Part shown: in pieces, positions 1 through 64,000 of the stretch
Layout of the letters: every line of letters starts with the position of its first letter
Position numbering within the stretch: position 1 is the stretch's first letter
DNA from: Nitrospirota bacterium
GTDB lineage: Bacteria > Nitrospirota > Thermodesulfovibrionia > Thermodesulfovibrionales > SM23-35
NCBI GenBank assembly: GCA_040756135.1
Contig: JBFLZS010000002.1
Coordinates: 15,949-79,948 of the forward strand
Direction: 5' to 3'
Length of the DNA stretch: 64,000 nucleotides
Notes under the pieces: generated by a model
Database searches by the model: none
What the model was told of the DNA's origin: nothing
What the model saw: the letters and a program-made list of their open reading frames with translations, nothing else
Translations under genes and position numbers: made by a program

Positions 1-310
1 CAGCCTGCTTGCTTCGAAGAACACTCGATAGCATGGCTACTCCTTGTTCTGTAAAGGCATATGGATTAGCACGACGGATACCACCCCAACTTGAAGTCAC
101 AAATTGTGACTTCAAGTTTATAAACTCTTGATTTGTAAGTTGAAACATGAAATCTTCTGGGAATCTTTCGATGTTTCTTTTAACCGCCTGTATTAAAACC
201 TTTGGCTCAACGCCATAAAGTTGAGCGATATCTGAACTCAGCATTACCTTCTCTCCACGAATCAAATAGATTTTCCTTTCAATCACTTCCACCGGTACAA
301 GAGTCTTCAT
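1..310 (-). CDS. ORF6N (KilA-N-related) domain protein, C-terminus cut by window edge
   Basis: Manual minus-strand translation from the ATG at 310 gives [94 protein letters not shown]. This is the typical ORF6N-domain signature of prophage/MGE proteins. It is absent from the ORF track because it runs off the window. Confidence 0.7.
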
Positions 311-350
311 ATATGACTCCGATCTGGAATTACAATTTGTGATGTCAAAC

Positions 351-521
351 TCATCTCAATAATCCTTTATCCTTAAAACTAAAATATCCGTTTTTGGTGA
401 TAATGATATGGTCTAAAACTTCAATTCCTAAAATTTTACCAGCTTCTATAAGCCTTTTCGTCATCGTTAAATCGTCTTCTGAAGGTTCTGAGTCTCCTGA
501 AGGGTGATTGTGAGCCAGTTT
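351..521 (-). pseudogene. radC: RadC/JAB-domain C-terminal remnant (N-terminal two thirds missing)
   Basis: Manual translation gives [56 protein letters not shown]. It aligns to the C-terminus of the full RadC at 41501-42160 ([38 protein letters not shown]). It has no start codon and begins 3 nt after the apgM stop. Confidence 0.7.
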
Positions 522-523
522 CT

Positions 524-1732
524 TTACGCTCCAAATTTTTTGAGTCTGCCGGCATTTGCAAGGGCTAAGGACATGAGATTGACTGTAGGGAAGATTCCCA
601 GTTCACCTTTCAAACATTCCCTTTCAGTAAATGCTTTACAGGTATCGCCGAACACATATGGGGAATTTAAAAGAACAGGCACAGGGTGCCAGCTATGGCT
701 TTTAAGAAGAGAAGGGGTTGAATGGTCTCCTGTTATTATAATCACATCAGGGTTTAAAGTAAGCATCTCCGGCAGTGTATTATCAAACTCTTCGATCTTC
801 GACACCTTGCCTTTAAAGTTTCCATCCTCACCATAAGAGTCTATTTTCTTTACATGCAAGAAGAAAAAGTCGTAGTCATTATAATTATTCTTAAGGAAAT
901 CAATTTCTTCAGTGATATCCCCTGTAAGGGCAGGGGCTTCCATTCCAATGAGCCGTGCAAGCCCACGGTACATTGGATAGACGGCGATACAGAGTGATTT
1001 CAGTCCGTATACTTCTTCAAAATGAGGGATATCGGGAACCTGCGAGAATCCCCGCATAAGGACGGAGTTGGCCATCGGCTCATTTTTTATTATCTCGCAG
1101 ATTCTTGAGATTAATTTTTCAACAGTTTTTGCTGTTTTCTTTGCCTGTTGTGTTTCAGGAGTAACAGGTACGACTTTCTTCCCTTCTTTCTGCGGATCTG
1201 TATCTTTTATCGATGCAGATCCTTTTGGGAGGGGTTCGGGAAATCTTAGCACAGCAGCAAATCTGTGTTCCATTCCGGGACCGAAGATTACATCGACATT
1301 ATCAATCTTTTTTATCTTTTCCTGAAGTCTCTCGGTAATCTTCCTGCTGGTATCCGTAGGGATCCTTCCTGCACGTCTGTCCTTTACAATGCCGTTCTCT
1401 ACAGTTGCATAATTCACACGTATGGCTATGTCGGTTTTTTTTATCTCTATGCCAAGTCCGAGAGCCTCGAGCACCCCTCTCCCTATCTGCCATTCAATGG
1501 GGTCATAACCAAAGAGCGATAGGTGTCCCGGTCCGCTGCCTGGTGTAATACCCATGCCAACAGGAATGTGGAGGCCGCATGCAGACTTTGCTGCAAGTGC
1601 ATCAAGATTCGGTTTATGTGCAGCATCAAGTTCTGTTTTCCCGTTCAAAGGAAGGCCTCCGAGCCCGTCAAGGACGATAAGGAGTATCTTAGTGTTGTTT
1701 TTTTGTATAATGTCCTTAATTAAATTTTGCAT
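524..1732 (-). CDS. apgM: 2,3-bisphosphoglycerate-independent phosphoglycerate mutase, archaeal-type (ApgM family)
   Basis: 402-aa ORF. The N-terminal [12 protein letters not shown] and the metalloenzyme-superfamily C-terminal ITGDHSTP motif are typical of ApgM. Confidence 0.85.
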
Positions 1733-1773
1733 GTGAAAATATTACTTCAAAAGTATTAAGGGTTTCAAGCAAC

Positions 1774-1954
1774 TATTAACGGTCTCATAAAAGAATTCAT
1801 ATTTTTCAGAAAATCTCCCCTCGCCCCTCTTTACCAAAGAGGGGTAATCCCCCTTATCAAAGGGGGATAAAGGGGGTTATTCCTCCCTTTGGCAAAGGGA
1901 GGTTAGGAGGGATTTTATGATAATCATGTGCATACTATTTCGAGAATGTTGATA
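1774..1954. mobile_element. MITE-like composite repeat, copy 1 (imperfect TIRs enclosing three G/C hairpin units)
   Basis: The left end is tattaacggtctca. Inside are hairpins 1824-1844 (cccctcttt acc aaagagggg), 1849-1866 and 1882-1902. The right end is degenerate (cgagaatgttgata). It is near-identical over most of its length to 55303-55452. Confidence 0.5.
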
Positions 1955-1973
1955 TCATTCTGAAAAACCTTCT

Positions 1974-2579
1974 TTATTTTTTAGTCCAGTTTCCATTGGC
2001 ATCTTGAATCCACCATCCCTTTTTGGCAGAATCTCGCCTTAATGCTGCAAATTGCTCCACTGCCTGGGGCATTACCCGTTTTAGATTTTCCTCATTTTCC
2101 GGCACCCTGTTTATCCTTATAATTGCCCTTGCCATTCCCTTCATAACAGTCTTTCTATTTTCATTCTCTTGGTCAACAAGCTTTTTATCATTGTCATTTA
2201 ATGTTCCTTCTCTGACGACAAGTAATCCGTCTTTTGCCTCTCCTACTATTCTGCTGTCTCTCAGCCTGTCTATATCAGCAATCCGGGCTCCCATTTCCTT
2301 GTACGCATTGACTACATCCGGCATCTTTTTTATGATTTCTGAAATCTTGTCTGCAAGTCCTGCTTCCTGAGCGTATGCAGATGAAATAAACTCGAATCTT
2401 ATTGAACTCTCCGGTTTGCCTTCAGGTTTTTCTTCGCCAGGTTTCATCAGCTCCTTTTCAAGATTTTTATATGCCTCTTTTACATCTTTTTCTGGAAAAT
2501 AGATATTCACAGTAATAACAGCACATGATACAACAACGAAAAGCAATGCTACAACAATAAGCTTAAACTTTTTTTTCAT
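1974..2579 (-). CDS. YnbE-like lipoprotein fused to a YdbL (DUF1318) domain
   Basis: It has a signal/lipobox (..VVVSC) followed by AVITVNIYFPEKDVKEAYKNLEKEL, which resembles the short lipoprotein YnbE. The C-terminal half (GEAKDGLLVV..LVDQENENRKTVMKGMARA) resembles YdbL/DUF1318. It lies directly downstream of a YdbH-like gene, as in the E. coli ydbH-ynbE-ydbL operon. Confidence 0.6.
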   Translation of the reverse strand: MKKKFKLIVVALLFVVVSCAVITVNIYFPEKDVKEAYKNLEKELMKPGEEKPEGKPESSIRFEFISSAYAQEAGLADKISEIIKKMPDVVNAYKEMGARIADIDRLRDSRIVGEAKDGLLVVREGTLNDNDKKLVDQENENRKTVMKGMARAIIRINRVPENEENLKRVMPQAVEQFAALRRDSAKKGWWIQDANGNWTKK

Positions 2580-2594
2580 CTCCTTACCCTCCCT

Positions 2595-4982
2595 TTATTT
2601 TTTTTCTTTTGCCCTCTGGGCGGCCTCTGTTAGTGTCCACATAAGGTGATCTATTGCAATCTTGTTGTTAAAAGGCGCAACCTTTACAGAAAGGTCTTTT
2701 ATGCCAATAAGGTTTCTATTCGATATCTCAAGTTCTTTAAAGATGACAAAACCATCCTGTAGATAAAGACTCATTATCCCTTTGTCAAAACTTCTGTCCC
2801 CCAGGTATGTTTTTAAAGAAGGGCCTCCAACCTTCTGTAAAAATTCTTTACTTATCTTTGTTTTTTCATCTTTAGTACTATATGTCCAGAAATCTGCCTT
2901 GCCAATAAGTTTGGAAATACCAACTCCGGTTCCCTTTATATTTGCAACACCGTCTACTTTACCCGAAATATATCCTTTAATAGGCTCAATTCCTTCGCAC
3001 AGTTTTGCGAGACTTAGTCCCTTCAAAAGAATACCGACCCTGTATTTAAGCCCATCGGAAATGTTGATGATGCCAGAGCCATTGAGTCTTCCTCCGAATA
3101 TGTTAGCACTAAAATGATTTATATTCAAAACACGGCCTTTCTGATTAAGCCAGATAACTATATTTTCTAAAAGCTCGAAACCATAACTGAAAGAACCGAT
3201 TGTTATCCTGCTGAATCCGCTATCTGAAGTCTTTTGCGAATAATATTTAGTCATGTTATCGAATTCAGAATGTTCGAAAGAAGGTATTTTAATTATTTCC
3301 TGCTTATAATCGGATTCAGCGTATGCAACAGGGATTATGCCGTTAACCGGTCCTGCAAAATACTCATTGTTTTCTCCGGAAAGACTAAAGTTTTTTAACC
3401 TTAGCTCCCCATTTACACTCAATTTACTGTTACTATAATCAATTGAAAAATCTGAGGATAAATAGCCATCAAGGCCTGCATAAAGGAGGCTGTCAGGGAA
3501 TATATTCCAGAAGGAATCTCTGATGTCAGTCGCTTTAACTTCCGGGAGCTTTGCGTTTAATTTTATAGACCTATCTTTATTCATAAATCCTTTCACTGTT
3601 CCTGAAATAATTGCGGATATGCTGCCGGCACCTGCGTCCGACTTAAGCTCAAGGACATCCCCTGCAAATTTAATTTCTGAATCTAAAAAAATATTCTTTA
3701 GGATATTCCTTTTACTTTTTATCTCCAAAACAGAAATACCTTTTGCTTTTAACAATGCCTTTCCATCCAGTGAGTTTAAAGAATTCAAAGTGCCATTAAA
3801 AGCAGCACTCTTAATATTTCCTGATATGCTGTAAGGGATTTCTGAAATTTTTGATGATAGAACATATAAATGACTTGCATCTATATTCTGTGCCGTTAGA
3901 CTGATTTTTACGGGAAAAGGCCCTTCCGAGGTTTTACCATCTAAATTGAGTTTTATTATGCCGCCAAAAACATCAGCCTGAGGTATCTCCGCATAAAAAT
4001 CTTTTCCGTTGAATTTCCCTTTTCCTGCTATTGATGCAGGACTGATGCCATGGAATTGAATCTTTCCTGTTGAAAAAGCAAAGTCGCCTGATAAAGATCC
4101 TATACCTTTATTTAAATCCATAAGGGTATTTATCGATAGATTGATCTCAACGGGCTTATCGAGAAGATATTTCTCAGTCTTCAGGATTTTTAAAACAGCT
4201 TCTGCCCTGACAGATATCTCCCCGCTGGATGGAAGTTTTATATTTACATTTGCTTTTTCAATCCCGGCGTTTATTTTGTGTTTGTTTAAAAGATATTTAA
4301 ATGCAGGAAAAGGGTAATCATCTGATGAAACAGAGATGTTCAGTTTTTTTGGTTCATCCTTCAGATATGCCCATCCATTAATCTTTATTTTGTTTTCACC
4401 TGCATATGAAGTATGACCATTAATTAAAGTTTTTGTCCCGGGCTCGGAAGAAAGGTTTTTCAGATGCAGATTGATATTATCATTTCCGTATCTTTTGTCT
4501 TTATTAAAATCAAAGATACCCGAGTCAATATCAAATTCATCTATCTGGTATTTGATTGTTGGTTTTCTTTTAAAAAGTTGCAAAAGTTTATCAGAAACAT
4601 TCAATCTGCCGTTTCTATCTTTTATCAAGATAAACTCGGGTGAAAAAACGGTTATGTTTCTAAAATAAAATCTTCCTTTGAAAAAATCACTGAACTTCAT
4701 TTTAAGGTAAAGCCTTTTTATACGAAGAAGCTGTCCTGAATCAAACCCTTGAGGGTTCATGATACAAATATCGTAAATGTTTATTCCTGCTGATGGACTG
4801 AATGACAAATCCCCGATATCAACCTTCTGTCCGATCATCAAAGTTGACTCAGCAGAGATCTTTGTAATCAATGTTTTTTTAAAATCAAGGTAACCAAAAT
4901 ATGCGAGAGAAATAAAAAAAAGAATAAAGATTATCAGTATTACAGAGGTTATTTTTAAGATTCTTTTGATATTTATTGGCAT
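2595..4982 (-). CDS. AsmA-like / YdbH-family intermembrane lipid-transport protein
   Basis: 795-aa ORF with an N-terminal TM anchor. The rest is long, beta-rich and repetitive. The C-terminal region is of the type seen in YdbH. Synteny with the YnbE/YdbL-like gene supports the call. Confidence 0.5.
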   Translation of the reverse strand: MPINIKRILKITSVILIIFILFFISLAYFGYLDFKKTLITKISAESTLMIGQKVDIGDLSFSPSAGINIYDICIMNPQGFDSGQLLRIKRLYLKMKFSDFFKGRFYFRNITVFSPEFILIKDRNGRLNVSDKLLQLFKRKPTIKYQIDEFDIDSGIFDFNKDKRYGNDNINLHLKNLSSEPGTKTLINGHTSYAGENKIKINGWAYLKDEPKKLNISVSSDDYPFPAFKYLLNKHKINAGIEKANVNIKLPSSGEISVRAEAVLKILKTEKYLLDKPVEINLSINTLMDLNKGIGSLSGDFAFSTGKIQFHGISPASIAGKGKFNGKDFYAEIPQADVFGGIIKLNLDGKTSEGPFPVKISLTAQNIDASHLYVLSSKISEIPYSISGNIKSAAFNGTLNSLNSLDGKALLKAKGISVLEIKSKRNILKNIFLDSEIKFAGDVLELKSDAGAGSISAIISGTVKGFMNKDRSIKLNAKLPEVKATDIRDSFWNIFPDSLLYAGLDGYLSSDFSIDYSNSKLSVNGELRLKNFSLSGENNEYFAGPVNGIIPVAYAESDYKQEIIKIPSFEHSEFDNMTKYYSQKTSDSGFSRITIGSFSYGFELLENIVIWLNQKGRVLNINHFSANIFGGRLNGSGIINISDGLKYRVGILLKGLSLAKLCEGIEPIKGYISGKVDGVANIKGTGVGISKLIGKADFWTYSTKDEKTKISKEFLQKVGGPSLKTYLGDRSFDKGIMSLYLQDGFVIFKELEISNRNLIGIKDLSVKVAPFNNKIAIDHLMWTLTEAAQRAKEKK

Positions 4983-5046
4983 AATTTATATTACCTGAAG
5001 TAATACGAGAGAGCCTAATCAAACAGAGCGGGAAAGACATAGTATT

Positions 5047-5376
5047 TTATTTTATATCATCAATACCAATAATATTTGCTTCAAGGAGATTTCCTAACAA
5101 CGTAAAACCACCGCACGGTAGTGATTTTTCTTTTTGCTGAATAAAATCACAATCACTTTTGTAAAAAGGACAGGAAATGCACATATTTTGTCTGAGTTTT
5201 TCTTCGGTCACAGGATTGAGCTTCTTCTCAGACGTATCAAAAGTGATTTTCTTTCCCCTTTCTATTAATGTTTCTACTACAAGAAAGCCCATACAGGCAA
5301 GTTCATCATTTTTTGCTGGTTTGTAGAAAGGGCAGAAATTTAGGCACAGCCTTTCATCTAAATTTATCTCATTCAT
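5047..5376 (-). CDS. Cys-rich hypothetical protein with internal duplication
   Basis: 109-aa ORF with two copies of a C-x2-3-CPFYK..C(M/G)GF..L(I/L)E module: CLNFCPFYKPAKNDELACMGF and CISCPFYKSDCDF..PCGGF. It is divergent from the rSAM/SPASM gene. Confidence 0.5.
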   Translation of the reverse strand: MNEINLDERLCLNFCPFYKPAKNDELACMGFLVVETLIERGKKITFDTSEKKLNPVTEEKLRQNMCISCPFYKSDCDFIQQKEKSLPCGGFTLLGNLLEANIIGIDDIK

Positions 5377-5514
5377 AAAAATACTCCCAACCTGTTATTC
5401 CGAACCCCTTCTCTTATTCTGAAGAGGCGTAATCCCTACAGAATCTTCAGGTAAAGATCAGAAAGGGTTCTCGTTATAATGATAACAAAAATCAGGTGTG
5501 TTGTATAATTAAAA

Positions 5515-6717
5515 ATGAGATATTTTCTTGATAGAGACGCTGTCCTTAAATTGATTGAGAAGCCTTCTGTTTATCATATTGCAAAGGATGACCTTTATGA
5601 ACTTGACAGCGATTCCTTTGAATTTCTTAATAATTGTGCATCTGAGAGCGGGTGTAACGTTAAAGAAAATGATTTTATTGATTATTGTCTGAAAGAAGGA
5701 ATATTAACTGTGGATAAGGTCTCGGTAAAACGCCCCCCTCTGATAAAGTCTCCTCATCCCTCCCTTAGGTATCTTGAGCTGCAAATAACGAACAAGTGCA
5801 ATCTGAAATGTAAACACTGTTATATTAATCCCCCCTCACCCCCCTTTAGTAAAGGGGGGAAGGGGGGATTTGAAAAGTTATCCTCCAAACAATCCTTTAG
5901 CGAGCTTTCAATAAACCAGATAAGAGATATTTTGAAAGAATTCGAGGAAATGCAGGGATTAAGAGTTCTTATCACAGGGGGTGAGCCGCTAATTCACAAA
6001 GGATTTAAAGAGATAAATAAAATGCTTCCCGAATTCTTTGTAAGGAAGGTCTTGTTTACAAACGGATTGTTATTAAATAAAAAGGTGCTTAAAAAACTTA
6101 ATGTTAACGAGATCCAGATTAGCGTAGACGGGCTTGAAAATGCACATGACTCACTGAGAGGCAAGGGAACCTTTAAGAGGGCAATAGAGGCTGTTAAACT
6201 TGCTATTGACTCTAATTTTGAGGTCTCTATCTCAACAATGGTTCATTCTAAAAATCTTGGGGAATTTGACGAGATGGAAAGATTATTTAAGGACATGGGA
6301 ATAAAGAACTGGACTGTTGACATCCCATGTATAACCGGGAGGCTACAAGAGAATCCTGAATTTCAGATAAGCCCTGAACAGGGAGGAAAATATCTCAGGT
6401 ATGGTTATGGTAACGGGCTTCATGCAGGCGCATCTGGTTATGCATGCGGGTTATATCTAATGGCTGTGATGGCTGATGGCAGGGTTTCAAAATGTACTTT
6501 TTATTCAGATAGCTCTGTTGGTAGGATTGAAGACGGACTTAGAGAATGCTGGCAGAGGATAAAACCTATAAGGCTTGACGAATTAAAATGTGATTGTAAA
6601 TATATCGAATCATGTAGAGGAGGCTGCAGATACAGGGCACAATTGCTTGGTGACCCTTTTGGCAAAGATCTTTACAAATGCAATTTTTATGGTATAATTA
6701 AAAATACGAATTATTGA
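5515..6717 (+). CDS. Radical SAM/SPASM-domain peptide-maturase-like enzyme with RRE/PqqD-like N-terminal domain
   Basis: It has the CNLKCKHCY (CxxxCxxC) motif, a C-terminal Cys-rich SPASM region (CDCKYIESCRGGCRYRA), and about 85 aa N-terminal with a ..DDLYELDSDSFEFLNNC pattern. It carries an in-frame repeat insertion at 5827-5871. Confidence 0.85.
   Translation: MRYFLDRDAVLKLIEKPSVYHIAKDDLYELDSDSFEFLNNCASESGCNVKENDFIDYCLKEGILTVDKVSVKRPPLIKSPHPSLRYLELQITNKCNLKCKHCYINPPSPPFSKGGKGGFEKLSSKQSFSELSINQIRDILKEFEEMQGLRVLITGGEPLIHKGFKEINKMLPEFFVRKVLFTNGLLLNKKVLKKLNVNEIQISVDGLENAHDSLRGKGTFKRAIEAVKLAIDSNFEVSISTMVHSKNLGEFDEMERLFKDMGIKNWTVDIPCITGRLQENPEFQISPEQGGKYLRYGYGNGLHAGASGYACGLYLMAVMADGRVSKCTFYSDSSVGRIEDGLRECWQRIKPIRLDELKCDCKYIESCRGGCRYRAQLLGDPFGKDLYKCNFYGIIKNTNY
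5827..5871. repeat. G/C palindromic 'KGG' repeat inserted in frame in the rSAM CDS
   Basis: The sequence aatcccccctcacccccctttagtaaaggggggaaggggggatt is a nested hairpin. It encodes NPPSPPFSKGGKGGF immediately after the CxxxCxxC motif. Confidence 0.8.
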
Positions 6718-6757
6718 GCACGAAGCTCAGATTCCTCTATGAAAGGGGGTAATAATA

Positions 6758-6820
6758 ATGATAATCAGAAAGGTGTCAAAGAGGCCCTCACTTACCTGTA
6801 AATGTAAAAGCTCCTGCTAA
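6758..6820 (+). CDS. Candidate 20-aa Cys-rich peptide (possible RiPP precursor), speculative
   Basis: A GGGGG Shine-Dalgarno at 6744-6749 lies 8 nt upstream of the ATG. The peptide is MIIRKVSKRPSLTCKCKSSC*. It starts 40 nt downstream of the rSAM/SPASM stop on the same strand. It is too short for the ORF track. Confidence 0.25.
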   Translation: MIIRKVSKRPSLTCKCKSSC

Positions 6821-6982
6821 TTAATATTCAACTATTTTGCATTCACAATAAGGGTTCTAAAAGCAATGTGAAGGCAAAGCAATCACCTATAAAGGGATTG
6901 CTTTGCCTTCAACTAATGTTACAAGTGGTGAAGATTCTTCAATAACCTTAGGTAATTCATGCCTGAATAACAGAAGACATTA

Positions 6983-7168
6983 TTACTCCAAGGTTATTGC
7001 CTGAGTCGGACATAACTCAATAGCTTCCTGAACGTTGCAGGTATCAAGTTTGTCAGGCCCAATAACATGTGCTTTTTCATCGTCTCCTACCTGGAATACC
7101 TCGGGGCAGGTCTCCTGACATGTGGCACATCCTTCACACAACTCTTCATTAACTACTGGCTTTGGCAT
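6983..7168 (-). CDS. Small single-cluster [4Fe-4S]/[3Fe-4S] ferredoxin
   Basis: MPKPVVNEELCEGCATCQETCPEVF...ELCPTQAI. A strong RBS (AAGGAGGTGAGGATT) precedes the ATG at 7168. The 86-aa track ORF is an upstream extension through a repeat. Confidence 0.75.
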   Translation of the reverse strand: MPKPVVNEELCEGCATCQETCPEVFQVGDDEKAHVIGPDKLDTCNVQEAIELCPTQAITLE

Positions 7169-7300
7169 AATCCTCACCTCCTTACAATTAATTTTATGAA
7201 ATATCTTCCCCAAATTCCCTTTAAAGGGAGGGGAGGAAGGCATAATTCAAAATGCGTTATATTATATAGAAAATCGCTGAAATTTGCTATTACTATTTTA

Positions 7301-7801
7301 TTATGCCCATGGAGTTCCTCCGTCAACAATGCTATGTTCTTCCCACATAAACCAGCTTCCGGTATCTGAAAGGAAAAAATATGTATTTGCAAAGATATCA
7401 TAATGCTGTTGCTCTTCCTTGATAAGTCGCTTAAATAGGGAAAGCTCCTTTTCCGTTTGTGCCTCTGATTCAGCCTTTTTATAAAATTCGACCCCTTCTT
7501 TTTCCATCTGCATTGCTATCTTAAATGCATCAAGCTCGTCTGAGGTTGCTTCAACCCTCTTCATCATATCATCCTTCATTGATTCAAAGATTGTCCTGAT
7601 ATTTTTCATCGGACTAAGTTCCTCAATCTGTATGTTAACATCTTTGAATATTTGAGAGAGCATCTCTAAGTGCCTTTTTTCATCTTCTGTTATACTCAGG
7701 AACATCTTTTTGCCAACAGGATGTTTTGTTTTCTCAGCTGCCTCTCTATAGAAATTTATTGCATCTGTTTCCATTCTGATGGCTAATTCTATAGCGTTCA
7801 T
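7301..7801 (-). CDS. Ferritin-like / rubrerythrin-family diiron protein (no rubredoxin domain)
   Basis: 166-aa ORF. It has two ExxH-type helices (EDEKRHLEM, EEQQHYDIF) and the A..ME.DAINFY pattern. Confidence 0.7.
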   Translation of the reverse strand: MNAIELAIRMETDAINFYREAAEKTKHPVGKKMFLSITEDEKRHLEMLSQIFKDVNIQIEELSPMKNIRTIFESMKDDMMKRVEATSDELDAFKIAMQMEKEGVEFYKKAESEAQTEKELSLFKRLIKEEQQHYDIFANTYFFLSDTGSWFMWEEHSIVDGGTPWA

Positions 7802-7941
7802 TTACTTCTCCTTCTTAGGAATTCTTTAACCGGGGTTTACTTATAGTGAATATAATAAAAACATGTTAAGAAATAATGTCAAGTTTAATTATAATAAGGT
7901 TATCTGTATTTTAGCAAATTTCATTTAAAATTCAGATAAAA

Positions 7942-8925
7942 ATGATGAATTATCCGTCTTATATACAGCTTTATCCTACCTTAAGATGTAATCAAGGGTG
8001 TAGCTTTTGTTTTAACCAGGGTATATCGAGCTCATTTTTAAACAAGGATATGAATCTTAAGGATACGTATTTGCTGAGAGATATGCTTGTAGAAAAGGGC
8101 ATTTCAGAGATAGATATACTTGGCGGAGAACCCTTGCTTGTCCCGTGGATGAAAGATTTTGTAATACATGCAACAGAAGATGGTATCTCTTTAAATATAA
8201 GCACAAATGGCAGTCTACCTGAAGTTGTAGGTCAGTTTGCAGAAGGCCACACAAATTCTATAAATTTCGGGTTTTCCTTTGAGGGCTTCTCAGAAACTCA
8301 TAATGCCTTGACTAAATCAAAAAATTTTTCTAAAGCTATCACAGGACTTAAGATGATGATTGCAGCAGAGAAAAATCCTATTGTGAAAAGTACATTGATG
8401 AAAGAGAATATTGACGAAATTTACGATCTCATTTCTTATTTCGCAGGACTTGGCGTAAAAAGGTATTACATTTTGCATGAGGATATTATAGGGAGGCAAA
8501 AAAACTCGACCTGTTTTTCTTTCCCGGAATTCTGGAAATTTTATTCAAAAATAAAGACAGAAATGGCAGAAGTGTTAGATGTAGGTTTTGTAGCGGCATC
8601 AGGCTTTTACTCATCTGGACTTCAGCTTCAAGGAAGATGTGATGCAGGTATAAAAAAGATTGCGGTATTTCCTGATGGTTCTGCCTTTCCATGCAACCTT
8701 TTTGCAGGCTTTGAGGAATTCCGTCTTGGCAATATACTTGAGGATGGAATGGAAAAGATATGGGGAAATCCATTATTGGAAAAATTCAGAAAATATGATG
8801 GCAACAATAGATGTAAAAGGGATGACTGTAACCATTATCTTAACTGTAGAGGTGGATGCCCGGCACATAGCTATTACTTTTATGGCACCCTTGATAGGGT
8901 GGATCCTCGATGTGGGATTAAATAA
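7942..8925 (+). CDS. Radical SAM/SPASM-domain protein
   Basis: It has CNQGCSFCF (CxxxCxxC) near the N-terminus and a C-terminal Cys cluster (CKRDDCNHYLNCRGGCPAHS). Confidence 0.85.
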   Translation: MMNYPSYIQLYPTLRCNQGCSFCFNQGISSSFLNKDMNLKDTYLLRDMLVEKGISEIDILGGEPLLVPWMKDFVIHATEDGISLNISTNGSLPEVVGQFAEGHTNSINFGFSFEGFSETHNALTKSKNFSKAITGLKMMIAAEKNPIVKSTLMKENIDEIYDLISYFAGLGVKRYYILHEDIIGRQKNSTCFSFPEFWKFYSKIKTEMAEVLDVGFVAASGFYSSGLQLQGRCDAGIKKIAVFPDGSAFPCNLFAGFEEFRLGNILEDGMEKIWGNPLLEKFRKYDGNNRCKRDDCNHYLNCRGGCPAHSYYFYGTLDRVDPRCGIK

Positions 8926-8987
8926 AGATGTATAATTATTCTTATAATGAAGAAAGGAAGTATTAATAGAAACACATTATATAAGAT

Positions 8988-9056
8988 GTCATGCTGAACT
9001 TGTTTCAGCATCCAAACCCAATGCATATGAGACCCTGAAACGAGTTCAAGGGTGAC
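8988..9056. repeat. Intergenic GTCATGCTGAAC..GGTGAC hairpin repeat
   Basis: It contains gtcatgctgaacttgtttcagcatcc (hairpin) ... gaccctgaaacgagttcaagggtgac. A related half-copy lies at 50252-50276. Confidence 0.5.
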
Positions 9057-9121
9057 AAAATGTAACAACAATAAATGCGTTTGTATTAGATAGTAGGTTT
9101 TGTAGCATAAAAACATGGGAA

Positions 9122-9784
9122 ATGGATAAATCAATAAAACAGCAGGTAAAGGATCTTCTGGAAAAGAGAGATTATGATCGCCTGCTCGATTTGTGTGATA
9201 AAGACAGGCACTTCTGGAAAGAACTTCGTTTTTGCCTTTACGATATCAATGAAAGTATACGCTGGCCGGCCATTGAAGCTGTGGCCAAGTTGATGCAACG
9301 CTGGTGGAAGTCAGGGCAAAAAGACAGGGTGCGAGAGTATATTAGAAATCTTTTCTGGTCAATAACCGACGAATCTGGCGGGATTGGCTGGAGTTCTCCC
9401 CAGACTATTGCCGAAATTATCGCGAAAATTCCCGAATTGCTTGATCCCTATAGAAGTGTGATGATTGCCCATGCCTTCGAGGAATTACCCTTAATAAGGT
9501 CTGGACTCTGGGGGATTGGGAGATTGGGCAAAGAAATAACCGATGCAGTGGATTTTTTCCAAGGCAAGGTATTGGCAGCCTTCCAGAGTGAAGATGCTGA
9601 AACCCTTGGCGTTGCAGCATGGGCAATGGGTGAGGTAGGATTTAGACCTGCCCTTCCTCTTCTAAAAAAATTGTTAGAACGTAATGAACATGTGCGGATT
9701 TATATTGAGGGCGTCTTCTGTGAGAAACCTTTAGGACAGTGGGTAAAGGAAGCTATTAATAAAATAAATCTAAACCATAAATAA
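9122..9784 (+). CDS. HEAT-repeat protein (recalls the 'DVU0298 family')
   Basis: 220-aa all-helical repeat sequence (..[12 protein letters not shown].., ..GLWGIGRLG.., ..AAWAMGEVG..). The family name is from memory, not a search. Confidence 0.45.
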
Positions 9785-9797
9785 GGAGGAAAATAGG

Positions 9798-10382
9798 ATG
9801 AAAGAAACAATCGAGAATCTAACAAAGGCATTTATTGGTGAGAGTCAGGCAAGAAACCGGTACACTTTTTATTCGAAGATTGCCCAGAAAGAAGGTTTTG
9901 AGCAGATTGCAGAGGTCTTTCTTATAACGGCAGATAATGAAAGGGAACATGCAAAGTGGCTGTTCAGGTTAATCAATGATTTGAAGAGCAAAGGCAGTGA
10001 AAATCTTGATGAAATAACTGTTGAAGCATTAGCGCCGACAACGCTCGGGGATACTGCTGAAAATCTAAGGGCAGCGATTGCAGGGGAGCACTATGAAAAT
10101 ACCAAGATGTATCCGGAATTTGCAGATGTTGCTGAAAATGAGGGGTTCCCGGAGATTGCCAGACGATTGAGGGCGATTGCCAAAGCAGAAGAACATCATG
10201 AAGAAAGATACAAGAAATTGTTAAAGGAGGTCGAAGTCAATACCGTATTCAGGAAAAGCAGAAAGATCCATTGGGTATGCAGAAAATGCGGATACATACA
10301 TGAAGATGAGGAACCACCAAAGAAATGTCCCTCGTGCGACCACGAATCAAACTATTTTGAGATTAAATGTGAAGAATTTTGA
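9798..10382 (+). CDS. rbr: Rubrerythrin
   Basis: It has an N-terminal diiron four-helix bundle ([28 protein letters not shown]) and a C-terminal rubredoxin-like CRKCG...CPSC. Confidence 0.9.
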
Positions 10383-10385
10383 GCA

Positions 10386-11060
10386 ATGACTATTGAAATA
10401 GTTCTTCTTATATTAGAATCCGTACTACTTGTTGCGACTATCATACTTCTCCTTTATAGTCTTAAAGAAGGAAGAGGCAGAAAGGATCTTTTGATGGAAG
10501 TAGGGAAGGCAACAAAAATACTTACACGCCAGGAGTATTTTCTGATAGTTAACGATTCTATGACAGATGCAAAAGCTGAAATTTTAGGGTTTATTACAGG
10601 CAGATTTCCAGCAGGAGATGATAATAGGAGGGTAAAGGATATTACAAATAATATCGAGAAAATAAATAAGAGCGGTGTAAAGGTAAAATATCTTATACCA
10701 AAGTTTCACGATAGACTACATATAGGGTATCTTTATACAAAGGCCGGGGCCGAGGTGCGATATAGCAGATGTGCTATTGCGAATAATATTCGCTTTATAA
10801 TAGTGGATGACAAATTAGTTGTCATGGGCATTCCTGAAAGCATTGGTGAAAAAGAGGCTACACGAAAAGGATACAGGATCCCTTCTGAAGGTCTTGCTTC
10901 AATACTTAAGGATTATTTTTATGAATGCTGGGAGGGAAGTACAATTTACGAAGAATACATAAGGGAGGTTGTCAAGCAAACCGGAGTAAAACCAAAATTA
11001 CTTGAGGAAGAGCTACAAATAGATGAAAAGGAACTGGAAAGGATTGCCAAGAATAAATGA
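10386..11060 (+). CDS. Membrane-anchored hypothetical protein
   Basis: 224-aa ORF with one N-terminal TM helix. It starts 4 nt after the rbr stop. No family is recognised with confidence. Confidence 0.45.
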   Translation: MTIEIVLLILESVLLVATIILLLYSLKEGRGRKDLLMEVGKATKILTRQEYFLIVNDSMTDAKAEILGFITGRFPAGDDNRRVKDITNNIEKINKSGVKVKYLIPKFHDRLHIGYLYTKAGAEVRYSRCAIANNIRFIIVDDKLVVMGIPESIGEKEATRKGYRIPSEGLASILKDYFYECWEGSTIYEEYIREVVKQTGVKPKLLEEELQIDEKELERIAKNK

Positions 11061-11085
11061 TCTCTAATCAAAAAAGGAGGGAAAT

Positions 11086-11580
11086 ATGTCAAAAACTGAA
11101 AAGAATCTTCAGGATGCATTTTCAGGCGAATCACAGGCAAATAGAAGGTACATTGCCTTTGCAAAAAAGGCTGAGTCAGAAGGATATAAACAGGTTGCAA
11201 AACTCTTCAGGGCCGCTGCAGAGGCTGAAACCGTTCATGCATTAAATCACTTGAAAGAGCTTGGTGGAATTAAGAGCACAAAAGAAAACCTCGAAGCAGC
11301 AATTAACGGAGAGACATACGAGTTCATGAAAATGTATCCTCAGATGATTGAAGATGCTAAGGCTGAAGGTAAAAAGGCTGCTTTAAAAAGTTTTTCCTTT
11401 GCTAATGAGGTAGAAAAGATTCACGCAGGCCTTTATAAGAAGGCCCTTGAAAATTTAGGTAAAAATCCCGAGGTAGATTATTATGTATGCCAGGTCTGTG
11501 GAAATACAGTAGAAGGAGAGCCACCAGATAAATGCCCCATATGTGGCGCTCTGAAAAAGATGTTCAAAAAGATTGGGTAA
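11086..11580 (+). CDS. rbr: Rubrerythrin (short form)
   Basis: It has ESQANRRY.., ETVHALNH.., GETYEF.. and a C-terminal CQVCG..CPICG. The RBS is AAGGAGGGAAATATG. Confidence 0.9.
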   Translation: MSKTEKNLQDAFSGESQANRRYIAFAKKAESEGYKQVAKLFRAAAEAETVHALNHLKELGGIKSTKENLEAAINGETYEFMKMYPQMIEDAKAEGKKAALKSFSFANEVEKIHAGLYKKALENLGKNPEVDYYVCQVCGNTVEGEPPDKCPICGALKKMFKKIG

Positions 11581-11581
11581 T

Positions 11582-12154
11582 ATGAAAATCATTGCGTTTC
11601 TTGGAAGCCCAAGAAAGGATGGGAACACAGAACTTCTTCTTAAGGAAACAATTAAATGCATTGAGGAGTCAGGATTAAACGTTCTCCTTTTTAATCTGAA
11701 TCTCATGAACATCTCGCCTTGCCAGAATTGCGGAGGTTGTGATGATACAGGTATATGTATAAATGAAGATGATATGACTCAAATATATGATGCAATAAGG
11801 ACTGCTGACAGGGTTATTCTTGCATCACCAATCTTTTTCTTTGGCATCAGTGCTCAGGCAAAAATAATGATAGACAGATGCCAGTGCTTCTGGTGTGAGA
11901 AATATTTATTAAAAAAACCGATATTAGAAGGCCATTACGGGAGAAAAGGGCTTTTATTAGTAGTTGGTGGACAAAAAAAGGAAATCGGGATTCAATGTGC
12001 AGAGGCAACAGCAAAGGCATTCTTCAGAACAATCAGCATCCCTGAACATAAGACATTGGGCTATCTGGGAATAGACGCAAAAGGTACAATTCTACAACAC
12101 CCAACAGCACTCAGAGAGGCATATGAGGCAGGGAAGGAATTGGTTAAGATATAA
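11582..12154 (+). CDS. Iron-sulfur flavoprotein / NADPH-dependent FMN reductase family
   Basis: It has MKIIAFLGSPRKDGNTE (flavodoxin-like) plus a compact Cys cluster, CQNCGGCDDTGIC. I prefer the ATG at 11582 over the TTG at 11573. Confidence 0.75.
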   Translation: MKIIAFLGSPRKDGNTELLLKETIKCIEESGLNVLLFNLNLMNISPCQNCGGCDDTGICINEDDMTQIYDAIRTADRVILASPIFFFGISAQAKIMIDRCQCFWCEKYLLKKPILEGHYGRKGLLLVVGGQKKEIGIQCAEATAKAFFRTISIPEHKTLGYLGIDAKGTILQHPTALREAYEAGKELVKI

Positions 12155-12159
12155 ATCGG

Positions 12160-13155
12160 TCAGACCCTCTTCCATCTTCTATGGATCCAGAGCCATTCAG
12201 AGGGATGGGCACGTATGTATTCTTCAATGAAATGTGAGAATTTTTTTGTATCCGCCAGTACAGCACTTTCTATATCGCCATTTTTTGATAATTCTACCTC
12301 TGGATAAATTTTTATCCTGTGGCCTCCATCAGTCCTGTGTATGAATACAGGCAGGACTGCGGCACCTGTCTTTCTTGCTATAAGGGCAGGCATTTTTGTT
12401 GTCCATGCACCCCTGCCTAAAAAATCTATCACATAGCCTTCATCAGGGATAACAGACTGGTCTATCAATATGCCTACAGAGCCATTATTCTTAAGTATTT
12501 GAATTATGGGTTTTAATGCCTTTTGCTTGTAAATTACTCTGTTACCATATTTCTGTCTTACATTTTCAATAAATTTATTAACATAAGGATTATTAATCGG
12601 TCTTGCAACAATAGCAGCATCTCCAAGCTTTACAGATGTAGCGATTGCCATTAACTCCCAGTTTCCACAGTGGCCTGTTAAGAATAAAATTCCTTTACCT
12701 TTAGATTTGGCCTGATCGAAGTTTTCAATGCCCTCGATATCAACGGAACTTATTATTTTTTCACCATACCCGTAATAGATTTTTATGATCTCTACAAGAG
12801 ACCTGCCAAGATTCTTAAAGGTTTCCCTTGCAATACCCTCCGCTGAATAATTAATCCCCCCATGCCCCCCTTTAAAATCCCCCTCTAATCCCCCTTTAAT
12901 AAAGGGGGACTGAGGGGGATTATCCCTTTTCCAAAGGGGGGTGTGGGGGGATTCAGGGGGATTTGACTCCTGACTCTTGAGTAATGACTCTTTGATATTC
13001 TCAATAGCAATCCTTCTCCTGCTTCCCCATAGATAAAAAACCAAAAGGCCGAGTAACTCCCCGGCCTTCATTGACCACTTAAATGGCAGGATTGCTAACG
13101 GTATGGACAGAATTATAAATAGACAAACCTCAAACAGCCATACCGCTTTTTTCAT
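12160..13155 (-). CDS. Lysophospholipid / lipid A (LpxL/HtrB-like) acyltransferase
   Basis: It has an N-terminal TM helix and the HX4(D/E) motif LTGHCGNWELM. The family C-terminus is HPSEWLWIHRRWK. It contains a 110-nt triple repeat insertion. Confidence 0.8.
   Translation of the reverse strand: MKKAVWLFEVCLFIILSIPLAILPFKWSMKAGELLGLLVFYLWGSRRRIAIENIKESLLKSQESNPPESPHTPLWKRDNPPQSPFIKGGLEGDFKGGHGGINYSAEGIARETFKNLGRSLVEIIKIYYGYGEKIISSVDIEGIENFDQAKSKGKGILFLTGHCGNWELMAIATSVKLGDAAIVARPINNPYVNKFIENVRQKYGNRVIYKQKALKPIIQILKNNGSVGILIDQSVIPDEGYVIDFLGRGAWTTKMPALIARKTGAAVLPVFIHRTDGGHRIKIYPEVELSKNGDIESAVLADTKKFSHFIEEYIRAHPSEWLWIHRRWKRV
12853..12963. repeat. Three tandem G/C palindromic 'KGG' units inside the acyltransferase CDS
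   Basis: It spans aatcccccccatgcccccctttaaaatccccctctaatccccctttaataaagggggactgagggggatt...ccaaaggggggtgtggggggattcagggggatt. It is translated in frame as NPPESPHTPLWKRDNPPQSPFIKGGLEGDFKGGHGGI. Confidence 0.8.
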
Positions 13156-15587
13156 TTATTCTTTTGTTTTTCCTCTTTTTCTTCCTCTTTTTCCTCTTCC
13201 TTTTCCTTCTTCTTTTCCAGCGCCTCTGATATTTCTGTAAGACGTTTTACTACAAGATAGTTAATAGTGCCTTCAGGATATGTTCCGTCATCCCTGAGTT
13301 CTCCCGTCTGCATCCCTGTAAAAATCTCTAAACCCTCTTCTACCCTCTCGATCGGATGGATAAAGAACTTTCCCTCCTTTACAGCATCTACCACATCCCT
13401 CTTTAGCATCAGGTTCTTAATATTTCTCGCAGGTATTATCACGCCATTAGTCCCGTCAAGACCTGTAAACCTGCAAAGGTCAAAAAAGCCTTCTATCTTT
13501 TCGTTTATTCCACCAACAGGTTGAACCTCGCCGTTCTGGTCCATCGAGCCTGTAACTGCTATACTCTGTTTTAATGGAACCCCTGAGATACTACTAATAA
13601 GTGCATAAAGTTCAGCACATGAAGCACTATCACCTTCGACCATTTCGTACAATTGCTCAAATGTAATAGATGCTGACAGACTCATTGGTTTTTTTGTTGC
13701 ATATCTGCTCCCAAGGTAGTTTGTGATTGTCAGGATGGCCTTTTCATGTATCCTGCCACTCATCTTCGTCTCTCTCTCTATATTCACAACACCTGCCTTG
13801 CCTGTATACGTCTTCGCTGTTATCCTCGAGGGTCTTCCAAAACTGTAGTCGCCTAAGTCAATCACAGCAAGACCATTAATCTGCCCTATCTTCTCTCCTG
13901 CTGTATCAACAATTATAGTCCCTTCTAAGATCATCTCCCTTAAGCGTTCCTCAATCCTGTTTGTTCTGAAGATTCTCTCATCTATAGCCTTCTGGACATG
14001 CTTATCGCTAACAATATTGCTATCAGCCCTTGATGCCCAGTAGCTTGCCTCTCTCAAGATGTCAGCAATATCGCTGAATCTCGAAGATAACTTGTTTTGA
14101 TGATCTGCAAGCCTCGAACTAAACTCGACAACCTTTGCTACGCCAGTCCTGTCAAAAGGAAGGAGTTTTTCTTCTCTACACATATTAGCAACAAAAGAAG
14201 CGTACCTATGAATATTCTCATCTGTCCTATCCATCCTGCTGTCAAAATCAGCCTTAACCTTAAAAAGCTCTCTGTACTCTTCATCGAGGTTGTAAAGCAG
14301 ATAGTAGAGATATGGGTTTCCTACGAGTATAACCTTGACATCGAGTGGGATAGCCTCAGGCTTAAGGGTCGTTGTTGATATCAGCCTGTATTGCTCCCAG
14401 ACGTCCTCTATCTTTACCTCCTTATTCCTGATAGCGCGTTTCAATGCATCATAGGCAAAGATATTCCTCAAAAGGTCAAGGGCGTTGATTACAATGTAAC
14501 CGCCGTTGGCCTTGTGCAAGGAGCCAGCCTTTATCATTGAAAAATCCGTTATTGCGATCCCAAATTGTATTTTATGCTCAATCCTTCCGAAGAGGTTATA
14601 ATAAGTTGGATTGCTTTCAAATATACACGGCGCCCCCTTGCAATCTTTGTTGTTAACGAGGACATTTGCGGTAAACCTCGTGAATGTAGGTTCTGTCTTG
14701 GGGAGCTTCATAAACGGCAATTGAGGTGGCTGTTCTTCCTGAGGTTTGAAATCGTCGAGGTGTTCAAGGACGTCTTCCTTTACATCCTCTAAATATGTTG
14801 TAATCTTCTCGTGACCCCTGTACTTGTTCTTTAGTTCATCAATGGGATGGCCTACAGAAGCAAGGGCTGCTTCCTTCTCGAGCCTTCCCATTGCTTCCTT
14901 GACCATCTTTTCACTTTCCCGCGCCAAGCGTACTACGTCATTAAGCTTCTCTTGAAGAGTCCTTCCTATCTCGTCTATCTTCTTCCTTGTCTTCTCATCA
15001 AGTAACTCGTACTCCTCCTCTGTTAGTGGTTCCCCTGTCTTTTTTACCGGTACTATTATCAGGCCGCTGACTGTTTTACGGACCGAAAAACCTTTTCCCT
15101 GAGCCTCTTCCTCGAGGCTGGAAAAAATCTCTTTCTGTTGTTTCTGAGACTCCTCTATTATCTTATTTTTCTGTTTCTCATACTCCTTTGATTCGAAGAC
15201 CTTCGGGATTTCTGCTCTTAATATTTTTATAAGTTCTTCCATATCTTTCTGAAATACTACAGCCTTCCCGGGTTCGAGGGAGATGGTTACAGGCACATCG
15301 GGGTCTTTGAAATTGTAAACATAGCACCAGTCCATGGGCACGGGTTCTTTCATAGCCTTTTGTGATAAAAATGATCTTACAGTGGTCATCTTGCCTGTGC
15401 CGTGCTCGCCTAAAAGAAATATATTAAACCCTGTGCTCTCAAGGCTCAGGCCAAAGTCGAGGGCATGCAGAGCCCTCTCCTGACCTATGGTCTCTTTAAG
15501 ATCTGGCAGATCATCGGTTGTATTGAAGGTAAAGATTTCAGGGTCACAAAATTTATAAAGCTTGTCAAAACTTAACCTATCTGGCAT
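13152..15587 (-). CDS. Lon-like ATP-dependent protease (AAA+ with insert, Lon_C protease domain)
   Basis: 811-aa ORF. The Walker A motif is GEHGTGK. The C-terminal Lon protease fold contains GDSASCAELYALISS and ..VTGSMDQNGEVQPVGG. Confidence 0.85.
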   Translation of the reverse strand: MPDRLSFDKLYKFCDPEIFTFNTTDDLPDLKETIGQERALHALDFGLSLESTGFNIFLLGEHGTGKMTTVRSFLSQKAMKEPVPMDWCYVYNFKDPDVPVTISLEPGKAVVFQKDMEELIKILRAEIPKVFESKEYEKQKNKIIEESQKQQKEIFSSLEEEAQGKGFSVRKTVSGLIIVPVKKTGEPLTEEEYELLDEKTRKKIDEIGRTLQEKLNDVVRLARESEKMVKEAMGRLEKEAALASVGHPIDELKNKYRGHEKITTYLEDVKEDVLEHLDDFKPQEEQPPQLPFMKLPKTEPTFTRFTANVLVNNKDCKGAPCIFESNPTYYNLFGRIEHKIQFGIAITDFSMIKAGSLHKANGGYIVINALDLLRNIFAYDALKRAIRNKEVKIEDVWEQYRLISTTTLKPEAIPLDVKVILVGNPYLYYLLYNLDEEYRELFKVKADFDSRMDRTDENIHRYASFVANMCREEKLLPFDRTGVAKVVEFSSRLADHQNKLSSRFSDIADILREASYWASRADSNIVSDKHVQKAIDERIFRTNRIEERLREMILEGTIIVDTAGEKIGQINGLAVIDLGDYSFGRPSRITAKTYTGKAGVVNIERETKMSGRIHEKAILTITNYLGSRYATKKPMSLSASITFEQLYEMVEGDSASCAELYALISSISGVPLKQSIAVTGSMDQNGEVQPVGGINEKIEGFFDLCRFTGLDGTNGVIIPARNIKNLMLKRDVVDAVKEGKFFIHPIERVEEGLEIFTGMQTGELRDDGTYPEGTINYLVVKRLTEISEALEKKKEKEEEKEEEKEEKQKNK

Positions 15588-15646
15588 TTGTTACCTCCAC
15601 AAGAGTTTATTTAGTGTCTGTCCATAAATTGCTATTCAAATAGTCC

Positions 15647-15825
15647 GTCATTCCCCGACTCGATGGGGGGAATCCATGGTTCGACATCCTTCGACAAACT
15701 CAGGATGACATTGTCACTCTGAGCCTGCCGAAGAGTCACCATGACAATGTCACCCTGAGCCTGTCGAAGGGTGGATTGTCCGGTCAAGCGTTCGACTGAG
15801 CTCACGCCGAAGGCCGGACAATGAC
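15647..15825. repeat. Intergenic composite repeat (GTCATTCC...ATGAC type with about 35-nt tandem units)
   Basis: It contains gtcattccccgactcgatggggggaat, then the tandem units gacattgtcactctgagcctgccgaagag and gacaatgtcaccctgagcctgtcgaaggg. The 66-aa track ORF here is repeat-derived. Confidence 0.6.
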
Positions 15826-15930
15826 AAAACATTACTTATAGAAAGACACTATTTAGTTTATAGGGTTTGCTCAGTCCACACAGTTTACACTGTTTTTTTG
15901 TTAGTTTCAACTCGGCCAAGCCCACTTGAA

Positions 15931-18239
15931 TCACGAAACAAAATCAATGGTAATCAGTTTAAGCAGTTCGGGGCTATAGGGCGGGAGTTTTTCTTTTTCC
16001 ATATGTAATTTACCTTCCAGAAATTCTGATATGTCCTTCAGAAGCCTTTTCCAGCTTTTATGATTATTCTTATAATTCCTCCAAACTTCCCTCAGCTTCT
16101 GAAGTCTCTTTTTTGTAAGGCTGACCGATAAGAGCCCTTCTTTTATCCCTTCCCATCTTTTCTCAACTTCTTTATCTTCCGGAAAGTCAAGAAGATACTC
16201 ATCCATCCGAAGATCCATCTCCCTGATAATGCTGGACACAAACTTTTTACTCTTATCACTGGTGAACTCTCCGAGTGTCGGGTCAACTGTTTCTCGTTGC
16301 TCCACTTCTTTATATGTTACCTCTATGTCACGGACTATTTCTGCATTTACTTCATAGACCTTTTCGAAGAAATCAGGTATAACTCCTGTCTCCTCAGGAA
16401 GGCATGCAATGTAATCGAGTATCTTTGTCTTGTTCCTGATCATTTCACCTGTTATAAGGTCATAAAGATACCAGAAGTGAAAATCGTCACCATATTTATA
16501 GTAGAAAAATATCCCCTTTATTCCTCTCTTGAGTCCGCTATGAATTCCGAGGGAATGGATTCCAGTTCTTTTGCGGTCTTTGCCCTTAGATAATCCATTA
16601 ATGGCTGGTAAAATCTTTCACCACCTCCGAAGACCTCCTTCTCTAACTCATCAAAGATTGTCTCGTCCCTTTCTCGAATTCTTCTTATAATTCCGAATAC
16701 CTTTGGATTTACTTCTTCTCCTAAAACAGAGGGTCTTCAGACACATTCTGAAAAATATAATCCAGCGTATCAGCATAGTATGTGAAGATAACAACCTGTC
16801 CTTTTTTACTCAATTCTATAAGTCTTTTCTTCAATTCTTTAAGTTTTGCATCAGCCTCCGGATCTATTGCATCAACCTTTGTGCCCATCTCATTAAAGAT
16901 TTCTATGTCTTTCTCAATATCACCGAGGAGTTCTTCTTTTTTGTAATCTTCGATATTTATATCTTCAAGCTCTTCAAAATACTCCTCGGCAGTTTCTTCA
17001 TCCAGATTAGAAACATATTTATAGTAGGTCTGTTTTGTGAGCAGTTTGCCTTTTTCAAGATAATCCTTTAATCTCTCAAGGAACCTCACATGGTTTGACA
17101 CGCTCTTTCTGAATGCCTCTACACTGCTCTCAAGTCTCTTTAGAAGAATGGTCCTGAAGATACCCTCCAAAGCTATCATCCGTCCCAGAGCCATCTCTTC
17201 AGCCTTGGAAAGTCTTTCTGCTTTCTTGTATTCAAGAATTCGATAATAGGCCATTGTTAACTTTTCACTTATTGTTCGGGAGATATTACTGTAAAGCCCC
17301 TGATATGCTTCATCGAGATGATAATTTATGTTTTCGAGAATCCTTTCCGGGAAGATAATCTTTTCACCGTTTATTTCTGCATCAGGATAATTCTGTTTGA
17401 TATAGTCTCTTGTTCTTCTTATAGATATCTCATTCATAAGATCATTCAAGAGGGTGGGGTCTCCTACCTTATCAATATCCTTAAAAAATCTTAAGATGTC
17501 AGAGATTCCTTCTTTAAGAAAGACCTTCTGGTCTGTACGAGTAAGGAGCATAACCTGCCAGTATAGATCCCATAAGGTATTGTTGATTGGCGTTGCAGTG
17601 AGGAATAGTATATATGGTCTCTCTTTTCCTTCAGTTACATGATCCATGATAAGGGTGAAAAAGTTTTCCCACCGATTGGAGAGAGGATTCCTGAAATTAT
17701 GGCTTTCATCAACAACAATTAAAGAGACCTCTTGAAGTCTTCCGCCAACAGCCTGTCTTGCTTTTTTGAGAAAGTCAGTCGAAGCAAGCTCTTCCTGTGA
17801 TAAAATGCTTTCAGCAAGAATCAGGTCTTTTACAGCATCTCTCCACATGCCTCTCAACTGGGCAGGACAGACCACGAGAAACCTCCTTCTCTTGTAAAAG
17901 CCGAATTCTTCTATTACTCTTTTAGCTATCCAGGTTTTGCCCAATCCCACAGAGTCTGCTACCTTTCTCCTTAGAAAGGTCAAATCCCTCAACCTCTTCC
18001 CTTATCATCTTCAGGAGAACACTTCCAAGTGTTGTTTCACTCCTTATCTCAGGAGCCCTTCCCAGCAGAAGCCGAAAACCTTTTACCCCCTGGATGCTAT
18101 CCTTTATTAAGGCATAGGCCTGGATTTTAAAGAAGGCCGTGGCTATATCAAACTGGGTATTGGGGATTTCCTGAAGAACGCTGTTGAGGAAAGCAGAGAG
18201 TTTTACATCACTGTTGTCTATGATTTTCTTTGGTATCAC
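15931..18239 (-). pseudogene. PLD-like/SNF2-family helicase, degraded (frameshifts plus internal deletions)
   Basis: Fragments lie in at least 4 frames. The first is a PLD-like N-terminus (17922-18239, ..FDIATAFFKIQAYALI..FRLLLG). The second is the SNF2 N-lobe (16721-17992, VADSVGLGKTW, VVDESHNFRN). The LRPYQ region is missing and there is no HELICc motif IV-VI. The tail is split between 16532-16738 (..FGIIRRIRERDETIF..) and 15931-16520 (GIFFYYKYGDDFHFWYLYDL..). Confidence 0.7.
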
Positions 18240-18368
18240 CTTATTAATTCACCTTCAAGTATTACTTTGATATCTTTGACATCTTGATTGCACTTGACAT
18301 CTTGATATCATTATGTCATATTATAAATAGCTAATCAGGCGGCGACTGAGTCATTCGGGCGCCGCTTT

Positions 18369-19121
18369 TCATTTTTGTTTATCCTTAGGAAGAATCACAA
18401 GACCAAATCCCATATAACGCCCCTTCGTATTTCTTCTAAACTTCTTTTCGATAACGTTCCAGTCCTGTTTTGGATTTTTACCAAGGATGCGGCGGCCTAT
18501 GGGAGACACAATGAGATCCGCGATCTGGAGTCCAGCCACATCTTTTCTCTTATTACGGACATGCAAGTCGGAAATATGCCTTCTAACATCAGAAGCTGAT
18601 ATGAAACCTGTACCACTTGTTCTTAGCTCCATCCAGGCAAGGCGAAGCTGGTTGTCAAGAGTCTCATCCCGTGTTTCAGCTATTATATGACCTTGAGAAC
18701 CACCTCCCCTTTGCTGAATCTCAAACACAAATCGTTCTATCAATACTCGTAGCGAAAGCATATAAGGGTCTAAGGCTGCCAGACCATATTGAGCCAAATG
18801 CTCATTTTTTTTAATAACACATGCAATAACCATATAATCAAGCTCGTCCATTAATTGATTTGTCTCAGTGTAAAAACGTTCTCTGAACGCTTTATCAGTC
18901 AGCTTCCGAAATACCCCTCTTCGTCTTACTATGTCAGCAGTATGCAAAATAAAATCGTCTCTGCCGAACAAATCCATTTTATATTTCCTTAGCCTCGGCG
19001 TCAAAATGTTTTCATGATAATCCATATCTATTATGCAGCCGCCGAGAACAAATAAAGGATACTGCGGGTCTATCACATCCAGGCTGTGGTCTCCAGATTC
19101 ATCCAAAAACATTGCAAGCAT
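18369..19121 (-). CDS. DUF3800-domain protein (intact)
   Basis: 250-aa ORF. It has MFLDESGDHSL.. N-terminal and ..IAETRDE.. / LQIADLI motifs, typical of DUF3800. Confidence 0.75.
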   Translation of the reverse strand: MLAMFLDESGDHSLDVIDPQYPLFVLGGCIIDMDYHENILTPRLRKYKMDLFGRDDFILHTADIVRRRGVFRKLTDKAFRERFYTETNQLMDELDYMVIACVIKKNEHLAQYGLAALDPYMLSLRVLIERFVFEIQQRGGGSQGHIIAETRDETLDNQLRLAWMELRTSGTGFISASDVRRHISDLHVRNKRKDVAGLQIADLIVSPIGRRILGKNPKQDWNVIEKKFRRNTKGRYMGFGLVILPKDKQK

Positions 19122-19196
19122 TTACACACTCCTGACCTTTTCAATGCTAAAGTTCAAACTCATATTTCCGCTTTCATCGAGGTATAGATAGAGCAT
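19122..19196 (-). pseudogene. 24-codon relic: DUF3800 5' end fused to an MTase-like 3' end
   Basis: It encodes MLYLYLDESGNMSLNFSIEKVRSV*. Positions 19168-19196 match 20332-20360 at 27 of 29 nt. The last 12 nt plus the stop match 21472-21483, the 3' end of the methyltransferase pseudogene. Confidence 0.5.
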
Positions 19197-19306
19197 TATT
19201 CTTTTTTTCTCTCGCAACTACAACCCTCTCACTGTAGATAAGTGCGGAGTTCATTCGCCGCCTACTACACTTTGTATGATGATTTAATTGCCTCCACTAT
19301 TCATAA

Positions 19307-20056
19307 TTACTGCGGATACATATTTGCAACCTCAACGATCTTCCATTTTCCTCTAATACGGACTATAGCACAACTGATGTCCCATCCTTCCTGGACAAGT
19401 GCAGTGGCCTCTTTTGGCACAGTTATGGGGCCAACAGTGCTCTTGCCGCTATCATTATAAACTTCAAGCCATAATTTCCCGGGCTCAACTTTCTCGATAG
19501 TGTAATGGTCAAAGTCATGGTAATCAGCATCGTCCAATTCATCCGGGTCAAAGTCCACGTGATCTGCAGACTCATAAAGAATATTCCCTGCCTTTTCAGC
19601 CTTGGGAAGGTCTCTGGCTGCAGACACCCCCTCTTCTTCACCCATCGCAGCATCTTCTTCTGAGATATATGCTTTTTCAGCAAGCCATTTTGAGAGCTTC
19701 TTGATTACACTGCCGGCAAGACGCTTGAAATCGCCGCCCGCCATGACTTTGCGTATAAGAAAGTGACTAAGAAACTCTTCGGTGTTTTCAGCAATTTTAT
19801 CCGGACCAAAAAGTTGGCAGAATTCTTTATGTTCTTGACCCTCTGCGTTATAATGCTTTTCAAAAAGGGCAGACTCTGCCTTCGACAGGCTTTGATAGGC
19901 ATAGCCGTTCATACAATCCTTAAACAATTGGATTACGTCTCTATAACCAGATACGGTCTTAGGCTTCAGCTTTAACATCTGCTCAGCCAGAAACTCCTCA
20001 AGCACCTGCTCAATAGTCGGATCGGCAATCTTAGGTAAGTTGATAATCTTTTTCAT
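19307..20056 (-). CDS. Hypothetical protein (intact, 249 aa)
   Basis: It is an uninterrupted ORF. The N-terminus (..EEFLAEQMLKLKPKTVSGYRDVIQLF) weakly recalls integrase SAM-like core-binding domains. It has an acidic linker and a C-terminal beta-rich domain. No confident family assignment. Confidence 0.45.
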   Translation of the reverse strand: MKKIINLPKIADPTIEQVLEEFLAEQMLKLKPKTVSGYRDVIQLFKDCMNGYAYQSLSKAESALFEKHYNAEGQEHKEFCQLFGPDKIAENTEEFLSHFLIRKVMAGGDFKRLAGSVIKKLSKWLAEKAYISEEDAAMGEEEGVSAARDLPKAEKAGNILYESADHVDFDPDELDDADYHDFDHYTIEKVEPGKLWLEVYNDSGKSTVGPITVPKEATALVQEGWDISCAIVRIRGKWKIVEVANMYPQ

Positions 20057-20360
20057 TTATATTTACCTCCGCTTTTCCACGTCTTTTATTGAGAGTAAGG
20101 GCATAAAGCTCGAATGGTACAGACTCAATGCGCCTGTAAAAATATCTTTTGATATCTATAGATTGTTTTGATCCTTTTAATTCAGTTCTTTTTTGTTTCG
20201 GGAATTTATATTGCAAAGTTCGTTTTACAGCCCTGGCTATTTTCTTTCTATTTTCCATGCCCTGCACCAGCATTACAGTAACAGTAAAATACCTCGATGG
20301 CTTCTTTGCAAAGAAATCGAACCCCAAATCTTCGCTTTCATCGAGGTAAAGATAAAGCAT
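20031..20360 (-). pseudogene. DUF3800 N-terminal fragment (109 aa)
   Basis: It begins MLYLYLDESEDLGFDF.. and contains YALTLNKRR. It then terminates, overlapping the next gene by 26 nt. The rest of the domain is absent. Confidence 0.5.
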
Positions 20361-20465
20361 TTATCTCCTATGTTTTATTTAGAATGCTTCTCATAAATAT
20401 CTCTCAAAAACTCATATCCCTTTGAGCCATAGATATTGCATATCCTGTTATTCCATAAAAAAAGA

Positions 20466-20588
20466 TTAAGGTTTTATCTTCCACGCTTTAACCGCTAATT
20501 GAGCATGCTCCTTCTGCCGATTTTCTATTGTTTCTTTTGTCCACTCAGTATGCTTAGATACACTTTGTGTTAACAAAAGATCGGATTT
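20466..20588 (-). pseudogene. C-terminal relic of a GmrSD-type (DUF262-DUF1524) protein
   Basis: Manual translation gives KSDLLLTQSVSKHTEWTKETIENRQKEHAQLAVKAWKIKP*. This is the usual C-terminal tail of DUF1524/GmrSD proteins. It is out of frame and separated from the DUF262 ORF upstream. No HNH/DUF1524 core is present. Confidence 0.5.
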
Positions 20589-20639
20589 TTTATAGTTCTT
20601 TTTCTCTAACTAACCCATGCTTAGAACTCCGGAAATGCC

Positions 20640-21434
20640 TTAGAAACACTGTAAAAGATTTTCGCCTCCATATGTACTTAAAGAAGCCATTGCCATAGTC
20701 CAAAGATTTAGCACTGTCTGAAGGTCTTCTCCTGCTCGACCCAGTAAATAATTTTTTAGAAGATCTGCGATTGAAAGGTCAAGGCCACGATCATTCATAG
20801 TTTCAAAAATAAGAAACGCATTCGCATCATCAGCAACAGTAAAGTAGATTATATAGACAGATTCACTTAAATATTTTGTGAATTCCGCAAGCCAGTTAAT
20901 TTGATCCTTTATTCCCTCCAATTTTTTAGATAGCCAGTTAGATATGGACTGTCGTGCATTCCAAAGGCGAAAGTGGGATTCAGGAGCTCCGCTCTCCGGT
21001 TTCTTTGCTTCTTCTGTCAAGATGGATCGGAAATAAGGATCATCGTTTTGGTTCAGCTTGAGTTGTGGCCGCTCTATACCCTCCGAGATGTCGAATATTG
21101 ATAGGTATTGACTACGTATGGCTTGAGCTCTTTTTCTGTCTGCAATATTGTCAAATTTATCTGCAATTCCTGCAAGCAATAACGAAACTACTGCAAGGCG
21201 TTGTTGGCCATCTAAGACTTTAGGCCGTACCCTATCGGATGCCGCAATTATTACCAGACTGCCTAAGAAGTAGTCCTCCTTATTCCTATTAAAAGCATCT
21301 CCAAGATCATCCAAGAGTTCTACGACCTCTTCAGTCCACTCGAACGGTCTTTGGTGTACAGGAACCTCTAATCTTGTGCTACTTAGAACTGATGCTATCC
21401 CCTTTATTTCAATTGACGTGTTGGGTTTTGGCAT
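20640..21434 (-). CDS. DUF262 (ParB-like nuclease, GmrSD N-terminal) domain protein, probably truncated
   Basis: It has the motifs VPVHQRPFEW and VLDGQQRL. I prefer the start at the ATG at 21434 (MPKPNTS). It ends without a DUF1524 domain. Confidence 0.7.
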   Translation of the reverse strand: MPKPNTSIEIKGIASVLSSTRLEVPVHQRPFEWTEEVVELLDDLGDAFNRNKEDYFLGSLVIIAASDRVRPKVLDGQQRLAVVSLLLAGIADKFDNIADRKRAQAIRSQYLSIFDISEGIERPQLKLNQNDDPYFRSILTEEAKKPESGAPESHFRLWNARQSISNWLSKKLEGIKDQINWLAEFTKYLSESVYIIYFTVADDANAFLIFETMNDRGLDLSIADLLKNYLLGRAGEDLQTVLNLWTMAMASLSTYGGENLLQCF

Positions 21435-22386
21435 ATGTAACCCCCCTTTTTGTAAATTGCATCCCTCATATTTACACACTCCTTGCCTTCTCAAGGCGGT
21501 TCTTGACGAGCTCGCAGACGGTCCAATAGACCTCGTTCCTTTCGTCTTCTGTCAGGCCGAGGATGTCGAAGACAATATCATGAGGGCCTTGCGGTCAGCG
21601 AGAGGATTAGGTTTCTGCTCACGGATTGGACGGGCGGGATTGATGCCACATTCCTCGAAAATAGATTTAAGGTCGCGTTTTTCTAAGAGCAAGTGATTGG
21701 TCTTTACTAAGGAAGGATCGAGCGTCAAAAGATTATTTACCTCATAAACCATTAAACTTTTCGCTCCCTCTCCTAAGCCCCCTCTTGATAATATTTCAGA
21801 TATAAGGCCAAACAATGTGGAATTTAACAGAGTTCTGTAATCTTACATCGCCATTTGCATAATATAGTCTGCAGTCACATAGCATATGATTATCAGACAA
21901 GAAGGTACCGAGCCTGTCGTTAGTTTCTTTTACCCAAAACATATTGCCCTTTAAATCAGGACAATCCCACCACCTTTGTCGTCCTATGCAGGTCGGTCTC
22001 TTATGAAATCCCTGTTTTTCTCCCCATTCAATATACCTCAGTGCATTTGTTCCTTTAATATCCTTCTTTTCGTCATGACACATAAAGATTTTGAATTTCA
22101 GATCTTTTGGTCTTATCCGAATCCCCTTACATTCTCTCGGGCTTTTTATTACAGGTTTTAGAAATTCATCTTCTATTTTCCATTCCTTGATACCTTTGTT
22201 ATCAAGGTAAAAAAAATTCATTTGCGCCTGAAGTAATACCACGCCTTACCTCTGCAATATCCCCAAGTCTGACGAGCTTGCCTTTTCCCTTCTCAAGGAT
22301 CGTAAAGAATATATCCGGCGCTCTAAGGTATTTCCCGCCCCACTTTTGAACATGACAAAGCGGGCTGAGTCTTGAAGGGCAGGCCA

Positions 22387-22422
22387 AATCCCCCCTTACC
22401 CCCTTTGCTAAAGGGGGGATTT
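22387..22422. repeat. 'KGG' palindromic repeat inside the methyltransferase pseudogene
   Basis: The sequence is aatccccccttaccccctttgctaaaggggggattt. It reads as IPPLAKGVRGDL. Confidence 0.75.
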
Positions 22423-23113
22423 TTGAGATATCTCCAAACATCTCAGTCTGTTCTTGCCTTTTTAGCGTTTCAAGAGACTGAATTTCTTTTTGAAGGGTTA
22501 CAATCCTGTCATCCAATATCTCGCCGAATATCCTGATCTCTTCCTGAAGAAGGGACTTGTCGCTTTTGAATTTGGCAGTAGGGTCATTGTTATAGTATTT
22601 CTCTTTCTCTGTCTTAAGGGCTAAAAGTTTTCTTTTAAGAGAAGGAGAAAGCCGACTATCTCTTATATGGAGACTCACTCCGCCAACCTCCTGTACGAGG
22701 GAATCACCTACACGTAACCTTAGGTTAAGGTTGGGAAGGAGGGGAAAGAGTTTTCTTTGTTCGTAAGGGATATCTTCTTCAATGATGAGCTGTAACCAGA
22801 GCCTTAACTCTGCCGAGTGTGTTGCCCAGGGCATGACATCCACACCATAAAGGGAATTTCCTATGATTTTTTTCTTTAGTTCGAACTCTGTCATTTCCCT
22901 CTGGATATGGCGATAGGTGAGCCTATAAAGTTCCACCAGCACACGAAGCATCCCCACAAGGAAAGCACCGCTACCACAAGCTGGATCCACCACTGTAAGG
23001 TTATCAAGAACCTCTTCCAGACGATACCAAAGGTTCTTTTTTGTAATGTAATCCTCAACGTCTTTTTTATCTTCATCAAATAGCAGTCTATATATCCATT
23101 CCTTTGAAAGCTC

Positions 23114-23208
23114 AAATCCCCCCTCGCCCCCCTTTGCTAAAGGGGGGATATCGGGAGGAGACTTTTCTAAAGGGGGAAACACACCCCTATCCCCTCTTGA
23201 TAGAGGGG
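23114..23208. repeat. Composite 'KGG' palindromic repeats inside the methyltransferase pseudogene
   Basis: It spans aaatcccccctcgcccccctttgctaaaggggggatatcggg...cccctatcccctcttgatagagggg. It reads as SPLSRGDRGVFPPLEKSPPDIPPLAKGGEGGFE. Confidence 0.75.
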
Positions 23209-24585
23209 AACTTAAATGGTTGCTGAGGTACTCCGCCAGAGACCTCCTGCACATAAAGTCAACCTCGATTGTCGGAGTATAGAAGATGCCGAGATCCTGC
23301 CTCTCGTATATCTCCTCTGCTACATTGGAGAGGGATTCATAAACATAACCTATCATCTGTGGGTCTACCGCAACCTCAACATCCAAAGGAAGGTCTTCAC
23401 GAATGGTAAAGTTATATTTCTCAAAGAAGTTAAGAACCTTTTCGAAGAGGCTATCGTTTATATGAAACGGTAGTTCGTCCAGTTCGTTTCTCTGAAACAG
23501 GCCGCCGTTAAGGTAGGGGGTTACGGCAAGGATCTTCTTAATATCCTGAGAGTGATAAGGAGGATGACTGTATTTATTATTGAACGCCTCAAGAAAGAGT
23601 ATTCTCAACCAATTTTCATAAAAGGTATTATCTTTGGCATCGCCCTTTCTTTTTTCTTCTTTATATCGTTCCCAGTACCACTTGATAAACTTCGGGGCAT
23701 CATTAAGCCATCTCTTCCTTGCAATAAAGTAAAGGAACATAAGCCTGTTAAGGAATTGCTGGGACAGTTCATGGGCATTCTTGACTGGGATCTTCTGTTT
23801 CTCAAAGGTTCTCCTTAGCTCAAAAAATGCATCTGTATAATCCTCAAAGAACTCATCTGTAACCTTCTCTACACTAAAGGCATCCTTCCACCTCTTCCAG
23901 ATGTCCCGCCAGTTCTCTTCATCTCCAGTAAGGGCAATGTTTGTGATAGTAAGAAGGTCTGTATGATAGGGATGTTCCCTGTCGAAGATAAGCTTTGTCA
24001 GCTTAAGTTTATGCTTGCCCTCTTCAACACGTTCGAATTCAGGGAAGACAAAGGTATATTCCTTGTAATCAGAGGTAAGGAGGAGAAGAAATCGGAGATA
24101 TTTGTCTGAGAAGCGCTTCGTGAGATAGCGGACAAAGGGGATTGAAAGGTTCTTGACTACTATGAGGAATATCTGTAGCTTACCGTCATAATTAAAGACT
24201 GTGTAGATATCTTTAACTTTCTCCTTTTCCTCTTTTGCAAACTCGAATTCTTCAATCTTTCTCTTATAGGACGGATCGAGGATCTTGTCTTTTTGATATC
24301 CAAGCCCACGAAAAAGCTCATAAATCTTTTCAGGAGAATCTGCCTCTGGGATGAAATTTTGAACATATTTTGTTATGTCCATGTCTTACCTTTATCATTT
24401 ATCCAAAAGAAGAAGAATATATCAATATATTTTGATTTAGAACAGATACATTTAAGCAATATTTTGCACGACGGAATTAGTTTACCATCTCAACTGCAGA
24501 ATATCAAAATGAAATAAGTTGAGCAACGCTGGAGGGGGCCCATTAAAATGCCCTTTGTATCAACTTAGTAAATTGTGTAAACTTT

Positions 24586-25470
24586 TTAAGCCCTTGGATG
24601 GTGTTTTGTATAAACCTTTTTTATCCTATCGGTTGTTACCTTTGTATAGATCTGGGTTGTTGAAATATCAGAGTGGCCGAGCATTTTCTGTAATGATCTG
24701 AGATCAGCCCCGCCCTCGAGTAGATGTGTTGCAAAGGAGTGTCTCATTATGTGTGGTGAAAGCTTTATCCCGAGCCTCCTGCTTATGGTCTTTGTCGTCT
24801 GCCAGAAACGCTGCCTTGTCATTGGCCTTCCTCTCCTTGTAACAAAAAGATAAGAAGAACGCCTATTTTTCAGGATCTCCGGCCTTTGCTGGTTTATATA
24901 TCTCTTTATTCTTTCCATCGCTCTCATATTGACAGGTACAACACGTTCCTTTGAACCCTTTCCTAAAACTCTTAAAAAGCCCGACTCTAAATTAATATCA
25001 TCAAGTTTAAGGGATACCATCTCACTGACACGGAGGCCTGAAGAATACAACAGTTCAAACATTACATGGTCTCTTACCATGGTGGGTGTATTCTGGTTAG
25101 AAGATAGGTTTGTTTCGAGTAAAGATCTAACCTCAGAAATGCTGAGTGATTTTGGAAGCCTTTCCCATCTCTTTGGTGCCTGCAGGTTTTCTGAAGGGTC
25201 CTCCTTTATAACATTCTCGACAATAAGATATTTGCATAACCCTTTGATCGAAGATATAAACCTGCATATACTGGATACAGAGTAACCTTCCTCCCTTAGC
25301 CTTTCAATAAAATCAATTATATCAGCCCTCGAGAATGAAACAAAATCCTTCTCCTTTGATAATAAAAAGTTTTGGAATTTATTGAGATCAAGAAAATATG
25401 AATCGACAGTATTCCTTGAGAGCCCCTTTTCTACAGACAGATATGTGAGAAAATCATTCAGTAGTTTCAA
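24586..25470 (-). CDS. xerD: Tyrosine site-specific recombinase, XerD-like
   Basis: 294-aa ORF. The N-terminal SAM-like domain has FLTYLSVEKGLSRNTVDSYFLDL. Catalytic residues include ..HIMRHSFATHLL.. and LGHSDISTTQIYT. Confidence 0.8.
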   Translation of the reverse strand: MKLLNDFLTYLSVEKGLSRNTVDSYFLDLNKFQNFLLSKEKDFVSFSRADIIDFIERLREEGYSVSSICRFISSIKGLCKYLIVENVIKEDPSENLQAPKRWERLPKSLSISEVRSLLETNLSSNQNTPTMVRDHVMFELLYSSGLRVSEMVSLKLDDINLESGFLRVLGKGSKERVVPVNMRAMERIKRYINQQRPEILKNRRSSYLFVTRRGRPMTRQRFWQTTKTISRRLGIKLSPHIMRHSFATHLLEGGADLRSLQKMLGHSDISTTQIYTKVTTDRIKKVYTKHHPRA

Positions 25471-25483
25471 TAAAACCTAAGAT

Positions 25484-25519
25484 AAAGGGAAGGGTTTATA
25501 TTATTAAACCCTTCCCTTT
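25484..25519. terminator. Hairpin downstream of the cytochrome gene (possible bidirectional terminator)
   Basis: The sequence aaagggaagggttt-atattatt-aaacccttcccttt has T-runs on both flanks. Confidence 0.4.
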
Positions 25520-25551
25520 TTTAATCATTACCTCAAGGTAATTTATTGTGT

Positions 25552-26076
25552 TTACTTCTTTTCGTCCATGCTATTGAATATCTTCATTTCCTTCAGTGCA
25601 CTGGGGTCTGCCTTTTTAGGATGACACATTGCACAGAAATTCTGCATCTTTGCACCCTTTGCCGTATCAACCCTAAGATATTTGTAATATAGATCTGATG
25701 GATGAGGGTCATGACAACCAACACACTCTAATTTTCCATCCCTTAAGAAGACTGCAGGTACATTGGCAACCTTTGGATTTGCAGTAACTCCATATGGATG
25801 GCTGTGAGAAGCTGAAATTGCAAGGATTCCGAGACCGCCTTTTTCTACGGTTTCATGGCAGCCAAGACAAAGGGCGGTTGTTCCTGTAAAAGGCTTTTTC
25901 GTCCATGGATTGATTGCCTTTGTGTTTGGTGCAATAGCAAATATTATCTCACCCTTTGCATTGTGAATACCGTGGCAACCAGTACAATTGAGGCCATCAT
26001 GCCCACCTGCTGCAAATGCGATTGTAGGCAGAGCAAGTAAAAGAACCAAGACACCTAAAACCCTAAAAGATACCAT
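25552..26076 (-). CDS. Tetrahaem c-type cytochrome (secreted)
   Basis: It has four CxxCH motifs (CTGCH, CLGCH, CVGCH, CAMCH) and a signal peptide, MVSFRVLGVLVLLLALPTIAFA. The RBS is GGAGGAGG, upstream of the ATG at 26076. Confidence 0.8.
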   Translation of the reverse strand: MVSFRVLGVLVLLLALPTIAFAAGGHDGLNCTGCHGIHNAKGEIIFAIAPNTKAINPWTKKPFTGTTALCLGCHETVEKGGLGILAISASHSHPYGVTANPKVANVPAVFLRDGKLECVGCHDPHPSDLYYKYLRVDTAKGAKMQNFCAMCHPKKADPSALKEMKIFNSMDEKK

Positions 26077-26180
26077 ACTACCTCCTCCTTTCGAAAAATT
26101 TTGTATATTATACACAAAAACTATCTTATAGTCTATAAAATATATAAATCAATTAATAAAAAACTTATATTGACCGTCGG

Positions 26181-26352
26181 ATACATAATACATGATTCAT
26201 GATACACGAAGTTTTTACCCCGTACCACAGAAAGCCACAGGTGTAAACCCATGGATGAATACGTATTTTCTCGCAGGGTAACGCCCCAAAGCCACGGCTA
26301 TAAAGCCGTGGTACGGGGTTTACATGTTATCCTGTATCTTGCATCGTGCATC
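26181..26352. repeat. Intergenic inverted-repeat element
   Basis: accccgtaccac (26217-26228) pairs with gtggtacggggt (26309-26320). There is an inner hairpin, ccacggctataaagccgtgg. The flanks are (c)atgat/gcatc-rich. Confidence 0.4.
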
Positions 26353-26370
26353 TTCATTTTATATTTCAGA

Positions 26371-27087
26371 TTATGGATTATAAATCTTCATCAACTCCTC
26401 TGTATAGCTGCCATTTTCTTTATATATATAAAGTGGCTTATCTACCTTCAATCCTTCTTTTCCCCCTTTAACGGCCTCCATCAAAATCATCTTTGCCTCC
26501 GATGATATAGTTGAATGAACAAATCTCAATCTTTTTGGTTCGAGATCTCTCTTTTTTAAGGTATTCATGAGATATGAAAGTCTACAAGGGTGATAAATCA
26601 TGCAAAACCTGCCTCTTGCCTTTAAAAGATATGATGTAGCATTGATGAGTTCATGAAGCCTTAGCTTTATCTCATGCCTTGCAATGGCCTTTTCCTCCTC
26701 TACATTCATAAGACCACTTTTAAGCCTCCTGAAAGGAGGGTTTGATACAGCGAGGTCAAAATTGTGAGGCGAAAGGCGTAAAGCGTGAAGCGTTTTTATA
26801 TCACATTTTATTACTTTTACTCTGTCTTCAAGACAATTCAATGTAATATTCTCACCTGCAAGTCTAATAAGATTCTCCTGAAGCTCAAAGAGGGTAATAT
26901 TTGCATCAGGATATTTCTTGGCAAGCAAGATTCCTACAATGCCTGATCCTGCACCGAGGTCAGCAATGCTGTTTACCCTTCTAAGGCTCACGAAGTCATA
27001 AAGCAGAAGAGAATCTACAGAAAAACGGTATCCTGTTCTTGACTGGTATAATCTTATGTCCCGGATACTGTCGAGCGTGGTATCCAT
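26371..27087 (-). CDS. tRNA1(Val) (adenine37-N6)-methyltransferase-like (TrmN6/YfiC family)
   Basis: The SAM-binding motif is DLGAGSGIVGILLA. The NPPF motif is VSNPPFRR. Confidence 0.7.
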   Translation of the reverse strand: MDTTLDSIRDIRLYQSRTGYRFSVDSLLLYDFVSLRRVNSIADLGAGSGIVGILLAKKYPDANITLFELQENLIRLAGENITLNCLEDRVKVIKCDIKTLHALRLSPHNFDLAVSNPPFRRLKSGLMNVEEEKAIARHEIKLRLHELINATSYLLKARGRFCMIYHPCRLSYLMNTLKKRDLEPKRLRFVHSTISSEAKMILMEAVKGGKEGLKVDKPLYIYKENGSYTEELMKIYNP

Positions 27088-27132
27088 AGTACATTTATTT
27101 GCTTAGTTTAAAGGAGATTTCAAAGACCTTCA

Positions 27133-28587
27133 TTACAGGATATTTTTCGTTTTAAGAATAGAGATAAATATCTCCACAAGACGGGGATCAAATTGTGTTC
27201 CGGCGCCTTCTTTTAGTTCTTTTACAGCCTGCTCTATGGTGAGTGCCTTTCTGTATGGCCTGTCAGTTGTCATTGCGCCGAATGCATCTGCCACAGCTAT
27301 TATCCTCGCACCGAGGGGGATCTCTTCGCCCCGAAGGCCATCGGGATAACCTGAACCATCAAACCACTCCTGGTGGTATTTTATTATCTTTCTTGCATGT
27401 TTGAGTGGTTCAACTGGCTCAATTATCTTGGCACCGTTTAGAGGATGTCTTTTAATAATATCCATTTCCTCTTTAGAAAGTTTGTCCGGCTTCATAAGGA
27501 TATAGTCAGGTACAGATATCTTTCCGAGATCATGCAGAAGGGCTGCTTTTCTGATGTTTTCGATATCACTATCAGGAAGTCCCAATTTGTTTGCAATTGC
27601 AACAGAATATTCTGCAATATCTTTCATATGCTTGTCAGTATACAAATCCCTTGCCTCGACTACAGACGATAAGGTGACCATTGTGGAGAGATAAGACGCT
27701 TCGAGCTTTTCATAGAGGTGTGCATTCTCTATCGCCGCAGCAGCCTGGCCGCTCAGGACTGAAACAAGTTCTACCTCTGACAGAGTAAATAGATGTCCAC
27801 TGCCTTTATTGCAGATGCTAAGAAGGCCAATAATATTACCCCTGATAGTGAGCGGCACATAAATACCGGAAGAAATACCCTCGTTCTCTAAAGCCTTCTT
27901 AATTTCAGGGGGTAGTTCAACCTGAGGGGCAATAAGAAAAGGCCTTTTATCTTTAAAAATAAGCTCTGCTATGTCCTCACTATATCTATCTTCAAAGTCT
28001 CTTACGAAATCAGGCGACAACCCATGGGATTCCTTCACTTTCAACTTGCCTGTTTCCTCGTCTATCAATGCAAGACATACTTCATCTGCCCGTGTCTCTT
28101 TGACTGCAATGTCTACTATTTGTTTAAGTAGTCTTTTAGTATCAACCTCGCTTAATATCTCTTTGCTGACCTCGAAAAGTGGCATCAAGGCTCGCATTCT
28201 TATATTTTCACTAAGTAATCTCGTTTTTTCTAATGCCTCGGCAACGGCATTCCTGAGCTCTGCCGGGGTAAAGGGCTTTAAGATAAACCCCTGAGCTCCT
28301 AACCTCAAGGAATCTATAGCGATATCAAGTGTACCATGTCCTGTGATAACAATAATTGGTATCTCTTTATTAGTCACCCTAACATGCCTGATAACATCCA
28401 GGCCGTTGATATTCGGCATCTTTATATCGGTTAATAGCAGGTCAAACGTGTCCTTTTCAAGGAGTTTTATGCCTTCTCTTCCGTCCGATGTTGTCTTTAC
28501 TTCATAGTGGCTTTTTGTCAGTATATCCTTGGAAAGCTGGAGTATGAAATTCTCATCATCGATTATAAGGACTTTCTCTTTTTGCAT
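27133..28587 (-). CDS. Response regulator with GAF and HD-GYP domains (putative c-di-GMP phosphodiesterase)
   Basis: It has a REC domain (..DLLLTDIKMP..), a central GAF domain, and HD-GYP signatures (LHDLGK.., HQEWFDGSGYPDGL). Confidence 0.85.
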   Translation of the reverse strand: MQKEKVLIIDDENFILQLSKDILTKSHYEVKTTSDGREGIKLLEKDTFDLLLTDIKMPNINGLDVIRHVRVTNKEIPIIVITGHGTLDIAIDSLRLGAQGFILKPFTPAELRNAVAEALEKTRLLSENIRMRALMPLFEVSKEILSEVDTKRLLKQIVDIAVKETRADEVCLALIDEETGKLKVKESHGLSPDFVRDFEDRYSEDIAELIFKDKRPFLIAPQVELPPEIKKALENEGISSGIYVPLTIRGNIIGLLSICNKGSGHLFTLSEVELVSVLSGQAAAAIENAHLYEKLEASYLSTMVTLSSVVEARDLYTDKHMKDIAEYSVAIANKLGLPDSDIENIRKAALLHDLGKISVPDYILMKPDKLSKEEMDIIKRHPLNGAKIIEPVEPLKHARKIIKYHQEWFDGSGYPDGLRGEEIPLGARIIAVADAFGAMTTDRPYRKALTIEQAVKELKEGAGTQFDPRLVEIFISILKTKNIL

Positions 28588-28684
28588 GTGTCTGGTTCCT
28601 CTTGATTAAGGATTAACCCTTTTATTAAATAATAAAAAATTAGCCTGATTAATGCAATCGAGATAATATCCCGATATATCGTGA

Positions 28685-28818
28685 GAGGCTCTTGCAAAAG
28701 TCATGAAAGCCCCTGTTTTTGTCATTTCGAGTGAAACGAGAAATCTTTTATAATCAACATGTTTCAAGATTCCTCACATTCGTTCGGAATGACGATTTGT
28801 AACTTTTGCAAGAGCCTC
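28685..28818. repeat. MITE-like intergenic element with 17-bp terminal inverted repeats
   Basis: gaggctcttgcaaaagt (28685-28701) is the exact reverse complement of acttttgcaagagcctc (28802-28818). It encloses a gtcatttcgag..ggaatgac unit at 28721-28793. Confidence 0.55.
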
Positions 28819-28872
28819 GGGATTATAAAAATTTATTTGATGATTCCATAGTGTATTCCTGTCCAACAAAGA

Positions 28873-28902
28873 AAGAGGCCATGCATCTTTGCATGGCCTC
28901 TT
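28873..28902. terminator. Rho-independent terminator after atpC
   Basis: The sequence aagaggccatgca-tctt-tgcatggcctctt is flanked by T-rich runs on both strands. It lies 25 nt past the atpC stop. Confidence 0.55.
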
Positions 28903-28927
28903 TTATAAACACCTTCAAACTTTAAAA

Positions 28928-29335
28928 TTATCCAGTTCTTTTTGCTGCTACCTGTGTTCTAAATGTTGCCCTTTCAAGGGACGATTCTGCCCTTGCAAAA
29001 TCTATATCTTCAGCCCTTTTAAGTCTTTCTTCAGCCCTTTTCATTGCAGCCTTTGCTCTTTCTACATCTATATCTTCAGATTTTTCTGCGCTGTCAGCAA
29101 GTATTAAAACTTTATCCGGCCCAGCCTCAGCATATCCCCAGTTTACAAAAACGTATTTTGCTGTAGTCCCTTTTTTATATGTGAGCATCCCTATCTTTAG
29201 GGTAGTAAAGAAAGGCACATGTCCTGGGAGTATACCAAACTCACCTTCACTTCCAGCACATACGACTTCATCAACCTCTTCACTTAATACAAGGCCATAA
29301 GGTGTAACGATATCGAGTTTTAGCTTATTCTCCAT
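28928..29335 (-). CDS. atpC: F1 ATP synthase epsilon subunit
   Basis: 135-aa ORF with LDIVTPYG.. and GILPGH. It is the last gene of the atp operon. Confidence 0.9.
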   Translation of the reverse strand: MENKLKLDIVTPYGLVLSEEVDEVVCAGSEGEFGILPGHVPFFTTLKIGMLTYKKGTTAKYVFVNWGYAEAGPDKVLILADSAEKSEDIDVERAKAAMKRAEERLKRAEDIDFARAESSLERATFRTQVAAKRTG

Positions 29336-29371
29336 TAAAAATTCTCCTGACTAAAATTTAACTTTCTTACC

Positions 29372-30805
<1,434 letters not shown>

Positions 30806-30837
30806 CTAAGCTGTATTGAAATTCTTATAAATCCTCA

Positions 30838-31716
30838 TTATTTTAATGCCTCAACTCCACCGACAATATCCATCAACTCTTTAGTGATGGAAGCCTGCCG
30901 TACCTTGTTAGCTATGAGTGTTACTTTATCTATAAGTTCTCCGCAGTTCTTTGTAGCATTCTCCATAGCTGTCATCCTCGCACCCTCTTCAGAAGTTGAG
31001 GTTTCGAGTAATGCCCTGTAAACCTGTATCTCGATATGTTTTGGTAATAGTTTCTGAAATATGCCCTCCATTGAAGGCTCATAAAGGAAATCACCACTAA
31101 AAGAGGAGATTTCTTTCTGTCCTTCTTCCGGTTCCAATAAACCTATAGGAAGGAGTTTCATAACAGTAGGCTTCTGGGCAATAAGTGACTTGAATTCACT
31201 ATATACAATATTGACCTCATCAATGGCCTCATTTGTATAGTTTTCTATCATGTCACTTGCAATTTCCTGAGCATTTGCATATGTTATTCTTCCGGAGAAT
31301 CCGATCCACGTTTTCCTCATTGCTATATTTCTTCGGCGGAAGTAGTCACGGGCTTTTCTGCCAACAACACTAACGTTAATTTCGACCCCTTCTTGTTTCA
31401 AAGTATTGATATAAGCAGCAGCAGTCTTGAGGATATTTGTATTAAAGCCCCCGCAAAGGCCCCTATCCGAGGTAAGAACAATAACCTCTACGGTTTTTTT
31501 AGGTCTTAAAGCAAGGAGCGGATGCATTTCTCTCTCTGAAACCTTAGCAAGATCAGACAGTGCCGTTTCCATTTTTGTAGCATAAGGTCTGAAGTTCATC
31601 ATCTTCTCCTGAACCTTCCTCAGCTTTGCAGCAGCCACCATCTTCATGGCAGCCGTAATTTTCTTGGTGCTCTGTATGGCCTTTATTTTTTTCCTTAAAT
31701 CTCTTAAGGTTGGCAT
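30838..31716 (-). CDS. atpG: F1 ATP synthase gamma subunit
   Basis: 292-aa ORF with the N-terminal LRDLRKKIKAIQSTKKITAAMKMVAAAKLRK and the C-terminal ITKELMDIVGG. Confidence 0.95.
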   Translation of the reverse strand: MPTLRDLRKKIKAIQSTKKITAAMKMVAAAKLRKVQEKMMNFRPYATKMETALSDLAKVSEREMHPLLALRPKKTVEVIVLTSDRGLCGGFNTNILKTAAAYINTLKQEGVEINVSVVGRKARDYFRRRNIAMRKTWIGFSGRITYANAQEIASDMIENYTNEAIDEVNIVYSEFKSLIAQKPTVMKLLPIGLLEPEEGQKEISSFSGDFLYEPSMEGIFQKLLPKHIEIQVYRALLETSTSEEGARMTAMENATKNCGELIDKVTLIANKVRQASITKELMDIVGGVEALK

Positions 31717-31740
31717 CTGTAATCTCCTATCTCAACTTTA

Positions 31741-33264
31741 TTATGCCTGAAAGGTCTTCTTAAATGATGTAATCGCTTCAGTAATCTTGGCTCTGAGGTC
31801 ATCATCTAATGCCTTTTTTTCCATTAATTCTTTCTTTAATGCCTGCTTTTCTGCCCTGATATATCTAAGGAACCCTTCTTCAAATGGTTTTAATGCCTCA
31901 AGTGGTTGATCATCAAGGAAGCCCTGAGTCCCTGCAAAAATAAGCATTATCTGTTCATCAGCAGGCATTGGAACAAATTGATCTTGCTTGAGGAGCTCAA
32001 CCATTCTCTTGCCTCTTTCTATCTGGGCAAGCGTTGCTTTATCGAGGTCAGAGGCGAATTGTGCAAATGCAGCAAGTTCTCTATACTGAGCAAGATCGAG
32101 CCTGAGCATTCCGGCAATCTGTTTCATAGCCTTTATCTGAGCTGCGCCTCCAACACGGCTAACAGAGAGGCCGGCATTAACTGCAGGTCTTATACCGCCG
32201 TAAAAGAGTTCAGGCTCAAGATATATCTGGCCATCGGTAATTGATATAACGTTTGTGGGTATATATCCGGAAACGTCACCGGCCTGTGTCTCAATTACCG
32301 GGATTGCAGTAAGCGAACCTCCGCCATGAGCTTCACTCACCTTCGCTGCCCTTTCAAGGAGTCTTGAATGGAGGTAAAAGACATCGCCGGGATATGCCTC
32401 ACGGGCCGGGGGGCGCCTTAATATGAGAGAAAGCTGCCTGTAGGCATGAGCCTGCTTTGTAAGGTCGTCATACCCGATAAAGGCATGTCTGCCGGTATCC
32501 CTGAAATATTCACCCATTGCACAACCTACATAAGGGGCGATATATTGCATTGGTGCAGGCTCACTTGCAGTAGCGGCAACAACTATGGTGTGTGCCATTG
32601 CACCCATCTCTTCGAGTTTTTTGACTGTATTAACAACAGCCGGTCTCCTCTGGCCGACTGCCACATAAATGCATATAACATCTCCACCTTTTTGATTTAT
32701 AATTGTATCAATCAGGATTGCGGTTTTCCCTATCTGGCGGTCACCAATGACAAGCTCCCTCTGACCTCTTCCAATAGGAATCATGGAGTCTATTGCCTTG
32801 ATGCCTGTCTGGAGAGGCTGATTAACAGGCTGCCTCCTGATGATACCCGGTGCTATAACCTCAACCTTCCTTGTCTCTTTTGTAGCTATAGGTCCTTTGC
32901 CATCTATTGGCTGTCCTATTGCATTCACTACTCTTCCGATCAATGCCTCACCAACTGGTGTTTCCATAACCCTGCCTGTGCGCTTTACGATGTCGCCTTC
33001 CTTAACAAGCTTATCCTCTCCAAAGAGAATAGCGCCAACCAAATCTTCTTCGAGATTGAGGGCCATGCCAAAAACACCATTTGGGAACTCAAGCATCTCC
33101 AGATTCATACAGTTATCAAGGCCGTAAACCTTCGCAACACCATCACCAATATAGGTGACGGATCCAATCTCGCTGACGTCAACCTTCTTCTCAAAATCTG
33201 TTATCTGCTTTTTTAAAAGTTCACTTATCTCTTCAGTCTTGATTTCTTCTACCTTAATTGCCAT
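31741..33264 (-). CDS. atpA: F1 ATP synthase alpha subunit
   Basis: Walker A is GDRQIGKT. 507 aa, with typical alpha-subunit sequence throughout. Confidence 0.95.
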
Positions 33265-33268
33265 AATA

Positions 33269-33811
33269 TCACCTCTTTATAAGCTCATTTTTTAAAAGCC
33301 CTAACTGGCCCTTTATGCTGGTATCATACATAGTGCTTCCAATCTTGACGAGGATACCACCAAGAAGGGAAGTGTCCATTATATACTCTATGTCAACATC
33401 CCTGCCTGTCACTTTCTTCAGGGATGACTTGAGGGTATTATCATAATCTTTACTTATTTCAATCGGGGTCATAACAATTGCTTTAGCTTTTTGTTTCTTT
33501 TCTAAGTATAGAAAAGTAGCCATTCTGATAATATCAGGGAGGGATAATATGACACGTAATTCTGAGAGGTGCGTAATAAATTTAATAATGTTCTCAGAGA
33601 GCTTTAACCTCTCAGCAATCTGTTTTATAACCTTTTCTCTTTCCTCTGATGTAAACTGTGGATTTATAAGTAAGTTCCTGAACTCTTTGCTTTTAGCCAT
33701 TAAATCATTGATTACATTGGCTTCAGCAATGGCTTGAGGCGCACTTTCAATGCCAACATTTCTTAATAATACATTTGCGTATCTTTTTGCTTCACTTATA
33801 TTTCTTTTCAC
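33269..33811 (-). CDS. atpH: F1 ATP synthase delta (OSCP) subunit
   Basis: 180-aa ORF in the position between b and alpha. It has a ..[21 protein letters not shown]-terminus. Confidence 0.85.
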
Positions 33812-34452
33812 CCCCTGCCTCCTATCTGCATAAGGGATTCTTCAAGAAGTCTTTCTTGCTCCTTCTTTGATACCTTCTCCTTAAGCTTCTTCTCAGCAAG
33901 CTCCATGGCAAGTTCAACAGCCTCTCCCTTAAGAGCCTCTTTTGCATGCTTAACTTCATACTCTATATTTACCTTTGCCTGCTCTAATATCTTTTCTTTG
34001 AGTTTATTGCCTTCTTCTGTAAGTCTTTCACGCTCCTCCTCACCAGAGCGTTTTGCTATGGATACTATCTTTTCTATCTCCTGATCTTTCACCTTGAGCT
34101 TCTCTTCCACCTCCTGCAACGCCTTTCGTGCAAGCTCTTTTGCCTCTTTTGCCTCGTTAAGTGTTTTTTCTATCAACTCGGTTCTTTGCTTCAGAAAATT
34201 CTGAAAGGGTTTCCTGGCGAATTTAAAAAGGATAATAACCAGAATGCCAAAATTAACGACCTTCCACAAATATTCTTTCCAGATCGGCTCGTGGGCTGCT
34301 TCTTCTCCACCGCCGCTACTACCGAAGACAACGCTTGCAAATACAAATATTAGTAAAAAGTGAAGAATAAAAAGTAAAGAGTAGAAAATTTGAGACTTCA
34401 GATTTTTGAATTTCTGACTTCTGACTTCTGACTTCTGATTTATTTTCTTCAT
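33808..34452 (-). CDS. atpF: Fo ATP synthase subunit b (N-terminally extended)
   Basis: It has a TM helix plus a long charged coiled coil. An ATGA overlap with the upstream b' gene supports the start. The 5' end contains a heptamer tandem repeat. Confidence 0.8.
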   Translation of the reverse strand: MKKINQKSEVRSQKFKNLKSQIFYSLLFILHFLLIFVFASVVFGSSGGGEEAAHEPIWKEYLWKVVNFGILVIILFKFARKPFQNFLKQRTELIEKTLNEAKEAKELARKALQEVEEKLKVKDQEIEKIVSIAKRSGEEERERLTEEGNKLKEKILEQAKVNIEYEVKHAKEALKGEAVELAMELAEKKLKEKVSKKEQERLLEESLMQIGGRG

Positions 34453-34871
34453 ATGCCTACCAACTTTCTTACGATTTCATCAGAGAACTTTTCTACGTCG
34501 GCCCTTAATGCCTTCCTTGCTTTTTCTGCCTCAGCCTTGACCTCTGCCCTGGCCTTCTCAAGCATTTTAGAAGCCTCAGCGTCGGCTGCTGAAAGCATCT
34601 CTTTCTGTTTGTTCAGACCTTCGGCCTTTAGCGCTTCGAATGTCTCCTTTGCTTTGTTTCTGCCCTCAGCAAGTTCCCGGTTCAGTCGGGCGATACTCTC
34701 TTCCTTTTTATTACTCATGTCCTTGGCACCATCGAGGGCGTCTTTTACGGTATCTTCTCTCTCCTTGAAAAGTTTAAGGAGGGGTTTATAAAGGATAATG
34801 TTTAAAAGGAAAAGCAATGCAAGAAAATTTAAAGTCAAGAGTAAAAACCACTTTGGTATTATGTCTAACAT
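34449..34871 (-). CDS. Fo ATP synthase subunit b'
   Basis: It begins MLDIIPKWFLLLTLNFLALLFLLN.. (TM), followed by a coiled coil. An RBS (GAGGGAAGG) precedes the ATG at 34871. The 158-aa track ORF is an upstream extension. Confidence 0.8.
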   Translation of the reverse strand: MLDIIPKWFLLLTLNFLALLFLLNIILYKPLLKLFKEREDTVKDALDGAKDMSNKKEESIARLNRELAEGRNKAKETFEALKAEGLNKQKEMLSAADAEASKMLEKARAEVKAEAEKARKALRADVEKFSDEIVRKLVGI

Positions 34872-35043
34872 GTCACACCTTCCCTCAAGTAGTTTGAAAA
34901 GCGAGAAAAGGATACCATAGGACAAAAAAAATTGTCAAGAGGTTTTTATATATTTAAAAAAATAAGGATTTTTAAATTTTTAAGTTTAGACATTCCAGCC
35001 TGACTTCTGACCACGTATCAGATAGATTTTGCGCTTGATCACT

Positions 35044-35817
35044 TCAACTGGAATCAGTTCTTTCATCTACCTCCTTTTTAAGGGCATTATTCCTTTTCGC
35101 CTTTCTAAATAAATCAACTACAACTTTCCCTGTTTCCTTAAATCCCTTCTGTCTAAGCATCCTCATCATTTTCCCTGATGCGATAGCCTTTAAAAATTCT
35201 CTCCTCTTTTTTTTATCATCTATTATTTTTGTCGCCTTTAACCGAATCTTTTTTAATAACTTCAAATAATTATTGAATTCAGGACCATAGAGTTTTTCGA
35301 GTTCCTTGCGAATTGACCTTGAAAGTGCAGGGCTGATACCGCTTGTTGATACAGCAATGTTTAACGGCCCACGATTCATAACCGATGGGACGATAAGATT
35401 ACATAAATCGGGGATATCTACAACATTCACAAGGGATGGTGCATCCTTAGAAACACGGTCATTAATAACCTGAGAATCAGTAGCAGCAATTACGAGAAAT
35501 GCATTTTTTAGGTCGCTCTTTCTATATTGCCGGGGTATATGTTTTATCCTCCCTTTCAGTTTTTCTTTCTCGATCCTCTTTGTAAGTTTAGGGCTTATAA
35601 CTTTTACACCTGAACCTGCCTTAAGTAAACTGAGGACCTTTCTTTCCGCAACCTTGCCACCGCCGATAACAACGGCTGTTTTACCTTTAAGGTTCAGGAA
35701 TGCGGGATAATAGAGGTGGGGGAGGGTTTGGGTGGGGGTGCCTCTTGTGTCTGCAGAGTTTTTACGCTTCGAGCTTAACGCCTTACGGCCTGATACGGGC
35801 AAGTTCTTTTTTAGCAT
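35044..35817 (-). CDS. Precorrin-2 dehydrogenase / sirohydrochlorin ferrochelatase (SirC / CysG N-terminal-like)
   Basis: It has the Rossmann motif PAFLNLKGKTAVVIGGGKVAERK and ..IAVSTSGISPALSR... The true start is uncertain because the annotated N-terminus overlaps bamD by 35 nt. Confidence 0.7.
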   Translation of the reverse strand: MLKKNLPVSGRKALSSKRKNSADTRGTPTQTLPHLYYPAFLNLKGKTAVVIGGGKVAERKVLSLLKAGSGVKVISPKLTKRIEKEKLKGRIKHIPRQYRKSDLKNAFLVIAATDSQVINDRVSKDAPSLVNVVDIPDLCNLIVPSVMNRGPLNIAVSTSGISPALSRSIRKELEKLYGPEFNNYLKLLKKIRLKATKIIDDKKKRREFLKAIASGKMMRMLRQKGFKETGKVVVDLFRKAKRNNALKKEVDERTDSS

Positions 35818-36538
35818 CCTTAACTAATTTATTTTCAGGATATTTCTCAATAAAGCGGGCTAAATATTCTGAAGCCCTATCCTTCTGGCCAAGTTTTTTA
35901 TAGGACATTCCTGTATAAAACAGGACATCAGCCCATCTATTGTAATCAGGATACTTTTTTAGCAATTGCTCAAATCTGGCAATTGCTGCATTATAGGAGC
36001 CCTTTTTATAATAGAATTCTCCAACAAGGAATTCGTATTCAGCTATTATATTCCTGCACTTCTGGATCCTGAGCTCAACAACATCTTTATACGGATTTCT
36101 CGGGAACATCCTTTTAAGTTTCTCGAATTCTTCAAGGGCCTTGGCTGCCCCGCCATATCCCCTCTCAGGATCTTCTATCTGGCTGAAGTAAACCATGGCG
36201 ATCTGATACTGGGCATGTGGGGCATATTGGTGGTCAGGATACGCCTCAAGAAATTTTTTATACTCGGCAACAGCAAGCTCAGGCTCTTCCTCTTTAACAT
36301 AAGAATCAGCAATCCTTAACTGTGCAAGAGGGGCAAATTTCTTAGACATGTCCCTGTTTTTAACCTCGAGAAAGGATGCCCTTGCCTTCTCATAATCTTT
36401 TTTCTCTAACTGTTCATTTGCCGCTGCAAATGCCTTTTCAGGATCAAATGTTTCTGAAGGCTTTATCTCTTTCTTGCCTGAACAGGAGATCATGAAAAGA
36501 ATCAGAATAAAGAGCGCTATATTAAATCTTCTTACCAT
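35783..36538 (-). CDS. bamD: Outer membrane protein assembly factor BamD (TPR lipoprotein)
   Basis: It has a lipoprotein signal (..LFMISCSG) and TPR repeats with the YfiO-like pattern (YPDHQYAPHAQYQIAMVYF.., EFYYKKGSYNAAIARF). Confidence 0.8.
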   Translation of the reverse strand: MVRRFNIALFILILFMISCSGKKEIKPSETFDPEKAFAAANEQLEKKDYEKARASFLEVKNRDMSKKFAPLAQLRIADSYVKEEEPELAVAEYKKFLEAYPDHQYAPHAQYQIAMVYFSQIEDPERGYGGAAKALEEFEKLKRMFPRNPYKDVVELRIQKCRNIIAEYEFLVGEFYYKKGSYNAAIARFEQLLKKYPDYNRWADVLFYTGMSYKKLGQKDRASEYLARFIEKYPENKLVKDAKKELARIRP

Positions 36539-36653
36539 CTCTATCGCAGTCTATTATAGCATGTAATAGACAAAACAAGCAGGACATACCATCTGATTGG
36601 TAAGGGCTTGCCATGCCTTGCCAAAGAAATATTCGAGATGGTATCCTTAGTCT

Positions 36654-39194
36654 GTGAATCTCTCACTTTTCCAGAAACCGAGCAGATATATAAACAAAGA
36701 GATAAATGCTATTTACAAGGACGCACCTGTAAAGGTTGCCCTCGCGTTTCCTGACATCTACGAAATCGGGATGTCTCATCTCGGGCTCAAAATCCTTTAC
36801 AAAATAATAAATGACCTTCCGTTTGCTTCCGCCGAGAGGGTATTTTCACCATGGCTTGACCTCGAGGCCGAGATGAAGGCAAAAAGAATATCTCTTTCAT
36901 CCCTCGAATCAAACCGTCCATTGAGAGACTTTGATATCGTAGGTTTTAGTCTCCAGTACGAACTTTCATATACTACAGTCCTTAATATGCTCTATCTCGG
37001 TGGAATCCCATTGAGGTCCGAAGAAAGAAATATTTCATCTTTTAATCGCCACTACCCGCTTGTTATTGCTGGTGGGCCTTGCACTGTTAATCCACTACCA
37101 ATGTCTCCTTTTATTGACGCATTCCTGATTGGTGACGGAGAAGAAGCTATTAAGGAGATACTGAATACATTTTACCTATGGAAGACAGGTGGAGATAGTA
37201 AAAGGGAATCCCTTCTTCAAGCCCTCTCAAAGATTGAAGGGATGTATGTGCCAAATAATCCCCCCTCCCCCCCTTTAGAAAAGGGGTGTAAGGGGGGATT
37301 TGAAAAAAGGGGGATTGGGGGAGTTAAGAGGCGATTTATAAAATCCCTCGATGACATACCTTATCCTGATAATCCCGTTGTTCCATACGCCTCGATCATC
37401 CATGACAGGGTAAACATTGAGGTTTCAAGGGGATGCTCGATGGGTTGCAGGTTCTGTCAGGCAGGTATGATTTACAGGCCGGTTCGTGAAAGAAGCCCTG
37501 AAAAAGCCTTAGAGATCGCAGAAAAATCCCTGAAAAACACAGGCTACGAGGAGGTTGCATTCACATCCCTGAGTGCCGGGGACTATAGCTGTCTTTTACA
37601 GGTTGTAAGGGAATTTAATAAAAGGTTTGGAAACAAGAAGATCGCCCTCTCACTTCCTTCCCTTAGAGTCGCATCTGTAAATCCCGAACTTTTGAGAGAG
37701 ATACGTGCTGTTAGGAAAACAGGCTTTACAATTGCACCCGAGGCAGGAACTGACAGGCTCAGAAGGGTAATCAATAAAGACTTTGAGGAAGAGGACTATG
37801 AAAGGGCTCTCAGGACACTGTTCGAAGAAGGCTGGCATAATCTCAAACTATATTTTATGATAGGGCTTCCAACAGAGACTGAAGAAGATATAGAGTCAAT
37901 CCATAAAATGGCTATGAAAGCACTTAAAATTTCAAAACAGTATACGAAAAGGTTTGTCAATATAAACATAGGTATTTCCCCCTTTGTTCCAAAACCACAC
38001 ACGCCTTTTCAATGGTATGGACAGATCTCTTCTGCGGAGCTTAAAAGAAAAAAGCACTATATTAAAGACGTTCTGACAAAAAAAGGGTTAAAGATTAAGG
38101 GGCATAATGTAGAGATGAGCCTTCTTGAGGCTGCTTTCGCCCGCGGAGATGAAAGACTTGCATCACTTATCGAAAGGGCCTGGTCTCTCGGGTGCAGGCT
38201 TGATGCATGGTCAGAAGCCTTTGATTTTAAAAAATGGGAAACCGCAATGAATCTTACAGGTACAGATGTAACAGACTTTTCAAAAAAGACTTTCGAAGAT
38301 TCGGATGTCCTACCCTGGGAGAAAATAGATATAGGGATAACAAAAGAATTTCTCTGGAAGGAATACCAGAGGGCATTATCAGGGAATATAACAACAGACT
38401 GCAGGAAAACCTGTCACAATTGTGGACTCTCTTGTAATAAAAACACAGAGAAGGTCAGAAGATCAGAAAATCAGAAGTTAAGCACTTCATCTCATCCTCT
38501 TAACTTCTCAACTTCTCAACCTCTTCGTTTTAAGCCTGTAAAGATAAGGGTTGAGTTCACCAAGACAGGCAGATTGAGATATCTTTCACACCTCGAACTT
38601 ATTACCGTGTTGCATAGGGCGATCAGGAGGGCAGGATTTCCTTTAGAATATTCAATGGGCTTTCATCCATTTCCAAGGATATCATTCGGCCCTCCACTTG
38701 GTGTAGGGATTGCAGGGCTTAGTGAATATTTTGATATGGAAATAATTCCGCCTTTTGATTTAGTCGTAAACAGAAAAAAGATAAATAATATACTGCCAGA
38801 AGGGATTTGTGTAAAGGACATGTCATCTGTATCAGAAAAGGCTGAATCTCTATGTAGCTTTATAACAAGGTATGAATATGAAATAAGAGGTGGGAATTCG
38901 TTTAACGTCTATAGGTTTTTATCAGAAAAAGAGATAAATTTTAAAAGGGAACAATATTTTATAAACCTCAGGGGTATGGTAGAAGAAGCTAAGCAAATTG
39001 AGGAGGATACAACAAAAATAATAGTAGTAGATCAAGGAGATACAAAGGTTAGGCTTGGTGAACTTCTTCCTGAGATATTTAATGTCCCTTTGGAAAGCCT
39101 TGACATAACAAGGGTAGCCCTTTATGGATGGAATGGTGGCTGGGTAAAACCCCTTAATAATTGCAAAATGCAGATTATAGATTGCAGACAGTAA
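36654..39194 (+). CDS. B12-binding-like radical SAM protein fused to a DUF2344 domain (TIGR03960 + TIGR03936 type)
   Basis: It has a GTG start and KPSRYINKEIN N-terminal. The rSAM motif is SRGCSMGCRFCQAG. The C-terminal module has RYLSHLELITVLHRAIRRAG. It lies upstream of rng, as is common. It contains repeat insertions. Confidence 0.8.
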   Translation: MNLSLFQKPSRYINKEINAIYKDAPVKVALAFPDIYEIGMSHLGLKILYKIINDLPFASAERVFSPWLDLEAEMKAKRISLSSLESNRPLRDFDIVGFSLQYELSYTTVLNMLYLGGIPLRSEERNISSFNRHYPLVIAGGPCTVNPLPMSPFIDAFLIGDGEEAIKEILNTFYLWKTGGDSKRESLLQALSKIEGMYVPNNPPSPPLEKGCKGGFEKRGIGGVKRRFIKSLDDIPYPDNPVVPYASIIHDRVNIEVSRGCSMGCRFCQAGMIYRPVRERSPEKALEIAEKSLKNTGYEEVAFTSLSAGDYSCLLQVVREFNKRFGNKKIALSLPSLRVASVNPELLREIRAVRKTGFTIAPEAGTDRLRRVINKDFEEEDYERALRTLFEEGWHNLKLYFMIGLPTETEEDIESIHKMAMKALKISKQYTKRFVNINIGISPFVPKPHTPFQWYGQISSAELKRKKHYIKDVLTKKGLKIKGHNVEMSLLEAAFARGDERLASLIERAWSLGCRLDAWSEAFDFKKWETAMNLTGTDVTDFSKKTFEDSDVLPWEKIDIGITKEFLWKEYQRALSGNITTDCRKTCHNCGLSCNKNTEKVRRSENQKLSTSSHPLNFSTSQPLRFKPVKIRVEFTKTGRLRYLSHLELITVLHRAIRRAGFPLEYSMGFHPFPRISFGPPLGVGIAGLSEYFDMEIIPPFDLVVNRKKINNILPEGICVKDMSSVSEKAESLCSFITRYEYEIRGGNSFNVYRFLSEKEINFKREQYFINLRGMVEEAKQIEEDTTKIIVVDQGDTKVRLGELLPEIFNVPLESLDITRVALYGWNGGWVKPLNNCKMQIIDCRQ
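37257..37322. repeat. 'KGG' palindromic repeat in frame in the rSAM CDS
   Basis: It spans aatccccccctccccccctttagaaaaggggtgtaaggggggatttgaaaaaagggggattggggg. It encodes NNPPSPPLEKGCKGGFEKRGIGG. Confidence 0.8.
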
Positions 39195-39225
39195 GAAGCA
39201 AGGTACTTTGAGAAAGTATAAAGGA

Positions 39226-40731
39226 ATGGAAAGCGAAATATTGATTAACGTAACACGCGATGAAATCAGGGTCGGCCTCCTCGAAGGAGGCCAGGTAGTT
39301 GAATTCTATGTTGAAAGGAAGCGTGATGCAAGCCTTGTCGGAAACATCTATAAAGGTAAGGTTGTAAAAATTCTCCCTGGTATGCAGTCTGCCTTCGTTG
39401 ATATAGGTCTTGAAAAGGCAGCTTTTCTGTATGTTACTGACATCCATGCCGGCATGGAAGAATTTGCACCTTTTCTCGAGGAAGAAGAAAAAAACAACTC
39501 TGTAGAAGTGATTTCAAAGAGGGGAAGACCAGATCTTACCATAGAGGAGCTAATCCAGGAAGGACAGGAAATCCTCGTACAGGTATCAAAAGACCCTATC
39601 GGAAGCAAGGGAGCAAGGGTCACCTCATATGTAACGATGCCTGGCAGATATCTCGTGCTTATGCCAAATGTGGAGCATATAGGTATATCGAGGAGGATAT
39701 CTGAGGAGTCTGAACGAACAAGACTCAGAACAATAGTCGAGTATATAAAACCAAAAGGTTATGGCCTGATTATAAGGACGGCAAGTGAGGGTTCTGCCGA
39801 GGAAGACCTTAAAAAAGACTTGGACTTTCTCCTTCTATTATGGGAAAACATCCAGAGGAAAAAGGATAGGGTATCCGCACCAACCCTGCTTTACAGTGAC
39901 TTCGATCTTGTCTTCAGGAGTGTAAGGGACCTTATGCTCCAGGATGTTAAAAGGCTTGTTATAGACTCTGAGGAAGAGTACGAACGGATAAAGGATTTTG
40001 TCAGGGCATACTTTGAAAAGCTTTTGGGAATGATAGAACTATATGAAGGTACGGAGTCGATATTCGATGCATTTGGAATTGAGCTTGACATATCGAGGGC
40101 ACTTGGAAGAAAGGTCTGGTTGAAATCCGGCGGTTACATAGTTATTGACCAGACAGAGGCGATGACGGTCATAGATGTAAATACCGGTAAGTTTGTTGGC
40201 AAAGAGGAACTCGAAGACACAATACTCAAGACTAATCTTGAGGCAGTAAAGGAAATAGCTTATCAGATAAGGCTCAGGAATCTCGGCGGGATTATAATAG
40301 TAGATTTCATAGATATGGAAAGACATGATAACAGGGAGAGAGTATTCAATGCATTTGTTGAGGCAATGAAAAGAGACAGGGCAAAAAATACGATATCCCA
40401 TATATCGGAGCTCGGGCTTATACAGATGACAAGGAAGCGTGTCAGGGAGAGCCTCGGCAGAACACTCTGCGAATCCTGTTCATACTGTGAAGGCAAGGGA
40501 TTTGTAAAGTCGCCCCGAACCCTGTGTTATGAGATATTCAGAAAGATAACGAGACTGGCAAAACATGGCGGGGAAAGGATTATTGTTACAGCCCATCCTT
40601 CTGTTGCAGAGCTTCTTACTGATGAAGAGCGCGCAGGTATTGAGGATATAGAAAATAGATATAATGTAAAAATCACCATAAAGGAAAGCCGCAGCCTTCA
40701 TCAGGAAAATTATGAAGTCACAGTTTTATAG
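39226..40731 (+). CDS. rng: Ribonuclease G/E family endoribonuclease
   Basis: It has an S1 domain (GNIYKGKVVKILPGMQSAFVDIG) and the catalytic region (..IDQTEAMTVIDVNTG..). Confidence 0.85.
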   Translation: MESEILINVTRDEIRVGLLEGGQVVEFYVERKRDASLVGNIYKGKVVKILPGMQSAFVDIGLEKAAFLYVTDIHAGMEEFAPFLEEEEKNNSVEVISKRGRPDLTIEELIQEGQEILVQVSKDPIGSKGARVTSYVTMPGRYLVLMPNVEHIGISRRISEESERTRLRTIVEYIKPKGYGLIIRTASEGSAEEDLKKDLDFLLLLWENIQRKKDRVSAPTLLYSDFDLVFRSVRDLMLQDVKRLVIDSEEEYERIKDFVRAYFEKLLGMIELYEGTESIFDAFGIELDISRALGRKVWLKSGGYIVIDQTEAMTVIDVNTGKFVGKEELEDTILKTNLEAVKEIAYQIRLRNLGGIIIVDFIDMERHDNRERVFNAFVEAMKRDRAKNTISHISELGLIQMTRKRVRESLGRTLCESCSYCEGKGFVKSPRTLCYEIFRKITRLAKHGGERIIVTAHPSVAELLTDEERAGIEDIENRYNVKITIKESRSLHQENYEVTVL

Positions 40732-40907
40732 AAGACCATTTGTTGTAAAATCTATTTTTACATCTAACACTTAAATTACTTCTTATTTACAACTAAAATC
40801 ATGAAAATAGCAATAATTAAATTGCTATTTTCCAATAAGTTATACTCGGTTTTTGCCAATTTATTGCTTTTCTTTTGCTATATTATTGCTTTGTGCCCCC
40901 CTCGTTA

Positions 40908-41225
40908 TCAAATCAAAACCCATTTGGATTTTCGTTTATGATAATCTCCTTTAAGTACATCATAGAAATTCTCTCGTTTGCCGATCATGATAATATAGAC
41001 AATCTTCCTCTCATCATCAACAGTATAGGCAATTCTATAATCAACCTTGTTCTCTCGAAAATGGTAGCAGAATATCCCTTCAAGATCACCGTAAAGACAT
41101 TCTCCAATAAAAGGATTCTCCAGCAAGATGTCCAGGTGAGTACTGTGGATTTCTTTTACTGCATGTTTATCCAGTTTTTTTAAATCTGCTTTGACCCTTG
41201 GATGATATGCATCCTTATAAGACAT
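40908..41225 (-). CDS. RelE/ParE-family type II toxin
   Basis: 105-aa ORF with ..RIAYTVDDERKIVYIIMIGKRENFY, the typical RelE/StbE C-terminus. It overlaps the upstream small gene by 11 nt. Confidence 0.7.
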   Translation of the reverse strand: MSYKDAYHPRVKADLKKLDKHAVKEIHSTHLDILLENPFIGECLYGDLEGIFCYHFRENKVDYRIAYTVDDERKIVYIIMIGKRENFYDVLKGDYHKRKSKWVLI

Positions 41226-41412
41226 CCCTGAATGTCTCCTCTCTCGTAAGAGGCTTAACTTTTTTTGTTTTAATATCTCGTGCCCGCTTCACAAGTTCCC
41301 GACCTTCACCCGACAATAAGAGAAGCAACATTTCCTTGTCAGCCTTTTTCAACTTTTTTATAGAATTAGCGATGTCTTCAACCTTCAATTCGACCATTAC
41401 CCCAACACTCAT
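41215..41412 (-). CDS. Putative antitoxin
   Basis: 65-aa ORF with a strong RBS (GAGGAGG) 8 nt upstream of the ATG at 41412. The call rests on its position immediately upstream of, and overlapping, the RelE-like gene. Confidence 0.5.
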   Translation of the reverse strand: MSVGVMVELKVEDIANSIKKLKKADKEMLLLLLSGEGRELVKRARDIKTKKVKPLTREETFRDVL

Positions 41413-41500
41413 TTCTTTTACCTCCTCATATATAATTATTTTTATTCTAATAATATTGTACAATCTCCCTCCTCACTATCCCGCCCCATGAGATATTTGA

Positions 41501-42160
41501 CTATAATTCCCCGTGTTCCAGCAAACTGTAATACCCCTTGTGGTTAAAAATGATGTGATCAAGAAGTTTTATCCCAAGAATTTCTCCTGCAGCTTTTAAC
41601 TGTTCTGTAATTTCGATATCATCTTTACTTGGTGTCAATCCGCCGGATGGATGATTATGCGCTACGATGACAGATGAAGCACGGTCGGTTATCGGGTCAG
41701 AGAAAACCTCTCTGGGATGTACCTGAGTTCTATTGACAAGTCCAACAGAAACAACACGGCTTTTTATTACTTCATTAGCACCATTAATTGAAATACATAT
41801 AAAATGTTCTTGCTTTCGGTCTGCATAATGCTGAATTAACGGAAGTATATCAGCAGGGAAGGAAATTTTAAGTCCCTCCGGTCTGATACGGCGTCGCGAA
41901 AATTCAAGTGCAGCAGCTATAAGAGTTGCTTTTGCAAAACCCACTCCTTCGATTTTTTTAAGTTCTTCAATATCAGGTTTTTCTTTACTATTATCCAATG
42001 CCTTTAATACACGTGCAGCAATGTTCATCACGTCATGGCCTTTAATGCCTCTGCCAAGAAGGATTGCAAGCAATTCAATATCGGATAGGGCTTCAGCGCC
42101 TTTTTGCTGGAGTTTCTCGCGGGGACGGTCGGATGCAGGAATGTCCTTAATCTTTTTCAT
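41501..42160 (-). CDS. radC: RadC-like JAB-domain protein
   Basis: It begins MKKIKDIPASDRPREKLQQKGAEALSDIELLAILLG (HhH N-terminus). The JAMM motif is HNHPSGGLTPSKDD. The ATG at 42160 forms an ATGA overlap with the upstream stop. Confidence 0.85.
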   Translation of the reverse strand: MKKIKDIPASDRPREKLQQKGAEALSDIELLAILLGRGIKGHDVMNIAARVLKALDNSKEKPDIEELKKIEGVGFAKATLIAAALEFSRRRIRPEGLKISFPADILPLIQHYADRKQEHFICISINGANEVIKSRVVSVGLVNRTQVHPREVFSDPITDRASSVIVAHNHPSGGLTPSKDDIEITEQLKAAGEILGIKLLDHIIFNHKGYYSLLEHGEL

Positions 42161-42549
42161 TTCAGATGGAGTTGTGCATTCTCTGCCAATTCCATCGCAA
42201 TCAATTTCTGTTCTGATTTCTCTCTTGGCCATCCAATGATATTCGCATGCCTTGGTGGGTTGTTGTCCGGAGCTATTTTTAATTTATTACTCAAAATATG
42301 GAACGCTGCAATATCTGCCCGTCCTAAAAGTGGCCGACTCCGCTTTTGAGCTACTTCACGGTCACCGATTCCCCATATTTCATTGTCAGATAAGTGTGAA
42401 ATACGAAATACCGATGTTTCGCCATTAGGTGCCGGCATGAAAACTACATATTTAACCCTTCTATATAAGCTGCTGAAATGATTTATATGAAGAATATAAC
42501 GAGTTAGAGTCTCTTCCGGACTTACTTGTTCTAAATTCAAGGCTGTCAT
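42157..42549 (-). CDS. Hypothetical protein (130 aa)
   Basis: It runs from the ATG at 42549, 1 nt after the upstream stop. It has conserved-looking segments ETSVFRISHLSDNEIWGIG and PPRHANIIGWPREKSEQ. No family recognised. Confidence 0.45.
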   Translation of the reverse strand: MTALNLEQVSPEETLTRYILHINHFSSLYRRVKYVVFMPAPNGETSVFRISHLSDNEIWGIGDREVAQKRSRPLLGRADIAAFHILSNKLKIAPDNNPPRHANIIGWPREKSEQKLIAMELAENAQLHLK

Positions 42550-42550
42550 C

Positions 42551-43009
42551 TTATGGATATAGACGGCGAAGATTCTCAATAATTTTTGTGGGGATTGAAT
42601 CACTAAAATATTCTGTACCGTGAGTCTTATTGCTACCAAATATGCCAGCATAAGCAATCATATTTTTCCCGCTGAAACTGATTGCAAAAGCCAATCGTTT
42701 ACCTTTATACCATTCCAACCCTATCTCGCCAGAAGGCTCAGCCAAAATTTGAGGAATAGGGAATGAAGAAGGAAGTAATTGAATAAAATCTAATGCCTCA
42801 GAAATAGAGTCGTTTGACACTGGATTCGCACCATAACCGTCCCAATTGGGCTTAGAACATTCTTTATAAAGTTCTAAGAGTGATTCAACCGCTTCTTCAA
42901 TGGGACGACCAATTGTTACAGTGGTTTTCCATATTTCTTTTTTGCTATATTCCATATTGCATGGAACGTAAAAACTGGGACAATCAATGCACTGGACTGC
43001 TACGCTCAT
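42551..43009 (-). CDS. Hypothetical protein (152 aa)
   Basis: It has an ATGA overlap with the upstream gene. It contains the NWDGYGANP and GEIGLEW segments. No family recognised. Confidence 0.45.
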   Translation of the reverse strand: MSVAVQCIDCPSFYVPCNMEYSKKEIWKTTVTIGRPIEEAVESLLELYKECSKPNWDGYGANPVSNDSISEALDFIQLLPSSFPIPQILAEPSGEIGLEWYKGKRLAFAISFSGKNMIAYAGIFGSNKTHGTEYFSDSIPTKIIENLRRLYP

Positions 43010-43746
43010 AAAAATAGCTCCTTTGCTTTTTCAGTAATACTTTTAAAAAATATTTCATTTTTGAAATGGCGTAATTTTTCAAGGATCTCCCATGTCTCTT
43101 TTTCGCTTATTCCCTCAGATTTTTGCTTGAATACATCTATATCCAATATTAAAGGCAAAATGTTAGGATTAACAATTTGTTCAAAAGCCTGTGTAATTAT
43201 AGCAGTGGCATCTATTTTAGGTTCATGTATAACAATGCGTGTCAAAAAACTACTAACCCCTTGCGGCAACCCATCTGGCACAGTCGGCGCCGCTGTCAAA
43301 TAATCACTGAAGTCCATAATAGGAAGAGGAATTTCCATTTTATTAATATATCTTAAAGCTACTCTTGTAATCTCAGGAGAGGTTACTTCTTTATATTTTC
43401 TCCATAATCCGTGTGCTTCATTGCGAAGATGTTCCCATGTTTCGTATGGCTTTAATCTACTGAATGTAAAACCATCTAATCTTGTCTGGAGTATCTGGCT
43501 CTTGTCAACAGACGTAAATATATAGCCATCAATTGTTTCAGTACTAGTTGAAATCGGGGTCTCACCTCTTTTAAATCCTAATTTGCCTTCCCATTTATGC
43601 CTTTCTTTTTTATCCGGATATTGTCCTGAAATAGAATCGTATATTGAATTGAACTGTTCAACTGATAAATCTTCTTTCACCTTAATCCGAATATCAATGA
43701 GAGCTTCTATAATAGGTGCTTTCGACAACACTGAATATTCAACCAT
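43006..43746 (-). CDS. Hypothetical protein, resembles the TIGR04255 family
   Basis: 246-aa ORF. The N-terminal ..APIIEALIDIRIKV.. and the overall length recall TIGR04255 (function unknown). The assignment is from memory and unverified. Confidence 0.45.
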   Translation of the reverse strand: MVEYSVLSKAPIIEALIDIRIKVKEDLSVEQFNSIYDSISGQYPDKKERHKWEGKLGFKRGETPISTSTETIDGYIFTSVDKSQILQTRLDGFTFSRLKPYETWEHLRNEAHGLWRKYKEVTSPEITRVALRYINKMEIPLPIMDFSDYLTAAPTVPDGLPQGVSSFLTRIVIHEPKIDATAIITQAFEQIVNPNILPLILDIDVFKQKSEGISEKETWEILEKLRHFKNEIFFKSITEKAKELFL

Positions 43747-43813
43747 TACGCCCCTCTAAATTAATATTTAGAAAAATATTGAATATTATATCAGAAAGAG
43801 GTGTTTCCATTTT

Positions 43814-45157
43814 TTATTTCTTGTTCCCCTTTTTCTTTATTACGTGTTTTGCCTTTTCAGCCCTGATGCGCTCCAGCAGAACCGAAGCCGGTTCGTCATT
43901 CGGATCCTGCGGTACAAGCTCGCCACGGAAGGCTTTAGCAAGTACGGACTGTGTGAGTCGATTTATGAAAGATTTTCCATCAACTAGACTGATTTGAGAT
44001 AAACGAATTCTACATATATTTATTTTATAAAAAAGTTTGTCCAATTTATTTACAATCCTATACTGTTCATTAAATGGAGCTATTATTATTGGAACCAGAC
44101 TTAGATTTTTTTGATTTATTGAAACTTGATTTACTGCATGACTTACTCTGCTACGAACCTCTTGTCGGAAAAATTCTGTTTGCATGAAATAGTGGGCATA
44201 TTTGGGCAATATATAGGAATGTCCAAAACGTAATCTCAGTAAATTCATACCATGAATAAATTGTTTTGGTTCGCCCTCATAGAGAGCAGTTTTACCAACA
44301 TGTTCATAACTGTTGATATGACTTAGGGCAATATCACCCATTTTGTATCTGTATGCCTCCAAAACATCTTTAGAAATATTATCTACATGCTGTACTCTAC
44401 TTAGATCAAATGTATATGATTGAATAGTCTCAATCCTTGAAACGGGTATTCCTCTTCCAGTTTTATTTTGGGTCATTGTAGTCCCATTTTTTATTTCGAA
44501 AAAACATTCACCGATTGTTGAAATTATCCAGCTACTTGGGAAATTATCTAAACTATTTTGATTATTTTCTTCAATTAATGCTATTAGCTCCCTTAAATCA
44601 TCAACCGTTGTTTCAAATATCGTTATAACCTCGCTTGCCAGATCCTGCGGCTCCGGGAGTCCGTCAACATCTTCAACTGATTCGTCTTTAAGCCAAGTTA
44701 TATCAAGCTTATAATCCCGCTCCTTGATGTCACTGATATGGAATTTTCTGAATCGCCCTTCTTCACCTGAATCAGTTCTCTTGCTCTGACCATTGGGGTC
44801 TTTGCCATAACACTTTTCAAACTCCTCAAAATGCTGTGGAGTAAGAGGCCTGTCTTTCTTTGTTATCCCGGGAACATTTGAGCGGGCATCAAATATCCAG
44901 ACATGTTCTGTGGGCAAACCTTTCTGAAAGAATATTACATTTGCCTTTACTCCCTGACTGTATGGTGTAAATGTTCCCCTTGGAAGACGTAGAATAGTGT
45001 GCAAATTACAATCCTTCATCAATATCTCAAAGACTTCCCCAGCTTTATCTTCAAAAAGGCAATTATCGGGTAAAACCATTGCTGCCTTTCCGCCGGGTTT
45101 AAGGATATTCATGACATGCTTCATAATCATGGTCGCCGCTTTCCTGAGCAAAGGCAC
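43814..45157 (-). pseudogene. hsdS: Type I R-M relic: HsdM C-terminal part fused in frame to a single-TRD HsdS
   Basis: KHVMNILKPGGKAAMVLPDNCLF..ILRLPRGTFTPYSQGVKANVIFFQKG is the HsdM C-terminal third. No SAM-binding or NPPF motifs are present. It is followed by one TRD and a conserved HsdS C-terminus (LAKAFRGELVPQDPNDEPASVLLERI). Confidence 0.7.
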
Positions 45158-46061
45158 TTTCCCATCCGAACAGATTGATAGTCATCCTCTGAATTGTGGA
45201 AACATACACAAAAGTATGCGTTTCTTGAGGTGATGTGAGATATACGTCAGGCAAGACTTTTGGATCAAAGGGTTTGTCATCTTCAATATCTTCACGCCTG
45301 AAACGTTGACTGTATACTTCGTATTCCTGGTCAAACTTATTACCTTTTGGAGTATTGAAAGAGGCAAACTCACGAACAGCCTGTGCTGCGAGTGCCCTTC
45401 TGTCAACAAGGAATAAAATTCTTCTTACGGCCTTAGCTTCGAGGAGACGATATATCTGTGCTACCGTTACAAAAGTTTTACCAGTGCCAGTCGCCATTGC
45501 AACAAGCATCTCCCTTTTGCCTTTGATGATTGCAGATTCAACAGCGTGAATTGCGTCTCTTTGATAGTAACGTAAACCTTCTATGTTAATGGGATTGCCT
45601 CTGAGCCATTCATAGTTGTCAGATGCACTTCTGTTAAAGATTTCCCATATTGCATCTGCTGTATGGAAATCGGTTATTTTTCTCGAAATGTTTTTCTCGC
45701 TGCGGATATCAATGTACCAGATTATCTCTCCATTCGTTGCATAGAGAAGTGGAACCCTATAGCCATTCCAATTGCCGGGCCCATTAAAAGAGCCTTTTGA
45801 ATAACGCTTTGCCTGTTCGAGAACATTTTGAGGGCTAATACCTACCTTTTTCGCCTCAATTATTCCCAACAGTTTGCCTTTTACAAACAGGGCGTAGTCA
45901 GCAGGACCATTTGCAGTAGGATATTCTTCCACAGCGTGGCAATAGAGTTTTGACATATCTAAATTATCTTTATATTTTATAATGATCCAGGATGGATTGA
46001 GAGCAGTGAGCTTTCTGTTAATTCTCTCTCTTCTTGTCTGCCATTCAAGTTCTTCGGTCAT
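45099..46061 (-). pseudogene. hsdR: Type I restriction enzyme HsdR, N-terminal third only
   Basis: It has a nuclease-like N-terminus (PADYALFVKGKLLGIIEAKK), LRYYQRDAI and Walker A MATGTGKT. It ends after STIQRM.. in out-of-frame sequence. The DEAH box and helicase C domain are absent. Confidence 0.75.
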
Positions 46062-46392
46062 CTTGACTCTCTTCTTGTTGATAGCGTGCTCTATTCAAAT
46101 CGATCTATTTCCAACCTCCGAGATTAAAATACTCCACAAAAATCAGCACGATCGGAACTTTAAATGTATCAACGAATACGGCCCTCGGCTCAGTAATCTC
46201 TCACGCGGCCTCTCATCCACCGGCCATGACACAATACCTTTCGACTTTCTTTTGTCTGAGATTTTCATTTCAGATCTATTCTATATTATATTCAATGTGT
46301 TACGATAATTTTACTTTTTCTCTTTCGTTGTTCAAACCCGCATGTTTATTTGACGTAATTCAGTCTTTAAAAGTAACATAAGGATATACAGA

Positions 46393-47193
46393 ATGACAGA
46401 AAAATTAACACATCTCATAAATATCCTCAAGGATATGCAAAGTGCTGTGCTTGCCTATTCTGGAGGTGTAGACAGCACATTTCTCCTGAAGGCAATGCAG
46501 CTTTCAAACATAAGGACCCTTGCTGTAACAGCAGTTTCAGAAATAGTGCCTTATCATGAAGTGCTTTTGGCAAAAAAGATGGCAGAGGAAATCGGTATTG
46601 AACACATGATTATCGAAACTCATGAACTTTCCAATGAAATGTTTGTCATTAACACTTCTGAAAGATGTTTTATTTGTAAAGACACCAGATTCAAAATACT
46701 TGAGGATATTGCAATATCAGAAGGATATAGATTTGTTCTTGACGGGAGTAACAGTGATGATTTGGATGATTATAGACCTGGCAAAAAAGCAGCAGAAAAA
46801 TACGGCGTGAGAAGCCCCCTGATAGAAGCAAATTTTTCAAAAAAAGAAATACGAGAACTCTCGCAGAAATTAGGCCTTTCAACATGGAACAAGCCATCTT
46901 CCCCCTGTCTTGCTACACGCATACCATATGGACAGAGAATAACAAAGAACTCATTAAAAAGGATCGAACGCGCCGAGAATTTTCTGAAGTCTCTCGGGTT
47001 CATTATAGTAAGGGTAAGAGATCATTATCCTGAAGCAAGAATAGAAGTCGGAAAAGAGGAAACAGCTTCACTGCTGGAGACCGAAAAGAGAATGATGATT
47101 TCTGAAAAACTAAAGTCCCTTGGTTTCTCCTTTATTACAATCGATCCCGAAGGGTATAAGAGCGGTGGTGTGAGTACTACAGCAATTTTTTAG
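46393..47193 (+). CDS. larE: ATP-dependent sacrificial sulfur transferase LarE / PP-loop ATPase (TIGR00268 type)
   Basis: The PP-loop is AYSGGVDSTFL. 266 aa, with ..CLATRIPYG.. in the C-terminal region. Confidence 0.75.
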   Translation: MTEKLTHLINILKDMQSAVLAYSGGVDSTFLLKAMQLSNIRTLAVTAVSEIVPYHEVLLAKKMAEEIGIEHMIIETHELSNEMFVINTSERCFICKDTRFKILEDIAISEGYRFVLDGSNSDDLDDYRPGKKAAEKYGVRSPLIEANFSKKEIRELSQKLGLSTWNKPSSPCLATRIPYGQRITKNSLKRIERAENFLKSLGFIIVRVRDHYPEARIEVGKEETASLLETEKRMMISEKLKSLGFSFITIDPEGYKSGGVSTTAIF

Positions 47194-47199
47194 GGTTTC

Positions 47200-47288
47200 A
47201 TTCCCCCTTAGCGAAGGGGGATTAAGGGGATTGTGCCTTTTTCAGCCTTTTTACAACCCTCTCGCCCCCTTTTTTAAGGGGGAATTTC
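47200..47288. repeat. Intergenic 'KGG'-type palindromic repeats
   Basis: It contains attcccccttagcgaagggggattaagggga ... ccctctcgcccccttttttaagggggaattt. Confidence 0.7.
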
Positions 47289-47328
47289 TTAGCTGTCATC
47301 AACTGATCCTATCGGGTTAAAATAGATC

Positions 47329-48504
47329 ATGGAAAATCTGCAATATTTAAAAGAGCTTGAGAAATGTGTACGCTGCGGAAGCTGCAAGGCATTCTGCCCA
47401 ACTTATGATGAAGACTCTATAGAGGGGATGGGTGCGAGGGGAAGACTTATGCTCCTGTGGGGACTCTCCTCAGAACAGCTTAAACCAACCCCAATCTTAA
47501 ATGAACGTATTTTTAGCTGCATTTTATGTGGCGCATGCTCAGGGTCGTGTCCGCTCGGAATTGATATCAAAGAGGTTATATTTCATGGCAGAAGTCTTCT
47601 AAGAAAAACAGACAAAAAAAGGAGGTATCTCCGACTCCTTACAAGGTTCTCTACAAAAAGGCCAAAATTGAGTTTCAGGCTTTTAAGTATGTCCCAGTAT
47701 ATTTTATTTCCCTACCTGTTTAAAAAAGGACTCCTTCCTTTTAAAATTGATCTGCCCGAACGCCACCTGAAAGAGAAACCTCATGTATACACAGTTTCTA
47801 AAAAGAAAGGCAGGGTAGCGGTTTTTACAGGATGTGCTGTTAACTTTCTTTATCCATATTTAAGGGAATCCCTTATTAATGTCCTCCATAGACTCGGTTA
47901 TGAAGTAATCCTCCCTACAGGTGAGATGTGCTGTGGTATGCCTTTAAGAGCCCTCGGTCTCGAGGAAGAGGCCATAAAACTTGCAAAAAAGAACCTTGAA
48001 ATATTCAGCAGACTAAATGTTGATGCGGTACTGAGTCTCTGCCCAACATGTACACTTGCTATTAAAGTAGAATACCCAAAGCTGATAGGAGAGGGTATAG
48101 ATAAGGCAAAGGACATATCAAGTTTTTTCCTTGAAGAATTAAACTCTTCTCAATACTCACTTCTGCCTCCTTTAAAGGGCGTCGTCTTTCATGACCCTTG
48201 TCACCTTAAATACGGACTGGGCATCGAGAGGGAACCGAGGGAGATCATAAGAAATATCGGTATAGACTTGATAAAGACTGAAGGAGACAGATGTTGCGGC
48301 TTCGGAGGTATTTTCAGCCTCTCTTACAAAGAGCTTTCACAGGGGCTTCTTGATAAATGCATCAGAGACTATATAAAGGCAGGGGCGGAGATGATTATCA
48401 CTTCATGCCCAGGCTGTATGATCCAGTTGACAAAAGGGGCTGAGAACAAGCCGGTTTTACATTTAATCGAGGTTATAGAGGAGGCATGTAGCCCTTCATC
48501 TTAA
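47329..48504 (+). CDS. (Fe-S)-binding oxidoreductase subunit, GlcF / HdrD-like (2x[4Fe-4S] + two CCG domains)
   Basis: It has CVRCGSCKAFCP and CILCGACSGSCP ferredoxin motifs. The CCG motifs are CCG(M)PL and CCGFGG. Confidence 0.8.
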   Translation: MENLQYLKELEKCVRCGSCKAFCPTYDEDSIEGMGARGRLMLLWGLSSEQLKPTPILNERIFSCILCGACSGSCPLGIDIKEVIFHGRSLLRKTDKKRRYLRLLTRFSTKRPKLSFRLLSMSQYILFPYLFKKGLLPFKIDLPERHLKEKPHVYTVSKKKGRVAVFTGCAVNFLYPYLRESLINVLHRLGYEVILPTGEMCCGMPLRALGLEEEAIKLAKKNLEIFSRLNVDAVLSLCPTCTLAIKVEYPKLIGEGIDKAKDISSFFLEELNSSQYSLLPPLKGVVFHDPCHLKYGLGIEREPREIIRNIGIDLIKTEGDRCCGFGGIFSLSYKELSQGLLDKCIRDYIKAGAEMIITSCPGCMIQLTKGAENKPVLHLIEVIEEACSPSS

Positions 48505-48508
48505 TTGT

Positions 48509-49558
48509 TTATGCAGGTCTATCCCCGTATCTTCGATAATTAATGATGCTTTCATGCACCACAACTTTTATAAAACCAGCAACCGGTACAGCCAGTAACA
48601 TCCCGATTATTCCGAACAATTTGCCGCCGATAAGTAACGAAAATAATACCAACAGCGGATGTATCTGAACGCTTTTTGCTAACGCTAAGGGCAGCACAAG
48701 GACATCGTCAATTAACCTGATTAAAGTAAACGCAACAATTATATAAAGCATTTTATCAAAAGCCCCTGTCTGGAGTATTGATACGATAATAGCGATTGTA
48801 GCCCCTGTAACCGGCCCAAGATAAGGGATAAGATTTGCCAGTCCGGCAACTATGCCGATAATAAAAAAATATTTAACACCAATTAACCATAATGCAAAAA
48901 TAGATAAAATGCCCACTATAGTTGCTTCAAGCATCTGACCTCGTAAATAATTTCCTATCTGAATATTCAATTTATGAATTAAATAAAGGGTAAACTCAAA
49001 GTACCGGTTCGGTATAATGCTTACAAATACCCTTTTAAACTTCCGTCCATCTTTCATGAAGAAAAATACTATAACAGGGATAAGAACCATACCCGTAATT
49101 ACAGAGGCTGCATCGAGAACGTGACTAAAAATCCAGTCTCCCACCCCGGCCATGGCATTCTGTATCCTGCTTAACAGGTTTAAATCCTTTATACCTAAAA
49201 AGGCGAGATTGGTGACGAGAAAGTCTTCAGTGCTTGAGACCATTAATCTCGCCTTTTCTAAAATAAAACCACTTTGAATCGCCTTTATCTCCCCATACAG
49301 GACAGGCAAAAAAATAATGGATGAAATGCCAGCAAGTGCACAAAAAAACAGAAAGATGGTGGCTGTTGCAGATGTCCGGCTCATTCCACGGGATTCAAGA
49401 AGGCTTGCTAAAGGGTCTAAGACATACGCTAACAATGCAGAGATTATCACTAATTTTACTACATCAGAGATGACAGCAAGAACTGCTGCGAGTATTATAA
49501 ACACAATTAAAAAAAATATTGACTTGGATAGGTTGCTGCTATTCCTGTAAACCTTCAT
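48509..49558 (-). CDS. AI-2E family transporter (PerM/UPF0118)
   Basis: 349-aa polytopic membrane protein with ..IPYLGP.. and the typical AI-2E topology. TAATG coupling with the upstream gene. Confidence 0.8.
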   Translation of the reverse strand: MKVYRNSSNLSKSIFFLIVFIILAAVLAVISDVVKLVIISALLAYVLDPLASLLESRGMSRTSATATIFLFFCALAGISSIIFLPVLYGEIKAIQSGFILEKARLMVSSTEDFLVTNLAFLGIKDLNLLSRIQNAMAGVGDWIFSHVLDAASVITGMVLIPVIVFFFMKDGRKFKRVFVSIIPNRYFEFTLYLIHKLNIQIGNYLRGQMLEATIVGILSIFALWLIGVKYFFIIGIVAGLANLIPYLGPVTGATIAIIVSILQTGAFDKMLYIIVAFTLIRLIDDVLVLPLALAKSVQIHPLLVLFSLLIGGKLFGIIGMLLAVPVAGFIKVVVHESIINYRRYGDRPA

Positions 49559-50088
49559 TAGCTATCCAACCGTTCCCGATGCCTCATATTGCTCAACTCG
49601 CTCACTTGTTCATTGGTGATTTTTAGACGTTCACCGATAGTCCATGCCAGTTTAAACAGAATTTTGCTCCCGAGTCCTGGATTACGGTTAATGATATCAA
49701 GAAGTTCAGGCTTAAAGAAACATAATATCTTACATGGTGTTTTACTAACAGCCGTTGCACTTCTTGGTGAATCATCAAGAAGGGCTAATTCCCCAAAAAA
49801 ATCCCCTTCACTTAGCTCTGCCAGCATATGTCTTTCAGGTCCACATACTATTTCTACGGTGCCTTTTACGATAATGTACATCCCGAGCCCGGCATCACCC
49901 TGATTGAAGATTATCTCATCTCTTTTATATTCCCTCTGGTATAAGATACGTTTAACTGTTCTTAGTTCACGATCTTTCAAATCCTGGAAGATAGGGATCT
50001 TTAAGAGAATATTATCTATTTCATCCGCTTCATTTTGGCGAGACTTAAAGATATTTTCCCAGAGTTTATTCACCTGAAATATCCTCAT
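49558..50088 (-). CDS. Cyclic-nucleotide-binding domain protein
   Basis: The cNMP-binding fold shows ..GDFFGELALLDDSPRSATAV... I prefer the start at the ATG at 50088 (MRIFQV). The longer track ORF begins inside a repeat. Confidence 0.7.
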   Translation of the reverse strand: MRIFQVNKLWENIFKSRQNEADEIDNILLKIPIFQDLKDRELRTVKRILYQREYKRDEIIFNQGDAGLGMYIIVKGTVEIVCGPERHMLAELSEGDFFGELALLDDSPRSATAVSKTPCKILCFFKPELLDIINRNPGLGSKILFKLAWTIGERLKITNEQVSELSNMRHRERLDS

Positions 50089-50090
50089 CA

Positions 50091-50136
50091 AATCCCCCTT
50101 CACCCCCCCTTTTCTAAAGGGGGGAGTGGGGGGATT
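50091..50136. repeat. 'KGG' palindromic repeat at the 5' end/leader of the cNMP-binding gene
   Basis: The sequence is aatcccccttcaccccccttttctaaaggggggagtggggggatt. Confidence 0.75.
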
Positions 50137-50394
50137 ACTATTTTCATGTCCCTTTGTGAGCAAGATTCATGAGGGTTCAGGTACATTTACAGATATATAA
50201 TCACATTTCGTTTGCTTCTTTCAATAATATTTCAAATTTGCCGAGAGTATTGTCATGCTGAATTTATTTCAGCATCTCGTATTTTCACTACGCTATGTCA
50301 ATAATAAGTTTCCAATATATCAGTCTAACTTTTTGTAGTATAATGAAACGCTCTTAAGAAATTTTATCAGTTAATTTTGAATAAAGGGGGGGGT

Positions 50395-51045
50395 ATGAAA
50401 TTTTTTATCGACACAGCAAATATTGACGAGATTAAGAAGGCATGGGAGCTTGGTGTTATAGATGGTGTAACAACAAACCCCTCCCTCATATCAAAGGAGG
50501 GAAGAGATCCGGTTACATTACTTAAAGAGATCTGCAGTATTGTCAATGGCCCGGTGAGTGCAGAAGCGGTGAGCATGACTGCAGATGAGATGGTCAGGGA
50601 AGCAGAATCCCTCTCCAGGATCCACGAAAATATTGTAATAAAAATTCCGATGATTGAGGAAGGACTAAGGGCAGTAAAAAGGCTTTCGGGCATGGGTATC
50701 AAAACAAATGTGACCTTGGTCTTTTCTCCAAGCCAGGCCCTGCTTGCTGCAAAGGCAGGCGCAACTTATGTGAGTCCCTTTGTCGGGAGGCTCGACGATA
50801 TAAGTCATACCGGGATGGGAATTGCCAGTGAGATAATAGAGATATACGAAAACTATATGTTTGATACAGAGGTGATAGTAGCGAGTGTGAGAAACCCACT
50901 TCATGTGGTAGAAGCTGCAAAGATGGGTGCTCATATTGCTACAATCCCTTATTCTGTTATAATACAGCTAATAAGGCATCCTCTTACAGACATAGGAATC
51001 GAGAGGTTCTTGAAGGACTGGGAGAAGGTACCCAAAAGACAATAA
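50395..51045 (+). CDS. tal: Transaldolase type 3B / fructose-6-phosphate aldolase family
   Basis: It begins [31 protein letters not shown] and contains ..VIKIP.. (Schiff-base Lys region). An RBS (GGGGGGGG) precedes the ATG at 50395. Confidence 0.9.
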
Positions 51046-51060
51046 AAAAGTTCTGTTTTT

Positions 51061-51142
51061 GTCATTCCTGCGAAAGCAGGAATCCAGTGTATTGTAGAAG
51101 ATAAATCTCAAGTTCTGGATTCCGGGTCAAGCCCGGAATGAC
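51061..51142. repeat. GTCATTCC...GGAATGAC intergenic repeat element
   Basis: The termini gtcattcc and ggaatgac are inverted. Inner hairpins are cctgcgaaagcagg and ccgggtcaagcccgg. Related elements lie at 15647-15825 and 28721-28793. Confidence 0.6.
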
Positions 51143-51191
51143 ATTTAAGAATAAGTCTTTTTACTAATTTCTTAGTAACAGGAGTAAATAA

Positions 51192-51401
51192 ATGCCGATT
51201 TTTGAATACAAATGTAAAAGCTGTGGTGAAGATTTCGAAAAGCTTGTCTTTGGAAATCAGGAGGTCAACTGCCCAAGATGTAGCTCTAAAGACATAAAAA
51301 AGAAGTTTTCTGTCTTTTGTGCGACAGGCACAGAAAAACCCCTTGCTGGAACATCAAGCTGCACATCCTGCACAAAGAGCACGTGCAGTTCATGCGGATA
51401 G
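51192..51401 (+). CDS. FmdB-family zinc-ribbon protein
   Basis: It begins MPIFEYKCKSCGEDFE...CPRCSS (the CxxC..CxxC signature). 69 aa. Confidence 0.7.
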   Translation: MPIFEYKCKSCGEDFEKLVFGNQEVNCPRCSSKDIKKKFSVFCATGTEKPLAGTSSCTSCTKSTCSSCG

Positions 51402-51420
51402 AAAACATTCAGAGGAATCA

Positions 51421-51496
51421 TGGTGGGCAGTCGCAGAATCGAACTGCGGACACGAGGCTTTTCAGGCCTCTGCTCTACCGACTGAGCTAACTGCCC
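51421..51496 (-). tRNA. tRNA-Phe (GAA)
   Basis: The reverse complement folds by eye as GGGCAGT TA GCTC AGTCGGTA GAGC A GAGGC CTGAAAA GCCTC GTGTC CGCAG TTCGATT CTGCG ACTGCCC A CCA. This gives a cloverleaf with anticodon GAA and an encoded CCA. Confidence 0.9.
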
Positions 51497-51736
51497 ACAA
51501 CTTTCAAGCTTTAAATTACACTTTTAACTTCCATACTGTCAAGGTATGCACTGGACTATAAAGATATCCGCACCTTTTAGGGCGCAAGAGGGTAGAATTG
51601 CAGCAAGTTGTTTTTCCAGAATTGATTATATGCAAATTGTTATGATATTCTTTTCAAAATCACTTCTTTTAATCCAGGCAGTAGGTCTTATAATGTACAA
51701 CCGACTGATGCCGGCCATTAAATAAGAGAGGTGCCG

Positions 51737-53083
51737 ATGTCGTATCGAGCTTGGTTTCAATGCATCAACCAGGAGTGCCGGGCGAGCTATCCGCTCAACT
51801 CAATCCTCTATCGCTGCACTACGTGCGGCTCGCTTCTGGAAGTGCAGCACGACCTCCACGCCCTCTCCCTTCGCGGTCACAAGGAGTGGATTAAGCTATT
51901 CGATGATCGCTACAAGTCTACTGAATGGCCATACGGCTCCGGCGTGTGGGGTAAGAAGGAATGGGTTCTGCCTCAGATTGATAACGAAAATATCGTCTCG
52001 CTTTACGAGGGCGGCACTAACCTGTTCTGGGCCGAGCGGTTCGGCAAAATGCTCGGTCTGCAGGATCTCTGGATCAAACTCTGCGGTAATTCCCACAGCG
52101 GTTCCTTTAAGGATCTCGGCATGACAGTCCTTGTGTCTCAGGTTAAGCAGATAATCAGCGAAGGCGCGCCGATCAAGGCAGTCGTCTGTGCGTCTACCGG
52201 CGATACCTCGGCCGCACTGGCGGTTTACTGTGCTGCTGCCGGCATCCAGTCCATTGTGTTGCTGCCGAAGGGCAAAATCTCGATCGCACAGCTCGTCCAG
52301 CCGATTGCTAACGGTGCTCTGGTATTGTCGCTGGATACCGACTTCGACGGTTGTATGCGTGTCGTCCAGGAAATCACAAAGGACGAGATGTTCTACCTGG
52401 CCAATTCGATGAACTCTTTGCGTATTGAGGGTCAGAAAACCGTCGGTATTGAGATCGTCCAGCAATTCGATTGGGAAACGCCTGACGTAATCATCATTCC
52501 CGGCGGTAACCTCGGGAATGTCTCCGCGCTTGGTAGCGGCTTGCTAATGATGCGCGACCTCGGCCTGATTGCCACGCTACCGCGCATTGTTCTTGCCCAG
52601 GCCGAACGCGCCAACCCGCTTTACCGATCATATCTGAAAAACTTTGAGACCTTCGAGCCGATCGAGGCCAGGAAGACATTGGCCAGTGCCATCCAGATTG
52701 GCGATCCGATTAGTGTCGAGAAGGCCATCCGCACGCTGAAGCAGTTCAACGGGATCGTTGAGCAAGCCACGGAGCAGGAACTGGCTGATGCCGCCGCTCT
52801 CGGTGACACCACCGGCATGTTAAACTGTCCGCACACCGGCGTCGCGCTCGCAGCTCTGCTCAAGCTGCTCAAAGCCGGCAAGATTAATAAATCCGAGCGC
52901 GTCGTGATCATTTCCACGGCTCATGGGCTGAAGTTTACCGACTTCAAGGTGCGCTACCATGAGGGAACGCTGGACTTTCCCTGCCGCTTCGCCAATAAAC
53001 CGATCGAGCTGCCACCCCGGGTGGACGCGGTCAAGGAGACCCTCAAGCAAGCTTTGCAGAAGAGGAGGAACACTGATGTCTAA
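51737..53083 (+). CDS. thrC: Threonine synthase (with N-terminal zinc-ribbon)
   Basis: The PLP-Lys motif is SFKDLG. It also has ..[10 protein letters not shown].. and an N-terminal C..C...C..C ribbon. Its G+C content is markedly higher than the flanks. Confidence 0.85.
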
Positions 53084-54284
53084 GAGGTCATCAAAAACCA
53101 AGAACTGGAAGTCATCCACCCTTGCTATCCATGGCCCGGGCCGAACTCCCAAAGCCCACTATGCTGTCTCCACGCCGATCGTTCAGACCTCCAACTACTA
53201 TTTCGACTCCACTGCTGAGGTGCTGGAGTTTATGAAAGCTAAGAGTGAGGGCCGCGTTGTGCGTGAGCACGAATACGGCCGCTACGGCAACCCGACCCAG
53301 CAGGAGTGTGAACGTAAGCTTGCTGCCATCGAGGGCGCCGAGCGGGCGTTGCTTTTCTCCACCGGCATGAGCGCAGTGATCATTACGTTGTTGGCCTATA
53401 TACGCCGCAATGGCCACATCATCTTCACCAATGACTGTTATCGTCAGACTCGCGATTTTGCCACAAACCTGCTGGCAGAGTTCGGGCTGGAAGTCTCGCT
53501 GGTGGATCCGACTGCCGAGGCCATTGCCAAAGAGATCCGGCCCAACACCAACATCATCTTTACCGAATCGCCGACCAATCCCTACCTGCGCGTGCTGGAC
53601 ATTCCGGCGGTGGTAAAAGTTGCCAAACAGCACAGAGTGATGACCATCATTGATGCCACGCTGGCCACACCGTACAACATCAAACCACTGGACATGGGCG
53701 TGGATATCGTCATCCACTCCGCTACAAAGTACCTCGGCGGTCACAACGACCTGCTGGCCGGTGCTGCCCTCGGCAAACACGATCTGCTGAATGACCTCAA
53801 CCGCATGCAGAGGATGATTGGTGCTACACCTGGCCCGCTGTCTTGTTTTCTGCTAGAACGCGGGCTGAAGACCTTTGCGCTCCGCATGGAGCACCACAAC
53901 CGCGCCGGGCTGGCTATCGCCCGTATACTGGAGTCGCATCCGAAAATCGAAAAAATCTGGTATCCGGGCTTAGAGTCGCACCCGGATCACCAAGTAGCGA
54001 TCCAGCAGATGCGCGGCTTTGGCAGCGTGATCACCTTTCTTCTTAAAGGCGGCGACAAGGAGACGTGCAAGTTCATTGATTCGCTGGAGCTATTCTTGAT
54101 AACGCCCAGTCTCGGTGGCAGCGAGAGCCTGGTGACGCAAATGGCAACGATGTCATTCTTTGATTACCCGGAGGATCACCGCCGCTCGATCGGCATGGTG
54201 GACAACCTGGTCCGCATCGCGCTCGGCCTGGAGGACGTGGAGGATCTTATCGCCGACCTTAAGCAGGCATTAGACAAGATATGA
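53076..54284 (+). CDS. Cys/Met-metabolism PLP enzyme (cystathionine gamma-synthase / beta-lyase family)
   Basis: It has MSKRS..TLAIHG.., YGRYGNPT and PLP-Lys [11 protein letters not shown]. An RBS (AGAGGAGGA) precedes the ATG at 53076. It overlaps thrC by 8 nt. High G+C. Confidence 0.85.
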
Positions 54285-54303
54285 ACCTCACAGGCGGAAC
54301 CAT

Positions 54304-54657
54304 TTAAACCTCAAATGCGTCCTTGATATGCTCGATCTCCTTCTCTCCATTATCCATGCAAAAGATGCTGAGGACATCAAATCTTATAGGAAATTCCTTC
54401 CCCTGATTTTTTAAGTAGAATAAGGCCAAATTTTTTAGTTTCTGTTTCTTCCTCTTGTTTACTGCTTCAAATGGATAGCCAAAAGAATCATCTGTTCTTG
54501 TCTTTACTTCAATGAATACTAAAGTATCACCGTCTTTTGCAATAATATCAATCTCACCAATAGGGGTCTTATAGTTTCGCGTAATTATCTTATAGCCTTT
54601 TTTATTTTTTAGGAACCTGACCGCAAGTTCTTCGCCCTCAGTACCAAGGGCTTTCAT
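54304..54657 (-). CDS. yraN: YraN-family (UPF0102) endonuclease-like protein
   Basis: It has GEELAVRFLKNKGYKI..RNYKTPIGEIDIIAKDGDTLVFIEVKTR. Confidence 0.85.
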   Translation of the reverse strand: MKALGTEGEELAVRFLKNKKGYKIITRNYKTPIGEIDIIAKDGDTLVFIEVKTRTDDSFGYPFEAVNKRKKQKLKNLALFYLKNQGKEFPIRFDVLSIFCMDNGEKEIEHIKDAFEV

Positions 54658-55072
54658 CTCCTTCGAGCCTCCTGATGAGTTTTGGTATCCCCTCTATATC
54701 ACTTATATCCTTCTGACAGAGCATCCTTAAAAGCACCCTGAACGAAGAGAATTCTTCCCATTGTCCTCTGAGATGCTTAGATATGGCCTTATTAAGACTC
54801 TCGCCCTTCTCATCCCAATCGAGCATAATGATAACCCTGTGAAATCTCTCTGTAATATCCGTGCAAAAGTCATATAGGCTTTTCCCATTATGAAGTGTAA
54901 TTATCTCGCCAACAAGTCCGAGCCTTCTTAAGGCGGCTGCATCCTTTCTGCCTTCTACAATAACAGGGATTTTTGTATTTATCTCGCACAAGGCTTCGAT
55001 AACCCCCTTCAAGCGTTCAGCCCTCTCGGTATCTTTTATCGAAGGGATTCCCCTCTGTCTACTAATTGACAT
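54638..55072 (-). CDS. Toprim-domain protein (small primase-like / RNase M5-like)
   Basis: It has IPVIVEGRKDAAALRRLG (Toprim Glu) and ..IIMLDWDEKG.. (the DxD-like acidic motif). It overlaps yraN by 20 nt. Confidence 0.5.
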   Translation of the reverse strand: MSISRQRGIPSIKDTERAERLKGVIEALCEINTKIPVIVEGRKDAAALRRLGLVGEIITLHNGKSLYDFCTDITERFHRVIIMLDWDEKGESLNKAISKHLRGQWEEFSSFRVLLRMLCQKDISDIEGIPKLIRRLEGDESPWY

Positions 55073-55302
55073 ACTAAACCTCTTTTAAATCTCTTAGATT
55101 ATCCTAACATATTTGCTGTATTTATAGTAAACGACAAAAAGAAGTTCACATGATGGAGTAAGTTTATTAATGTCAAAATAGATGCCTCCATTTTGTGATT
55201 TGTGTTACTACAATTCCTGTCTTTATAATATAAAATATAATGGTCATATTCTGTTCTGTAATACCATGACTAATATGAATACATTTTATATATGGTATGA
55301 GT

Positions 55303-55452
55303 TATTAACGGTCTCAAAATAGAATTCATATTATTCGGAAAATCTCCCCTCGCCCCTCTTTGCCAAAGAGGGGTATGATTCCTCCCTTTGGCAAAGGGAG
55401 GTTAGGAGGGATTTTATAAATCAATGTGCTTACTATTATGAGACTGTTAATA
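55303..55452. mobile_element. MITE-like composite repeat, copy 2
   Basis: The TIRs are tattaacggtctca (55303-55316) and tgagactgttaata (55439-55452), matching at 13 of 14 positions. Two inner G/C hairpins are present. It is near-identical to 1774-1954 apart from one missing hairpin unit. Confidence 0.55.
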
Positions 55453-55512
55453 ATAAGAGTATTAATGAATTGACATTCATTAAATTTTCATACTATGTTA
55501 GAATATGTTTAA

Positions 55513-57327
55513 ATGGCACCAAAATTAGGTCAACTCCTTATATCCTCTAACATTATCTCAGAGGATCAATTAAAGGAAGCCCTTAATCTCCAGAGGAGAG
55601 AGGGTGGAAGGCTGGGGACAAACCTTGTGAAATTAGGTTATATAACCGAGGAAAAACTTGTCACATTCCTCAGCAGACAATATGGTGTTCCTGCAGTAAA
55701 TTTATCTGACTACAAGATTGACCCATCAGTTTTAAAGCTCATACCTGTTGACATAGCAAAGAAGTATCTTATAATGCCAGTTGCAAGGGTTGGGGCTGTC
55801 TTGACAATTGCGATGGTTGATCCATCTAATGTATTTACAATAGACGATGTGAAGTTTATGACAGGATACAATGTTGAGGTTGTTGTAGCGAGCGAATCCT
55901 CGATCTTAAATGCAATATCCACATATTATGCGGGTCATGGTGACACCCTTATTGCGGCAAAGAAGGCTACCACAACACAGGTGCTTGAGGCAAAGGATTA
56001 TACACTTTCAGAGGAGGACTTCGTGGATGAAGGTATAACAACTTCAATTGACGAAGGCTTTATGGTCGATGTCGATGAATTTGATAAGGTAGTGGATAGG
56101 GCCCTCGACGATGTTGAAGTGATAGAGGAAAGAGAGGATGCAGAAACTGCAAAGGATGTAGCACAACCAATAGTAAAGCTTGTTAATGGCATACTTGTAA
56201 ATGCGATAAAGGCAAGGGCAAGCGATGTCCATATAGAACCATATGAGAACTCTCTGAGGGTAAGGCAGAGGGTTGACGGCGTGATGTATACAATCATGAA
56301 CCTGCCCGTAAAGATAAAGGCTGCTGTAACATCGAGGATAAAGATAATGGCAACCCTTGATATTGCAGAGAGGAGGCTTCCTCAGGATGGAAGGATTAAA
56401 CTGAGACTCGGCAAAAAAAGAGAGATAGATTTCCGTGTCTCGACTGTGCCATGCCTTTTTGGTGAGAGGACTGTTTTAAGGCTTCTTGATAAGTCAAACC
56501 TTCAGGTGGATCTCACAAGGCTTGGATTTGAGGAAGAAACATTGCAGCATTTTATGGATGCACTTGACAAGCCATATGGCATGATACTCGTTACAGGACC
56601 TACTGGATGTGGCAAAACAACCACCCTCTATTCTGCATTAAATTACCTCAATAAGATAGGTGTTAATATATCAACTGCTGAGGATCCTGTTGAATATAAT
56701 TTCTTAGGTATAAATCAGGTCCAGGTTAAGGAAGATATAGGCCTTACCTTTGCCTCAGCCTTAAGATCCTTTTTGAGGCAGGATCCTGATATCATAATGG
56801 TTGGAGAGATTCGCGATTTCGAGACAGCCGAGATCGCGGTTAAGGCAGCCCTTACAGGCCATCTTGTCCTCAGTACCCTTCACACAAATGATGCACCTGG
56901 AACTATAAGTAGATTATTGAATATGGGTGTCGAGCCCTTTCTTGTCGCAGCATCAGTCATCCTTATTGCTTCCCAGAGGCTTGTCAGAAAGGTATGCACT
57001 GATTGCAAGGAGGATGAAAAGATTCCTGTTCCTGCCCTTATAAGGCTGGGATTCTCAGAAGAAGAGGCAAATTCCATAAAATGTTACAAGGGTAAAGGTT
57101 GTCCTGTATGCAATGGTTCCGGGTATAAAGGAAGGATAGCCCTTTATGAGGTTATGCCGCTCAAAGACGAACTCAAGGAACTCATCCTTGAAGGTGCATC
57201 AGCAGATGAGTTAAAAAAGACTGCTATTAGGCTCGGTATGAAAACGCTAAGAGCGAGTGGCCTTGCCAAAATAAAGAGTGGTATAACCTCTGTAGAAGAG
57301 GTAGTCAGGGTCACATTTGGTGATTGA
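55513..57327 (+). CDS. pilB: Type IV pilus assembly ATPase PilB (GspE family), copy 1
   Basis: It has an N-terminal MshEN/T2SSE_N domain, Walker A GPTGCGKTT and a tetracysteine motif (CTDC..CPVC). 604 aa. Confidence 0.9.
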   Translation: MAPKLGQLLISSNIISEDQLKEALNLQRREGGRLGTNLVKLGYITEEKLVTFLSRQYGVPAVNLSDYKIDPSVLKLIPVDIAKKYLIMPVARVGAVLTIAMVDPSNVFTIDDVKFMTGYNVEVVVASESSILNAISTYYAGHGDTLIAAKKATTTQVLEAKDYTLSEEDFVDEGITTSIDEGFMVDVDEFDKVVDRALDDVEVIEEREDAETAKDVAQPIVKLVNGILVNAIKARASDVHIEPYENSLRVRQRVDGVMYTIMNLPVKIKAAVTSRIKIMATLDIAERRLPQDGRIKLRLGKKREIDFRVSTVPCLFGERTVLRLLDKSNLQVDLTRLGFEEETLQHFMDALDKPYGMILVTGPTGCGKTTTLYSALNYLNKIGVNISTAEDPVEYNFLGINQVQVKEDIGLTFASALRSFLRQDPDIIMVGEIRDFETAEIAVKAALTGHLVLSTLHTNDAPGTISRLLNMGVEPFLVAASVILIASQRLVRKVCTDCKEDEKIPVPALIRLGFSEEEANSIKCYKGKGCPVCNGSGYKGRIALYEVMPLKDELKELILEGASADELKKTAIRLGMKTLRASGLAKIKSGITSVEEVVRVTFGD

Positions 57328-57330
57328 ACT

Positions 57331-59139
57331 ATGGCAGCGAAATTAGGTCAACTCCTTATAGCCTCTAATATTATCTCGGAGGATCAGTTAAAGGATGCCC
57401 TTAATCTCCAGAAGAGAGAGGGTGGAAGGCTGGGGACGAACCTTATGAAATTAGGTTATATAACTGAGGAAAAACTTGTCACATTCCTCAGCAGACAGTA
57501 TGGTGTTCCAGCAGTAAATTTATCTGATTACAAGATTGACCCATCAGTTTTAAAGCTCATACCTGTTGACATAGTGAGAAAGTATTTTGTAATGCCTGTT
57601 GCGAGGGTTGGGGCTACCTTAACGGTTGCGATGGTTGATCCATCTAATGTGTTTGCAATAGACGATGTAAAGTTTATGACAGGGTATAATGTTGAGGTTG
57701 TTGTAGCCAGCGAATCCTCGATCTTAAATGCCATATCCACACATTATGCGGGGCACGGTGACACCCTTATTGCGGCAAAGAAGGCTACCACAACACAGAT
57801 GCTTCAGGCAAAGGATTATACACTTTCAGAGGAGGATCTAAGGGAGGAAGAAATAGTTTCGTTTGATGAGGGCCTAATGGTCGATGTCAATGAATTTGAT
57901 AAGGTTGTCGGAGATGCGCTGGATAGTATAGAGGCATTTACTGAAAAAGATGAAGCAGCAGTTACAGAGGTTGAAGAGCCAATAGTAAAGCTTGTTAATG
58001 GCGTACTTATAAATGCAATAAAGGGAGGTGCAAGTGATATCCATATAGAGCCGTACGAGAGCTCTCTGAGGGTTAGGTACAGGGTTGACGGCGTTTTGTT
58101 TAATGCGATGAATCTGCCATTAAAAATAAAGAATCCTATAACCTCAAGGCTCAAGATAATGTCAAAGCTTGATATTGCAGAAAGGAGGCTTCCTCAGGAT
58201 GGAAGGATTAAACTGAGACTTGGTAAAAAAAGAGAGATAGATTTCCGTGTTTCGGTTCTGCCATGTCTTTATGGCGAGAAGACGGTTCTAAGAATTCTCG
58301 ATAAGTCAAACCTTCAGGTAGACCTTACAAAACTTGGATTTGAGGAAGATGCATTAAAAATATTCATGGATGCACTTGACAAGCCATATGGCATGATACT
58401 TGTTACAGGACCTACTGGAAGTGGTAAGACAACTACCCTCTATTCTGCATTGAATTTCCTTAATAAGCCCGGTATTAACATAATGACTGCTGAGGACCCT
58501 GTTGAGTATAACTTTTCAGGGATGAATCAGGTACAGATAAAGGAAGATATAGGACTTACATTTGCTTCGGCCCTCAGATCTTTTTTACGGCAAAGTCCGG
58601 ATATCATCTTAGTGGGCGAGATTCGTGACTTCGAGACAGCCGAGATTGCGGTTAAGGCAGCCCTGACAGGCCATCTTGTCCTCAGCACCCTTCACACAAA
58701 TGATGCCCCGAGCAGCGTAAGCAGGTTATTGAATATGGGGATAGAACCCTTTCTTGTATCGGCATCTGTTATCCTTATCGCAGCCCAGAGGCTTGCCAGA
58801 AAGGTATGCACAGATTGCAAGGAGGAGGAAAAGATTCCTGTTCCTGCCCTTATAAGGCTGGGATTCTCAGAAGAAGAGGCAAATTCCATAAAATGTTACA
58901 AGGGTAAAGGTTGTCCTGTATGCAATGGTTCAGGGTATAAAGGAAGGATAGCCCTTTATGAAGTTATGCCTATTAGCACAGAGATAAAGGAGATGATTCT
59001 TGAAGGGGCATCGGCAGAAGAGTTAAAAAAGACTGCTGTGAGACTCGGCATGAAGACGTTAAGGATGAGCGGTCTTAATAAAGTGAAAGAAGGTATCACT
59101 TCGATAGAAGAAGTGATGAGAGTTACGTTTGGAGATTAA
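57331..59139 (+). CDS. pilB: Type IV pilus assembly ATPase PilB, copy 2 (tandem paralogue)
   Basis: 602 aa, collinear with copy 1. Walker A is GPTGSGKTT. It starts 3 nt after the copy 1 stop. Confidence 0.9.
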   Translation: MAAKLGQLLIASNIISEDQLKDALNLQKREGGRLGTNLMKLGYITEEKLVTFLSRQYGVPAVNLSDYKIDPSVLKLIPVDIVRKYFVMPVARVGATLTVAMVDPSNVFAIDDVKFMTGYNVEVVVASESSILNAISTHYAGHGDTLIAAKKATTTQMLQAKDYTLSEEDLREEEIVSFDEGLMVDVNEFDKVVGDALDSIEAFTEKDEAAVTEVEEPIVKLVNGVLINAIKGGASDIHIEPYESSLRVRYRVDGVLFNAMNLPLKIKNPITSRLKIMSKLDIAERRLPQDGRIKLRLGKKREIDFRVSVLPCLYGEKTVLRILDKSNLQVDLTKLGFEEDALKIFMDALDKPYGMILVTGPTGSGKTTTLYSALNFLNKPGINIMTAEDPVEYNFSGMNQVQIKEDIGLTFASALRSFLRQSPDIILVGEIRDFETAEIAVKAALTGHLVLSTLHTNDAPSSVSRLLNMGIEPFLVSASVILIAAQRLARKVCTDCKEEEKIPVPALIRLGFSEEEANSIKCYKGKGCPVCNGSGYKGRIALYEVMPISTEIKEMILEGASAEELKKTAVRLGMKTLRMSGLNKVKEGITSIEEVMRVTFGD

Positions 59140-59141
59140 AA

Positions 59142-60236
59142 ATGACTACGCTTTATGACTTATTGAAGTTGATGATAGAAAAGAATGCCTCGGATCTCCA
59201 TATAACAACAGGGAGTCCGCCAAGATTAAGGATAGATGGGAGACTTGTGCACGTTGATCACCCGCCCCTGACGCCGGCAGATACGAAGGCGCTGTGTTAC
59301 AGTATCCTTACCGATGCACAAAAACATAAATATGAGGAAAATAATGAGCTTGACCTTTCTTTTGGTATCAAGGGGTTGAGCAGGTTCAGGGCAAATATCT
59401 TCATGCAGAGAGGTGCTGTGGCTGGGGCATTCAGAACCATCCCATTCGAGATCAGGGGTTTTCATGAACTCGGATTACCGGAGATTGTTAATGATCTTGT
59501 AAAAAAACCGCGTGGGTTAATTCTTGTTACAGGGCCAACAGGATGTGGTAAATCTACAACACTTGCTGCCATGATTGACAGGATAAATTCGGAGAGATAT
59601 GACCATATAATAACTGTAGAGGACCCGATCGAATATCTTCACTCACACAAGAAATGTCTGGTGAACCAGAGAGAGGTGAATGCTGATACGGTATCATTTA
59701 AAGCGGCGCTGAAATATGTCTTAAGACAGGATCCTGATGTAGTTTTGATAGGTGAGATGCGTGACCTTGAGACGATTGAGGCAGCCCTGACGGTATCAGA
59801 AACAGGGCATTTGACACTTGCAACACTACACACAAATTCCGCGGTCCAGACAATAAACCGTATTATTGATGTATTCCCACCTCATCAACAAGAGCAGATA
59901 CGCGTCCAGTTATCTTTCGTCCTTGAGGGAATACTCGCTCAACAGCTTATTCCCAAGAAGTCAGGGAAAGGAAGAATACTTGCAGTTGAGTTGCTGGTTC
60001 CGAATCCAGCTATAAGAAACCTTATAAGGGAGGATAAGATACATCAGATTTATTCAATGATGCAGACAGGTCAGGCAAAGTTTGGTATGCAAACGATGAA
60101 TCAGTCATTGTTCGACCTTTATTTAAAGGGACATTTGTCATATGAAGATGCTATCGGAAGGTCACCTGTACCTGACGAGCTAATTGCGATGCTTCAGAAG
60201 AGCATGGCAGCAACCTCTGGCCGAGGGAGGGGATAA
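59142..60236 (+). CDS. pilT: Twitching-motility retraction ATPase PilT
   Basis: 364-aa ORF with ASDLHIT.., Walker A GPTGCGKST and AIRNLIRE. Confidence 0.9.
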   Translation: MTTLYDLLKLMIEKNASDLHITTGSPPRLRIDGRLVHVDHPPLTPADTKALCYSILTDAQKHKYEENNELDLSFGIKGLSRFRANIFMQRGAVAGAFRTIPFEIRGFHELGLPEIVNDLVKKPRGLILVTGPTGCGKSTTLAAMIDRINSERYDHIITVEDPIEYLHSHKKCLVNQREVNADTVSFKAALKYVLRQDPDVVLIGEMRDLETIEAALTVSETGHLTLATLHTNSAVQTINRIIDVFPPHQQEQIRVQLSFVLEGILAQQLIPKKSGKGRILAVELLVPNPAIRNLIREDKIHQIYSMMQTGQAKFGMQTMNQSLFDLYLKGHLSYEDAIGRSPVPDELIAMLQKSMAATSGRGRG

Positions 60237-60239
60237 AAA

Positions 60240-61448
60240 ATGGCTATTGTATTTCAATGGTCAGGTAAAACACCAAGGGGTATCGTCGAATCAGGAGAGA
60301 TAACGGCAGCAACAAAAGAAGATGTAATCGCACAACTGAGAAGAAGAAATATCACCCCAACTGTTATAACCGAGAAACCAAAGAAGGTAAGTAGATTTGG
60401 TCTCGGAGGAAGGGTAAAGGATAAGGATATTGTAGTCTTCACGAGACAGTTTGCTACAATGATAGACGCCGGGCTCCCGCTTGTGCAGGCACTTGATATA
60501 CTGTCTACCCAGGTTGAAAACAAGGCATTCGGCAAAACAATTGCACAGATCAAGGTTGATGTTGAATCAGGCGCAACTTATGCTGATGCACTCAGAAAGC
60601 ACCCTAAGGTATTTAGTGAATTATATGTAAACATGGTTGCAGCAGGTGAGGCTGGAGGTATCCTCGATACAATCCTCAACAGGTTAGCGGCATACATTGA
60701 AAAGTCGATGAAACTGAAGAAAAAGGTTAAAGGTGCGATGATTTATCCGGCAGTCGTCACATCAATTGCTGTTCTGGTAATTGCTGTCATAATGATCTTT
60801 GTTGTCCCGACATTTTCAAAGATGTTTGCCAGTCTTGGAGGAACCTTGCCACTGCCAACAAGGATAGTTATTAATACCAGTAACTTCATCGCAGGCGTGG
60901 GTGGCCTGATGGTCTTTGGAGCAATAGTTGCCATTGTAGTTTTTATTACCCAGTTTCGAAGAACGGAGAAGGGCAAAAAGATAATAGATTCGATATTACT
61001 GAAGCTTCCTATATTTGGTATGCTTCTTAATAAAGTTGCTGTAGCAAAATTTACGAGGACATTGGGGACTCTTGTGAGCAGTGGTGTTCCTATACTGGAT
61101 GGTCTCGAGATAACAGCAAAGACATCAGGCAATAAGGTCGTTGAATATGCGATTATGGAAGTTAGAAAAGGGGTTGTGGGAGGCAAGACCCTTGCCGAAC
61201 CTATTATGAAGGCAAAGGTTTTTCCACCTATGGTCACACATATGATAGCAGTCGGTGAATCAACTGGTGCGCTTGATGCAATGCTTGGTAAGATTGCTGA
61301 TTTTTACGATGATGAGGTGGATGCAGCCGTATCAAACCTTACTGCGATGATGGAGCCGATGCTTATGGTATTTCTCGGAACTACCGTTGGTTTTATAGTC
61401 ATCTCGATGTATCTTCCGATATTCAGGCTTATTACACTTATTAAGTAG
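60240..61448 (+). CDS. pilC: Type IV pilus platform protein PilC (GspF family)
   Basis: 402-aa ORF with two T2SSF repeats and 3 TM segments. Confidence 0.9.
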   Translation: MAIVFQWSGKTPRGIVESGEITAATKEDVIAQLRRRNITPTVITEKPKKVSRFGLGGRVKDKDIVVFTRQFATMIDAGLPLVQALDILSTQVENKAFGKTIAQIKVDVESGATYADALRKHPKVFSELYVNMVAAGEAGGILDTILNRLAAYIEKSMKLKKKVKGAMIYPAVVTSIAVLVIAVIMIFVVPTFSKMFASLGGTLPLPTRIVINTSNFIAGVGGLMVFGAIVAIVVFITQFRRTEKGKKIIDSILLKLPIFGMLLNKVAVAKFTRTLGTLVSSGVPILDGLEITAKTSGNKVVEYAIMEVRKGVVGGKTLAEPIMKAKVFPPMVTHMIAVGESTGALDAMLGKIADFYDDEVDAAVSNLTAMMEPMLMVFLGTTVGFIVISMYLPIFRLITLIK

Positions 61449-61453
61449 TAGAG

Positions 61454-63046
61454 ATGTCAGAAGATGCTTCCTTGAGAAAAAAAATAAAGGCCCTGATTGT
61501 ATTCAGGGTTGTATTTGTTACCTTTCTTCTCGGTTCATCTTTCCTCTTTAAGGCATATGAAAAATTACCCCATGTCCATGCGCTATCTTATCTGATTATC
61601 ACCCTGTATGTCCTTACCATCGTTTATTCTCTGCTACTCGGAAAGATTAAGAACCTTGTTGCATTTGCCTACGCACAGTTATTGCTTGACGTTATTTTTG
61701 CGACAATGCTCATATATATTACAGGAGGCATCGAGAGTTGGTTTTCTTTTACCCTCATACTTACCATTATATCCTCAGGCATAATTTTAAATAAAAGGGC
61801 AGGTTATATCACGGCAACGTGTAGCAGTATCCTTTATGGAGTACTTATAAACCTCCAGTTTTACATGCTATTGCCTATGATAAGCGAAGGTATAACGGAG
61901 GAGAAGGACTACCTCTATAATATATTCGTTCATATAATTTCCTTTTATCTTGTTGCTTATCTCAGTGGTTATCTCTCGTCACGGCTTGAAAAAACCGTGA
62001 AAAAACTTGAGGAGAAGGATATAGATCTGCGAGATCTTGAGTTTTTTAACAGGGAGGTGGTAGAGAGCCTGCCAAGCGGCCTCTTTACAACAGATACAGC
62101 AGGTAATGTATTAATCTTCAACCGCTCTGCTGAAAAAATAACAGGCATCAAAAAGAGCTCTGTCATAGGCCATAGGATGGATACAGTCGTGCCTTTTTTT
62201 AAGTTTCCCTTTACTGTGGGGCGCAGAGAGGATACAATAATGGTTAATGGTGCTATGAAAATGATCGGGGTTGGTATCTCTACGCTAAAGGGTATAGATG
62301 AAAACATCAGGGGGTATATAGGAATATTCCAGGACCTCACACAAATAAAGAAGCTTGAAGCAGAAATGAAACGGAAAGAGAAAATGGCAACTATAGGAGA
62401 ACTTTCTTCAAACATTGCCCATGAGATCAGAAACCCCCTTGCCTCTTTGAAGGGCTCTATAGAGATGCTAAAAGAAGATACGGTAGGCGAAGGCTATAAG
62501 AAGAAACTTATGGAAATCGCCTTAAAAGAGATGGAGCGTCTCAACCGAATCATAACTGACTTCCTCACATATTCACGACCTACACCCCCTGAGTTTAAAA
62601 GGTTTGAACTGCACAGCATGCTTGATGAGACTATAGAACTCCTTAAAAATGTGGAACAGAACAAAGGCGGTGTCTCTATAAGAAAAAACTACAGTGGCAC
62701 GCTTGAAGTGAATGCAGATCCTCAGAAGATGCGGCAGGTATTCTGGAACCTGGGAATTAATGCGATAGAGGCGATGCCCGAGGGAGGAGAACTTGTAATC
62801 TCTACAAGAAACACAGACAGGGTTGTGGAGATAACCTTTAAAGACTTTGGAGTTGGTATAGATGGAAAAGATACCGAAAGGATCTTCTATCCCTTTTTCA
62901 CTACAAAGGAACAAGGTACCGGCCTCGGGCTCTCAATAGCTTACAGGATAATCGAGGAACACAAAGGCAGTATAAATGTAAACAGCAGCCCGGGAGTTGG
63001 TACTATATTCGAAATTATACTACCAAAGACAGATGGAAAAGCTTAA
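61454..63046 (+). CDS. pilS: Sensor histidine kinase, PilS-like
   Basis: It has a polytopic N-terminus, a PAS domain, the HisKA H-box SSNIAHEIRNPL, and HATPase motifs (G-box GTGLGLS). Confidence 0.8.
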   Translation: MSEDASLRKKIKALIVFRVVFVTFLLGSSFLFKAYEKLPHVHALSYLIITLYVLTIVYSLLLGKIKNLVAFAYAQLLLDVIFATMLIYITGGIESWFSFTLILTIISSGIILNKRAGYITATCSSILYGVLINLQFYMLLPMISEGITEEKDYLYNIFVHIISFYLVAYLSGYLSSRLEKTVKKLEEKDIDLRDLEFFNREVVESLPSGLFTTDTAGNVLIFNRSAEKITGIKKSSVIGHRMDTVVPFFKFPFTVGRREDTIMVNGAMKMIGVGISTLKGIDENIRGYIGIFQDLTQIKKLEAEMKRKEKMATIGELSSNIAHEIRNPLASLKGSIEMLKEDTVGEGYKKKLMEIALKEMERLNRIITDFLTYSRPTPPEFKRFELHSMLDETIELLKNVEQNKGGVSIRKNYSGTLEVNADPQKMRQVFWNLGINAIEAMPEGGELVISTRNTDRVVEITFKDFGVGIDGKDTERIFYPFFTTKEQGTGLGLSIAYRIIEEHKGSINVNSSPGVGTIFEIILPKTDGKA

Positions 63047-64000
63047 GGGAAAGATACTCATAGTTGAAGATGAAAAAAGCATGCGGGAGGTGCTTAAGAT
63101 TCTTCTTGAAGGGGAGAACCACGAGGTAACGTCCGCATCGGATGGATTTGAGGGTCTATCATATATCAACAAAGACATCTTTGACCTTGTTATAACAGAC
63201 ATGAAGATGCCTAAAGTTGATGGTTTTGAGCTCCTGAGAAAGATAAAGGAGACATCCCCGGATACCATTGTAATCATGATAACAGCCTTCGGTACGACAG
63301 AGACGGCAATCGAGGCGATGAAGTTAGGGGCATATGACTACATCAATAAGCCATTCAAAATAGACGAGATTAGACTAATCGTAAAGAAGGCGATCGAGAA
63401 GAAGAGGCTGAGTGAAGAGCTTTCACTCTTAAGGGAAAAGGTAAAAACAACATATAGGCTCGAAAATATTATCGGTCAGAGCCCCAACATGCAGGAGTTA
63501 TTTAAACTGATTCCCAGGGTTGCACTGAGTAACTCGAATGTCCTGATAATAGGTGAAAGCGGCTCGGGTAAAGAATTAGTTGCAGTGTCTGTGCATAACC
63601 TCAGTCATAGGAAGGAGAAAAATTTTGTGACGATAAACTGTACAGCATTTCCTGAAGGGCTGCTTGAATCAGAGCTTTTTGGACATATGAAAGGCTCATT
63701 TACTGGCGCAATGTATAACAAACAGGGGCTATTTGAGATAGCAGACGGGGGAAGTGTCTTTCTCGACGAGATCTGCGACATGCCGATTAACCTTCAGGCA
63801 AAGTTACTCAGGGTCCTTGAGAATGGGATATTCAGACGTGTAGGTGGTACGACTGATATAAAGGTTGATGTAAGGGTTATATCGGCTACAAATAAGGATA
63901 TTAAAGAGGAAATAACATTAGGCAGATTCAGAGAGGACTTATATTACAGGCTGAATGTAGTTCCTATACATATACCTCCGCTAAGAGAGAGAAAGGTGGA
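63033..64000 (+). CDS. pilR: Sigma-54-dependent response regulator, PilR-like (3' end beyond window)
   Basis: Manual translation from the ATG at 63033 gives MEKLKGKILIVEDEKSMREVL..DLVITDMKMP (REC). This is followed by an AAA+ domain with GESGSGKE and ESELFGH. It overlaps the kinase stop and is open to the window end. Confidence 0.85.
   Translation, partial: MEKLKGKILIVEDEKSMREVLKILLEGENHEVTSASDGFEGLSYINKDIFDLVITDMKMPKVDGFELLRKIKETSPDTIVIMITAFGTTETAIEAMKLGAYDYINKPFKIDEIRLIVKKAIEKKRLSEELSLLREKVKTTYRLENIIGQSPNMQELFKLIPRVALSNSNVLIIGESGSGKELVAVSVHNLSHRKEKNFVTINCTAFPEGLLESELFGHMKGSFTGAMYNKQGLFEIADGGSVFLDEICDMPINLQAKLLRVLENGIFRRVGGTTDIKVDVRVISATNKDIKEEITLGRFREDLYYRLNVVPIHIPPLRERKV

Follow-up and report, generated by a model that had tools for sequence, protein, structure and literature searches.

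Short palindromic repeats of bacteria include the REP/REPIN sequences, which are accompanied by a RAYT (TnpA-REP) gene (PMC3116915, PMC3337134, PMC5581495, PMC8266576). Rickettsia palindromic elements (RPE; Ogata et al. 2000, via PMC10969869) are ~100 to 150 bp long, are confined to Rickettsia and have no known cognate gene. Intragenic MITEs include ERIC/RU of enterobacteria, QMITE of Coxiella and the Anabaena MITEs (PMC2759123, PMC5896051, PMC10969869), and Vsr-like homing endonucleases (the I-Bth0305I family; PMC2677866, PMC3239194) occur in introns or inteins or interrupt genes of their host. A further palindromic family, here termed the KGG repeat, was examined in a 64,000-nucleotide stretch of DNA (the window). 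We propose, with a probability of about 0.6, that it is a REP/REPIN-like non-autonomous palindromic mobile element whose cognate gene is not a RAYT but DUF559.

The recurrent palindromic family noted in a preliminary description of the window is real. Pattern searches of the 64-kb window returned three matches to a strict core, CCCCCCTTT-N2-6-AAAGGGGGG, and eight to a nested pattern, AATCCCCC-N2-6-CCCCCTTT-N2-5-AAAGGGGG, with 0.00 expected for each, and a de novo repeat search of the window recovered families of 7 to 9 copies at the positions first reported. A covariance model (R1), built only from the flanks of DUF559 genes, all of which lie outside the window, was scanned against the window with filters off and identified members at nine loci, comprising at least 17 half-units. 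Window copies scored 38 to 54 bits, apart from the locus at 47203-47282 discussed below. A copy reported at about 7207-7240 was rejected as a family member, having no R1 match at E ≤ 10 with filters off and only a weak CCCTTTAAAGGG palindrome.

The family is built from half-units of 34 nt with the form "arm + hairpin", AAATCCCCCCT-nn-CCCCCCTTT-nnn-AAAGGGGGG, with the consensus AAATCCCCCCTnnCCCCCCTTTnnnAAAGGGGGG (n = 52), which contains neither GTAG nor CGTC. Two inverted half-units with one common hairpin make up the 45-nt compact unit of the window, and longer forms have two or three hairpins between the arms. Units fold into single nested hairpins of -16 to -21 kcal/mol with z-scores of -3.5 to -5.5, and over all folds hairpin energies range from -16 to -31 kcal/mol. 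The hairpin pairing is conserved in 99.1% of 1173 cells, and compensatory changes from C-G to T-A were found in 31 cells at four pair positions, a level matched by none of 500 shuffles. The repeat units have terminal inverted repeats, as expected of MITEs, and they combine a short imperfect palindrome, high copy number and inverted doublets (compact and composite) in the manner of REP/REPIN sequences. Fold-back synthesis of one half-unit was rejected as the origin of the compact unit, since its two linkers (TCA and AA) do not complement each other. Other Nitrospirota copies show the same asymmetry, which, together with this lack of complementarity, indicates that the compact unit spreads as a unit.

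The family is pan-bacterial and not the lineage peculiarity that it had first appeared to be. A 24-base pattern with a chance expectation of ~0.1 (hand estimate) matched more than 119 genomic stretches across many phyla, including Nitrospirota, Desulfobacterota, Beta- and Gammaproteobacteria, Omnitrophota and Ignavibacteria, as well as Chloroflexota, Patescibacteria, Cyanobacteria and Bacteroidota. Such a near-unchanged element across many phyla is unusual for REP-like repeats. Literature searches on the motifs, on Nitrospirae repeats and on DUF559 found no description of this element or of a DUF559 link.

Unbiased clustering of the ORFs neighbouring 163 repeat sites (119 loci) identified DUF559 as the only small non-housekeeping family that recurs beside the repeat; ABC ATPases, response regulators, CooC-like ATPases and RnfC were rejected as partners because they recur by chance as large families. 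The flanked gene belongs to PF04480 (DUF559, E = 1.7e-35) and is not a RAYT (Y1/HUH, IS200-like). A reciprocal DUF559 scan returned 80 loci, 65 of them with enough flank to be tested, and the strict hairpin-plus-arm pattern was present upstream of 39/65 and downstream of 36/65 DUF559 genes, compared with 9/1635 and 6/1635 control windows (~0.5%). Half-units form the terminal inverted repeats of ~440-bp units (415 to 471 bp) with one DUF559 gene each, and R1, derived from these flanks only, matches window copies at up to 54 bits (E = 2e-18), which places flanks and window copies in one family. The order of parts around DUF559 is opposite to that in the window, where arms are always outside hairpins; beside the gene, the hairpins are outside the arms. 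Left and right DUF559 flanks are different sequence variants at some loci (L165, L173 and L176), and more distant DUF559 genes have hairpin-plus-arm flanks of the same architecture and other sequence (CTCTCC and C4T types). The window contains no DUF559 gene within its 64 kb. A close relative, Nitrospirae bacterium RIFCSPHIGHO2_02_FULL_40_19, has a DUF559 unit and then the same long element as the window at 55340-55453, and in L165 the long element of 55301-55453 comes after the DUF559 gene. DUF559 proteins share an invariant E-x-D-G-x-x-H motif, and their only solved relative, 3HRL, is uncharacterised. Based on these sequence relationships, DUF559, a predicted Vsr-like PD-(D/E)XK nuclease, may be the partner of the repeat, and the association could equally reflect DUF559 genes homing into, or being regulated by, the repeats.

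It is unlikely that the repeat is a classical MITE, that is, a deletion derivative of an IS moved in trans by a DDE transposase (e.g. of IS630 type, with a TA target), to which DUF559 would be a passenger or frequent neighbour. Terminal inverted repeats and units behaving as presence/absence insertions agree with such an origin, as do long copies with separate outer inverted repeats TTATTAACGGTCTCA and one junction (L120) that can be read as TA/ATCCC...GGGAT/TA. However, the TA-duplication reading was rejected, as it fits this junction only and the other junctions have a TT right flank. Three filled/empty comparisons, none of them between near-identical pairs, revealed no direct repeat, the flanks instead extending the palindrome or being replaced. 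Moreover, neither a transposase family nor a parent IS with the same ends was found among the ORFs at the 163 repeat sites, where DUF559 alone recurs in the 119 loci, and a DUF559 unit of ~440 bp has no room for a transposase.

We consider it similarly doubtful that DUF559 acts as a free-standing homing endonuclease, targeting the palindrome and inserting copies of its gene there, with the short repeats arising or spreading otherwise (by hairpin-driven slippage, gene conversion or another enzyme). A Vsr-like family of homing endonucleases has been documented (PMC2677866, PMC3239194), identity between DUF559 proteins of different phyla reaches 88%, and the gene is located exactly between two half-sites whose joining would give a perfect palindrome. 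Betaproteobacteria also have "empty" versions, but these retain a spacer (12 to 40 nt) and not an intact target. In addition, 23 contigs from one organism all have one DUF559 gene at the same fixed locus and in the same context, which resembles a single-copy RAYT, and nothing there points to movement of the gene itself. Homing would also leave unexplained the origin of hundreds of gene-free copies, intragenic ones included.

The intergenic copies in the window range from partial to composite forms. The locus at 47203-47282, between two plus-strand genes, consists of a hairpin + G-arm half-unit (47203-47229; R1 22 bits, E = 4e-6) and a bare hairpin (47266-47282; 17.5 bits), and begins directly 3' of a stop codon. 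A compact unit at 50090-50137 (R1 49.3 and 39.1 bits) is situated 2 nt upstream of an ATG at 50088 in a minus-strand gene whose cNMP_binding Pfam domain begins at residue 77. The location of this copy is ambiguous; it is 5'-UTR/RBS-proximal, and intergenic as originally described (50091-50136), if this ATG is the start, and an N-terminal extension inside the ORF if translation starts at the upstream TTG at 50163. A long palindromic element of ~152 nt at 55301-55453 has outer inverted repeats TTATTAACGGTCTCA and TGAGACTGTTAATAA around a core of R1 members (55340-55414) with the layout C-arm-hairpin(CCCCTC) ... hairpin(CCTCCC)-G-arm. Its second intergenic copy, at 1774-1950 (R1 1811-1844, 1849-1878 and 1882-1915), contains one additional hairpin unit in its interior (1845-1878), its right outer repeat is degenerate, and the two elements are 93% identical over 1774-1846 versus 55303-55375. 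The intergenic copies previously delimited as 1810-1915 and 55335-55420 are members of the family that belong to a longer palindrome (150 to 180 nt) bounded by separate outer inverted repeats.

These settings bear on the view that the repeat is a host-selected structural or regulatory signal (a bidirectional terminator, mRNA stabiliser, protein-binding site or G-quadruplex/i-motif DNA), with intragenic copies incidental and mobility secondary, which we regard as very improbable. Strong hairpins with compensatory changes that maintain pairing would suit a host signal, as would copies located immediately 3' of a stop codon (47203) or immediately 5' of a start codon (50090) and the four or more G-runs on one strand of composite copies. 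An intrinsic terminator is a G/C hairpin plus T-run at a gene end; the copy at 47203 does follow a stop codon, whereas intragenic copies and conserved arms do not fit such a signal. A scan of the window at Rfam gathering thresholds returned only tRNA-Phe, the repeat matching no Rfam family. A host signal also fails to explain insertion polymorphism inside conserved enzymes, nucleotide-level identity across phyla, and the constant bracketing of one particular gene, DUF559.

Five of the nine window loci are intragenic, fewer than the coding fraction (0.87) would predict (binomial P(≤5) = 0.02), as expected of a purifying filter. The compact 45-nt unit at 5826-5871 (R1 5826-5859(+), 43 bits; 5839-5871(-), 48 bits) is found in an rSAM/SPASM gene (5515-6717, plus strand) directly after the CxxxCxxC motif and translates to NPPSPPFSKGGKGGF. 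In the TIGR03960 radical SAM gene (36654-39194, plus strand), a compact unit at 37256-37301 (R1 37256-37286(+) and 37268-37301(-)) with a degenerate G-rich tail extends over 37256-37326; its peptide, NNPPSPPLEKGCKGGFEKRGIGG, falls in the linker between Radical_SAM_N2 and Radical_SAM (Pfam limits 44-200 and 255-419). The LpxL-like acyltransferase gene (12160-13155, minus strand) contains a half-unit cluster at 12850-12964, read on the minus strand (R1 members 12875-12964), which comprises a C-arm stub, a compact unit at 12875-12922 and a further hairpin + G-arm at 12924-12964, and codes for ~41 extra residues (NPPESPHTPLWKRDNPPQSPFIKGGLEGDFKGGHGGI).

The remaining two intragenic loci are in an MmeI-like methyltransferase ORF (22202-24382, minus strand). 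The locus at 23114-23208, the best R1 match of the window (54.2 bits, E = 2.3e-18), combines a half-unit at 23114-23150 with a variant hairpin (CCCCTC type) at 23184-23208. The second, at 22386-22422 (R1 43.4 bits), is a half-unit of C-arm + hairpin with ATTT directly after it, and the two translate to SPPDIPPLAKGGEGGF and KIPPLAKGVRGDL. Alignment with homologues from Nostoc and Thermus revealed additional residues, the absence of the NPPY motif, and a deletion adjoining the 22386-22422 half-unit that took out methyltransferase motif IV; a T8-run frameshift is present near 22208-22217. Judged from its sequence, this host is a decayed gene or pseudogene. The earlier assertion that in-ORF copies preserve the reading frame consequently holds for the rSAM/SPASM, TIGR03960 and LpxL-like genes and means little for the methyltransferase, given its missing NPPY motif and frameshift.

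Insertion polymorphism was observed in four genes. At the rSAM/SPASM site, a KGG-type peptide directly follows CxxxCxxC in 38 of 120 orthologues and a short empty form is found in 55, with unrelated repeat-derived peptides at the site in the others. Site 1 of TIGR03960, a gene with two such hot spots, is hypervariable (KGG-type in 28/120 orthologues, empty in 6/120), and the 41-residue segment of the LpxL-like protein is missing from all 16 aligned homologues. An AsmA-like gene of a relative holds a 45-nt copy, which the window is without. By these alignments, the rSAM/SPASM, TIGR03960 and LpxL-like copies are true in-frame insertions, and insertion into unrelated genes with the ORF retained is the behaviour that defines RPE. 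A predicted peptide across an insert junction is, for example, ...HCYINPPSPPFSK.... As initially proposed, either orientation yields a similar Pro/Gly peptide; with a palindromic unit of 45 nt, frame 0 of either strand gives the same flexible peptide, N-P-P-x-P-P-F-x-K-G-G-x-G-G-F.

The inserts are in loops or linkers according to predicted structures. In the AF2 model of the rSAM/SPASM protein, residues 104-125 are coil with pLDDT below 50, as is likewise the pLDDT of the C-terminal SPASM region. In the LpxL-like model (mean pLDDT 85.9), residues 64-101 are coil and the only internal segment below 50, and the Pfam Lip_A_acyltrans match is limited to residues 106-330. Low-complexity sequence is common in such loops and linkers, but a reading of the Pro/Gly segments as ancestral low-complexity linkers or as assembly artefacts has almost no probability left, the former being excluded by orthologue presence/absence (segment missing in 55/120 rSAM orthologues and 16/16 LpxL homologues, unrelated palindromic peptides at the same sites in other lineages, and an insert peptide that always coincides with the nucleotide palindrome) and the latter by recurrence of the same inserts in independent JGI, ENA and NCBI assemblies. 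The inserts are probably translated, and the best reading of their distribution is that selection retains a copy only where it is compatible with the frame and lies in a permissive loop.

Under the REP/REPIN-like interpretation that we favour, DUF559 would be the mobilising enzyme, recognising and processing the hairpin-plus-arm in the way that RAYT transposases act on REP sequences, and transposition would presumably follow a single-strand or hairpin route. The dispersed short elements would then be non-coding derivatives of the DUF559 unit. A gene-borne copy would survive only if its length keeps the frame, one of its two stop-free frames is read, and it has landed in a permissive loop or linker; in such copies, C-runs are translated as Pro, G-runs as Gly, and TTT/AAA as Phe/Lys. 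For protein evolution, the finding implies that a 45-nt selfish palindrome is tolerated in the core of essential enzymes, for instance after the Fe-S motif of a radical SAM protein, and that hypervariable loop hot spots are reused by different repeat families, which generates protein novelty and can also mislead annotation and alignment. The bracketing of DUF559 offers a candidate substrate for a widespread protein family and suggests a second enzyme class behind REP-like repeats. We tentatively suggest, as a broader conjecture in which we place somewhat less than even confidence, that a pan-bacterial super-family of "hairpin + arm" repeats has DUF559 proteins as its cognate nucleases, repeats and proteins co-diversifying. 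This would be a second, RAYT-independent REP-type system based on PD-(D/E)XK instead of HUH enzymes, with the KGG repeat as one branch and the "ERVRVRG"/CTCTCC families, at the same gene hot spots, as others. If so, Pro/Gly (and other) loops would be routinely written into enzymes of Nitrospirota and other phyla, and a large domain of unknown function would gain a testable role and substrate.

Compared with known systems, the KGG repeat shares features with several. The parallel drawn in the preliminary description with RPE is apt for the outcome, a mobile palindrome inserted in frame, whereas the closest mechanistic analogue is REP/REPIN with its flanked gene. Like RPE, the repeat is a selfish palindrome found in frame in unrelated housekeeping genes, with host ORFs intact and inserts predicted to be compatible with the fold; it differs, in a comparison by description only, in being 45 nt long, G/C-rich in an AT-rich genome, read as a Pro/Gly coil, pan-bacterial, and associated with a candidate partner gene. 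Intragenic MITEs are likewise small and non-autonomous with inverted ends and can make in-frame fusions, but they are 100 to 400 bp long, usually with target duplications and a known IS origin, features not found for the KGG repeat. Small dispersed repeats (SDR) of cyanobacteria, reportedly described by Elhai et al. in 2008 (Genome Res 18:1484; cited in PMC3116915), are said to be ~21 to 27 nt long, to nest into each other and to occur within genes; to our knowledge, they have no known transposase and no reported DUF559 link. By description, SDR resemble the KGG repeat as very small, nested mobile repeats also present within genes, and differ in sequence and in their restriction to cyanobacteria. 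Vsr-like homing endonucleases are, like DUF559, small PD-(D/E)XK nucleases of Vsr fold with selfish-gene behaviour, but lack bracketing by hairpin repeats and dispersed non-coding derivatives. REP/REPIN sequences differ in that their gene is a Y1/HUH transposase whereas that flanked by the KGG repeat is a PD-(D/E)XK Vsr-like DUF559, in their GTAG or CGTC tag (PMC3733652), which the KGG repeat lacks, and in being extragenic by definition, whereas the KGG repeat is intragenic at the majority of its window loci. REPIN-RAYT systems are also described as lineage-specific and vertically inherited, in contrast to the nearly identical sequence of the KGG repeat in many phyla. In other respects the two agree; both are short G/C-rich imperfect palindromes in high copy number that replicate as an inverted doublet, no target duplication is seen for either (for the KGG repeat, in three filled/empty comparisons of pairs that are not near-identical), and both form mosaic clusters and have a single-copy cognate gene, putative in the case of the KGG repeat, bracketed by inverted repeats.

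The KGG repeat, a G/C-rich palindromic hairpin family, is real and well above chance level in the window, the G+C content of which is ~40%. A pattern search of the window for AATCCCCC-N2-6-CCCCCTTT-N2-5-AAAGGGGG returned eight matches against 0.00 expected, and a de novo repeat search recovered the family at the same places as the preliminary description. A covariance model trained entirely on sequences from outside the window, the flanks of DUF559 genes, matched nine loci (1811-1915, 5826-5871, 12875-12964, 22386-22422, 23114-23208, 37256-37301, 47203-47282, 50090-50137 and 55340-55414); an additional copy claimed at 7207-7240 gave no match to this model even at E <= 10. Every unit folds as a single long nested hairpin (-16 to -21 kcal/mol, z-scores -3.5 to -5.5). 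A different palindromic family is represented by an intergenic inverted repeat at 15685-15773, with 32-nt arms that are 88% complementary (CATCCTTCGACAAACTCAGGATGACATTGTCA ...). Elsewhere in the window, a tRNA-Phe (51421-51496) lies just upstream of two PLP-dependent enzyme genes (PALP family and Cys/Met-metabolism family; 51731-54284), which lie in a 56% G+C block in the 40% window and may have been horizontally acquired. Two T2SSE/MshEN secretion-ATPase paralogues (55513-57327 and 57331-59139) stand in tandem and share 82 to 91% identity along much of their length in long segments, followed by a third, more distant ATPase gene (59142-60236).

The 34-nt half-unit, an arm plus a hairpin, has the consensus AAATCCCCCCT-nn-CCCCCCTTT-nnn-AAAGGGGGG, and the compact 45-nt unit comprises two inverted half-units with the hairpin in common. 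In the copies at 1774-1950 and 55301-55453 the arms enclose two or three hairpins, and these composite cores are enclosed by a longer palindrome with outer inverted repeats TTATTAACGGTCTCA and TGAGACYGTTAATAA (window 1774-1790 and 55301-55317 / 55436-55453; 91-107, 228-247 and 888-906 in locus L165 from another genome). The outer repeats delimit a MITE-like palindrome of ~150 nt common to the window and a related Nitrospirae MAG. Hairpin variants retain pairing (CCCCTC/GAGGGG, CCTCCC/GGGAGG); among 140 distinct copies, 99.1% of cells were paired and 31 were compensatory, a level reached in 0/500 shuffles. Two arrangements occur, one, that of the window, having its arms on the outer side of the hairpin(s), and the other reading hairpin-G-arm-spacer-C-arm-hairpin, which is frequent in Betaproteobacteria.

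Translation confirmed the Pro/Gly peptides of the in-gene copies, and orthologues bear out the earlier view that these are insertions, since a single site may hold KGG, another repeat peptide or nothing. The segment right behind CxxxCxxC in the rSAM/SPASM protein spans 10 to 71 residues in 120 orthologues, being short in 55 (e.g. YISNKSFSEL), of KGG type in 38 and otherwise composed of unrelated repeat-derived peptides such as ...LPQPLPSREG...RERVRVRG. Between YVP and KRRFI of TIGR03960, 28 of 120 orthologues carry a KGG-type peptide, six are empty and the others are filled by other palindrome-derived peptides; a second linker site (residues 594-629) is likewise variable (KGG-type in 15/120). 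Alternative peptides at the same sites in relatives include FKVQSSESHPSSFIPHPSS, FSTPSLTLPHRGGGQGWEG and LPQPLPSREGK...SPLPSRERVRVRG (proteins P0003-P0120 and P0127-P0166 aligned to window 37250-37330 and 5820-5900). The LpxL-like protein has 41 residues missing from all 16 aligned homologues, and an AsmA-like gene contains a 45-nt copy in one relative (L120) and none in the window or in locus L121. This presence and absence among orthologues rules out an ancestral linker, and recurrence of the inserts in independent JGI, ENA and NCBI assemblies rules out an assembly artefact. The TIGR03960 gene (36654-39194) contains a second palindromic insert unrelated to KGG at 38457-38524, with 26-nt arms AGAAGATCAGAAAATCAGAAGTTAAG / CTTAACTTCTCAACTTCTCAACCTCT, coding for ...RRSENQKLSTSSHPLNFSTSQPL... 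in the linker ahead of the DUF2344 domain, a second hypervariable hot spot in orthologues, which various repeat families occupy.

AlphaFold models place the rSAM insert (residues 104-125) in low-confidence coil between strand 86-90 and helix 133-146, and the LpxL insert (residues 64-101) in low-confidence coil between two helices (model mean pLDDT 85.9). The inserts would be translated into protein. Of the nine loci, five fall inside genes, fewer than the coding fraction of 0.87 would predict (P = 0.02), which fits a filter purging most genic insertions. That each in-gene copy keeps frame, as originally proposed, holds by orthologue comparison for rSAM/SPASM, TIGR03960 and LpxL-like hosts and carries little meaning for the MmeI-like type IIG methyltransferase (21796-24382, minus strand). 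The latter is a true pseudogene, missing the GNPPY catalytic motif and ~120 residues behind it and broken in two where a T8/A8 homopolymer near 22208-22217 carries a frameshift, possibly with sequencing error on top of the decay; its two copies are therefore free of frame constraint.

A 24-base pattern of the repeat was found in more than 119 stretches among the matches listed from species-representative genomes, against ~0.1 expected by our own rough calculation. These span Nitrospirota, Desulfobacterota, Beta- and Gammaproteobacteria, Omnitrophota, Ignavibacteria, Chloroflexota, Patescibacteria, Cyanobacteria, Bacteroidota, Myxococcota and others, with candidate in-frame copies in long ORFs of other phyla too, and the sequence is highly conserved from phylum to phylum. 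Head-to-tail arrays are present in L077 (4900-5230) and L048 (590-1420), with a 137-nt period in Pseudoxanthomonas.

A first clue to an associated gene was a small gene between the repeat ends in one locus. It was detected by tblastn in 5 of 119 listed loci, abutting the repeat every time, and unbiased clustering of all repeat-adjoining ORFs ranked it first among recurrent families, with only housekeeping families in the remaining clusters. The gene belongs to PF04480 (DUF559), small Vsr-like nucleases, and among solved structures the uncharacterised 3HRL comes nearest to it. Reciprocally, scanning metagenomes with an alignment of DUF559 proteins yielded 80 loci, 65 with enough flank. Most have CCCCCCTTTnnnAAAGGGGGG-nn-GGGGGGATTT upstream, ending 1 to 23 nt 5' of the aligned gene start, and AAATCCCCCC-nn-CCCCCCTTTnnnAAAGGGGGG downstream, within ~20 nt of the aligned gene end, giving bracketed units of 415 to 471 bp. 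The strict pattern occurred upstream in 39/65 and downstream in 36/65, compared with 9/1635 and 6/1635 control windows. This hairpins-out layout differs from the arms-out form of the window genome, and the covariance model built from these flanks alone gave the copies in the window scores as high as 54 bits. In Nitrospirae bacterium RIFCSPHIGHO2_02_FULL_40_19, the long element of window 55340-55453 recurs behind one of these DUF559 genes. More distant DUF559 genes keep the hairpin-plus-arm layout with different sequences, and their flank families are those of the alternative inserts in rSAM/TIGR03960 orthologues; the LPQPLPSREGK-type peptide, for instance, corresponds to the CTCTCC/GGGTGAGGG hairpins bordering DUF559 genes in L177, L195 and L201. 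Close DUF559 homologues are found in Nitrospinota (88% identity), Thermodesulfobacteriota (75%) and Planctomycetes (71%). In Thalassocella, two complete 170-nt arms-out elements precede a DUF559 gene and another left end. Locus L109 (5200-6250 and 2400-2760) has a tandem array of 275-nt period, each repeat holding a KGG half-unit and a 48-residue DUF559 fragment, adjoining a full DUF559 gene with a different flank type. A literature search of the searchable library found no paper linking DUF559 to repeats.

The best-supported reading, to which we assign a probability of roughly 0.6, is a REP/REPIN-like system that has a Vsr-like nuclease between its repeats in place of a RAYT, the REP-associated Y1/HUH transposase. 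DUF559 would act on the hairpin-plus-arm and may thereby mobilise the short elements. Mobilisation as a MITE by a DDE transposase seems unlikely. No parent IS was found among the ORFs adjoining 163 repeat sites at the 119 listed loci, and three filled/empty comparisons showed no direct repeat, the flanks extending the palindrome or being replaced. The bracketed genes could also be homing endonucleases with the palindrome as target, which we regard as improbable, and a host regulatory role for the repeat appears very doubtful. For the REP/REPIN-like system, the parallel with Rickettsia palindromic elements proposed in the preliminary description lies in outcome, a palindromic repeat in frame inside genes (PMC10969869). 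The parallel with REP/REPIN-RAYT systems (PMC3116915) is architectural, although the traits that define REPs are lacking, as the GTAG/CGTC tag and RAYT gene are absent and the location is not exclusively extragenic. One DUF559 gene keeps to one and the same locus across 23 contigs, which is reminiscent of REPIN systems, where the RAYT gene is single-copy (PMC5581495).

Follow-up and report, generated by a model that had tools for sequence, protein, structure and literature searches.

Pairs of radical SAM/SPASM enzymes and short peptides have repeatedly been a source of new chemistry and cofactors, including PQQ, mycofactocin, sactionine links and thiooxazoles. The sactipeptide and ranthipeptide (SCIFF) maturases SkfB, AlbA, CteB and PapB combine a radical SAM core with C-terminal SPASM/Twitch clusters; ~85-110 residues at their N-terminus form a peptide-binding domain, and each is encoded beside a short Cys-containing precursor. 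The thioether that defines these classes joins the Cys sulfur to the alpha, beta or gamma carbon of an acceptor residue. Other peptide systems act on Cys residues in different ways. SbtM is a radical SAM/SPASM enzyme from anaerobes that oxidizes the beta-carbon of a peptide Cys to produce a metal-competent thiooxazole heterocycle (PMC9204691). Bufferins and methanobactins are ribosomal peptides that contain Cys and chelate copper through it once it has been modified; they are widespread, their role is physiological rather than antibiotic, and bufferins buffer copper (PMC11626156). The locus that we describe here follows the general plan of the SkfB, AlbA, CteB and PapB loci, but it differs from them in several respects. 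The SPASM motif contains CxC, and the N-terminus is not detectably an RiPP recognition element (RRE). The presumed precursor is only 20 residues long, with Cys at its extreme C-terminus, and the enzyme has an additional Cys-module partner. There is no protease or exporter, and conservation extends across phyla and into Archaeoglobi.

We analyzed a 64,000-nucleotide stretch of Nitrospirota DNA (hereafter the window), in which three genes occupy positions 5047-6820. The accessory Cys-module gene (5047..5376, minus strand) encodes 109 residues and was identified from its ORF, its homologues and its neighborhood. A divergent intergenic region of 138 nt (5377..5514, read directly from the sequence) separates it from the radical SAM/SPASM gene (5515..6717, plus strand), which encodes a putative peptide maturase of 400 residues recognized by Pfam Radical_SAM. 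This intergenic region is presumed to hold a bidirectional promoter; it contains a sigma-70-like match at 5482-5509 (plus strand), which is a consensus match only. The sequence 40 nt past the stop codon of the enzyme gene reads as a GGGGG Shine-Dalgarno element (6745..6749, plus strand) set 8 nt before an ATG at 6758, which opens the 20-residue peptide gene (6758..6820, plus strand; MIIRKVSKRPSLTCKCKSSC followed by a stop codon). The first-pass annotation had described this Shine-Dalgarno element, and also a 400-residue protein with ~85 residues ahead of its Cys-motif core, and both descriptions were accurate. The peptide gene and a ferredoxin gene converge on a strong hairpin (6869..6911; MFE -35.7 kcal/mol, z = -4.7), which is probably a bidirectional terminator. 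Many orthologous loci have GC-rich hairpins followed by T-runs 3' of the peptide gene.

We think it probable, though well short of certain, that these three genes form a previously undescribed radical SAM peptide-maturation system. That the peptide is the substrate and that its leader docks onto the enzyme are inferences, and no modification has been observed. Neither peptide nor module nor enzyme clade is covered by a Pfam or NCBIfam model or by a paper found in full-text searches, and full-text literature on radical SAM RiPPs of Nitrospirota and Thermodesulfovibrio and on DVU0298 contained nothing relevant.

As far as comparison among orthologous loci can establish it, the mini-ORF at 6758-6820 has been shown to be a genuine gene. 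The N-terminal half of the predicted product is basic and its C-terminal C-K-C-x-x-S-C is invariant, and 20 codons with the consensus M-x-[IV]-[KR]-[KR]-..-C-K-C-x-x-S-C-stop were found in every case. Residues C14, K15, C16, S19 and C20 are invariant, and their codons vary synonymously only (TGT/TGC, AAA/AAG and TCN/AGC). All three stop codons (TAA, TAG and TGA) are used at the same position, and translation starts at ATG or GTG. A Shine-Dalgarno sequence (GGAGG, GGGGG or GGTGA) is present 6-10 nt upstream in 20/20 orthologous peptide genes. Nucleotide identity is 65% inside the ORF, compared to 36% and 27% in the flanks, and the pN/pS ratio of the peptide core is ~0.15. We calculated this ratio from enzyme-seeded loci only, because the peptide-seeded set is circular in that the search pattern fixes those codons; in one enzyme-seeded locus (L028) the register is off by 3 nt, so that pN comes out slightly too high. 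Enzyme orthologues have the pattern C[KR]C[KR]..C-stop next to them, and it had no match in 51 control loci around unrelated radical SAM genes. Searches with the peptide against Pfam and NCBIfam returned no match at E<=10. We also considered a likeness between the peptide N-terminus and ribosomal protein bL36, which was dropped because the Cys spacing differs and there is no Pfam match.

The three genes are linked, and the linkage was recovered from both directions. When the search was seeded with the enzyme, an exact 20-codon ORF adjoined the radical SAM/SPASM orthologue in 21 of 30 loci, the hosts being Nitrospirota, Desulfobacterota, Dehalococcoidia and Archaeoglobi. Conservation of the mini-ORF beside orthologous enzyme genes had been set beforehand as a test that could refute the proposal, and the proposal survived it, with length, Cys spacing and position retained across four bacterial phyla and Archaeoglobi and with only synonymous variation at the invariant residues. 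When the peptide pattern alone was used as the query, the cassette was found in 84 of 120 metagenome loci, or 84 of 97 once 16 truncated contigs and seven loci of the CKCH type (see below) were excluded. The locus thus meets the RiPP criterion of a short ribosomal precursor gene linked to a gene for a modifying enzyme. The trio is kept in three gene orders: with the module gene divergent from the enzyme gene and the peptide gene after the latter; with module, enzyme and peptide in a single direction; and with peptide, module and enzyme in a single direction. Clustering of neighboring ORFs showed that the peptide, module and radical SAM families are the only ones common to all three arrangements, which share no protease, exporter or tailoring enzyme. 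A leader peptidase or dedicated exporter is typical of RiPP clusters, though not a requirement. Genes for 2-oxoacid:ferredoxin oxidoreductase, cysteine desulfurase and DUF523 proteins recur in a few loci, in what looks like lineage synteny. Two observations count against the cassette model: at seven orthologue loci both peptide and module are missing within 6 kb of the enzyme gene, and three others (L001, L004 and L209) have the module and lack the peptide.

The enzyme satisfies the requirement for radical SAM membership, scoring 80.2 bits against Pfam PF04055 Radical_SAM (cutoff 29.5) over residues 90-257, and this is the sole Pfam domain recognized in the 400-residue protein. The motif CNLKCKHC at residues 95-102 (5797..5820, plus strand) provides C95, C99 and C102, which are invariant in 28/28 orthologues and are read from the sequence as ligands of the SAM-cleaving [4Fe-4S] cluster. 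Just 3' of this motif is a G/C-rich palindromic repeat of 45 bp (5827..5871, plus strand), which is in frame and encodes NPPSPPFSKGGKGGF. Members of the same repeat family are found at six or more other sites in the window, and orthologues carry an insert of 0-60 residues at the repeat codon. The SPASM-type auxiliary-cluster region (6445..6681, plus strand) was assigned from orthologue conservation and contains C311, C327, C359, C361, C367, C371 and C389. Like G322, these seven Cys residues are kept without change in 27-28 of 28 orthologues, with the spacing C311-x15-C327 (G322-x4-C), C359-x-C361-x5-C367-x3-C371 and C389. We took the seven-Cys C-terminal motif Cx9-15Gx4C ... Cx2Cx5Cx3C ... C as the SPASM criterion, which is met with a single deviation, CxC in place of Cx2C. 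The SPASM models PF13186 and TIGR04085 gave no match to the enzyme at E<=0.01. The SPASM assignment of the first-pass annotation is upheld by the Cys residues but finds no support from the profile models. Both models match a neighboring radical SAM protein encoded at 7942-8925.

A total of 1717 proteins matched the enzyme, and their names are generic only. The best PDB match is SkfB, both by sequence (E=2e-16) and by fold, and the nearest solved or curated relatives (SkfB, WgkB, ScmE, AlbA and MftC) are all peptide maturases. The Foldseek matches are driven by the radical SAM core, and only the core is confirmed by them. Peptide-maturase models in NCBIfam all scored far below their cutoffs, as illustrated by the sactipeptide and ranthipeptide models for SkfB (65.5 versus 300), AlbA (59 versus 850) and StsB (58 versus 625). 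The SCIFF and PapB maturase models were absent from the top NCBIfam matches of the enzyme.

Residues 1-85 of the enzyme (5515..5769, plus strand) form an acidic, family-specific domain that is a candidate RRE-like peptide-binding element. This domain is conserved from Nitrospirota to Archaeoglobi with D25 and E61 invariant, and among 1.84e9 representative proteins it is confined to this enzyme family (54 matches). Its net charge is approximately -6.6, compared to +4.1 for the first 13 residues of the peptide. An RRE is a winged helix of three strands and three helices that takes up the leader as an additional strand. The idea that the domain is RRE-like is only weakly supported, with an unproven fold and no binding data. 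In HMMER searches, 0/25 N-terminal domains matched the Pfam PqqD model at E<=10, and no RRE protein was among the PDB matches obtained with these domains. Alignment with eight genuine PqqD sequences, taken from plasmids, by hhalign was not significant (P=0.013, probability 3%); this non-significant alignment is collinear over the strands, helix 1 and helix 3, with helix 2 deleted. The AlphaFold2 model of the enzyme is poor (mean pLDDT 54, with residues 14-28 below 50) and was built from a shallow alignment.

We propose the following scheme for the cassette. The 13 basic N-terminal residues of the ribosomal 20-residue peptide would be its recognition half, and modification would fall on the final seven residues, C-K-C-x-x-S-C, whose C-terminus is free. 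The enzyme would carry three [4Fe-4S] sites, and its acidic N-terminal domain, possibly an RRE without helix 2, would dock the basic half of the peptide, an interaction that we infer to be electrostatic. Chemistry initiated by the 5'-deoxyadenosyl radical would then act on the Cys-rich tail. The detachable Cys3/Cys4 module, which is free here and fused elsewhere, could be a metal or Fe-S accessory or a second docking domain. Since neither a protease nor an exporter is conserved, the product would probably be an intracellular peptide, a small thiol or metal binder. That the peptide is the substrate of the enzyme is inferred from gene adjacency and from analogy. The same kind of analogy suggests that the chemistry is most likely formation of a Cys-derived thioether, or else Cys oxidation and heterocyclization as in SbtM. 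SbtM, which forms thio(seleno)oxazoles in Geobacter and Desulfobacteria, is a precedent for Cys chemistry other than thioether formation. The SbtM model TIGR04082 was not among the above-cutoff matches of the enzyme. SbtA differs from the peptide in being longer and containing Sec, and the Gly-Cys motif at which SbtA is modified is missing here.

The peptide could instead be an independent small metal- or thiol-binding protein, similar to a metallothionein or metallochaperone, that is co-transcribed with the radical SAM gene or serves the enzyme as a cluster/metal donor or regulatory subunit, with another molecule being the enzyme's substrate. We regard this explanation as unlikely, though several observations keep it in play. 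The CxCxxxC arrangement resembles metallothionein-type thiolate motifs, and the peptide is missing at some enzyme loci. Moreover, some peptide genes stand alone. Thirteen solitary genes of the CKCK type lie in unrelated contexts, suggesting that the peptide may function independently of the enzyme, and a sister subfamily of the CKCH type was found in copper-homeostasis operons in 7/7 loci, next to genes for CopA, Met-rich proteins and YHS proteins and without a radical SAM gene nearby. This copper context hints at a thiol or metal-binding role, but the link is restricted to the CKCH subfamily, which is not enzyme-linked, and there are no copper-binding data for the peptide. Against a stand-alone role are the tight linkage to the enzyme across phyla and in three gene orders (84/97 informative loci), the dedicated acidic domain that complements the basic leader, and the fact that the closest characterized relatives of the enzyme are all peptide modifiers. 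In addition, no gene for a different substrate is conserved.

We also considered whether the Cys-module protein, and not the mini-peptide, is acted upon by the enzyme, in the way that QhpD acts on QhpC or anSME on sulfatases. The 109-residue protein consists of two tandem copies of a 54-residue Cys3 module, with the spacing C11-x3-C15-x12-C28 in the first copy and C66-x2-C69-x6-C76-x11-C88 in the second, and a G-F-x-L-L helix after each. The first-pass annotation had read both copies as CxxCPFYK modules, which is correct for the second (CISCPFYK, C-x2-C) but not for the first (CLNFCPFYK, C-x3-C). The Cys residues, K19 and P20 are invariant in 23 homologues, and hhalign connects the protein to a family of 54-residue single modules (probability 97.7%, E=2e-12). 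Neither Pfam nor NCBIfam has a family that matches the module protein. Its proposed membership in the locus is well founded: the module adjoins the radical SAM orthologue in 16 of 30 loci, other phyla encode a single module directly 5' of the enzyme, and in several lineages the two are fused. The module occurs in at least 855 protein clusters, and it was found in none of the peptide loci that lack a radical SAM gene.

Some of these properties would suit a substrate, since in the examined loci the module always accompanies the enzyme gene, and the Cys, Phe and Lys residues conserved in it are possible modification sites. Nevertheless, at least five sequences (L110, L115, L183, P0284 and P0305) carry the module at the enzyme N-terminus within a single ORF, an arrangement typical of accessory or recognition domains and not of substrates. 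Several loci with enzyme and peptide (L006, L010, L011, L016 and L019) have no module within 5 kb, and the Cys3 helix-loop-helix predicted for the module resembles a metal site, albeit in a low-confidence AlphaFold2 model (pLDDT 61, shallow alignment). A substrate role for the module is therefore very unlikely in our judgment, and its position beside the enzyme together with the fusions leads us to favor an accessory domain. In its genetics the Cys3 domain is RRE-like, occurring free or fused, but it is unrelated to PqqD; hhalign found no similarity to PqqD or MftB (probability 0.3%).

A radical SAM/SPASM gene beside a short Cys-rich peptide gene is also the classic layout of a sactipeptide or ranthipeptide bacteriocin cluster, and SkfB is the top match of the enzyme in structure and sequence. 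We nonetheless consider it highly improbable that the locus encodes a conventional secreted antimicrobial of this type. None of the three arrangements has a conserved leader peptidase, ABC exporter or immunity gene, and the curated maturase models for these classes all fell below cutoff. Bacteriocins evolve fast, but here bacteria and archaea share one type of precursor, which is always 20 residues long and has an almost invariant core. The broad, near-invariant distribution and the absence of a conserved exporter or protease suggest that the product of the cassette is physiological and intracellular, and not a typical sactipeptide or ranthipeptide antibiotic.

Finally, the notion that the mini-ORF is a chance ORF, or a conserved RNA element or terminator instead of a peptide gene, draws on its length of only 63 nt, its omission by gene finders and the nearby hairpin, but it is effectively refuted by variation confined to wobble changes that include a TCN-to-AGC serine switch, by the three stop codons at a fixed position behind a Shine-Dalgarno sequence, by retention of the sequence in upstream, downstream, convergent and stand-alone positions, by the absence of any hit near gathering scores in an Rfam scan, and by an expected number of chance matches far below one (~1 per 1.4e14 nt for the degenerate 63-nt pattern, by our own arithmetic with equal base frequencies) against at least 120 metagenome contigs on which the pattern was found.

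We return to the reading of the locus as a peptide-maturation cassette, for which the peptide-derived cofactors mycofactocin (MftA/B/C) and PQQ (PqqA/D/E) are further close parallels. These systems likewise have a precursor of 20-30 residues with an invariant C-terminal or core motif, a radical SAM/SPASM enzyme, a small accessory protein that is free or fused, no exporter, and a broad distribution that suggests a physiological role. MftC, moreover, acts at the extreme C-terminus of its peptide. The likeness has limits. The enzyme scored 69.8 bits against the MftC model TIGR03962 (cutoff 265) and was also below the cutoff of the PqqE model. The motif here is CKCxxSC, ending in SC, in contrast to GVY in mycofactocin and E..Y in PQQ. 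The Cys3 accessory is unlike PqqD and MftB, and there is no conserved counterpart of the downstream tailoring genes MftD/E and PqqB/C.

With 20 residues, the peptide is among the shortest precursors known, in a compact three-gene cassette with a core that does not vary between Nitrospirota, Desulfobacterota and Archaeoglobi. The system is abundant in anoxic sediments and groundwater, and it is invisible to current gene callers and family databases. Positions 5047-6820 represent a minimal construct for biochemistry. The copper context of the CKCH peptides is a testable lead toward soft-metal buffering in strict anaerobes without O2-dependent enzymes, and it is a feature shared with bufferins and methanobactins, though by these sister peptides only. 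Bufferins and methanobactins depend on O2-dependent multinuclear iron enzymes (MNIO/DUF692), and their precursors carry Sec signals for periplasmic export. No MNIO (DUF692) enzyme was found in the window neighborhood or in related loci. In contrast to the bufferin and methanobactin systems, the cassette has an O2-sensitive radical SAM enzyme, its hosts are strict anaerobes, and its peptide has no signal sequence, the N-terminus being basic and not hydrophobic. The defining pair of those systems, an MNIO enzyme with its partner and a precursor bearing a signal peptide, is thus absent. We tentatively suggest, as a possibility and no more, that the cassette is an ancient, O2-independent source of a peptide-derived thiol or metal-binding molecule in strict anaerobes. 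The Cys3 domain would then be a new kind of accessory, and the CKCH sisters, unmodified or handled differently, would serve copper efflux. Built from C-K-C-x-x-S-C, the molecule would be either a radical SAM counterpart of bufferins and methanobactins or a cofactor in the manner of PQQ and mycofactocin.

An open reading frame of 400 codons at 5515-6717 (+) encodes a radical SAM (rSAM) protein whose CNLKCKHC motif spans residues 95-102, and a 20-codon mini-ORF reading MIIRKVSKRPSLTCKCKSSC and a stop codon follows at 6758-6820 (+). The first-pass annotation had described both, together with a GGGGG Shine-Dalgarno sequence (6745-6749, +) spaced 8 nt from the mini-ORF ATG, and all of these features are present; the ATG lies 40 nt past the enzyme stop codon. 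That annotation would have been refuted if the mini-ORF were not conserved beside orthologous rSAM genes. We gathered loci through the enzyme alone by scanning genome contigs (in L001-L029 the orthologues are complete or almost so, at 30-73% identity). Translation of the flanks identified an ORF of exactly 20 codons adjoining the enzyme gene in 21 of 30 loci. These peptides conform to M-x-[IV]-[KR]-[KR]-[VILM]-x-[KR]-x5-C-K-C-x-x-S-C-stop, and the strict pattern had no matches in 51 control loci with unrelated rSAM genes. The bacterial examples include "delta proteobacterium"/Desulfobacterota (L017, L019), Desulfarculaceae (L023) and Dehalococcoidia (L020); the archaeal ones are Methanobacteriota (L024), Geoglobus (L027, L029) and Ca. 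Mnemosynella (L028), the latter two placed in class Archaeoglobi. Gene callers miss the peptide gene, which in L210 and L211 occupies a seemingly "empty" interval downstream of the rSAM gene. Two loci contain a pair of near-identical copies (L019, 1731-1820 and 3174-3263; L160, 236-298 and 2160-2222).

We then searched metagenome contigs using only the peptide, written as a degenerate 63-nt pattern for which our own arithmetic predicts about one chance match per 1.4e14 nt. At least 120 contigs matched (L081-L200), and recognizable family members are encoded on all 120 of those listed. Among these listed matches, an rSAM orthologue and/or the small cysteine-rich module protein described below is adjacent in 84 loci, 16 lack enough sequence on the side in question, seven belong to a distinct subfamily with a CKCH tail, and 13 carry genes of the CKCK-tail type alone despite room for an enzyme. 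Thus, the peptide predicts the enzyme in 84 of the 97 informative CKCK-type loci listed. The module never occurs in listed peptide-seeded loci that lack the enzyme.

There is still room for a peptide that acts on its own and is not a substrate of the enzyme. Both peptide and module are missing within 6 kb in seven orthologue loci, and three others (L001, L004 and L209) retain only the module of the two, L001 resembling a clean peptide deletion relative to the window. The solitary CKCK-type genes among the matches listed point the same way, lying for example beside hypA/hypB (L147) or a glutaredoxin gene (L157). However, peptide-less loci and solitary peptides are also compatible with unlinked partner genes elsewhere in the genome, and a minimal rSAM-peptide maturation system remains the best-supported reading of the cassette.

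The synonymous-only variation proposed as a check on the mini-ORF is what we observe at its invariant residues, which are encoded by TGT/TGC and AAA/AAG and, for Ser19, by TCC/TCA/TCT/AGC. All three stop codons are found at codon 21, and the start is ATG or GTG, preceded at 6-10 nt by GGAGG, GGGGG or, in archaea, GGTGA. Saturation is seen at synonymous sites (pS ~0.8-1.0), pN/pS is ~0.5 over the leader half and ~0.15 over the core, and identity between loci is 65% over the ORF versus 36% and 27% in the flanks. An Rfam scan of the peptide gene returned nothing. Judged by this codon-level signal, the mini-ORF is inferred to be a translated, protein-coding gene. The same signal rules out a chance ORF and, with the absence of an Rfam match, an RNA element. 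A near-consensus sigma-70-like match with an upstream TG (TTTACA-16 nt-TATAAT, 6671-6698, +) lies inside the rSAM 3' end, 60 nt ahead of the peptide start codon; on this consensus match only, it could give the peptide separate, stronger transcription. Downstream of the gene is a strong hairpin (6869-6911, z = -4.7).

The window belongs to a Nitrospirota (Thermodesulfovibrionia-like) MAG. The enzyme is 100% identical to an NCBI entry named "MAG: radical SAM protein [Nitrospirota bacterium]", and its only Pfam match is Radical_SAM (80 bits). About 70 NCBIfam rSAM models were listed, each scoring far under its own cutoff (WgkB, the highest, 101 bits versus 650; MftC 70 versus 265; SkfB 65 versus 300; AlbA 59 versus 850). 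SPASM HMMs did not match, yet all seven cysteines of the SPASM motif and the glycine of Gx4C are unchanged in 27-28 of 28 bacterial and archaeal orthologues, the motif deviating only in having CxC for Cx2C. By sequence, the enzyme's best PDB match is the RiPP maturase SkfB, which also ranked first when Foldseek recovered only rSAM cores with a poor AlphaFold2 model (mean pLDDT 54; residues 14-28 below 50). Right after CxxxCxxC, the gene carries in frame a copy of a 45-bp G/C-rich palindromic repeat (AATCCCCCC..CCCCCCTTTnnTAAAGGGGGG..GGGGGGATT; 5827-5871) that encodes NPPSPPFSKGGKGGF. Further copies lie at 12878, 12924, 22389, 23117, 37259 and 50093, with variants at 1885 and 55384. Orthologues have inserts of 0-60 aa at this same codon, of at least two repeat types, indicating an insertion hot spot next to the catalytic loop.

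The N-terminal 85 residues are kept in all orthologues, with D25 and E61 invariant. When 1.84e9 representative proteins were searched exhaustively with phmmer, the domain's 54 hits were confined to this enzyme family; those of ~500 aa are module fusions. The domain is strongly acidic (mean net charge -6.6 over 66 residues) and peptide residues 1-13 carry +4.1, which fits electrostatic docking, itself an inference. The proposed PqqD-like RiPP recognition element has only weak support so far: HMMER searches against Pfam and PDB were negative for such an element, and hhalign against eight genuine PqqD genes taken from plasmids gave a collinear alignment with weak statistics (P=0.013, probability 3%). 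This alignment pairs the strand region, then LYELD-xxFxFL with KLN-xxAxxIL and FIDYCLKEGIL with EFLQIACQQKWI, with helix 2 deleted.

Divergent from the rSAM gene is an ORF for a 109-aa protein with two cysteine modules (5047-5376, -). Two CxxCPFYK modules had been claimed; the divergent two-module ORF stands, but the first module has C-x3-C rather than CxxC. All cysteines, K19, P20, F71 and a PCGG motif are kept in 23 close homologues. A protein of 54-60 aa with a single module and invariant C-x2-C-x-F-x-K-x6-8-[LY]-E-C is encoded in Desulfobacterota, Dehalococcoidia and Archaeoglobi; its gene immediately precedes that of the enzyme, and the two often overlap. Profile alignment shows the 109-aa protein to be this module duplicated in tandem (hhalign probability 97.7%, E=2e-12). 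The single-module family comprises at least 855 clusters at 90% identity, each "hypothetical" and none with a Pfam domain. Single ORFs in L110 (7089-8612), L115 (4989-6482) and L183 (10099-11619), and database proteins P0284 (497 aa) and P0305 (506 aa), place a double module at the enzyme N-terminus. Because it occurs either free or fused to the enzyme, the module behaves as an accessory or recognition domain, unlike a substrate. AlphaFold predicts, with low confidence (pLDDT 61), a helix, Cys-loop and helix per module, an arrangement that could house a metal or Fe-S site.

Three gene orders occur: the module divergent from rSAM and then peptide in Nitrospirota, including the window; module, rSAM and peptide with a ~14-nt gap in Desulfobacterota; and peptide, module and rSAM in Desulfarculaceae-like lineages and Archaeoglobi. 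ORF clustering found no further family shared across loci, and no peptidase, ABC exporter or tailoring enzyme. We propose that the enzyme, helped by the module, would bind the basic half of the peptide and perform radical chemistry on its C-K-C-x-x-S-C tail, and that the product would remain intracellular. The tail always closes the peptide, a hint that the terminus is important. When SPASM enzymes act on Cys peptides, a thioether is the default product, and MftC illustrates that rSAM/SPASM action on a C-terminal residue is possible. Which chemistry applies is beyond what in silico analysis can decide; converting peptide Cys to thiooxazole is a further option for rSAM/SPASM enzymes of anaerobes, as with SbtM (PMC9204691).

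The seven CKCH peptides among the matches listed have the length and N-terminus of the CKCK type and a C-K-C-H-[QKN]-S-C tail. The enzyme is absent near all seven genes (L101, L109, L119, L126, L128, L176 and L189), and all seven have a copper-handling context. The CKCH gene closely follows the C-terminal end of a CopA-type Cu(I) P1B-ATPase in L109, L119 and L126 (best PDB match 3RFU, E=1e-52 and 6e-35), directly precedes a gene for a secreted Met-rich protein in L101, L128 and L189, and adjoins a YHS-domain protein gene in L128 and L176 (Pfam YHS, 3e-9). Bufferins are copper-buffering, Cys-derived RiPPs of aerobes produced by O2-dependent MNIO enzymes (PMC11626156). Together, these contexts and this precedent make soft-metal binding by the peptide family plausible. 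By analogy, and without binding data, the rSAM cassette may plausibly provide oxygen-independent tuning of metal function.

Convergent to the peptide gene are genes for a small 4Fe-4S ferredoxin (6983-7243, -) and a ferritin-like/rubrerythrin-domain protein (7301-7801, -). Their position is kept in Nitrospirota loci of the window's gene order and not in other phyla; the pair may be a lineage-specific electron donor, or only synteny. A second rSAM/SPASM protein of 327 aa (7942-8925, +), with a canonical SPASM match and no N-terminal extension, adjoins a DVU0298-family HEAT-repeat protein (9122-9784, +; NCBIfam 132 bits versus a cutoff of 75), and no function is assigned to either. The second rSAM gene is near the cassette in several Nitrospirota loci, for which no DVU0298 match was reported. 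Rubrerythrins are encoded at 9798-10382 and 11086-11580, and the ORF at 11573-12154 is presumably a flavodoxin-like NADPH-dependent FMN reductase, by the look of its sequence only. Taken with the ferritin-like gene, 9798-12154 resembles an oxidative-stress island surrounding the cassette. Within ~3 kb of the enzyme, three loci encode what we take, from motifs read by eye, to be NifS/IscS-type cysteine desulfurases ("delta proteobacterium" L017, 3429-4610; Thermodesulfovibrio L026, 2925-4058; Archaeoglobi L028, 2965-4122); with three loci only, this proximity may be coincidental.

The cassette fails all curated membership models, and no description of it was found in targeted full-text literature searches or the June-2026 NCBIfam release. 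We rate it as a new family of ribosomal peptides modified by rSAM enzymes, whose accessory domain is likewise new, the modification being inferred. Its value lies in its breadth, its minimal size and the lead into metal homeostasis. The working layout is that of the sacti/ranthipeptide and mycofactocin/PQQ-type rSAM-peptide pairs, whereas the precursor is different, the SPASM motif is a variant and the accessory domain is new.

What the first reader, a model, noticed from the sequence alone, without database searches (positions are those of the whole stretch)
15931..24382. Defence-island 'graveyard': every recognisable restriction/defence gene is broken while DUF3800 and an unknown gene stay intact
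Between the Lon-like protease and xerD lie several degraded genes. There is a PLD-SNF2 helicase in at least 4 frame fragments with no HELICc domain. There is a GmrSD-like gene reduced to its DUF262 half plus a detached C-terminal tail. There is an Eco57I/PglX-like methyltransferase with at least 3 frameshifts and two repeat insertions. There are also two DUF3800 5' fragments. The 250-aa DUF3800 gene (18369-19121) and a 249-aa unknown gene (19307-20056) are uninterrupted. The pattern suggests an old island undergoing decay, with possible retention of, or recent replacement by, the intact pair.
Basis: partly seen in the sequence, partly recalled or inferred. Interest (0 to 1): 0.55.

Follow-up and report, generated by a model that had tools for sequence, protein, structure and literature searches.

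The report
Dead restriction island with two surviving passengers
An 8.7-kb foreign defence island has lost the catalytic core of every restriction-type gene through real deletions, while two unrelated mobile passenger genes stay intact, one of them a DUF3800 nuclease-like gene that carries its own small antisense RNA gene not found in Rfam.

Summary
Window ~24575-15912 (minus strand) is a lineage-specific insertion between xerD and a host Lon-like gene; sister genomes have these two genes adjacent. The backbone is a two-gene restriction-like operon: a type IIG/Eco57I-family methyltransferase and an HKD(PLD)-SNF2 helicase. It is 75-78% identical in DNA to a largely intact Nitrospinae island.

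Against that reference, four clean deletions remove the methyltransferase NPPY motif, the PLD HKD motif and helicase motifs IV-VI. There are also at least 4 frameshifts. An embedded GmrSD/HEC-06 gene lacks its nuclease half. These lesions are not homopolymer errors.

The "intact pair" is not a pair. The two genes never co-occur elsewhere (0/86 and 0/95 loci).
- The 249-aa gene is a widespread, unannotated mobile family. It was exchanged recently (dS 0.36, against >1.2 for the backbone).
- The DUF3800 gene is often found inside restriction operons. A sister island is eroded to stubs around the same intact gene.
- In 84/87 loci this DUF3800 subfamily is followed by a covarying hairpin with its own promoter on the opposite strand. 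This looks like a ~50-nt antisense RNA and matches no Rfam family.

Island decay is ordinary. The DUF3800-RNA module is the interesting part.

The parts
15912..24575 (-). Whole inserted island, lying between the xerD stop (24586) and the native upstream region of the Lon-like gene
   Evidence: Homology to sister loci L182 and L183 stops at window 24576 and resumes at 15911. In those loci xerD and the Lon-like gene are 97-354 nt apart.
21472..24382 (-). Pseudogene of a type IIG/Eco57I-MmeI-family N6-adenine methyltransferase (reference 1260 aa)
   Evidence: Reference aa 1-634 are kept, including motif I (DPACGSGAF). Reference aa 635-831, which hold NPPY at 694, are deleted at 22431/22418. Aa 832-860 are out of frame. 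Aa 861-961 are deleted at 22346/22345. Frameshifts lie at ~22215 (T8 run), ~21830 and ~21580.
22390..22420 (.). GC-rich palindromic repeat unit at the right edge of methyltransferase deletion 1
   Evidence: The same unit is present at this site in the intact reference.
23119..23212 (.). Three in-frame GC-rich palindromic repeat units inside the methyltransferase N-part
   Evidence: One unit sits at the same site in the intact L008 methyltransferase, so it does not disrupt the gene.
20466..21434 (-). GmrSD/HEC-06-like (DUF262+DUF1524) pseudogene: N-half, frameshifted piece and detached tail; nuclease half missing
   Evidence: Pfam GmrSD_N E=1e-29. PADLOC HEC-06 model positions 7-263, 260-284 and 525-557 of 558 are matched.
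20082..20360 (-). 5' fragment (93 codons) of a second-type DUF3800 gene, truncated where the 249-aa gene begins
   Evidence: Pfam DUF3800 positions 1-71 of 149. Its upstream region plus start is also found downstream of the 250-aa gene in L001.
19307..20056 (-). Intact 249-aa gene of an unannotated, widespread family (helical N-domain plus OB-like C-terminal barrel)
   Evidence: There are 462 homologues, found in many phyla. No Pfam, NCBIfam, PADLOC, PHROG or PDB sequence match. AlphaFold2 pLDDT is 92.8, and no Foldseek hit has E<0.01. dN/dS is 0.13-0.20.
19122..19196 (-). 24-codon stub ORF (MLYLYLDESGNMSLNFSIEKVRSV*): a DUF3800 type-2 start fused to a copy of the methyltransferase's last 8 codons, ending directly before the DUF3800 ATG
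   Evidence: A 28-nt repeat (19147-19120 versus 21497-21470) is 86% identical. The same kind of stub is in L096/L097.
18369..19121 (-). Intact DUF3800 gene (250 aa; the subfamily I call t1)
   Evidence: Pfam 59.9 bits against a cut-off of 21. It shares all 54 invariant columns of a 31-sequence alignment. dN/dS is 0.049 against L096 at dS 1.24. AlphaFold2 pLDDT is 91.
18294..18322 (+). Sigma-70-type promoter on the strand antisense to DUF3800 (TTGACA, 17 nt with TG, CATATT)
   Evidence: A promoter at this position is conserved in 54/77 related loci, against 7% of shuffles and 5/77 on the sense strand.
18329..18378 (+). Predicted ~50-nt antisense RNA: 12-bp hairpin (18337-18367) with conserved inner stem and loop, then a U-run that overlaps the last DUF3800 codons
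   Evidence: Covariance model R1 scores 32.2 bits, E=2e-7, and this is the only significant hit in the window. 97.3% of cells are paired and 9/12 pairs covary. Folding energy is -17.9 kcal/mol against -12.1 for the sense strand.
15931..18239 (-). Pseudogene of an HKD(PLD)-SNF2 helicase (reference ~1047 aa) in four frame fragments
   Evidence: Reference aa 89-252, which hold the HKD motif at 119, are deleted at 17974/17963. Reference aa ~667-784, holding helicase motifs IV-VI, are deleted at 16722/16721. A frameshift lies at ~16530. The best PADLOC model for the intact reference is C3a139 'HKD+Snf2'.

Best explanation
The segment is a horizontally acquired island of about 8.66 kb, inserted between the host genes xerD and a LonC-type protease gene.

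Its backbone is a two-gene restriction-modification-like operon. One gene is a type IIG/Eco57I-family methyltransferase that carries its own target-recognition region. The other is a nuclease-motor protein, a PLD/HKD nuclease fused to an SNF2 ATPase. By analogy with type III and type ISP enzymes and with DISARM DrmMI/DrmD, the methyltransferase would mark self DNA and the helicase-nuclease would attack unmarked DNA. This step is inferred.

The space between the two genes carries passenger genes. In this copy the operon and a GmrSD-like passenger are dead. Deletions removed the methyltransferase catalytic motif, the PLD catalytic motif, the helicase C-lobe and the GmrSD nuclease half, and frameshifts were added on top. 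This is shown.

Two passengers remain intact because they are autonomous mobile genes that do not need the operon. They are under purifying selection across lineages (shown). Their autonomy is inferred.

(a) DUF3800. This is a putative RNase-H-like nuclease. It travels as a compact module with a convergent ~50-nt antisense RNA gene whose terminator overlaps the end of the DUF3800 coding region. It is often found embedded in restriction operons. Most likely the RNA either restrains the protein or is its cofactor, in a toxin-antitoxin-like or abortive-infection arrangement. That would make the module hard to lose and able to outlive its host operon. This is inferred.

(b) The 249-aa gene. It has a helical domain plus an OB-like barrel and probably binds nucleic acid. 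It was exchanged between islands more recently than the backbone (shown by dS). Its function is unknown.
For: Insertion:
- Sister loci have xerD and the Lon-like gene adjacent, with the same flanking synteny.

Intact orthologue and lesion map:
- blastn gives 75-88% identity to L001/L008 from the methyltransferase start to the helicase stop.
- tblastn and frame mapping place each lesion.
- NPPY (aa 694) and HKD (aa 119) of the reference fall inside the deleted intervals.
- The deletion junctions are clean, with 0-12 nt of filler.
- For GmrSD, HEC-06 model positions 285-524 are absent.

Past selection on the backbone:
- dN/dS is 0.046-0.067 for the surviving methyltransferase and helicase segments. 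Inactivation is therefore recent relative to their divergence.

The passengers are independent of each other:
- They co-occur in none of 86 DUF3800 loci and none of 95 loci of the 249-aa family.
- The 249-aa gene has dS 0.36, against >1.2 or saturated for the backbone.
- It sits in varied contexts: PRiA4_ORF3, Uma2, toxin-antitoxin pairs, SNF2 helicases.

DUF3800 is a frequent resident of restriction operons:
- An hsdR-like gene lies nearby in 21 of 86 loci. It starts within 400 nt downstream, on the same strand, in 13 of 54 distinct contexts with at least 1 kb of flank. hsdM and hsdS lie upstream.
- In L098 and L175 it lies between an intact PLD-SNF2 helicase and an Eco57I-type methyltransferase that are only ~28% identical to the ones here.
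- L096 keeps the methyltransferase tail 'RSV*', an intact DUF3800 (88% identical) and a 36-aa remnant of the helicase C-terminus.

The antisense RNA:
- The motif is present in 84/87 loci.
- 96-97% of cells are paired, and 8/8 outer pairs (9/12 overall) show compensatory changes. Controls with slid partners give 34-55%.
- The mismatches on the sense strand are C-A, which are G-U pairs on the antisense strand. One U-G pair is invariant.
- A promoter is conserved at a fixed position on the antisense strand.
- The antisense strand folds better than the sense strand.
- The model finds no hit in 1.17 Mb of unrelated loci, and no Rfam family matches.
- The literature reports DUF3800 as RNase-H-like and linked to 11 RNA motifs of unknown role (PMC10910872, PMC7736814, PMC5737381).
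Against: - No expression or phenotype data exist. The RNA, its promoter and any toxicity are predictions.
- The RNase-H-like fold of this subfamily was not confirmed here: the best Foldseek PDB hit has E=0.5.
- About 14 lesions are spread over 8.7 kb, and the two intact genes cover ~17% of it. Escaping damage by chance alone has a probability of about 7% (my estimate), so intactness in this lineage does not prove selection here. The dN/dS values are averages over long branches that include other lineages.
- The window comes from a metagenome-assembled genome. Single-base frameshifts such as the T8 run could be errors, and a chimeric assembly of strain variants cannot be excluded without reads.
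- The island may have been acquired already broken.
- The hairpin plus U-run could be only a terminator for antisense transcription.
Confidence: 0.72

Rival explanations
1. The broken genes are artefacts of sequencing or metagenome assembly, such as homopolymer errors or chimeric joins. The real genome would carry an intact defence system.
For: The window is from a metagenome-assembled genome. One frameshift lies in a T8 run at ~22215. The Nitrospinae copies of the island also differ by single-base frameshifts between assemblies.
Against: Four deletions of 302-613 nt have clean junctions and remove conserved catalytic motifs. The GmrSD gene lacks ~240 model positions. Independent, further-eroded versions of the same island exist in L096 and L016. 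This kind of decay therefore happens in nature.
Confidence: 0.05
2. DUF3800 and the 249-aa gene form a functional two-gene defence or toxin-immunity pair that replaced the old system.
For: They are adjacent, on the same strand and both intact. The upstream region and start of a DUF3800 type-2 gene lie next to the 250-aa gene in the Nitrospinae island too.
Against: None of 86 DUF3800-t1 loci holds a 249-aa homologue. None of 95 loci of the 249-aa family holds a DUF3800 coding region at E<1e-4. Their synonymous divergences to relatives differ several-fold. The DUF3800 sequences next to the 249-aa gene are truncated stubs of a different DUF3800 type.
Confidence: 0.04
3. The two genes are intact only by chance and recency. 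The whole island is neutral junk, and these two small targets have simply not been hit yet.
For: The island is young relative to the host split. The chance of no lesion falling in 17% of the island, given ~14 lesions, is about 7% (my estimate).
Against: Both families show strong long-term purifying selection and keep every family-invariant residue. In L096 the same DUF3800 is the sole survivor of a far more eroded island. In L016 the 249-aa gene survives beside a 56-aa methyltransferase remnant. The survival pattern is therefore repeated independently.
Confidence: 0.15
4. The conserved element after DUF3800 is not an RNA gene. It would be a DNA-level site (recombination or mobilisation signal of the DUF3800 cassette) or a plain bidirectional terminator.
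For: DUF3800 is clearly mobile as a tight unit that includes this element. The element ends in a U-run like an intrinsic terminator. No recombinase-independent explanation of the gene's mobility is known.
Against: The strand asymmetry (G-U pairs allowed on one strand only, one U-G pair invariant) points to a folded single strand of defined polarity. A sigma-70-type promoter is conserved 7-14 nt upstream on that same strand. The inner stem and loop are nearly invariant, which a mere terminator does not need. A single-stranded DNA site of that polarity is not excluded.
Confidence: 0.2

Closest known systems
Type IIG/IIL restriction-modification enzymes of the Eco57I/MmeI/Cj0031 family, paired with a PLD+SNF-helicase CDS (noted in PMC9881135, Table 3; PADLOC candidate model C3a139 'HKD+Snf2')
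   Same: The domain content and adjacency match. The intact reference methyltransferase hits REase_MTase_IIG models (E=1e-49). The helicase hits 'HKD+Snf2' over nearly its full length (E=8e-54).
   Different: As far as my searches show, the pairing is not an experimentally characterised, named system. Here both genes are pseudogenes, and passenger genes lie between them.
DISARM class 1 (DrmD SNF2 helicase, DrmMI methyltransferase, DrmA, DrmB, DrmC PLD) and BREX (PglX with BrxHII)
   Same: There are partial profile hits to DrmD, DrmMI, PglX and BrxHII. The logic of methyltransferase plus SNF2 motor plus PLD nuclease is shared.
   Different: No DrmA/DrmB (DUF1998), PglZ or BrxC is present. All hits score far below the NCBIfam cut-offs (for example 90.8 against 610 bits). 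The neighbouring Lon-like gene is a host gene that sister genomes without the island also have, so it is not BrxL.
PrrC/EcoprrI and RloC: effector genes embedded in type I restriction operons (PMC1484252, PMC3458546)
   Same: A nuclease-type gene is embedded between the modification/specificity genes and the restriction gene of an R-M operon. The DUF3800 subfamily shows this layout in 21 of 86 loci and sits between methyltransferase and helicase here.
   Different: There is no sequence or domain relation to PrrC. DUF3800 also occurs outside R-M operons and survives when the operon is gone, whereas PrrC is reported to be always R-M linked. No guarding function has been shown for DUF3800.
DUF3800-associated RNA motifs DUF3800-I to -XI (Weinberg et al. 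2017, PMC5737381; Rfam RF02969, RF02968 and others)
   Same: A conserved structured element lies next to DUF3800 genes, can be on the opposite strand, and ends in an intrinsic-terminator-like feature.
   Different: No Rfam model matches this element, at gathering score or at E up to 10. Here the strand, a dedicated promoter and the overlap with the 3' end of the coding region could be defined.
Type I toxin-antitoxin pairs with convergent, 3'-overlapping antisense RNA (e.g. Bacillus txpA/RatA and bsrG/SR4; from my own knowledge)
   Same: A short antisense RNA with its own promoter is transcribed towards the protein gene and overlaps its 3' end.
   Different: The protein is a 250-aa soluble, nuclease-like protein, not a small membrane peptide. 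Neither toxicity nor RNA-RNA control has been shown.
GmrSD / HEC-06 type IV restriction enzymes (DUF262 + DUF1524)
   Same: The N-terminal DUF262 domain with the DGQQR motif and the extreme C-terminal tail match HEC-06 models.
   Different: The DUF1524 nuclease half is missing and the reading frame is broken, so this is a remnant and not a working member.

Membership tests
Eco57I/MmeI-type (type IIG, PglX/DrmMI-like) N6-adenine DNA methyltransferase | SAM-binding motif I (DPACGSGAF) | tested here: met
   'VVDPACGSGAFL' lies in ORF 24382-22202. Pfam MmeI_Mtase matches residues 450-531.
Eco57I/MmeI-type (type IIG, PglX/DrmMI-like) N6-adenine DNA methyltransferase | Catalytic motif IV (NPPY) | tested here: not met
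   NPPY is at aa 694 of the intact reference. Reference aa 635-831 are deleted in the window, and there is no Pfam Eco57I (PF07669) hit.
Eco57I/MmeI-type (type IIG, PglX/DrmMI-like) N6-adenine DNA methyltransferase | Continuous reading frame of ~1100-1260 aa including the C-terminal M_Eco57I_C/target-recognition part | tested here: not met
   There are two deletions and three frameshifts. M_Eco57I_C is matched only weakly, in a separate 148-aa ORF (22.9 bits against a cut-off of 27).
HKD(PLD)-SNF2 helicase (PADLOC C3a139; DrmD-like) | PLD HxK(x)4D catalytic motif | tested here: not met
   The reference motif 'HGKAYIFD' at aa 119 lies in the deleted interval aa 89-252. There is no PLDc hit.
HKD(PLD)-SNF2 helicase (PADLOC C3a139; DrmD-like) | SNF2 N-lobe (Walker A GxGKT, DExH) | tested here: met
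   'SVGLGKTWIA' and 'VVDESHNFRN' lie in ORF 17992-16721. Pfam SNF2-rel_dom and ResIII hits are above their cut-offs.
HKD(PLD)-SNF2 helicase (PADLOC C3a139; DrmD-like) | Helicase C-lobe (Helicase_C, motifs IV-VI) | tested here: not met
   Reference aa ~667-784, including 'STDVLSEGMNLQ' and 'QRAGRIDRIG', are deleted at 16722/16721. There is no Helicase_C hit.
GmrSD / HEC-06 (DUF262+DUF1524) | DUF262 (GmrSD_N) domain with DGQQR | tested here: met
   PF03235 scores 104.5 bits. 'LDGQQRL' is present.
GmrSD / HEC-06 (DUF262+DUF1524) | DUF1524 (HNH-type) nuclease domain | tested here: not met
   HEC-06 model positions 285-524 have no counterpart. Only positions 7-284 and 525-557 are matched.
DUF3800 (PF12686) | Pfam domain above gathering score, with the N-terminal DE motif and C-terminal QxxD motif (motifs as described in PMC7736814) | tested here: met
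   59.9 bits against a cut-off of 21. 'FLDESGDH' and 'LQIADL' are present and are invariant or near-invariant in alignment A2.
DUF3800 (PF12686) | RNase-H-like fold (claimed in PMC10910872 and PMC7736814) | tested here: inconclusive
   The model is confident (pLDDT 91.1), but the best Foldseek PDB hit has E=0.5. RNase H and RuvC appear only among weak hits.
DUF3800 (PF12686) | Neighbouring conserved RNA motif of the published DUF3800-I..XI set | tested here: not met
   No Rfam hit in the window or in 26 related loci. A different conserved hairpin is present instead.
BREX | PglZ, BrxC and (type 1) the BrxL Lon-like protease as part of the system | tested here: not met
   The island has no such ORFs. 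The adjacent Lon-like gene is LonC-type and is conserved next to xerD in sister genomes that lack the island.
DISARM class 1 | DrmA helicase plus DrmB (DUF1998) alongside DrmD and DrmMI | tested here: not met
   There is no DUF1998 or DrmA-type ORF. DrmD and DrmMI are matched only partially and far below the NCBIfam cut-off (90.8 against 610 bits).
Type I toxin-antitoxin (as a working analogy for DUF3800 plus its RNA) | Antisense RNA with its own promoter overlapping the toxin mRNA | tested here: met
   Met in silico only: promoter 18294-18322(+), hairpin and U-run 18337-18378(+) overlapping the DUF3800 stop, conserved across loci.
Type I toxin-antitoxin (as a working analogy for DUF3800 plus its RNA) | Small hydrophobic toxin peptide, with toxicity relieved by the RNA | tested here: not met
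   The protein is a 250-aa soluble alpha/beta protein. Toxicity cannot be tested with these tools.

The most novel reading that the evidence does not exclude
The 250-aa DUF3800 subfamily and its convergent ~50-nt antisense RNA would form a previously undescribed self-contained protein-RNA module. It would act as a toxin-antitoxin-like or abortive-infection unit in which the RNA silences, or is the cofactor of, an RNase-H-like nuclease. The module would ride inside restriction-modification operons, possibly as a back-up that fires when the restriction enzyme is disabled, as PrrC does. Because it is addictive or independently useful, it would outlive the operon. That would explain why it is the last intact gene in this island and in L096.
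Probability: 0.3. Interest if true: 0.75.

Novelty: new variant of a known kind. Interest (0 to 1): 0.5.

Why it matters
A decaying defence island is expected biology. This locus is useful because three stages of the same island are available for comparison:
- nearly intact in Nitrospinae;
- gutted here;
- reduced to stubs in L096 and L016.

The series shows which parts are dispensable and which persist. The persisting DUF3800 gene leads to a concrete, testable handle on a question open since 2017: why DUF3800 genes are accompanied by structured RNAs. For this subfamily, the strand of the RNA, its promoter, its terminator and its overlap with the 3' end of the gene can all be read from the sequence. 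The frequent position of the gene inside restriction operons suggests a role linked to restriction.

The 249-aa family is widespread and mobile, has a confident predicted structure and has no annotation in any library searched. It is a candidate for defence-island screens.

Tried and rejected
- Exact-sequence look-ups of the two intact proteins and of P0001 found no contig, so the source contig itself could not be fetched.
- 249-aa protein: Pfam, NCBIfam, PADLOC, PHROGs, a PDB sequence profile search and Foldseek (PDB and viral libraries) gave no significant match. The only hints are weak OB-fold and MRG-like similarities. The single fused homologue (P0090) adds only DUF7713.
- Idea that the 249-aa gene is a core third component of the methyltransferase-helicase system: rejected. 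Outside the L001/L016/window island lineage it sits in unrelated contexts.
- Idea that the 28-nt repeat 'AGGAGTGTGTAAAT...' is a recombination site: it is the 3' end of the methyltransferase gene ('..ARSV*'), duplicated in front of DUF3800. It also occurs in L001, L016 and L096. I read it as a scar of the original methyltransferase-DUF3800 junction. How it arose is not resolved.
- Idea that the DUF3800 stub ORF is a general leader peptide: rejected. It occurs only in the window and in L096/L097, out of 82 loci with enough upstream sequence. Unexplained: all 5 differences in the first 10 codons are synonymous.
- The LmuA hit of the 170-aa ORF and the mir-4529 hit are spurious. The first is the helicase C-terminus; the second is a repeat hairpin.
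- Known Rfam DUF3800 motifs: none found.
- A possible 9-nt direct repeat at the island ends, AGTTGA(T/A)AC at 24565-24557 and 15912-15904, is ambiguous, because the left copy may be native sequence.
- Integron-cassette reading of the passengers: not pursued. No attC-like sites or integron integrase were seen, and xerD is the conserved host gene.

Full report
**What is there.** All genes of the finding lie on the minus strand. In reading order after xerD (25470-24586) they are:
- fragments of an Eco57I/MmeI-type methyltransferase (24382-21472);
- the DUF262 half of a GmrSD-like gene (21434-20640), with further pieces down to 20466;
- a 93-codon DUF3800 5' fragment (20360-~20082);
- an intact 249-aa gene (20056-19307);
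- a 24-codon stub ORF (19196-19122);
- an intact 250-aa DUF3800 gene (19121-18369);
- four fragments of a PLD-SNF2 helicase (18239-15931);
- a Lon-like gene (15587-13152).

The source is a Nitrospirota metagenome-assembled genome: P0001 is 100% identical to the 249-aa protein.

**The island is an insertion.** The closest relatives of the Lon-like protein (92% and 89% identical) come from contigs with the same gene order on both sides: ATP synthase, a response regulator, a methyltransferase, a cytochrome and xerD upstream, and the Lon-like gene and a lipid-A acyltransferase gene downstream. In these contigs xerD is followed by the Lon-like gene after only 97-354 nt. Homology to the window stops at 24576 and resumes at 15911. 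The island is therefore window ~24575-15912, about 8.66 kb. Host synonymous divergence to the nearest sister is 0.31-0.45. By parsimony the island was gained after that split, so it is not 'old' on the host's time scale. The Lon-like gene is a conserved host LonC-type gene and not a BREX BrxL.

**An intact counterpart exists, and it shows what was lost.** A homologue of the 249-aa protein (85% identical) led to a Nitrospinae island, represented by loci L001-L008. Its order is a 1260-aa methyltransferase, DUF559, the 250-aa gene, a DUF433/DUF5615 toxin-antitoxin pair, and a PLD-SNF2 helicase. At the DNA level that island aligns with the window from the methyltransferase start codon to the helicase stop codon, at 75-88% identity.

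Using L008 as the methyltransferase reference, and the L001 helicase after removing one extra C, I mapped the lesions:

| Gene | Lesion | Window position | What is lost |
|---|---|---|---|
| Methyltransferase | deletion of ref aa 635-831 (613 nt) | 22431/22418 | NPPY motif (aa 694) |
| Methyltransferase | out-of-frame segment, ref aa 832-860 | 22418-22346 | - |
| Methyltransferase | deletion of ref aa 861-961 (302 nt) | 22346/22345 | - |
| Methyltransferase | frameshifts | ~22215 (T8 run), ~21830, ~21580 | - |
| Helicase | deletion of ref aa 89-252 | 17974/17963 | HKD motif (aa 119) |
| Helicase | deletion of ref aa ~667-784 (354 nt) | 16722/16721 | helicase motifs IV-VI |
| Helicase | frameshift | ~16530 | - |

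All junctions are clean, with 0-12 nt of filler. The GmrSD-like gene matches PADLOC HEC-06 positions 7-263, then 260-284 in another frame, then 525-557 in a detached 36-codon ORF. The nuclease half (285-524) is missing. Every catalytic centre of the three restriction-type genes has therefore been physically removed, and this cannot be a homopolymer artefact. The surviving methyltransferase and helicase segments still show dN/dS of 0.046-0.067 against the reference. Most of their divergence thus accumulated under selection, and inactivation is comparatively recent.

**The repeat 'insertions' are not lesions.** The GC-rich palindromic unit (CCCCCTTT..AAAGGGGG, read as 'PPLAKGGEGGF') occurs about 15 times in the window. 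One unit sits at the same place in the intact 1260-aa reference methyltransferase. Units also sit in frame in the host lipid-A acyltransferase gene in the window and in both sister genomes. They are tolerated in frame. One unit does mark the right edge of methyltransferase deletion 1.

**What the backbone is.** The intact reference proteins best match the PADLOC models 'REase_MTase_IIG' and 'C3a139 HKD+Snf2'. They match DrmD, DrmMI, PglX and BrxHII only partially (NCBIfam scores are far below the cut-offs). A paper on programmed inversions lists type IIG genes with an adjacent PLD+SNF-helicase gene (PMC9881135). I found no named, characterised system of this kind. Functionally it resembles a type III or ISP-like split between a methyltransferase with a target-recognition part and a motor-nuclease; this is inference. 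It is not BREX or DISARM, because their defining partners are absent.

**The intact genes are not a pair.** I fetched 95 loci around homologues of the 249-aa protein and 86 loci around homologues of the DUF3800 protein. No DUF3800 locus contains a 249-aa homologue. No locus of the 249-aa family contains a DUF3800 coding region at E<1e-4. The only link is that short DUF3800 type-2 start stubs lie beside the 249/250-aa gene in the window and in L001.

**The 249-aa gene.**
- The family has more than 460 members of uniform length, in many phyla, at 37-100% identity.
- It has no match in Pfam, NCBIfam, PADLOC, PHROGs or PDB sequences.
- The AlphaFold2 model is confident (pLDDT 92.8). It shows a helical N-domain and a five-stranded OB-like C-terminal barrel. 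No Foldseek hit in PDB or BFVD has E below 0.01.
- Neighbours vary: PRiA4_ORF3 in about nine independent loci, Uma2, MNT/HepT, DUF559, SNF2 helicases.
- Its synonymous divergence from the Nitrospinae copy is 0.36, with dN/dS 0.20. The flanking methyltransferase and helicase have dS above 1.2 or saturated. It was therefore exchanged much more recently than the backbone.
- In L016 the same gene (86% identical) sits next to a 56-aa remnant of the methyltransferase C-terminus, with no methyltransferase and no helicase.

**The DUF3800 gene.** The subfamily, which I call t1, has more than 1300 members of 245-255 aa. The window copy shares all 54 invariant columns of a 31-sequence alignment.

Context:
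- An hsdR-like gene lies nearby in 21 of 86 loci, usually directly downstream on the same strand, with hsdM and hsdS upstream.
- In L098 and L175 the gene lies between an intact PLD-SNF2 helicase and an Eco57I-type methyltransferase that are only ~28% identical to those of this island.
- In L099 it lies between an AbiJ-like gene and a ResIII helicase.

The nearest relative, L096 (88% identical; dS 1.24, dN/dS 0.049), is flanked upstream by a stub ending in the methyltransferase tail 'RSV*'. Downstream it has a 36-aa remnant of this island's helicase C-terminus. That locus is a sister island eroded down to its DUF3800 gene. In the window, a 28-nt copy of the methyltransferase 3' end lies directly before the DUF3800 start codon. 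This suggests the original order was methyltransferase, DUF3800, helicase, and that the GmrSD-to-249-aa block was inserted later. That order of events is inferred.

**A small antisense RNA gene accompanies DUF3800.** In 84 of 87 loci the stop codon is followed by a conserved element of about 30 nt. Read on the strand opposite to DUF3800, it forms a 12-bp hairpin: 8 outer pairs, a 1x1 internal loop and 4 inner pairs.
- 97.3% of cells are paired and 9 of 12 pairs show compensatory changes. Controls with slid partners give 36-53%.
- About a quarter of the outer-stem cells are G-U pairs, and one inner U-G pair is invariant. These would be C-A mismatches on the sense strand, so the antisense strand is the folded one.
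- The antisense strand also folds better: -17.9 against -12.1 kcal/mol in the window, and -17.9 against -5.7 in L149.
- The hairpin is followed by a U-run that overlaps the last lysine codons of DUF3800.
- A sigma-70-type promoter precedes it at a fixed distance. In 54 of 77 loci the promoter scores at least 9/12, with the -10 box ending mostly 7-14 nt before the hairpin. The comparison values are 7% of shuffles and 5 of 77 loci on the sense strand.
- In the window the promoter is at 18294-18322 and the RNA at ~18329-18378.
- A covariance model finds this as the only significant hit in the 64-kb window (E=2e-7) and finds nothing in 1.17 Mb of unrelated loci.
- No Rfam family matches, including the published DUF3800 motifs.

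The literature describes DUF3800 as RNase-H-like (PMC10910872, PMC7736814). It also reports DUF3800 next to eleven different RNA motifs of unknown role, on either strand and often with terminators (PMC5737381). My own fold search was inconclusive.

**Interpretation.** Three things are shown. The island is foreign. Its restriction-type genes are irreversibly dead. The two intact genes belong to independent, mobile families under strong selection, and each also survives in other eroded copies of this island.

The following is inferred. DUF3800 and its antisense RNA form an autonomous module, either toxin-antitoxin-like or an abortive-infection effector in the manner of PrrC in EcoprrI (PMC1484252), though without homology to PrrC. 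Its persistence would then be due to addiction or independent benefit. Survival by chance in this particular lineage cannot be excluded; I estimate that probability at about 7%.

**Verdict.** The decay itself is ordinary. The added value is the three-stage comparative series and the DUF3800 antisense-RNA module.

Noticed in passing
window 12873-12944 (inside the lipid-A acyltransferase gene 12160-13155); also 1824-1900, 5839-5859, 37269-37286, 47203-47282, 50103-50124, 55353-55399: A GC-rich palindromic repeat family (CCCCCTTT-N4-AAAGGGGG) inserts in frame into coding sequences, giving 'PP(L/F)xKGGxGG' peptides. The host acyltransferase carries one unit in both sister genomes and an expanded array (~21 extra codons) in the window. 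The intact Nitrospinae methyltransferase carries several units. This resembles the Rickettsia palindromic elements (my own knowledge).
   Followed up: partly
window 15615-15850 (hairpin arms 15685-15716 and 15742-15773): A ~235-nt element with 32-nt inverted arms lies between the island end and the Lon-like gene. It is absent from that spot in sister L182, and a related copy lies elsewhere in L182. It produces the spurious ORF 15632-15832 and a spurious mir-4529 hit. It looks like a MITE-type (miniature transposable element) repeat.
   Followed up: partly
L001-L008 (Nitrospinae island copies): The otherwise intact reference island is polymorphic for single-base frameshifts between metagenome assemblies. 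The methyltransferase is 1260/1249 aa in some copies and split 498+755 in others. The helicase is split 660+406 by an extra C in ACCCCTC in L001 but reads through in L005. This could be early decay, phase variation or assembly error.
   Followed up: partly
window 19196-19122 and L096 5680-5733: The stub ORF in front of DUF3800 (MLYLYLDESG...RSV*, with its stop abutting the ATG) is shared by the window and L096 although dS between them is ~1.2. All 5 nucleotide differences in its first 10 codons are synonymous. Either it is translated and constrained (translational coupling or promoter donation), or both stubs derive from different functional DUF3800 type-2 alleles.
   Followed up: partly
window 19265-19235 (minus strand, downstream of the 249-aa gene): The sequence GGCGGCGAATGAACTCCGC resembles a degraded copy of the DUF3800 3' hairpin (GGCGGCGCCCGAATGACTCAGTCGCCGC). 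It may be a relic of a DUF3800 gene once present there. Model R1 did not score it.
   Followed up: no
L062, L071, L074 (one Actinomycetota MAG, MFD04944.bin.1.178): Three separate copies of the 249-aa family occur in a single genome, which fits a mobile multi-copy element.
   Followed up: no
L149 8402-11962 and related loci: The hsdR gene downstream of DUF3800 in several type I operons contains an inserted DUF559 (Vsr-like endonuclease) domain between its helicase lobes. DUF559 is also a free-standing passenger gene in the L001/L016 islands.
   Followed up: no
window 24565-24557 and 15912-15904: AGTTGA(T/A)AC occurs at both ends of the island. It could be a target-site duplication, but the left copy may simply be native intergenic sequence.
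   Followed up: partly
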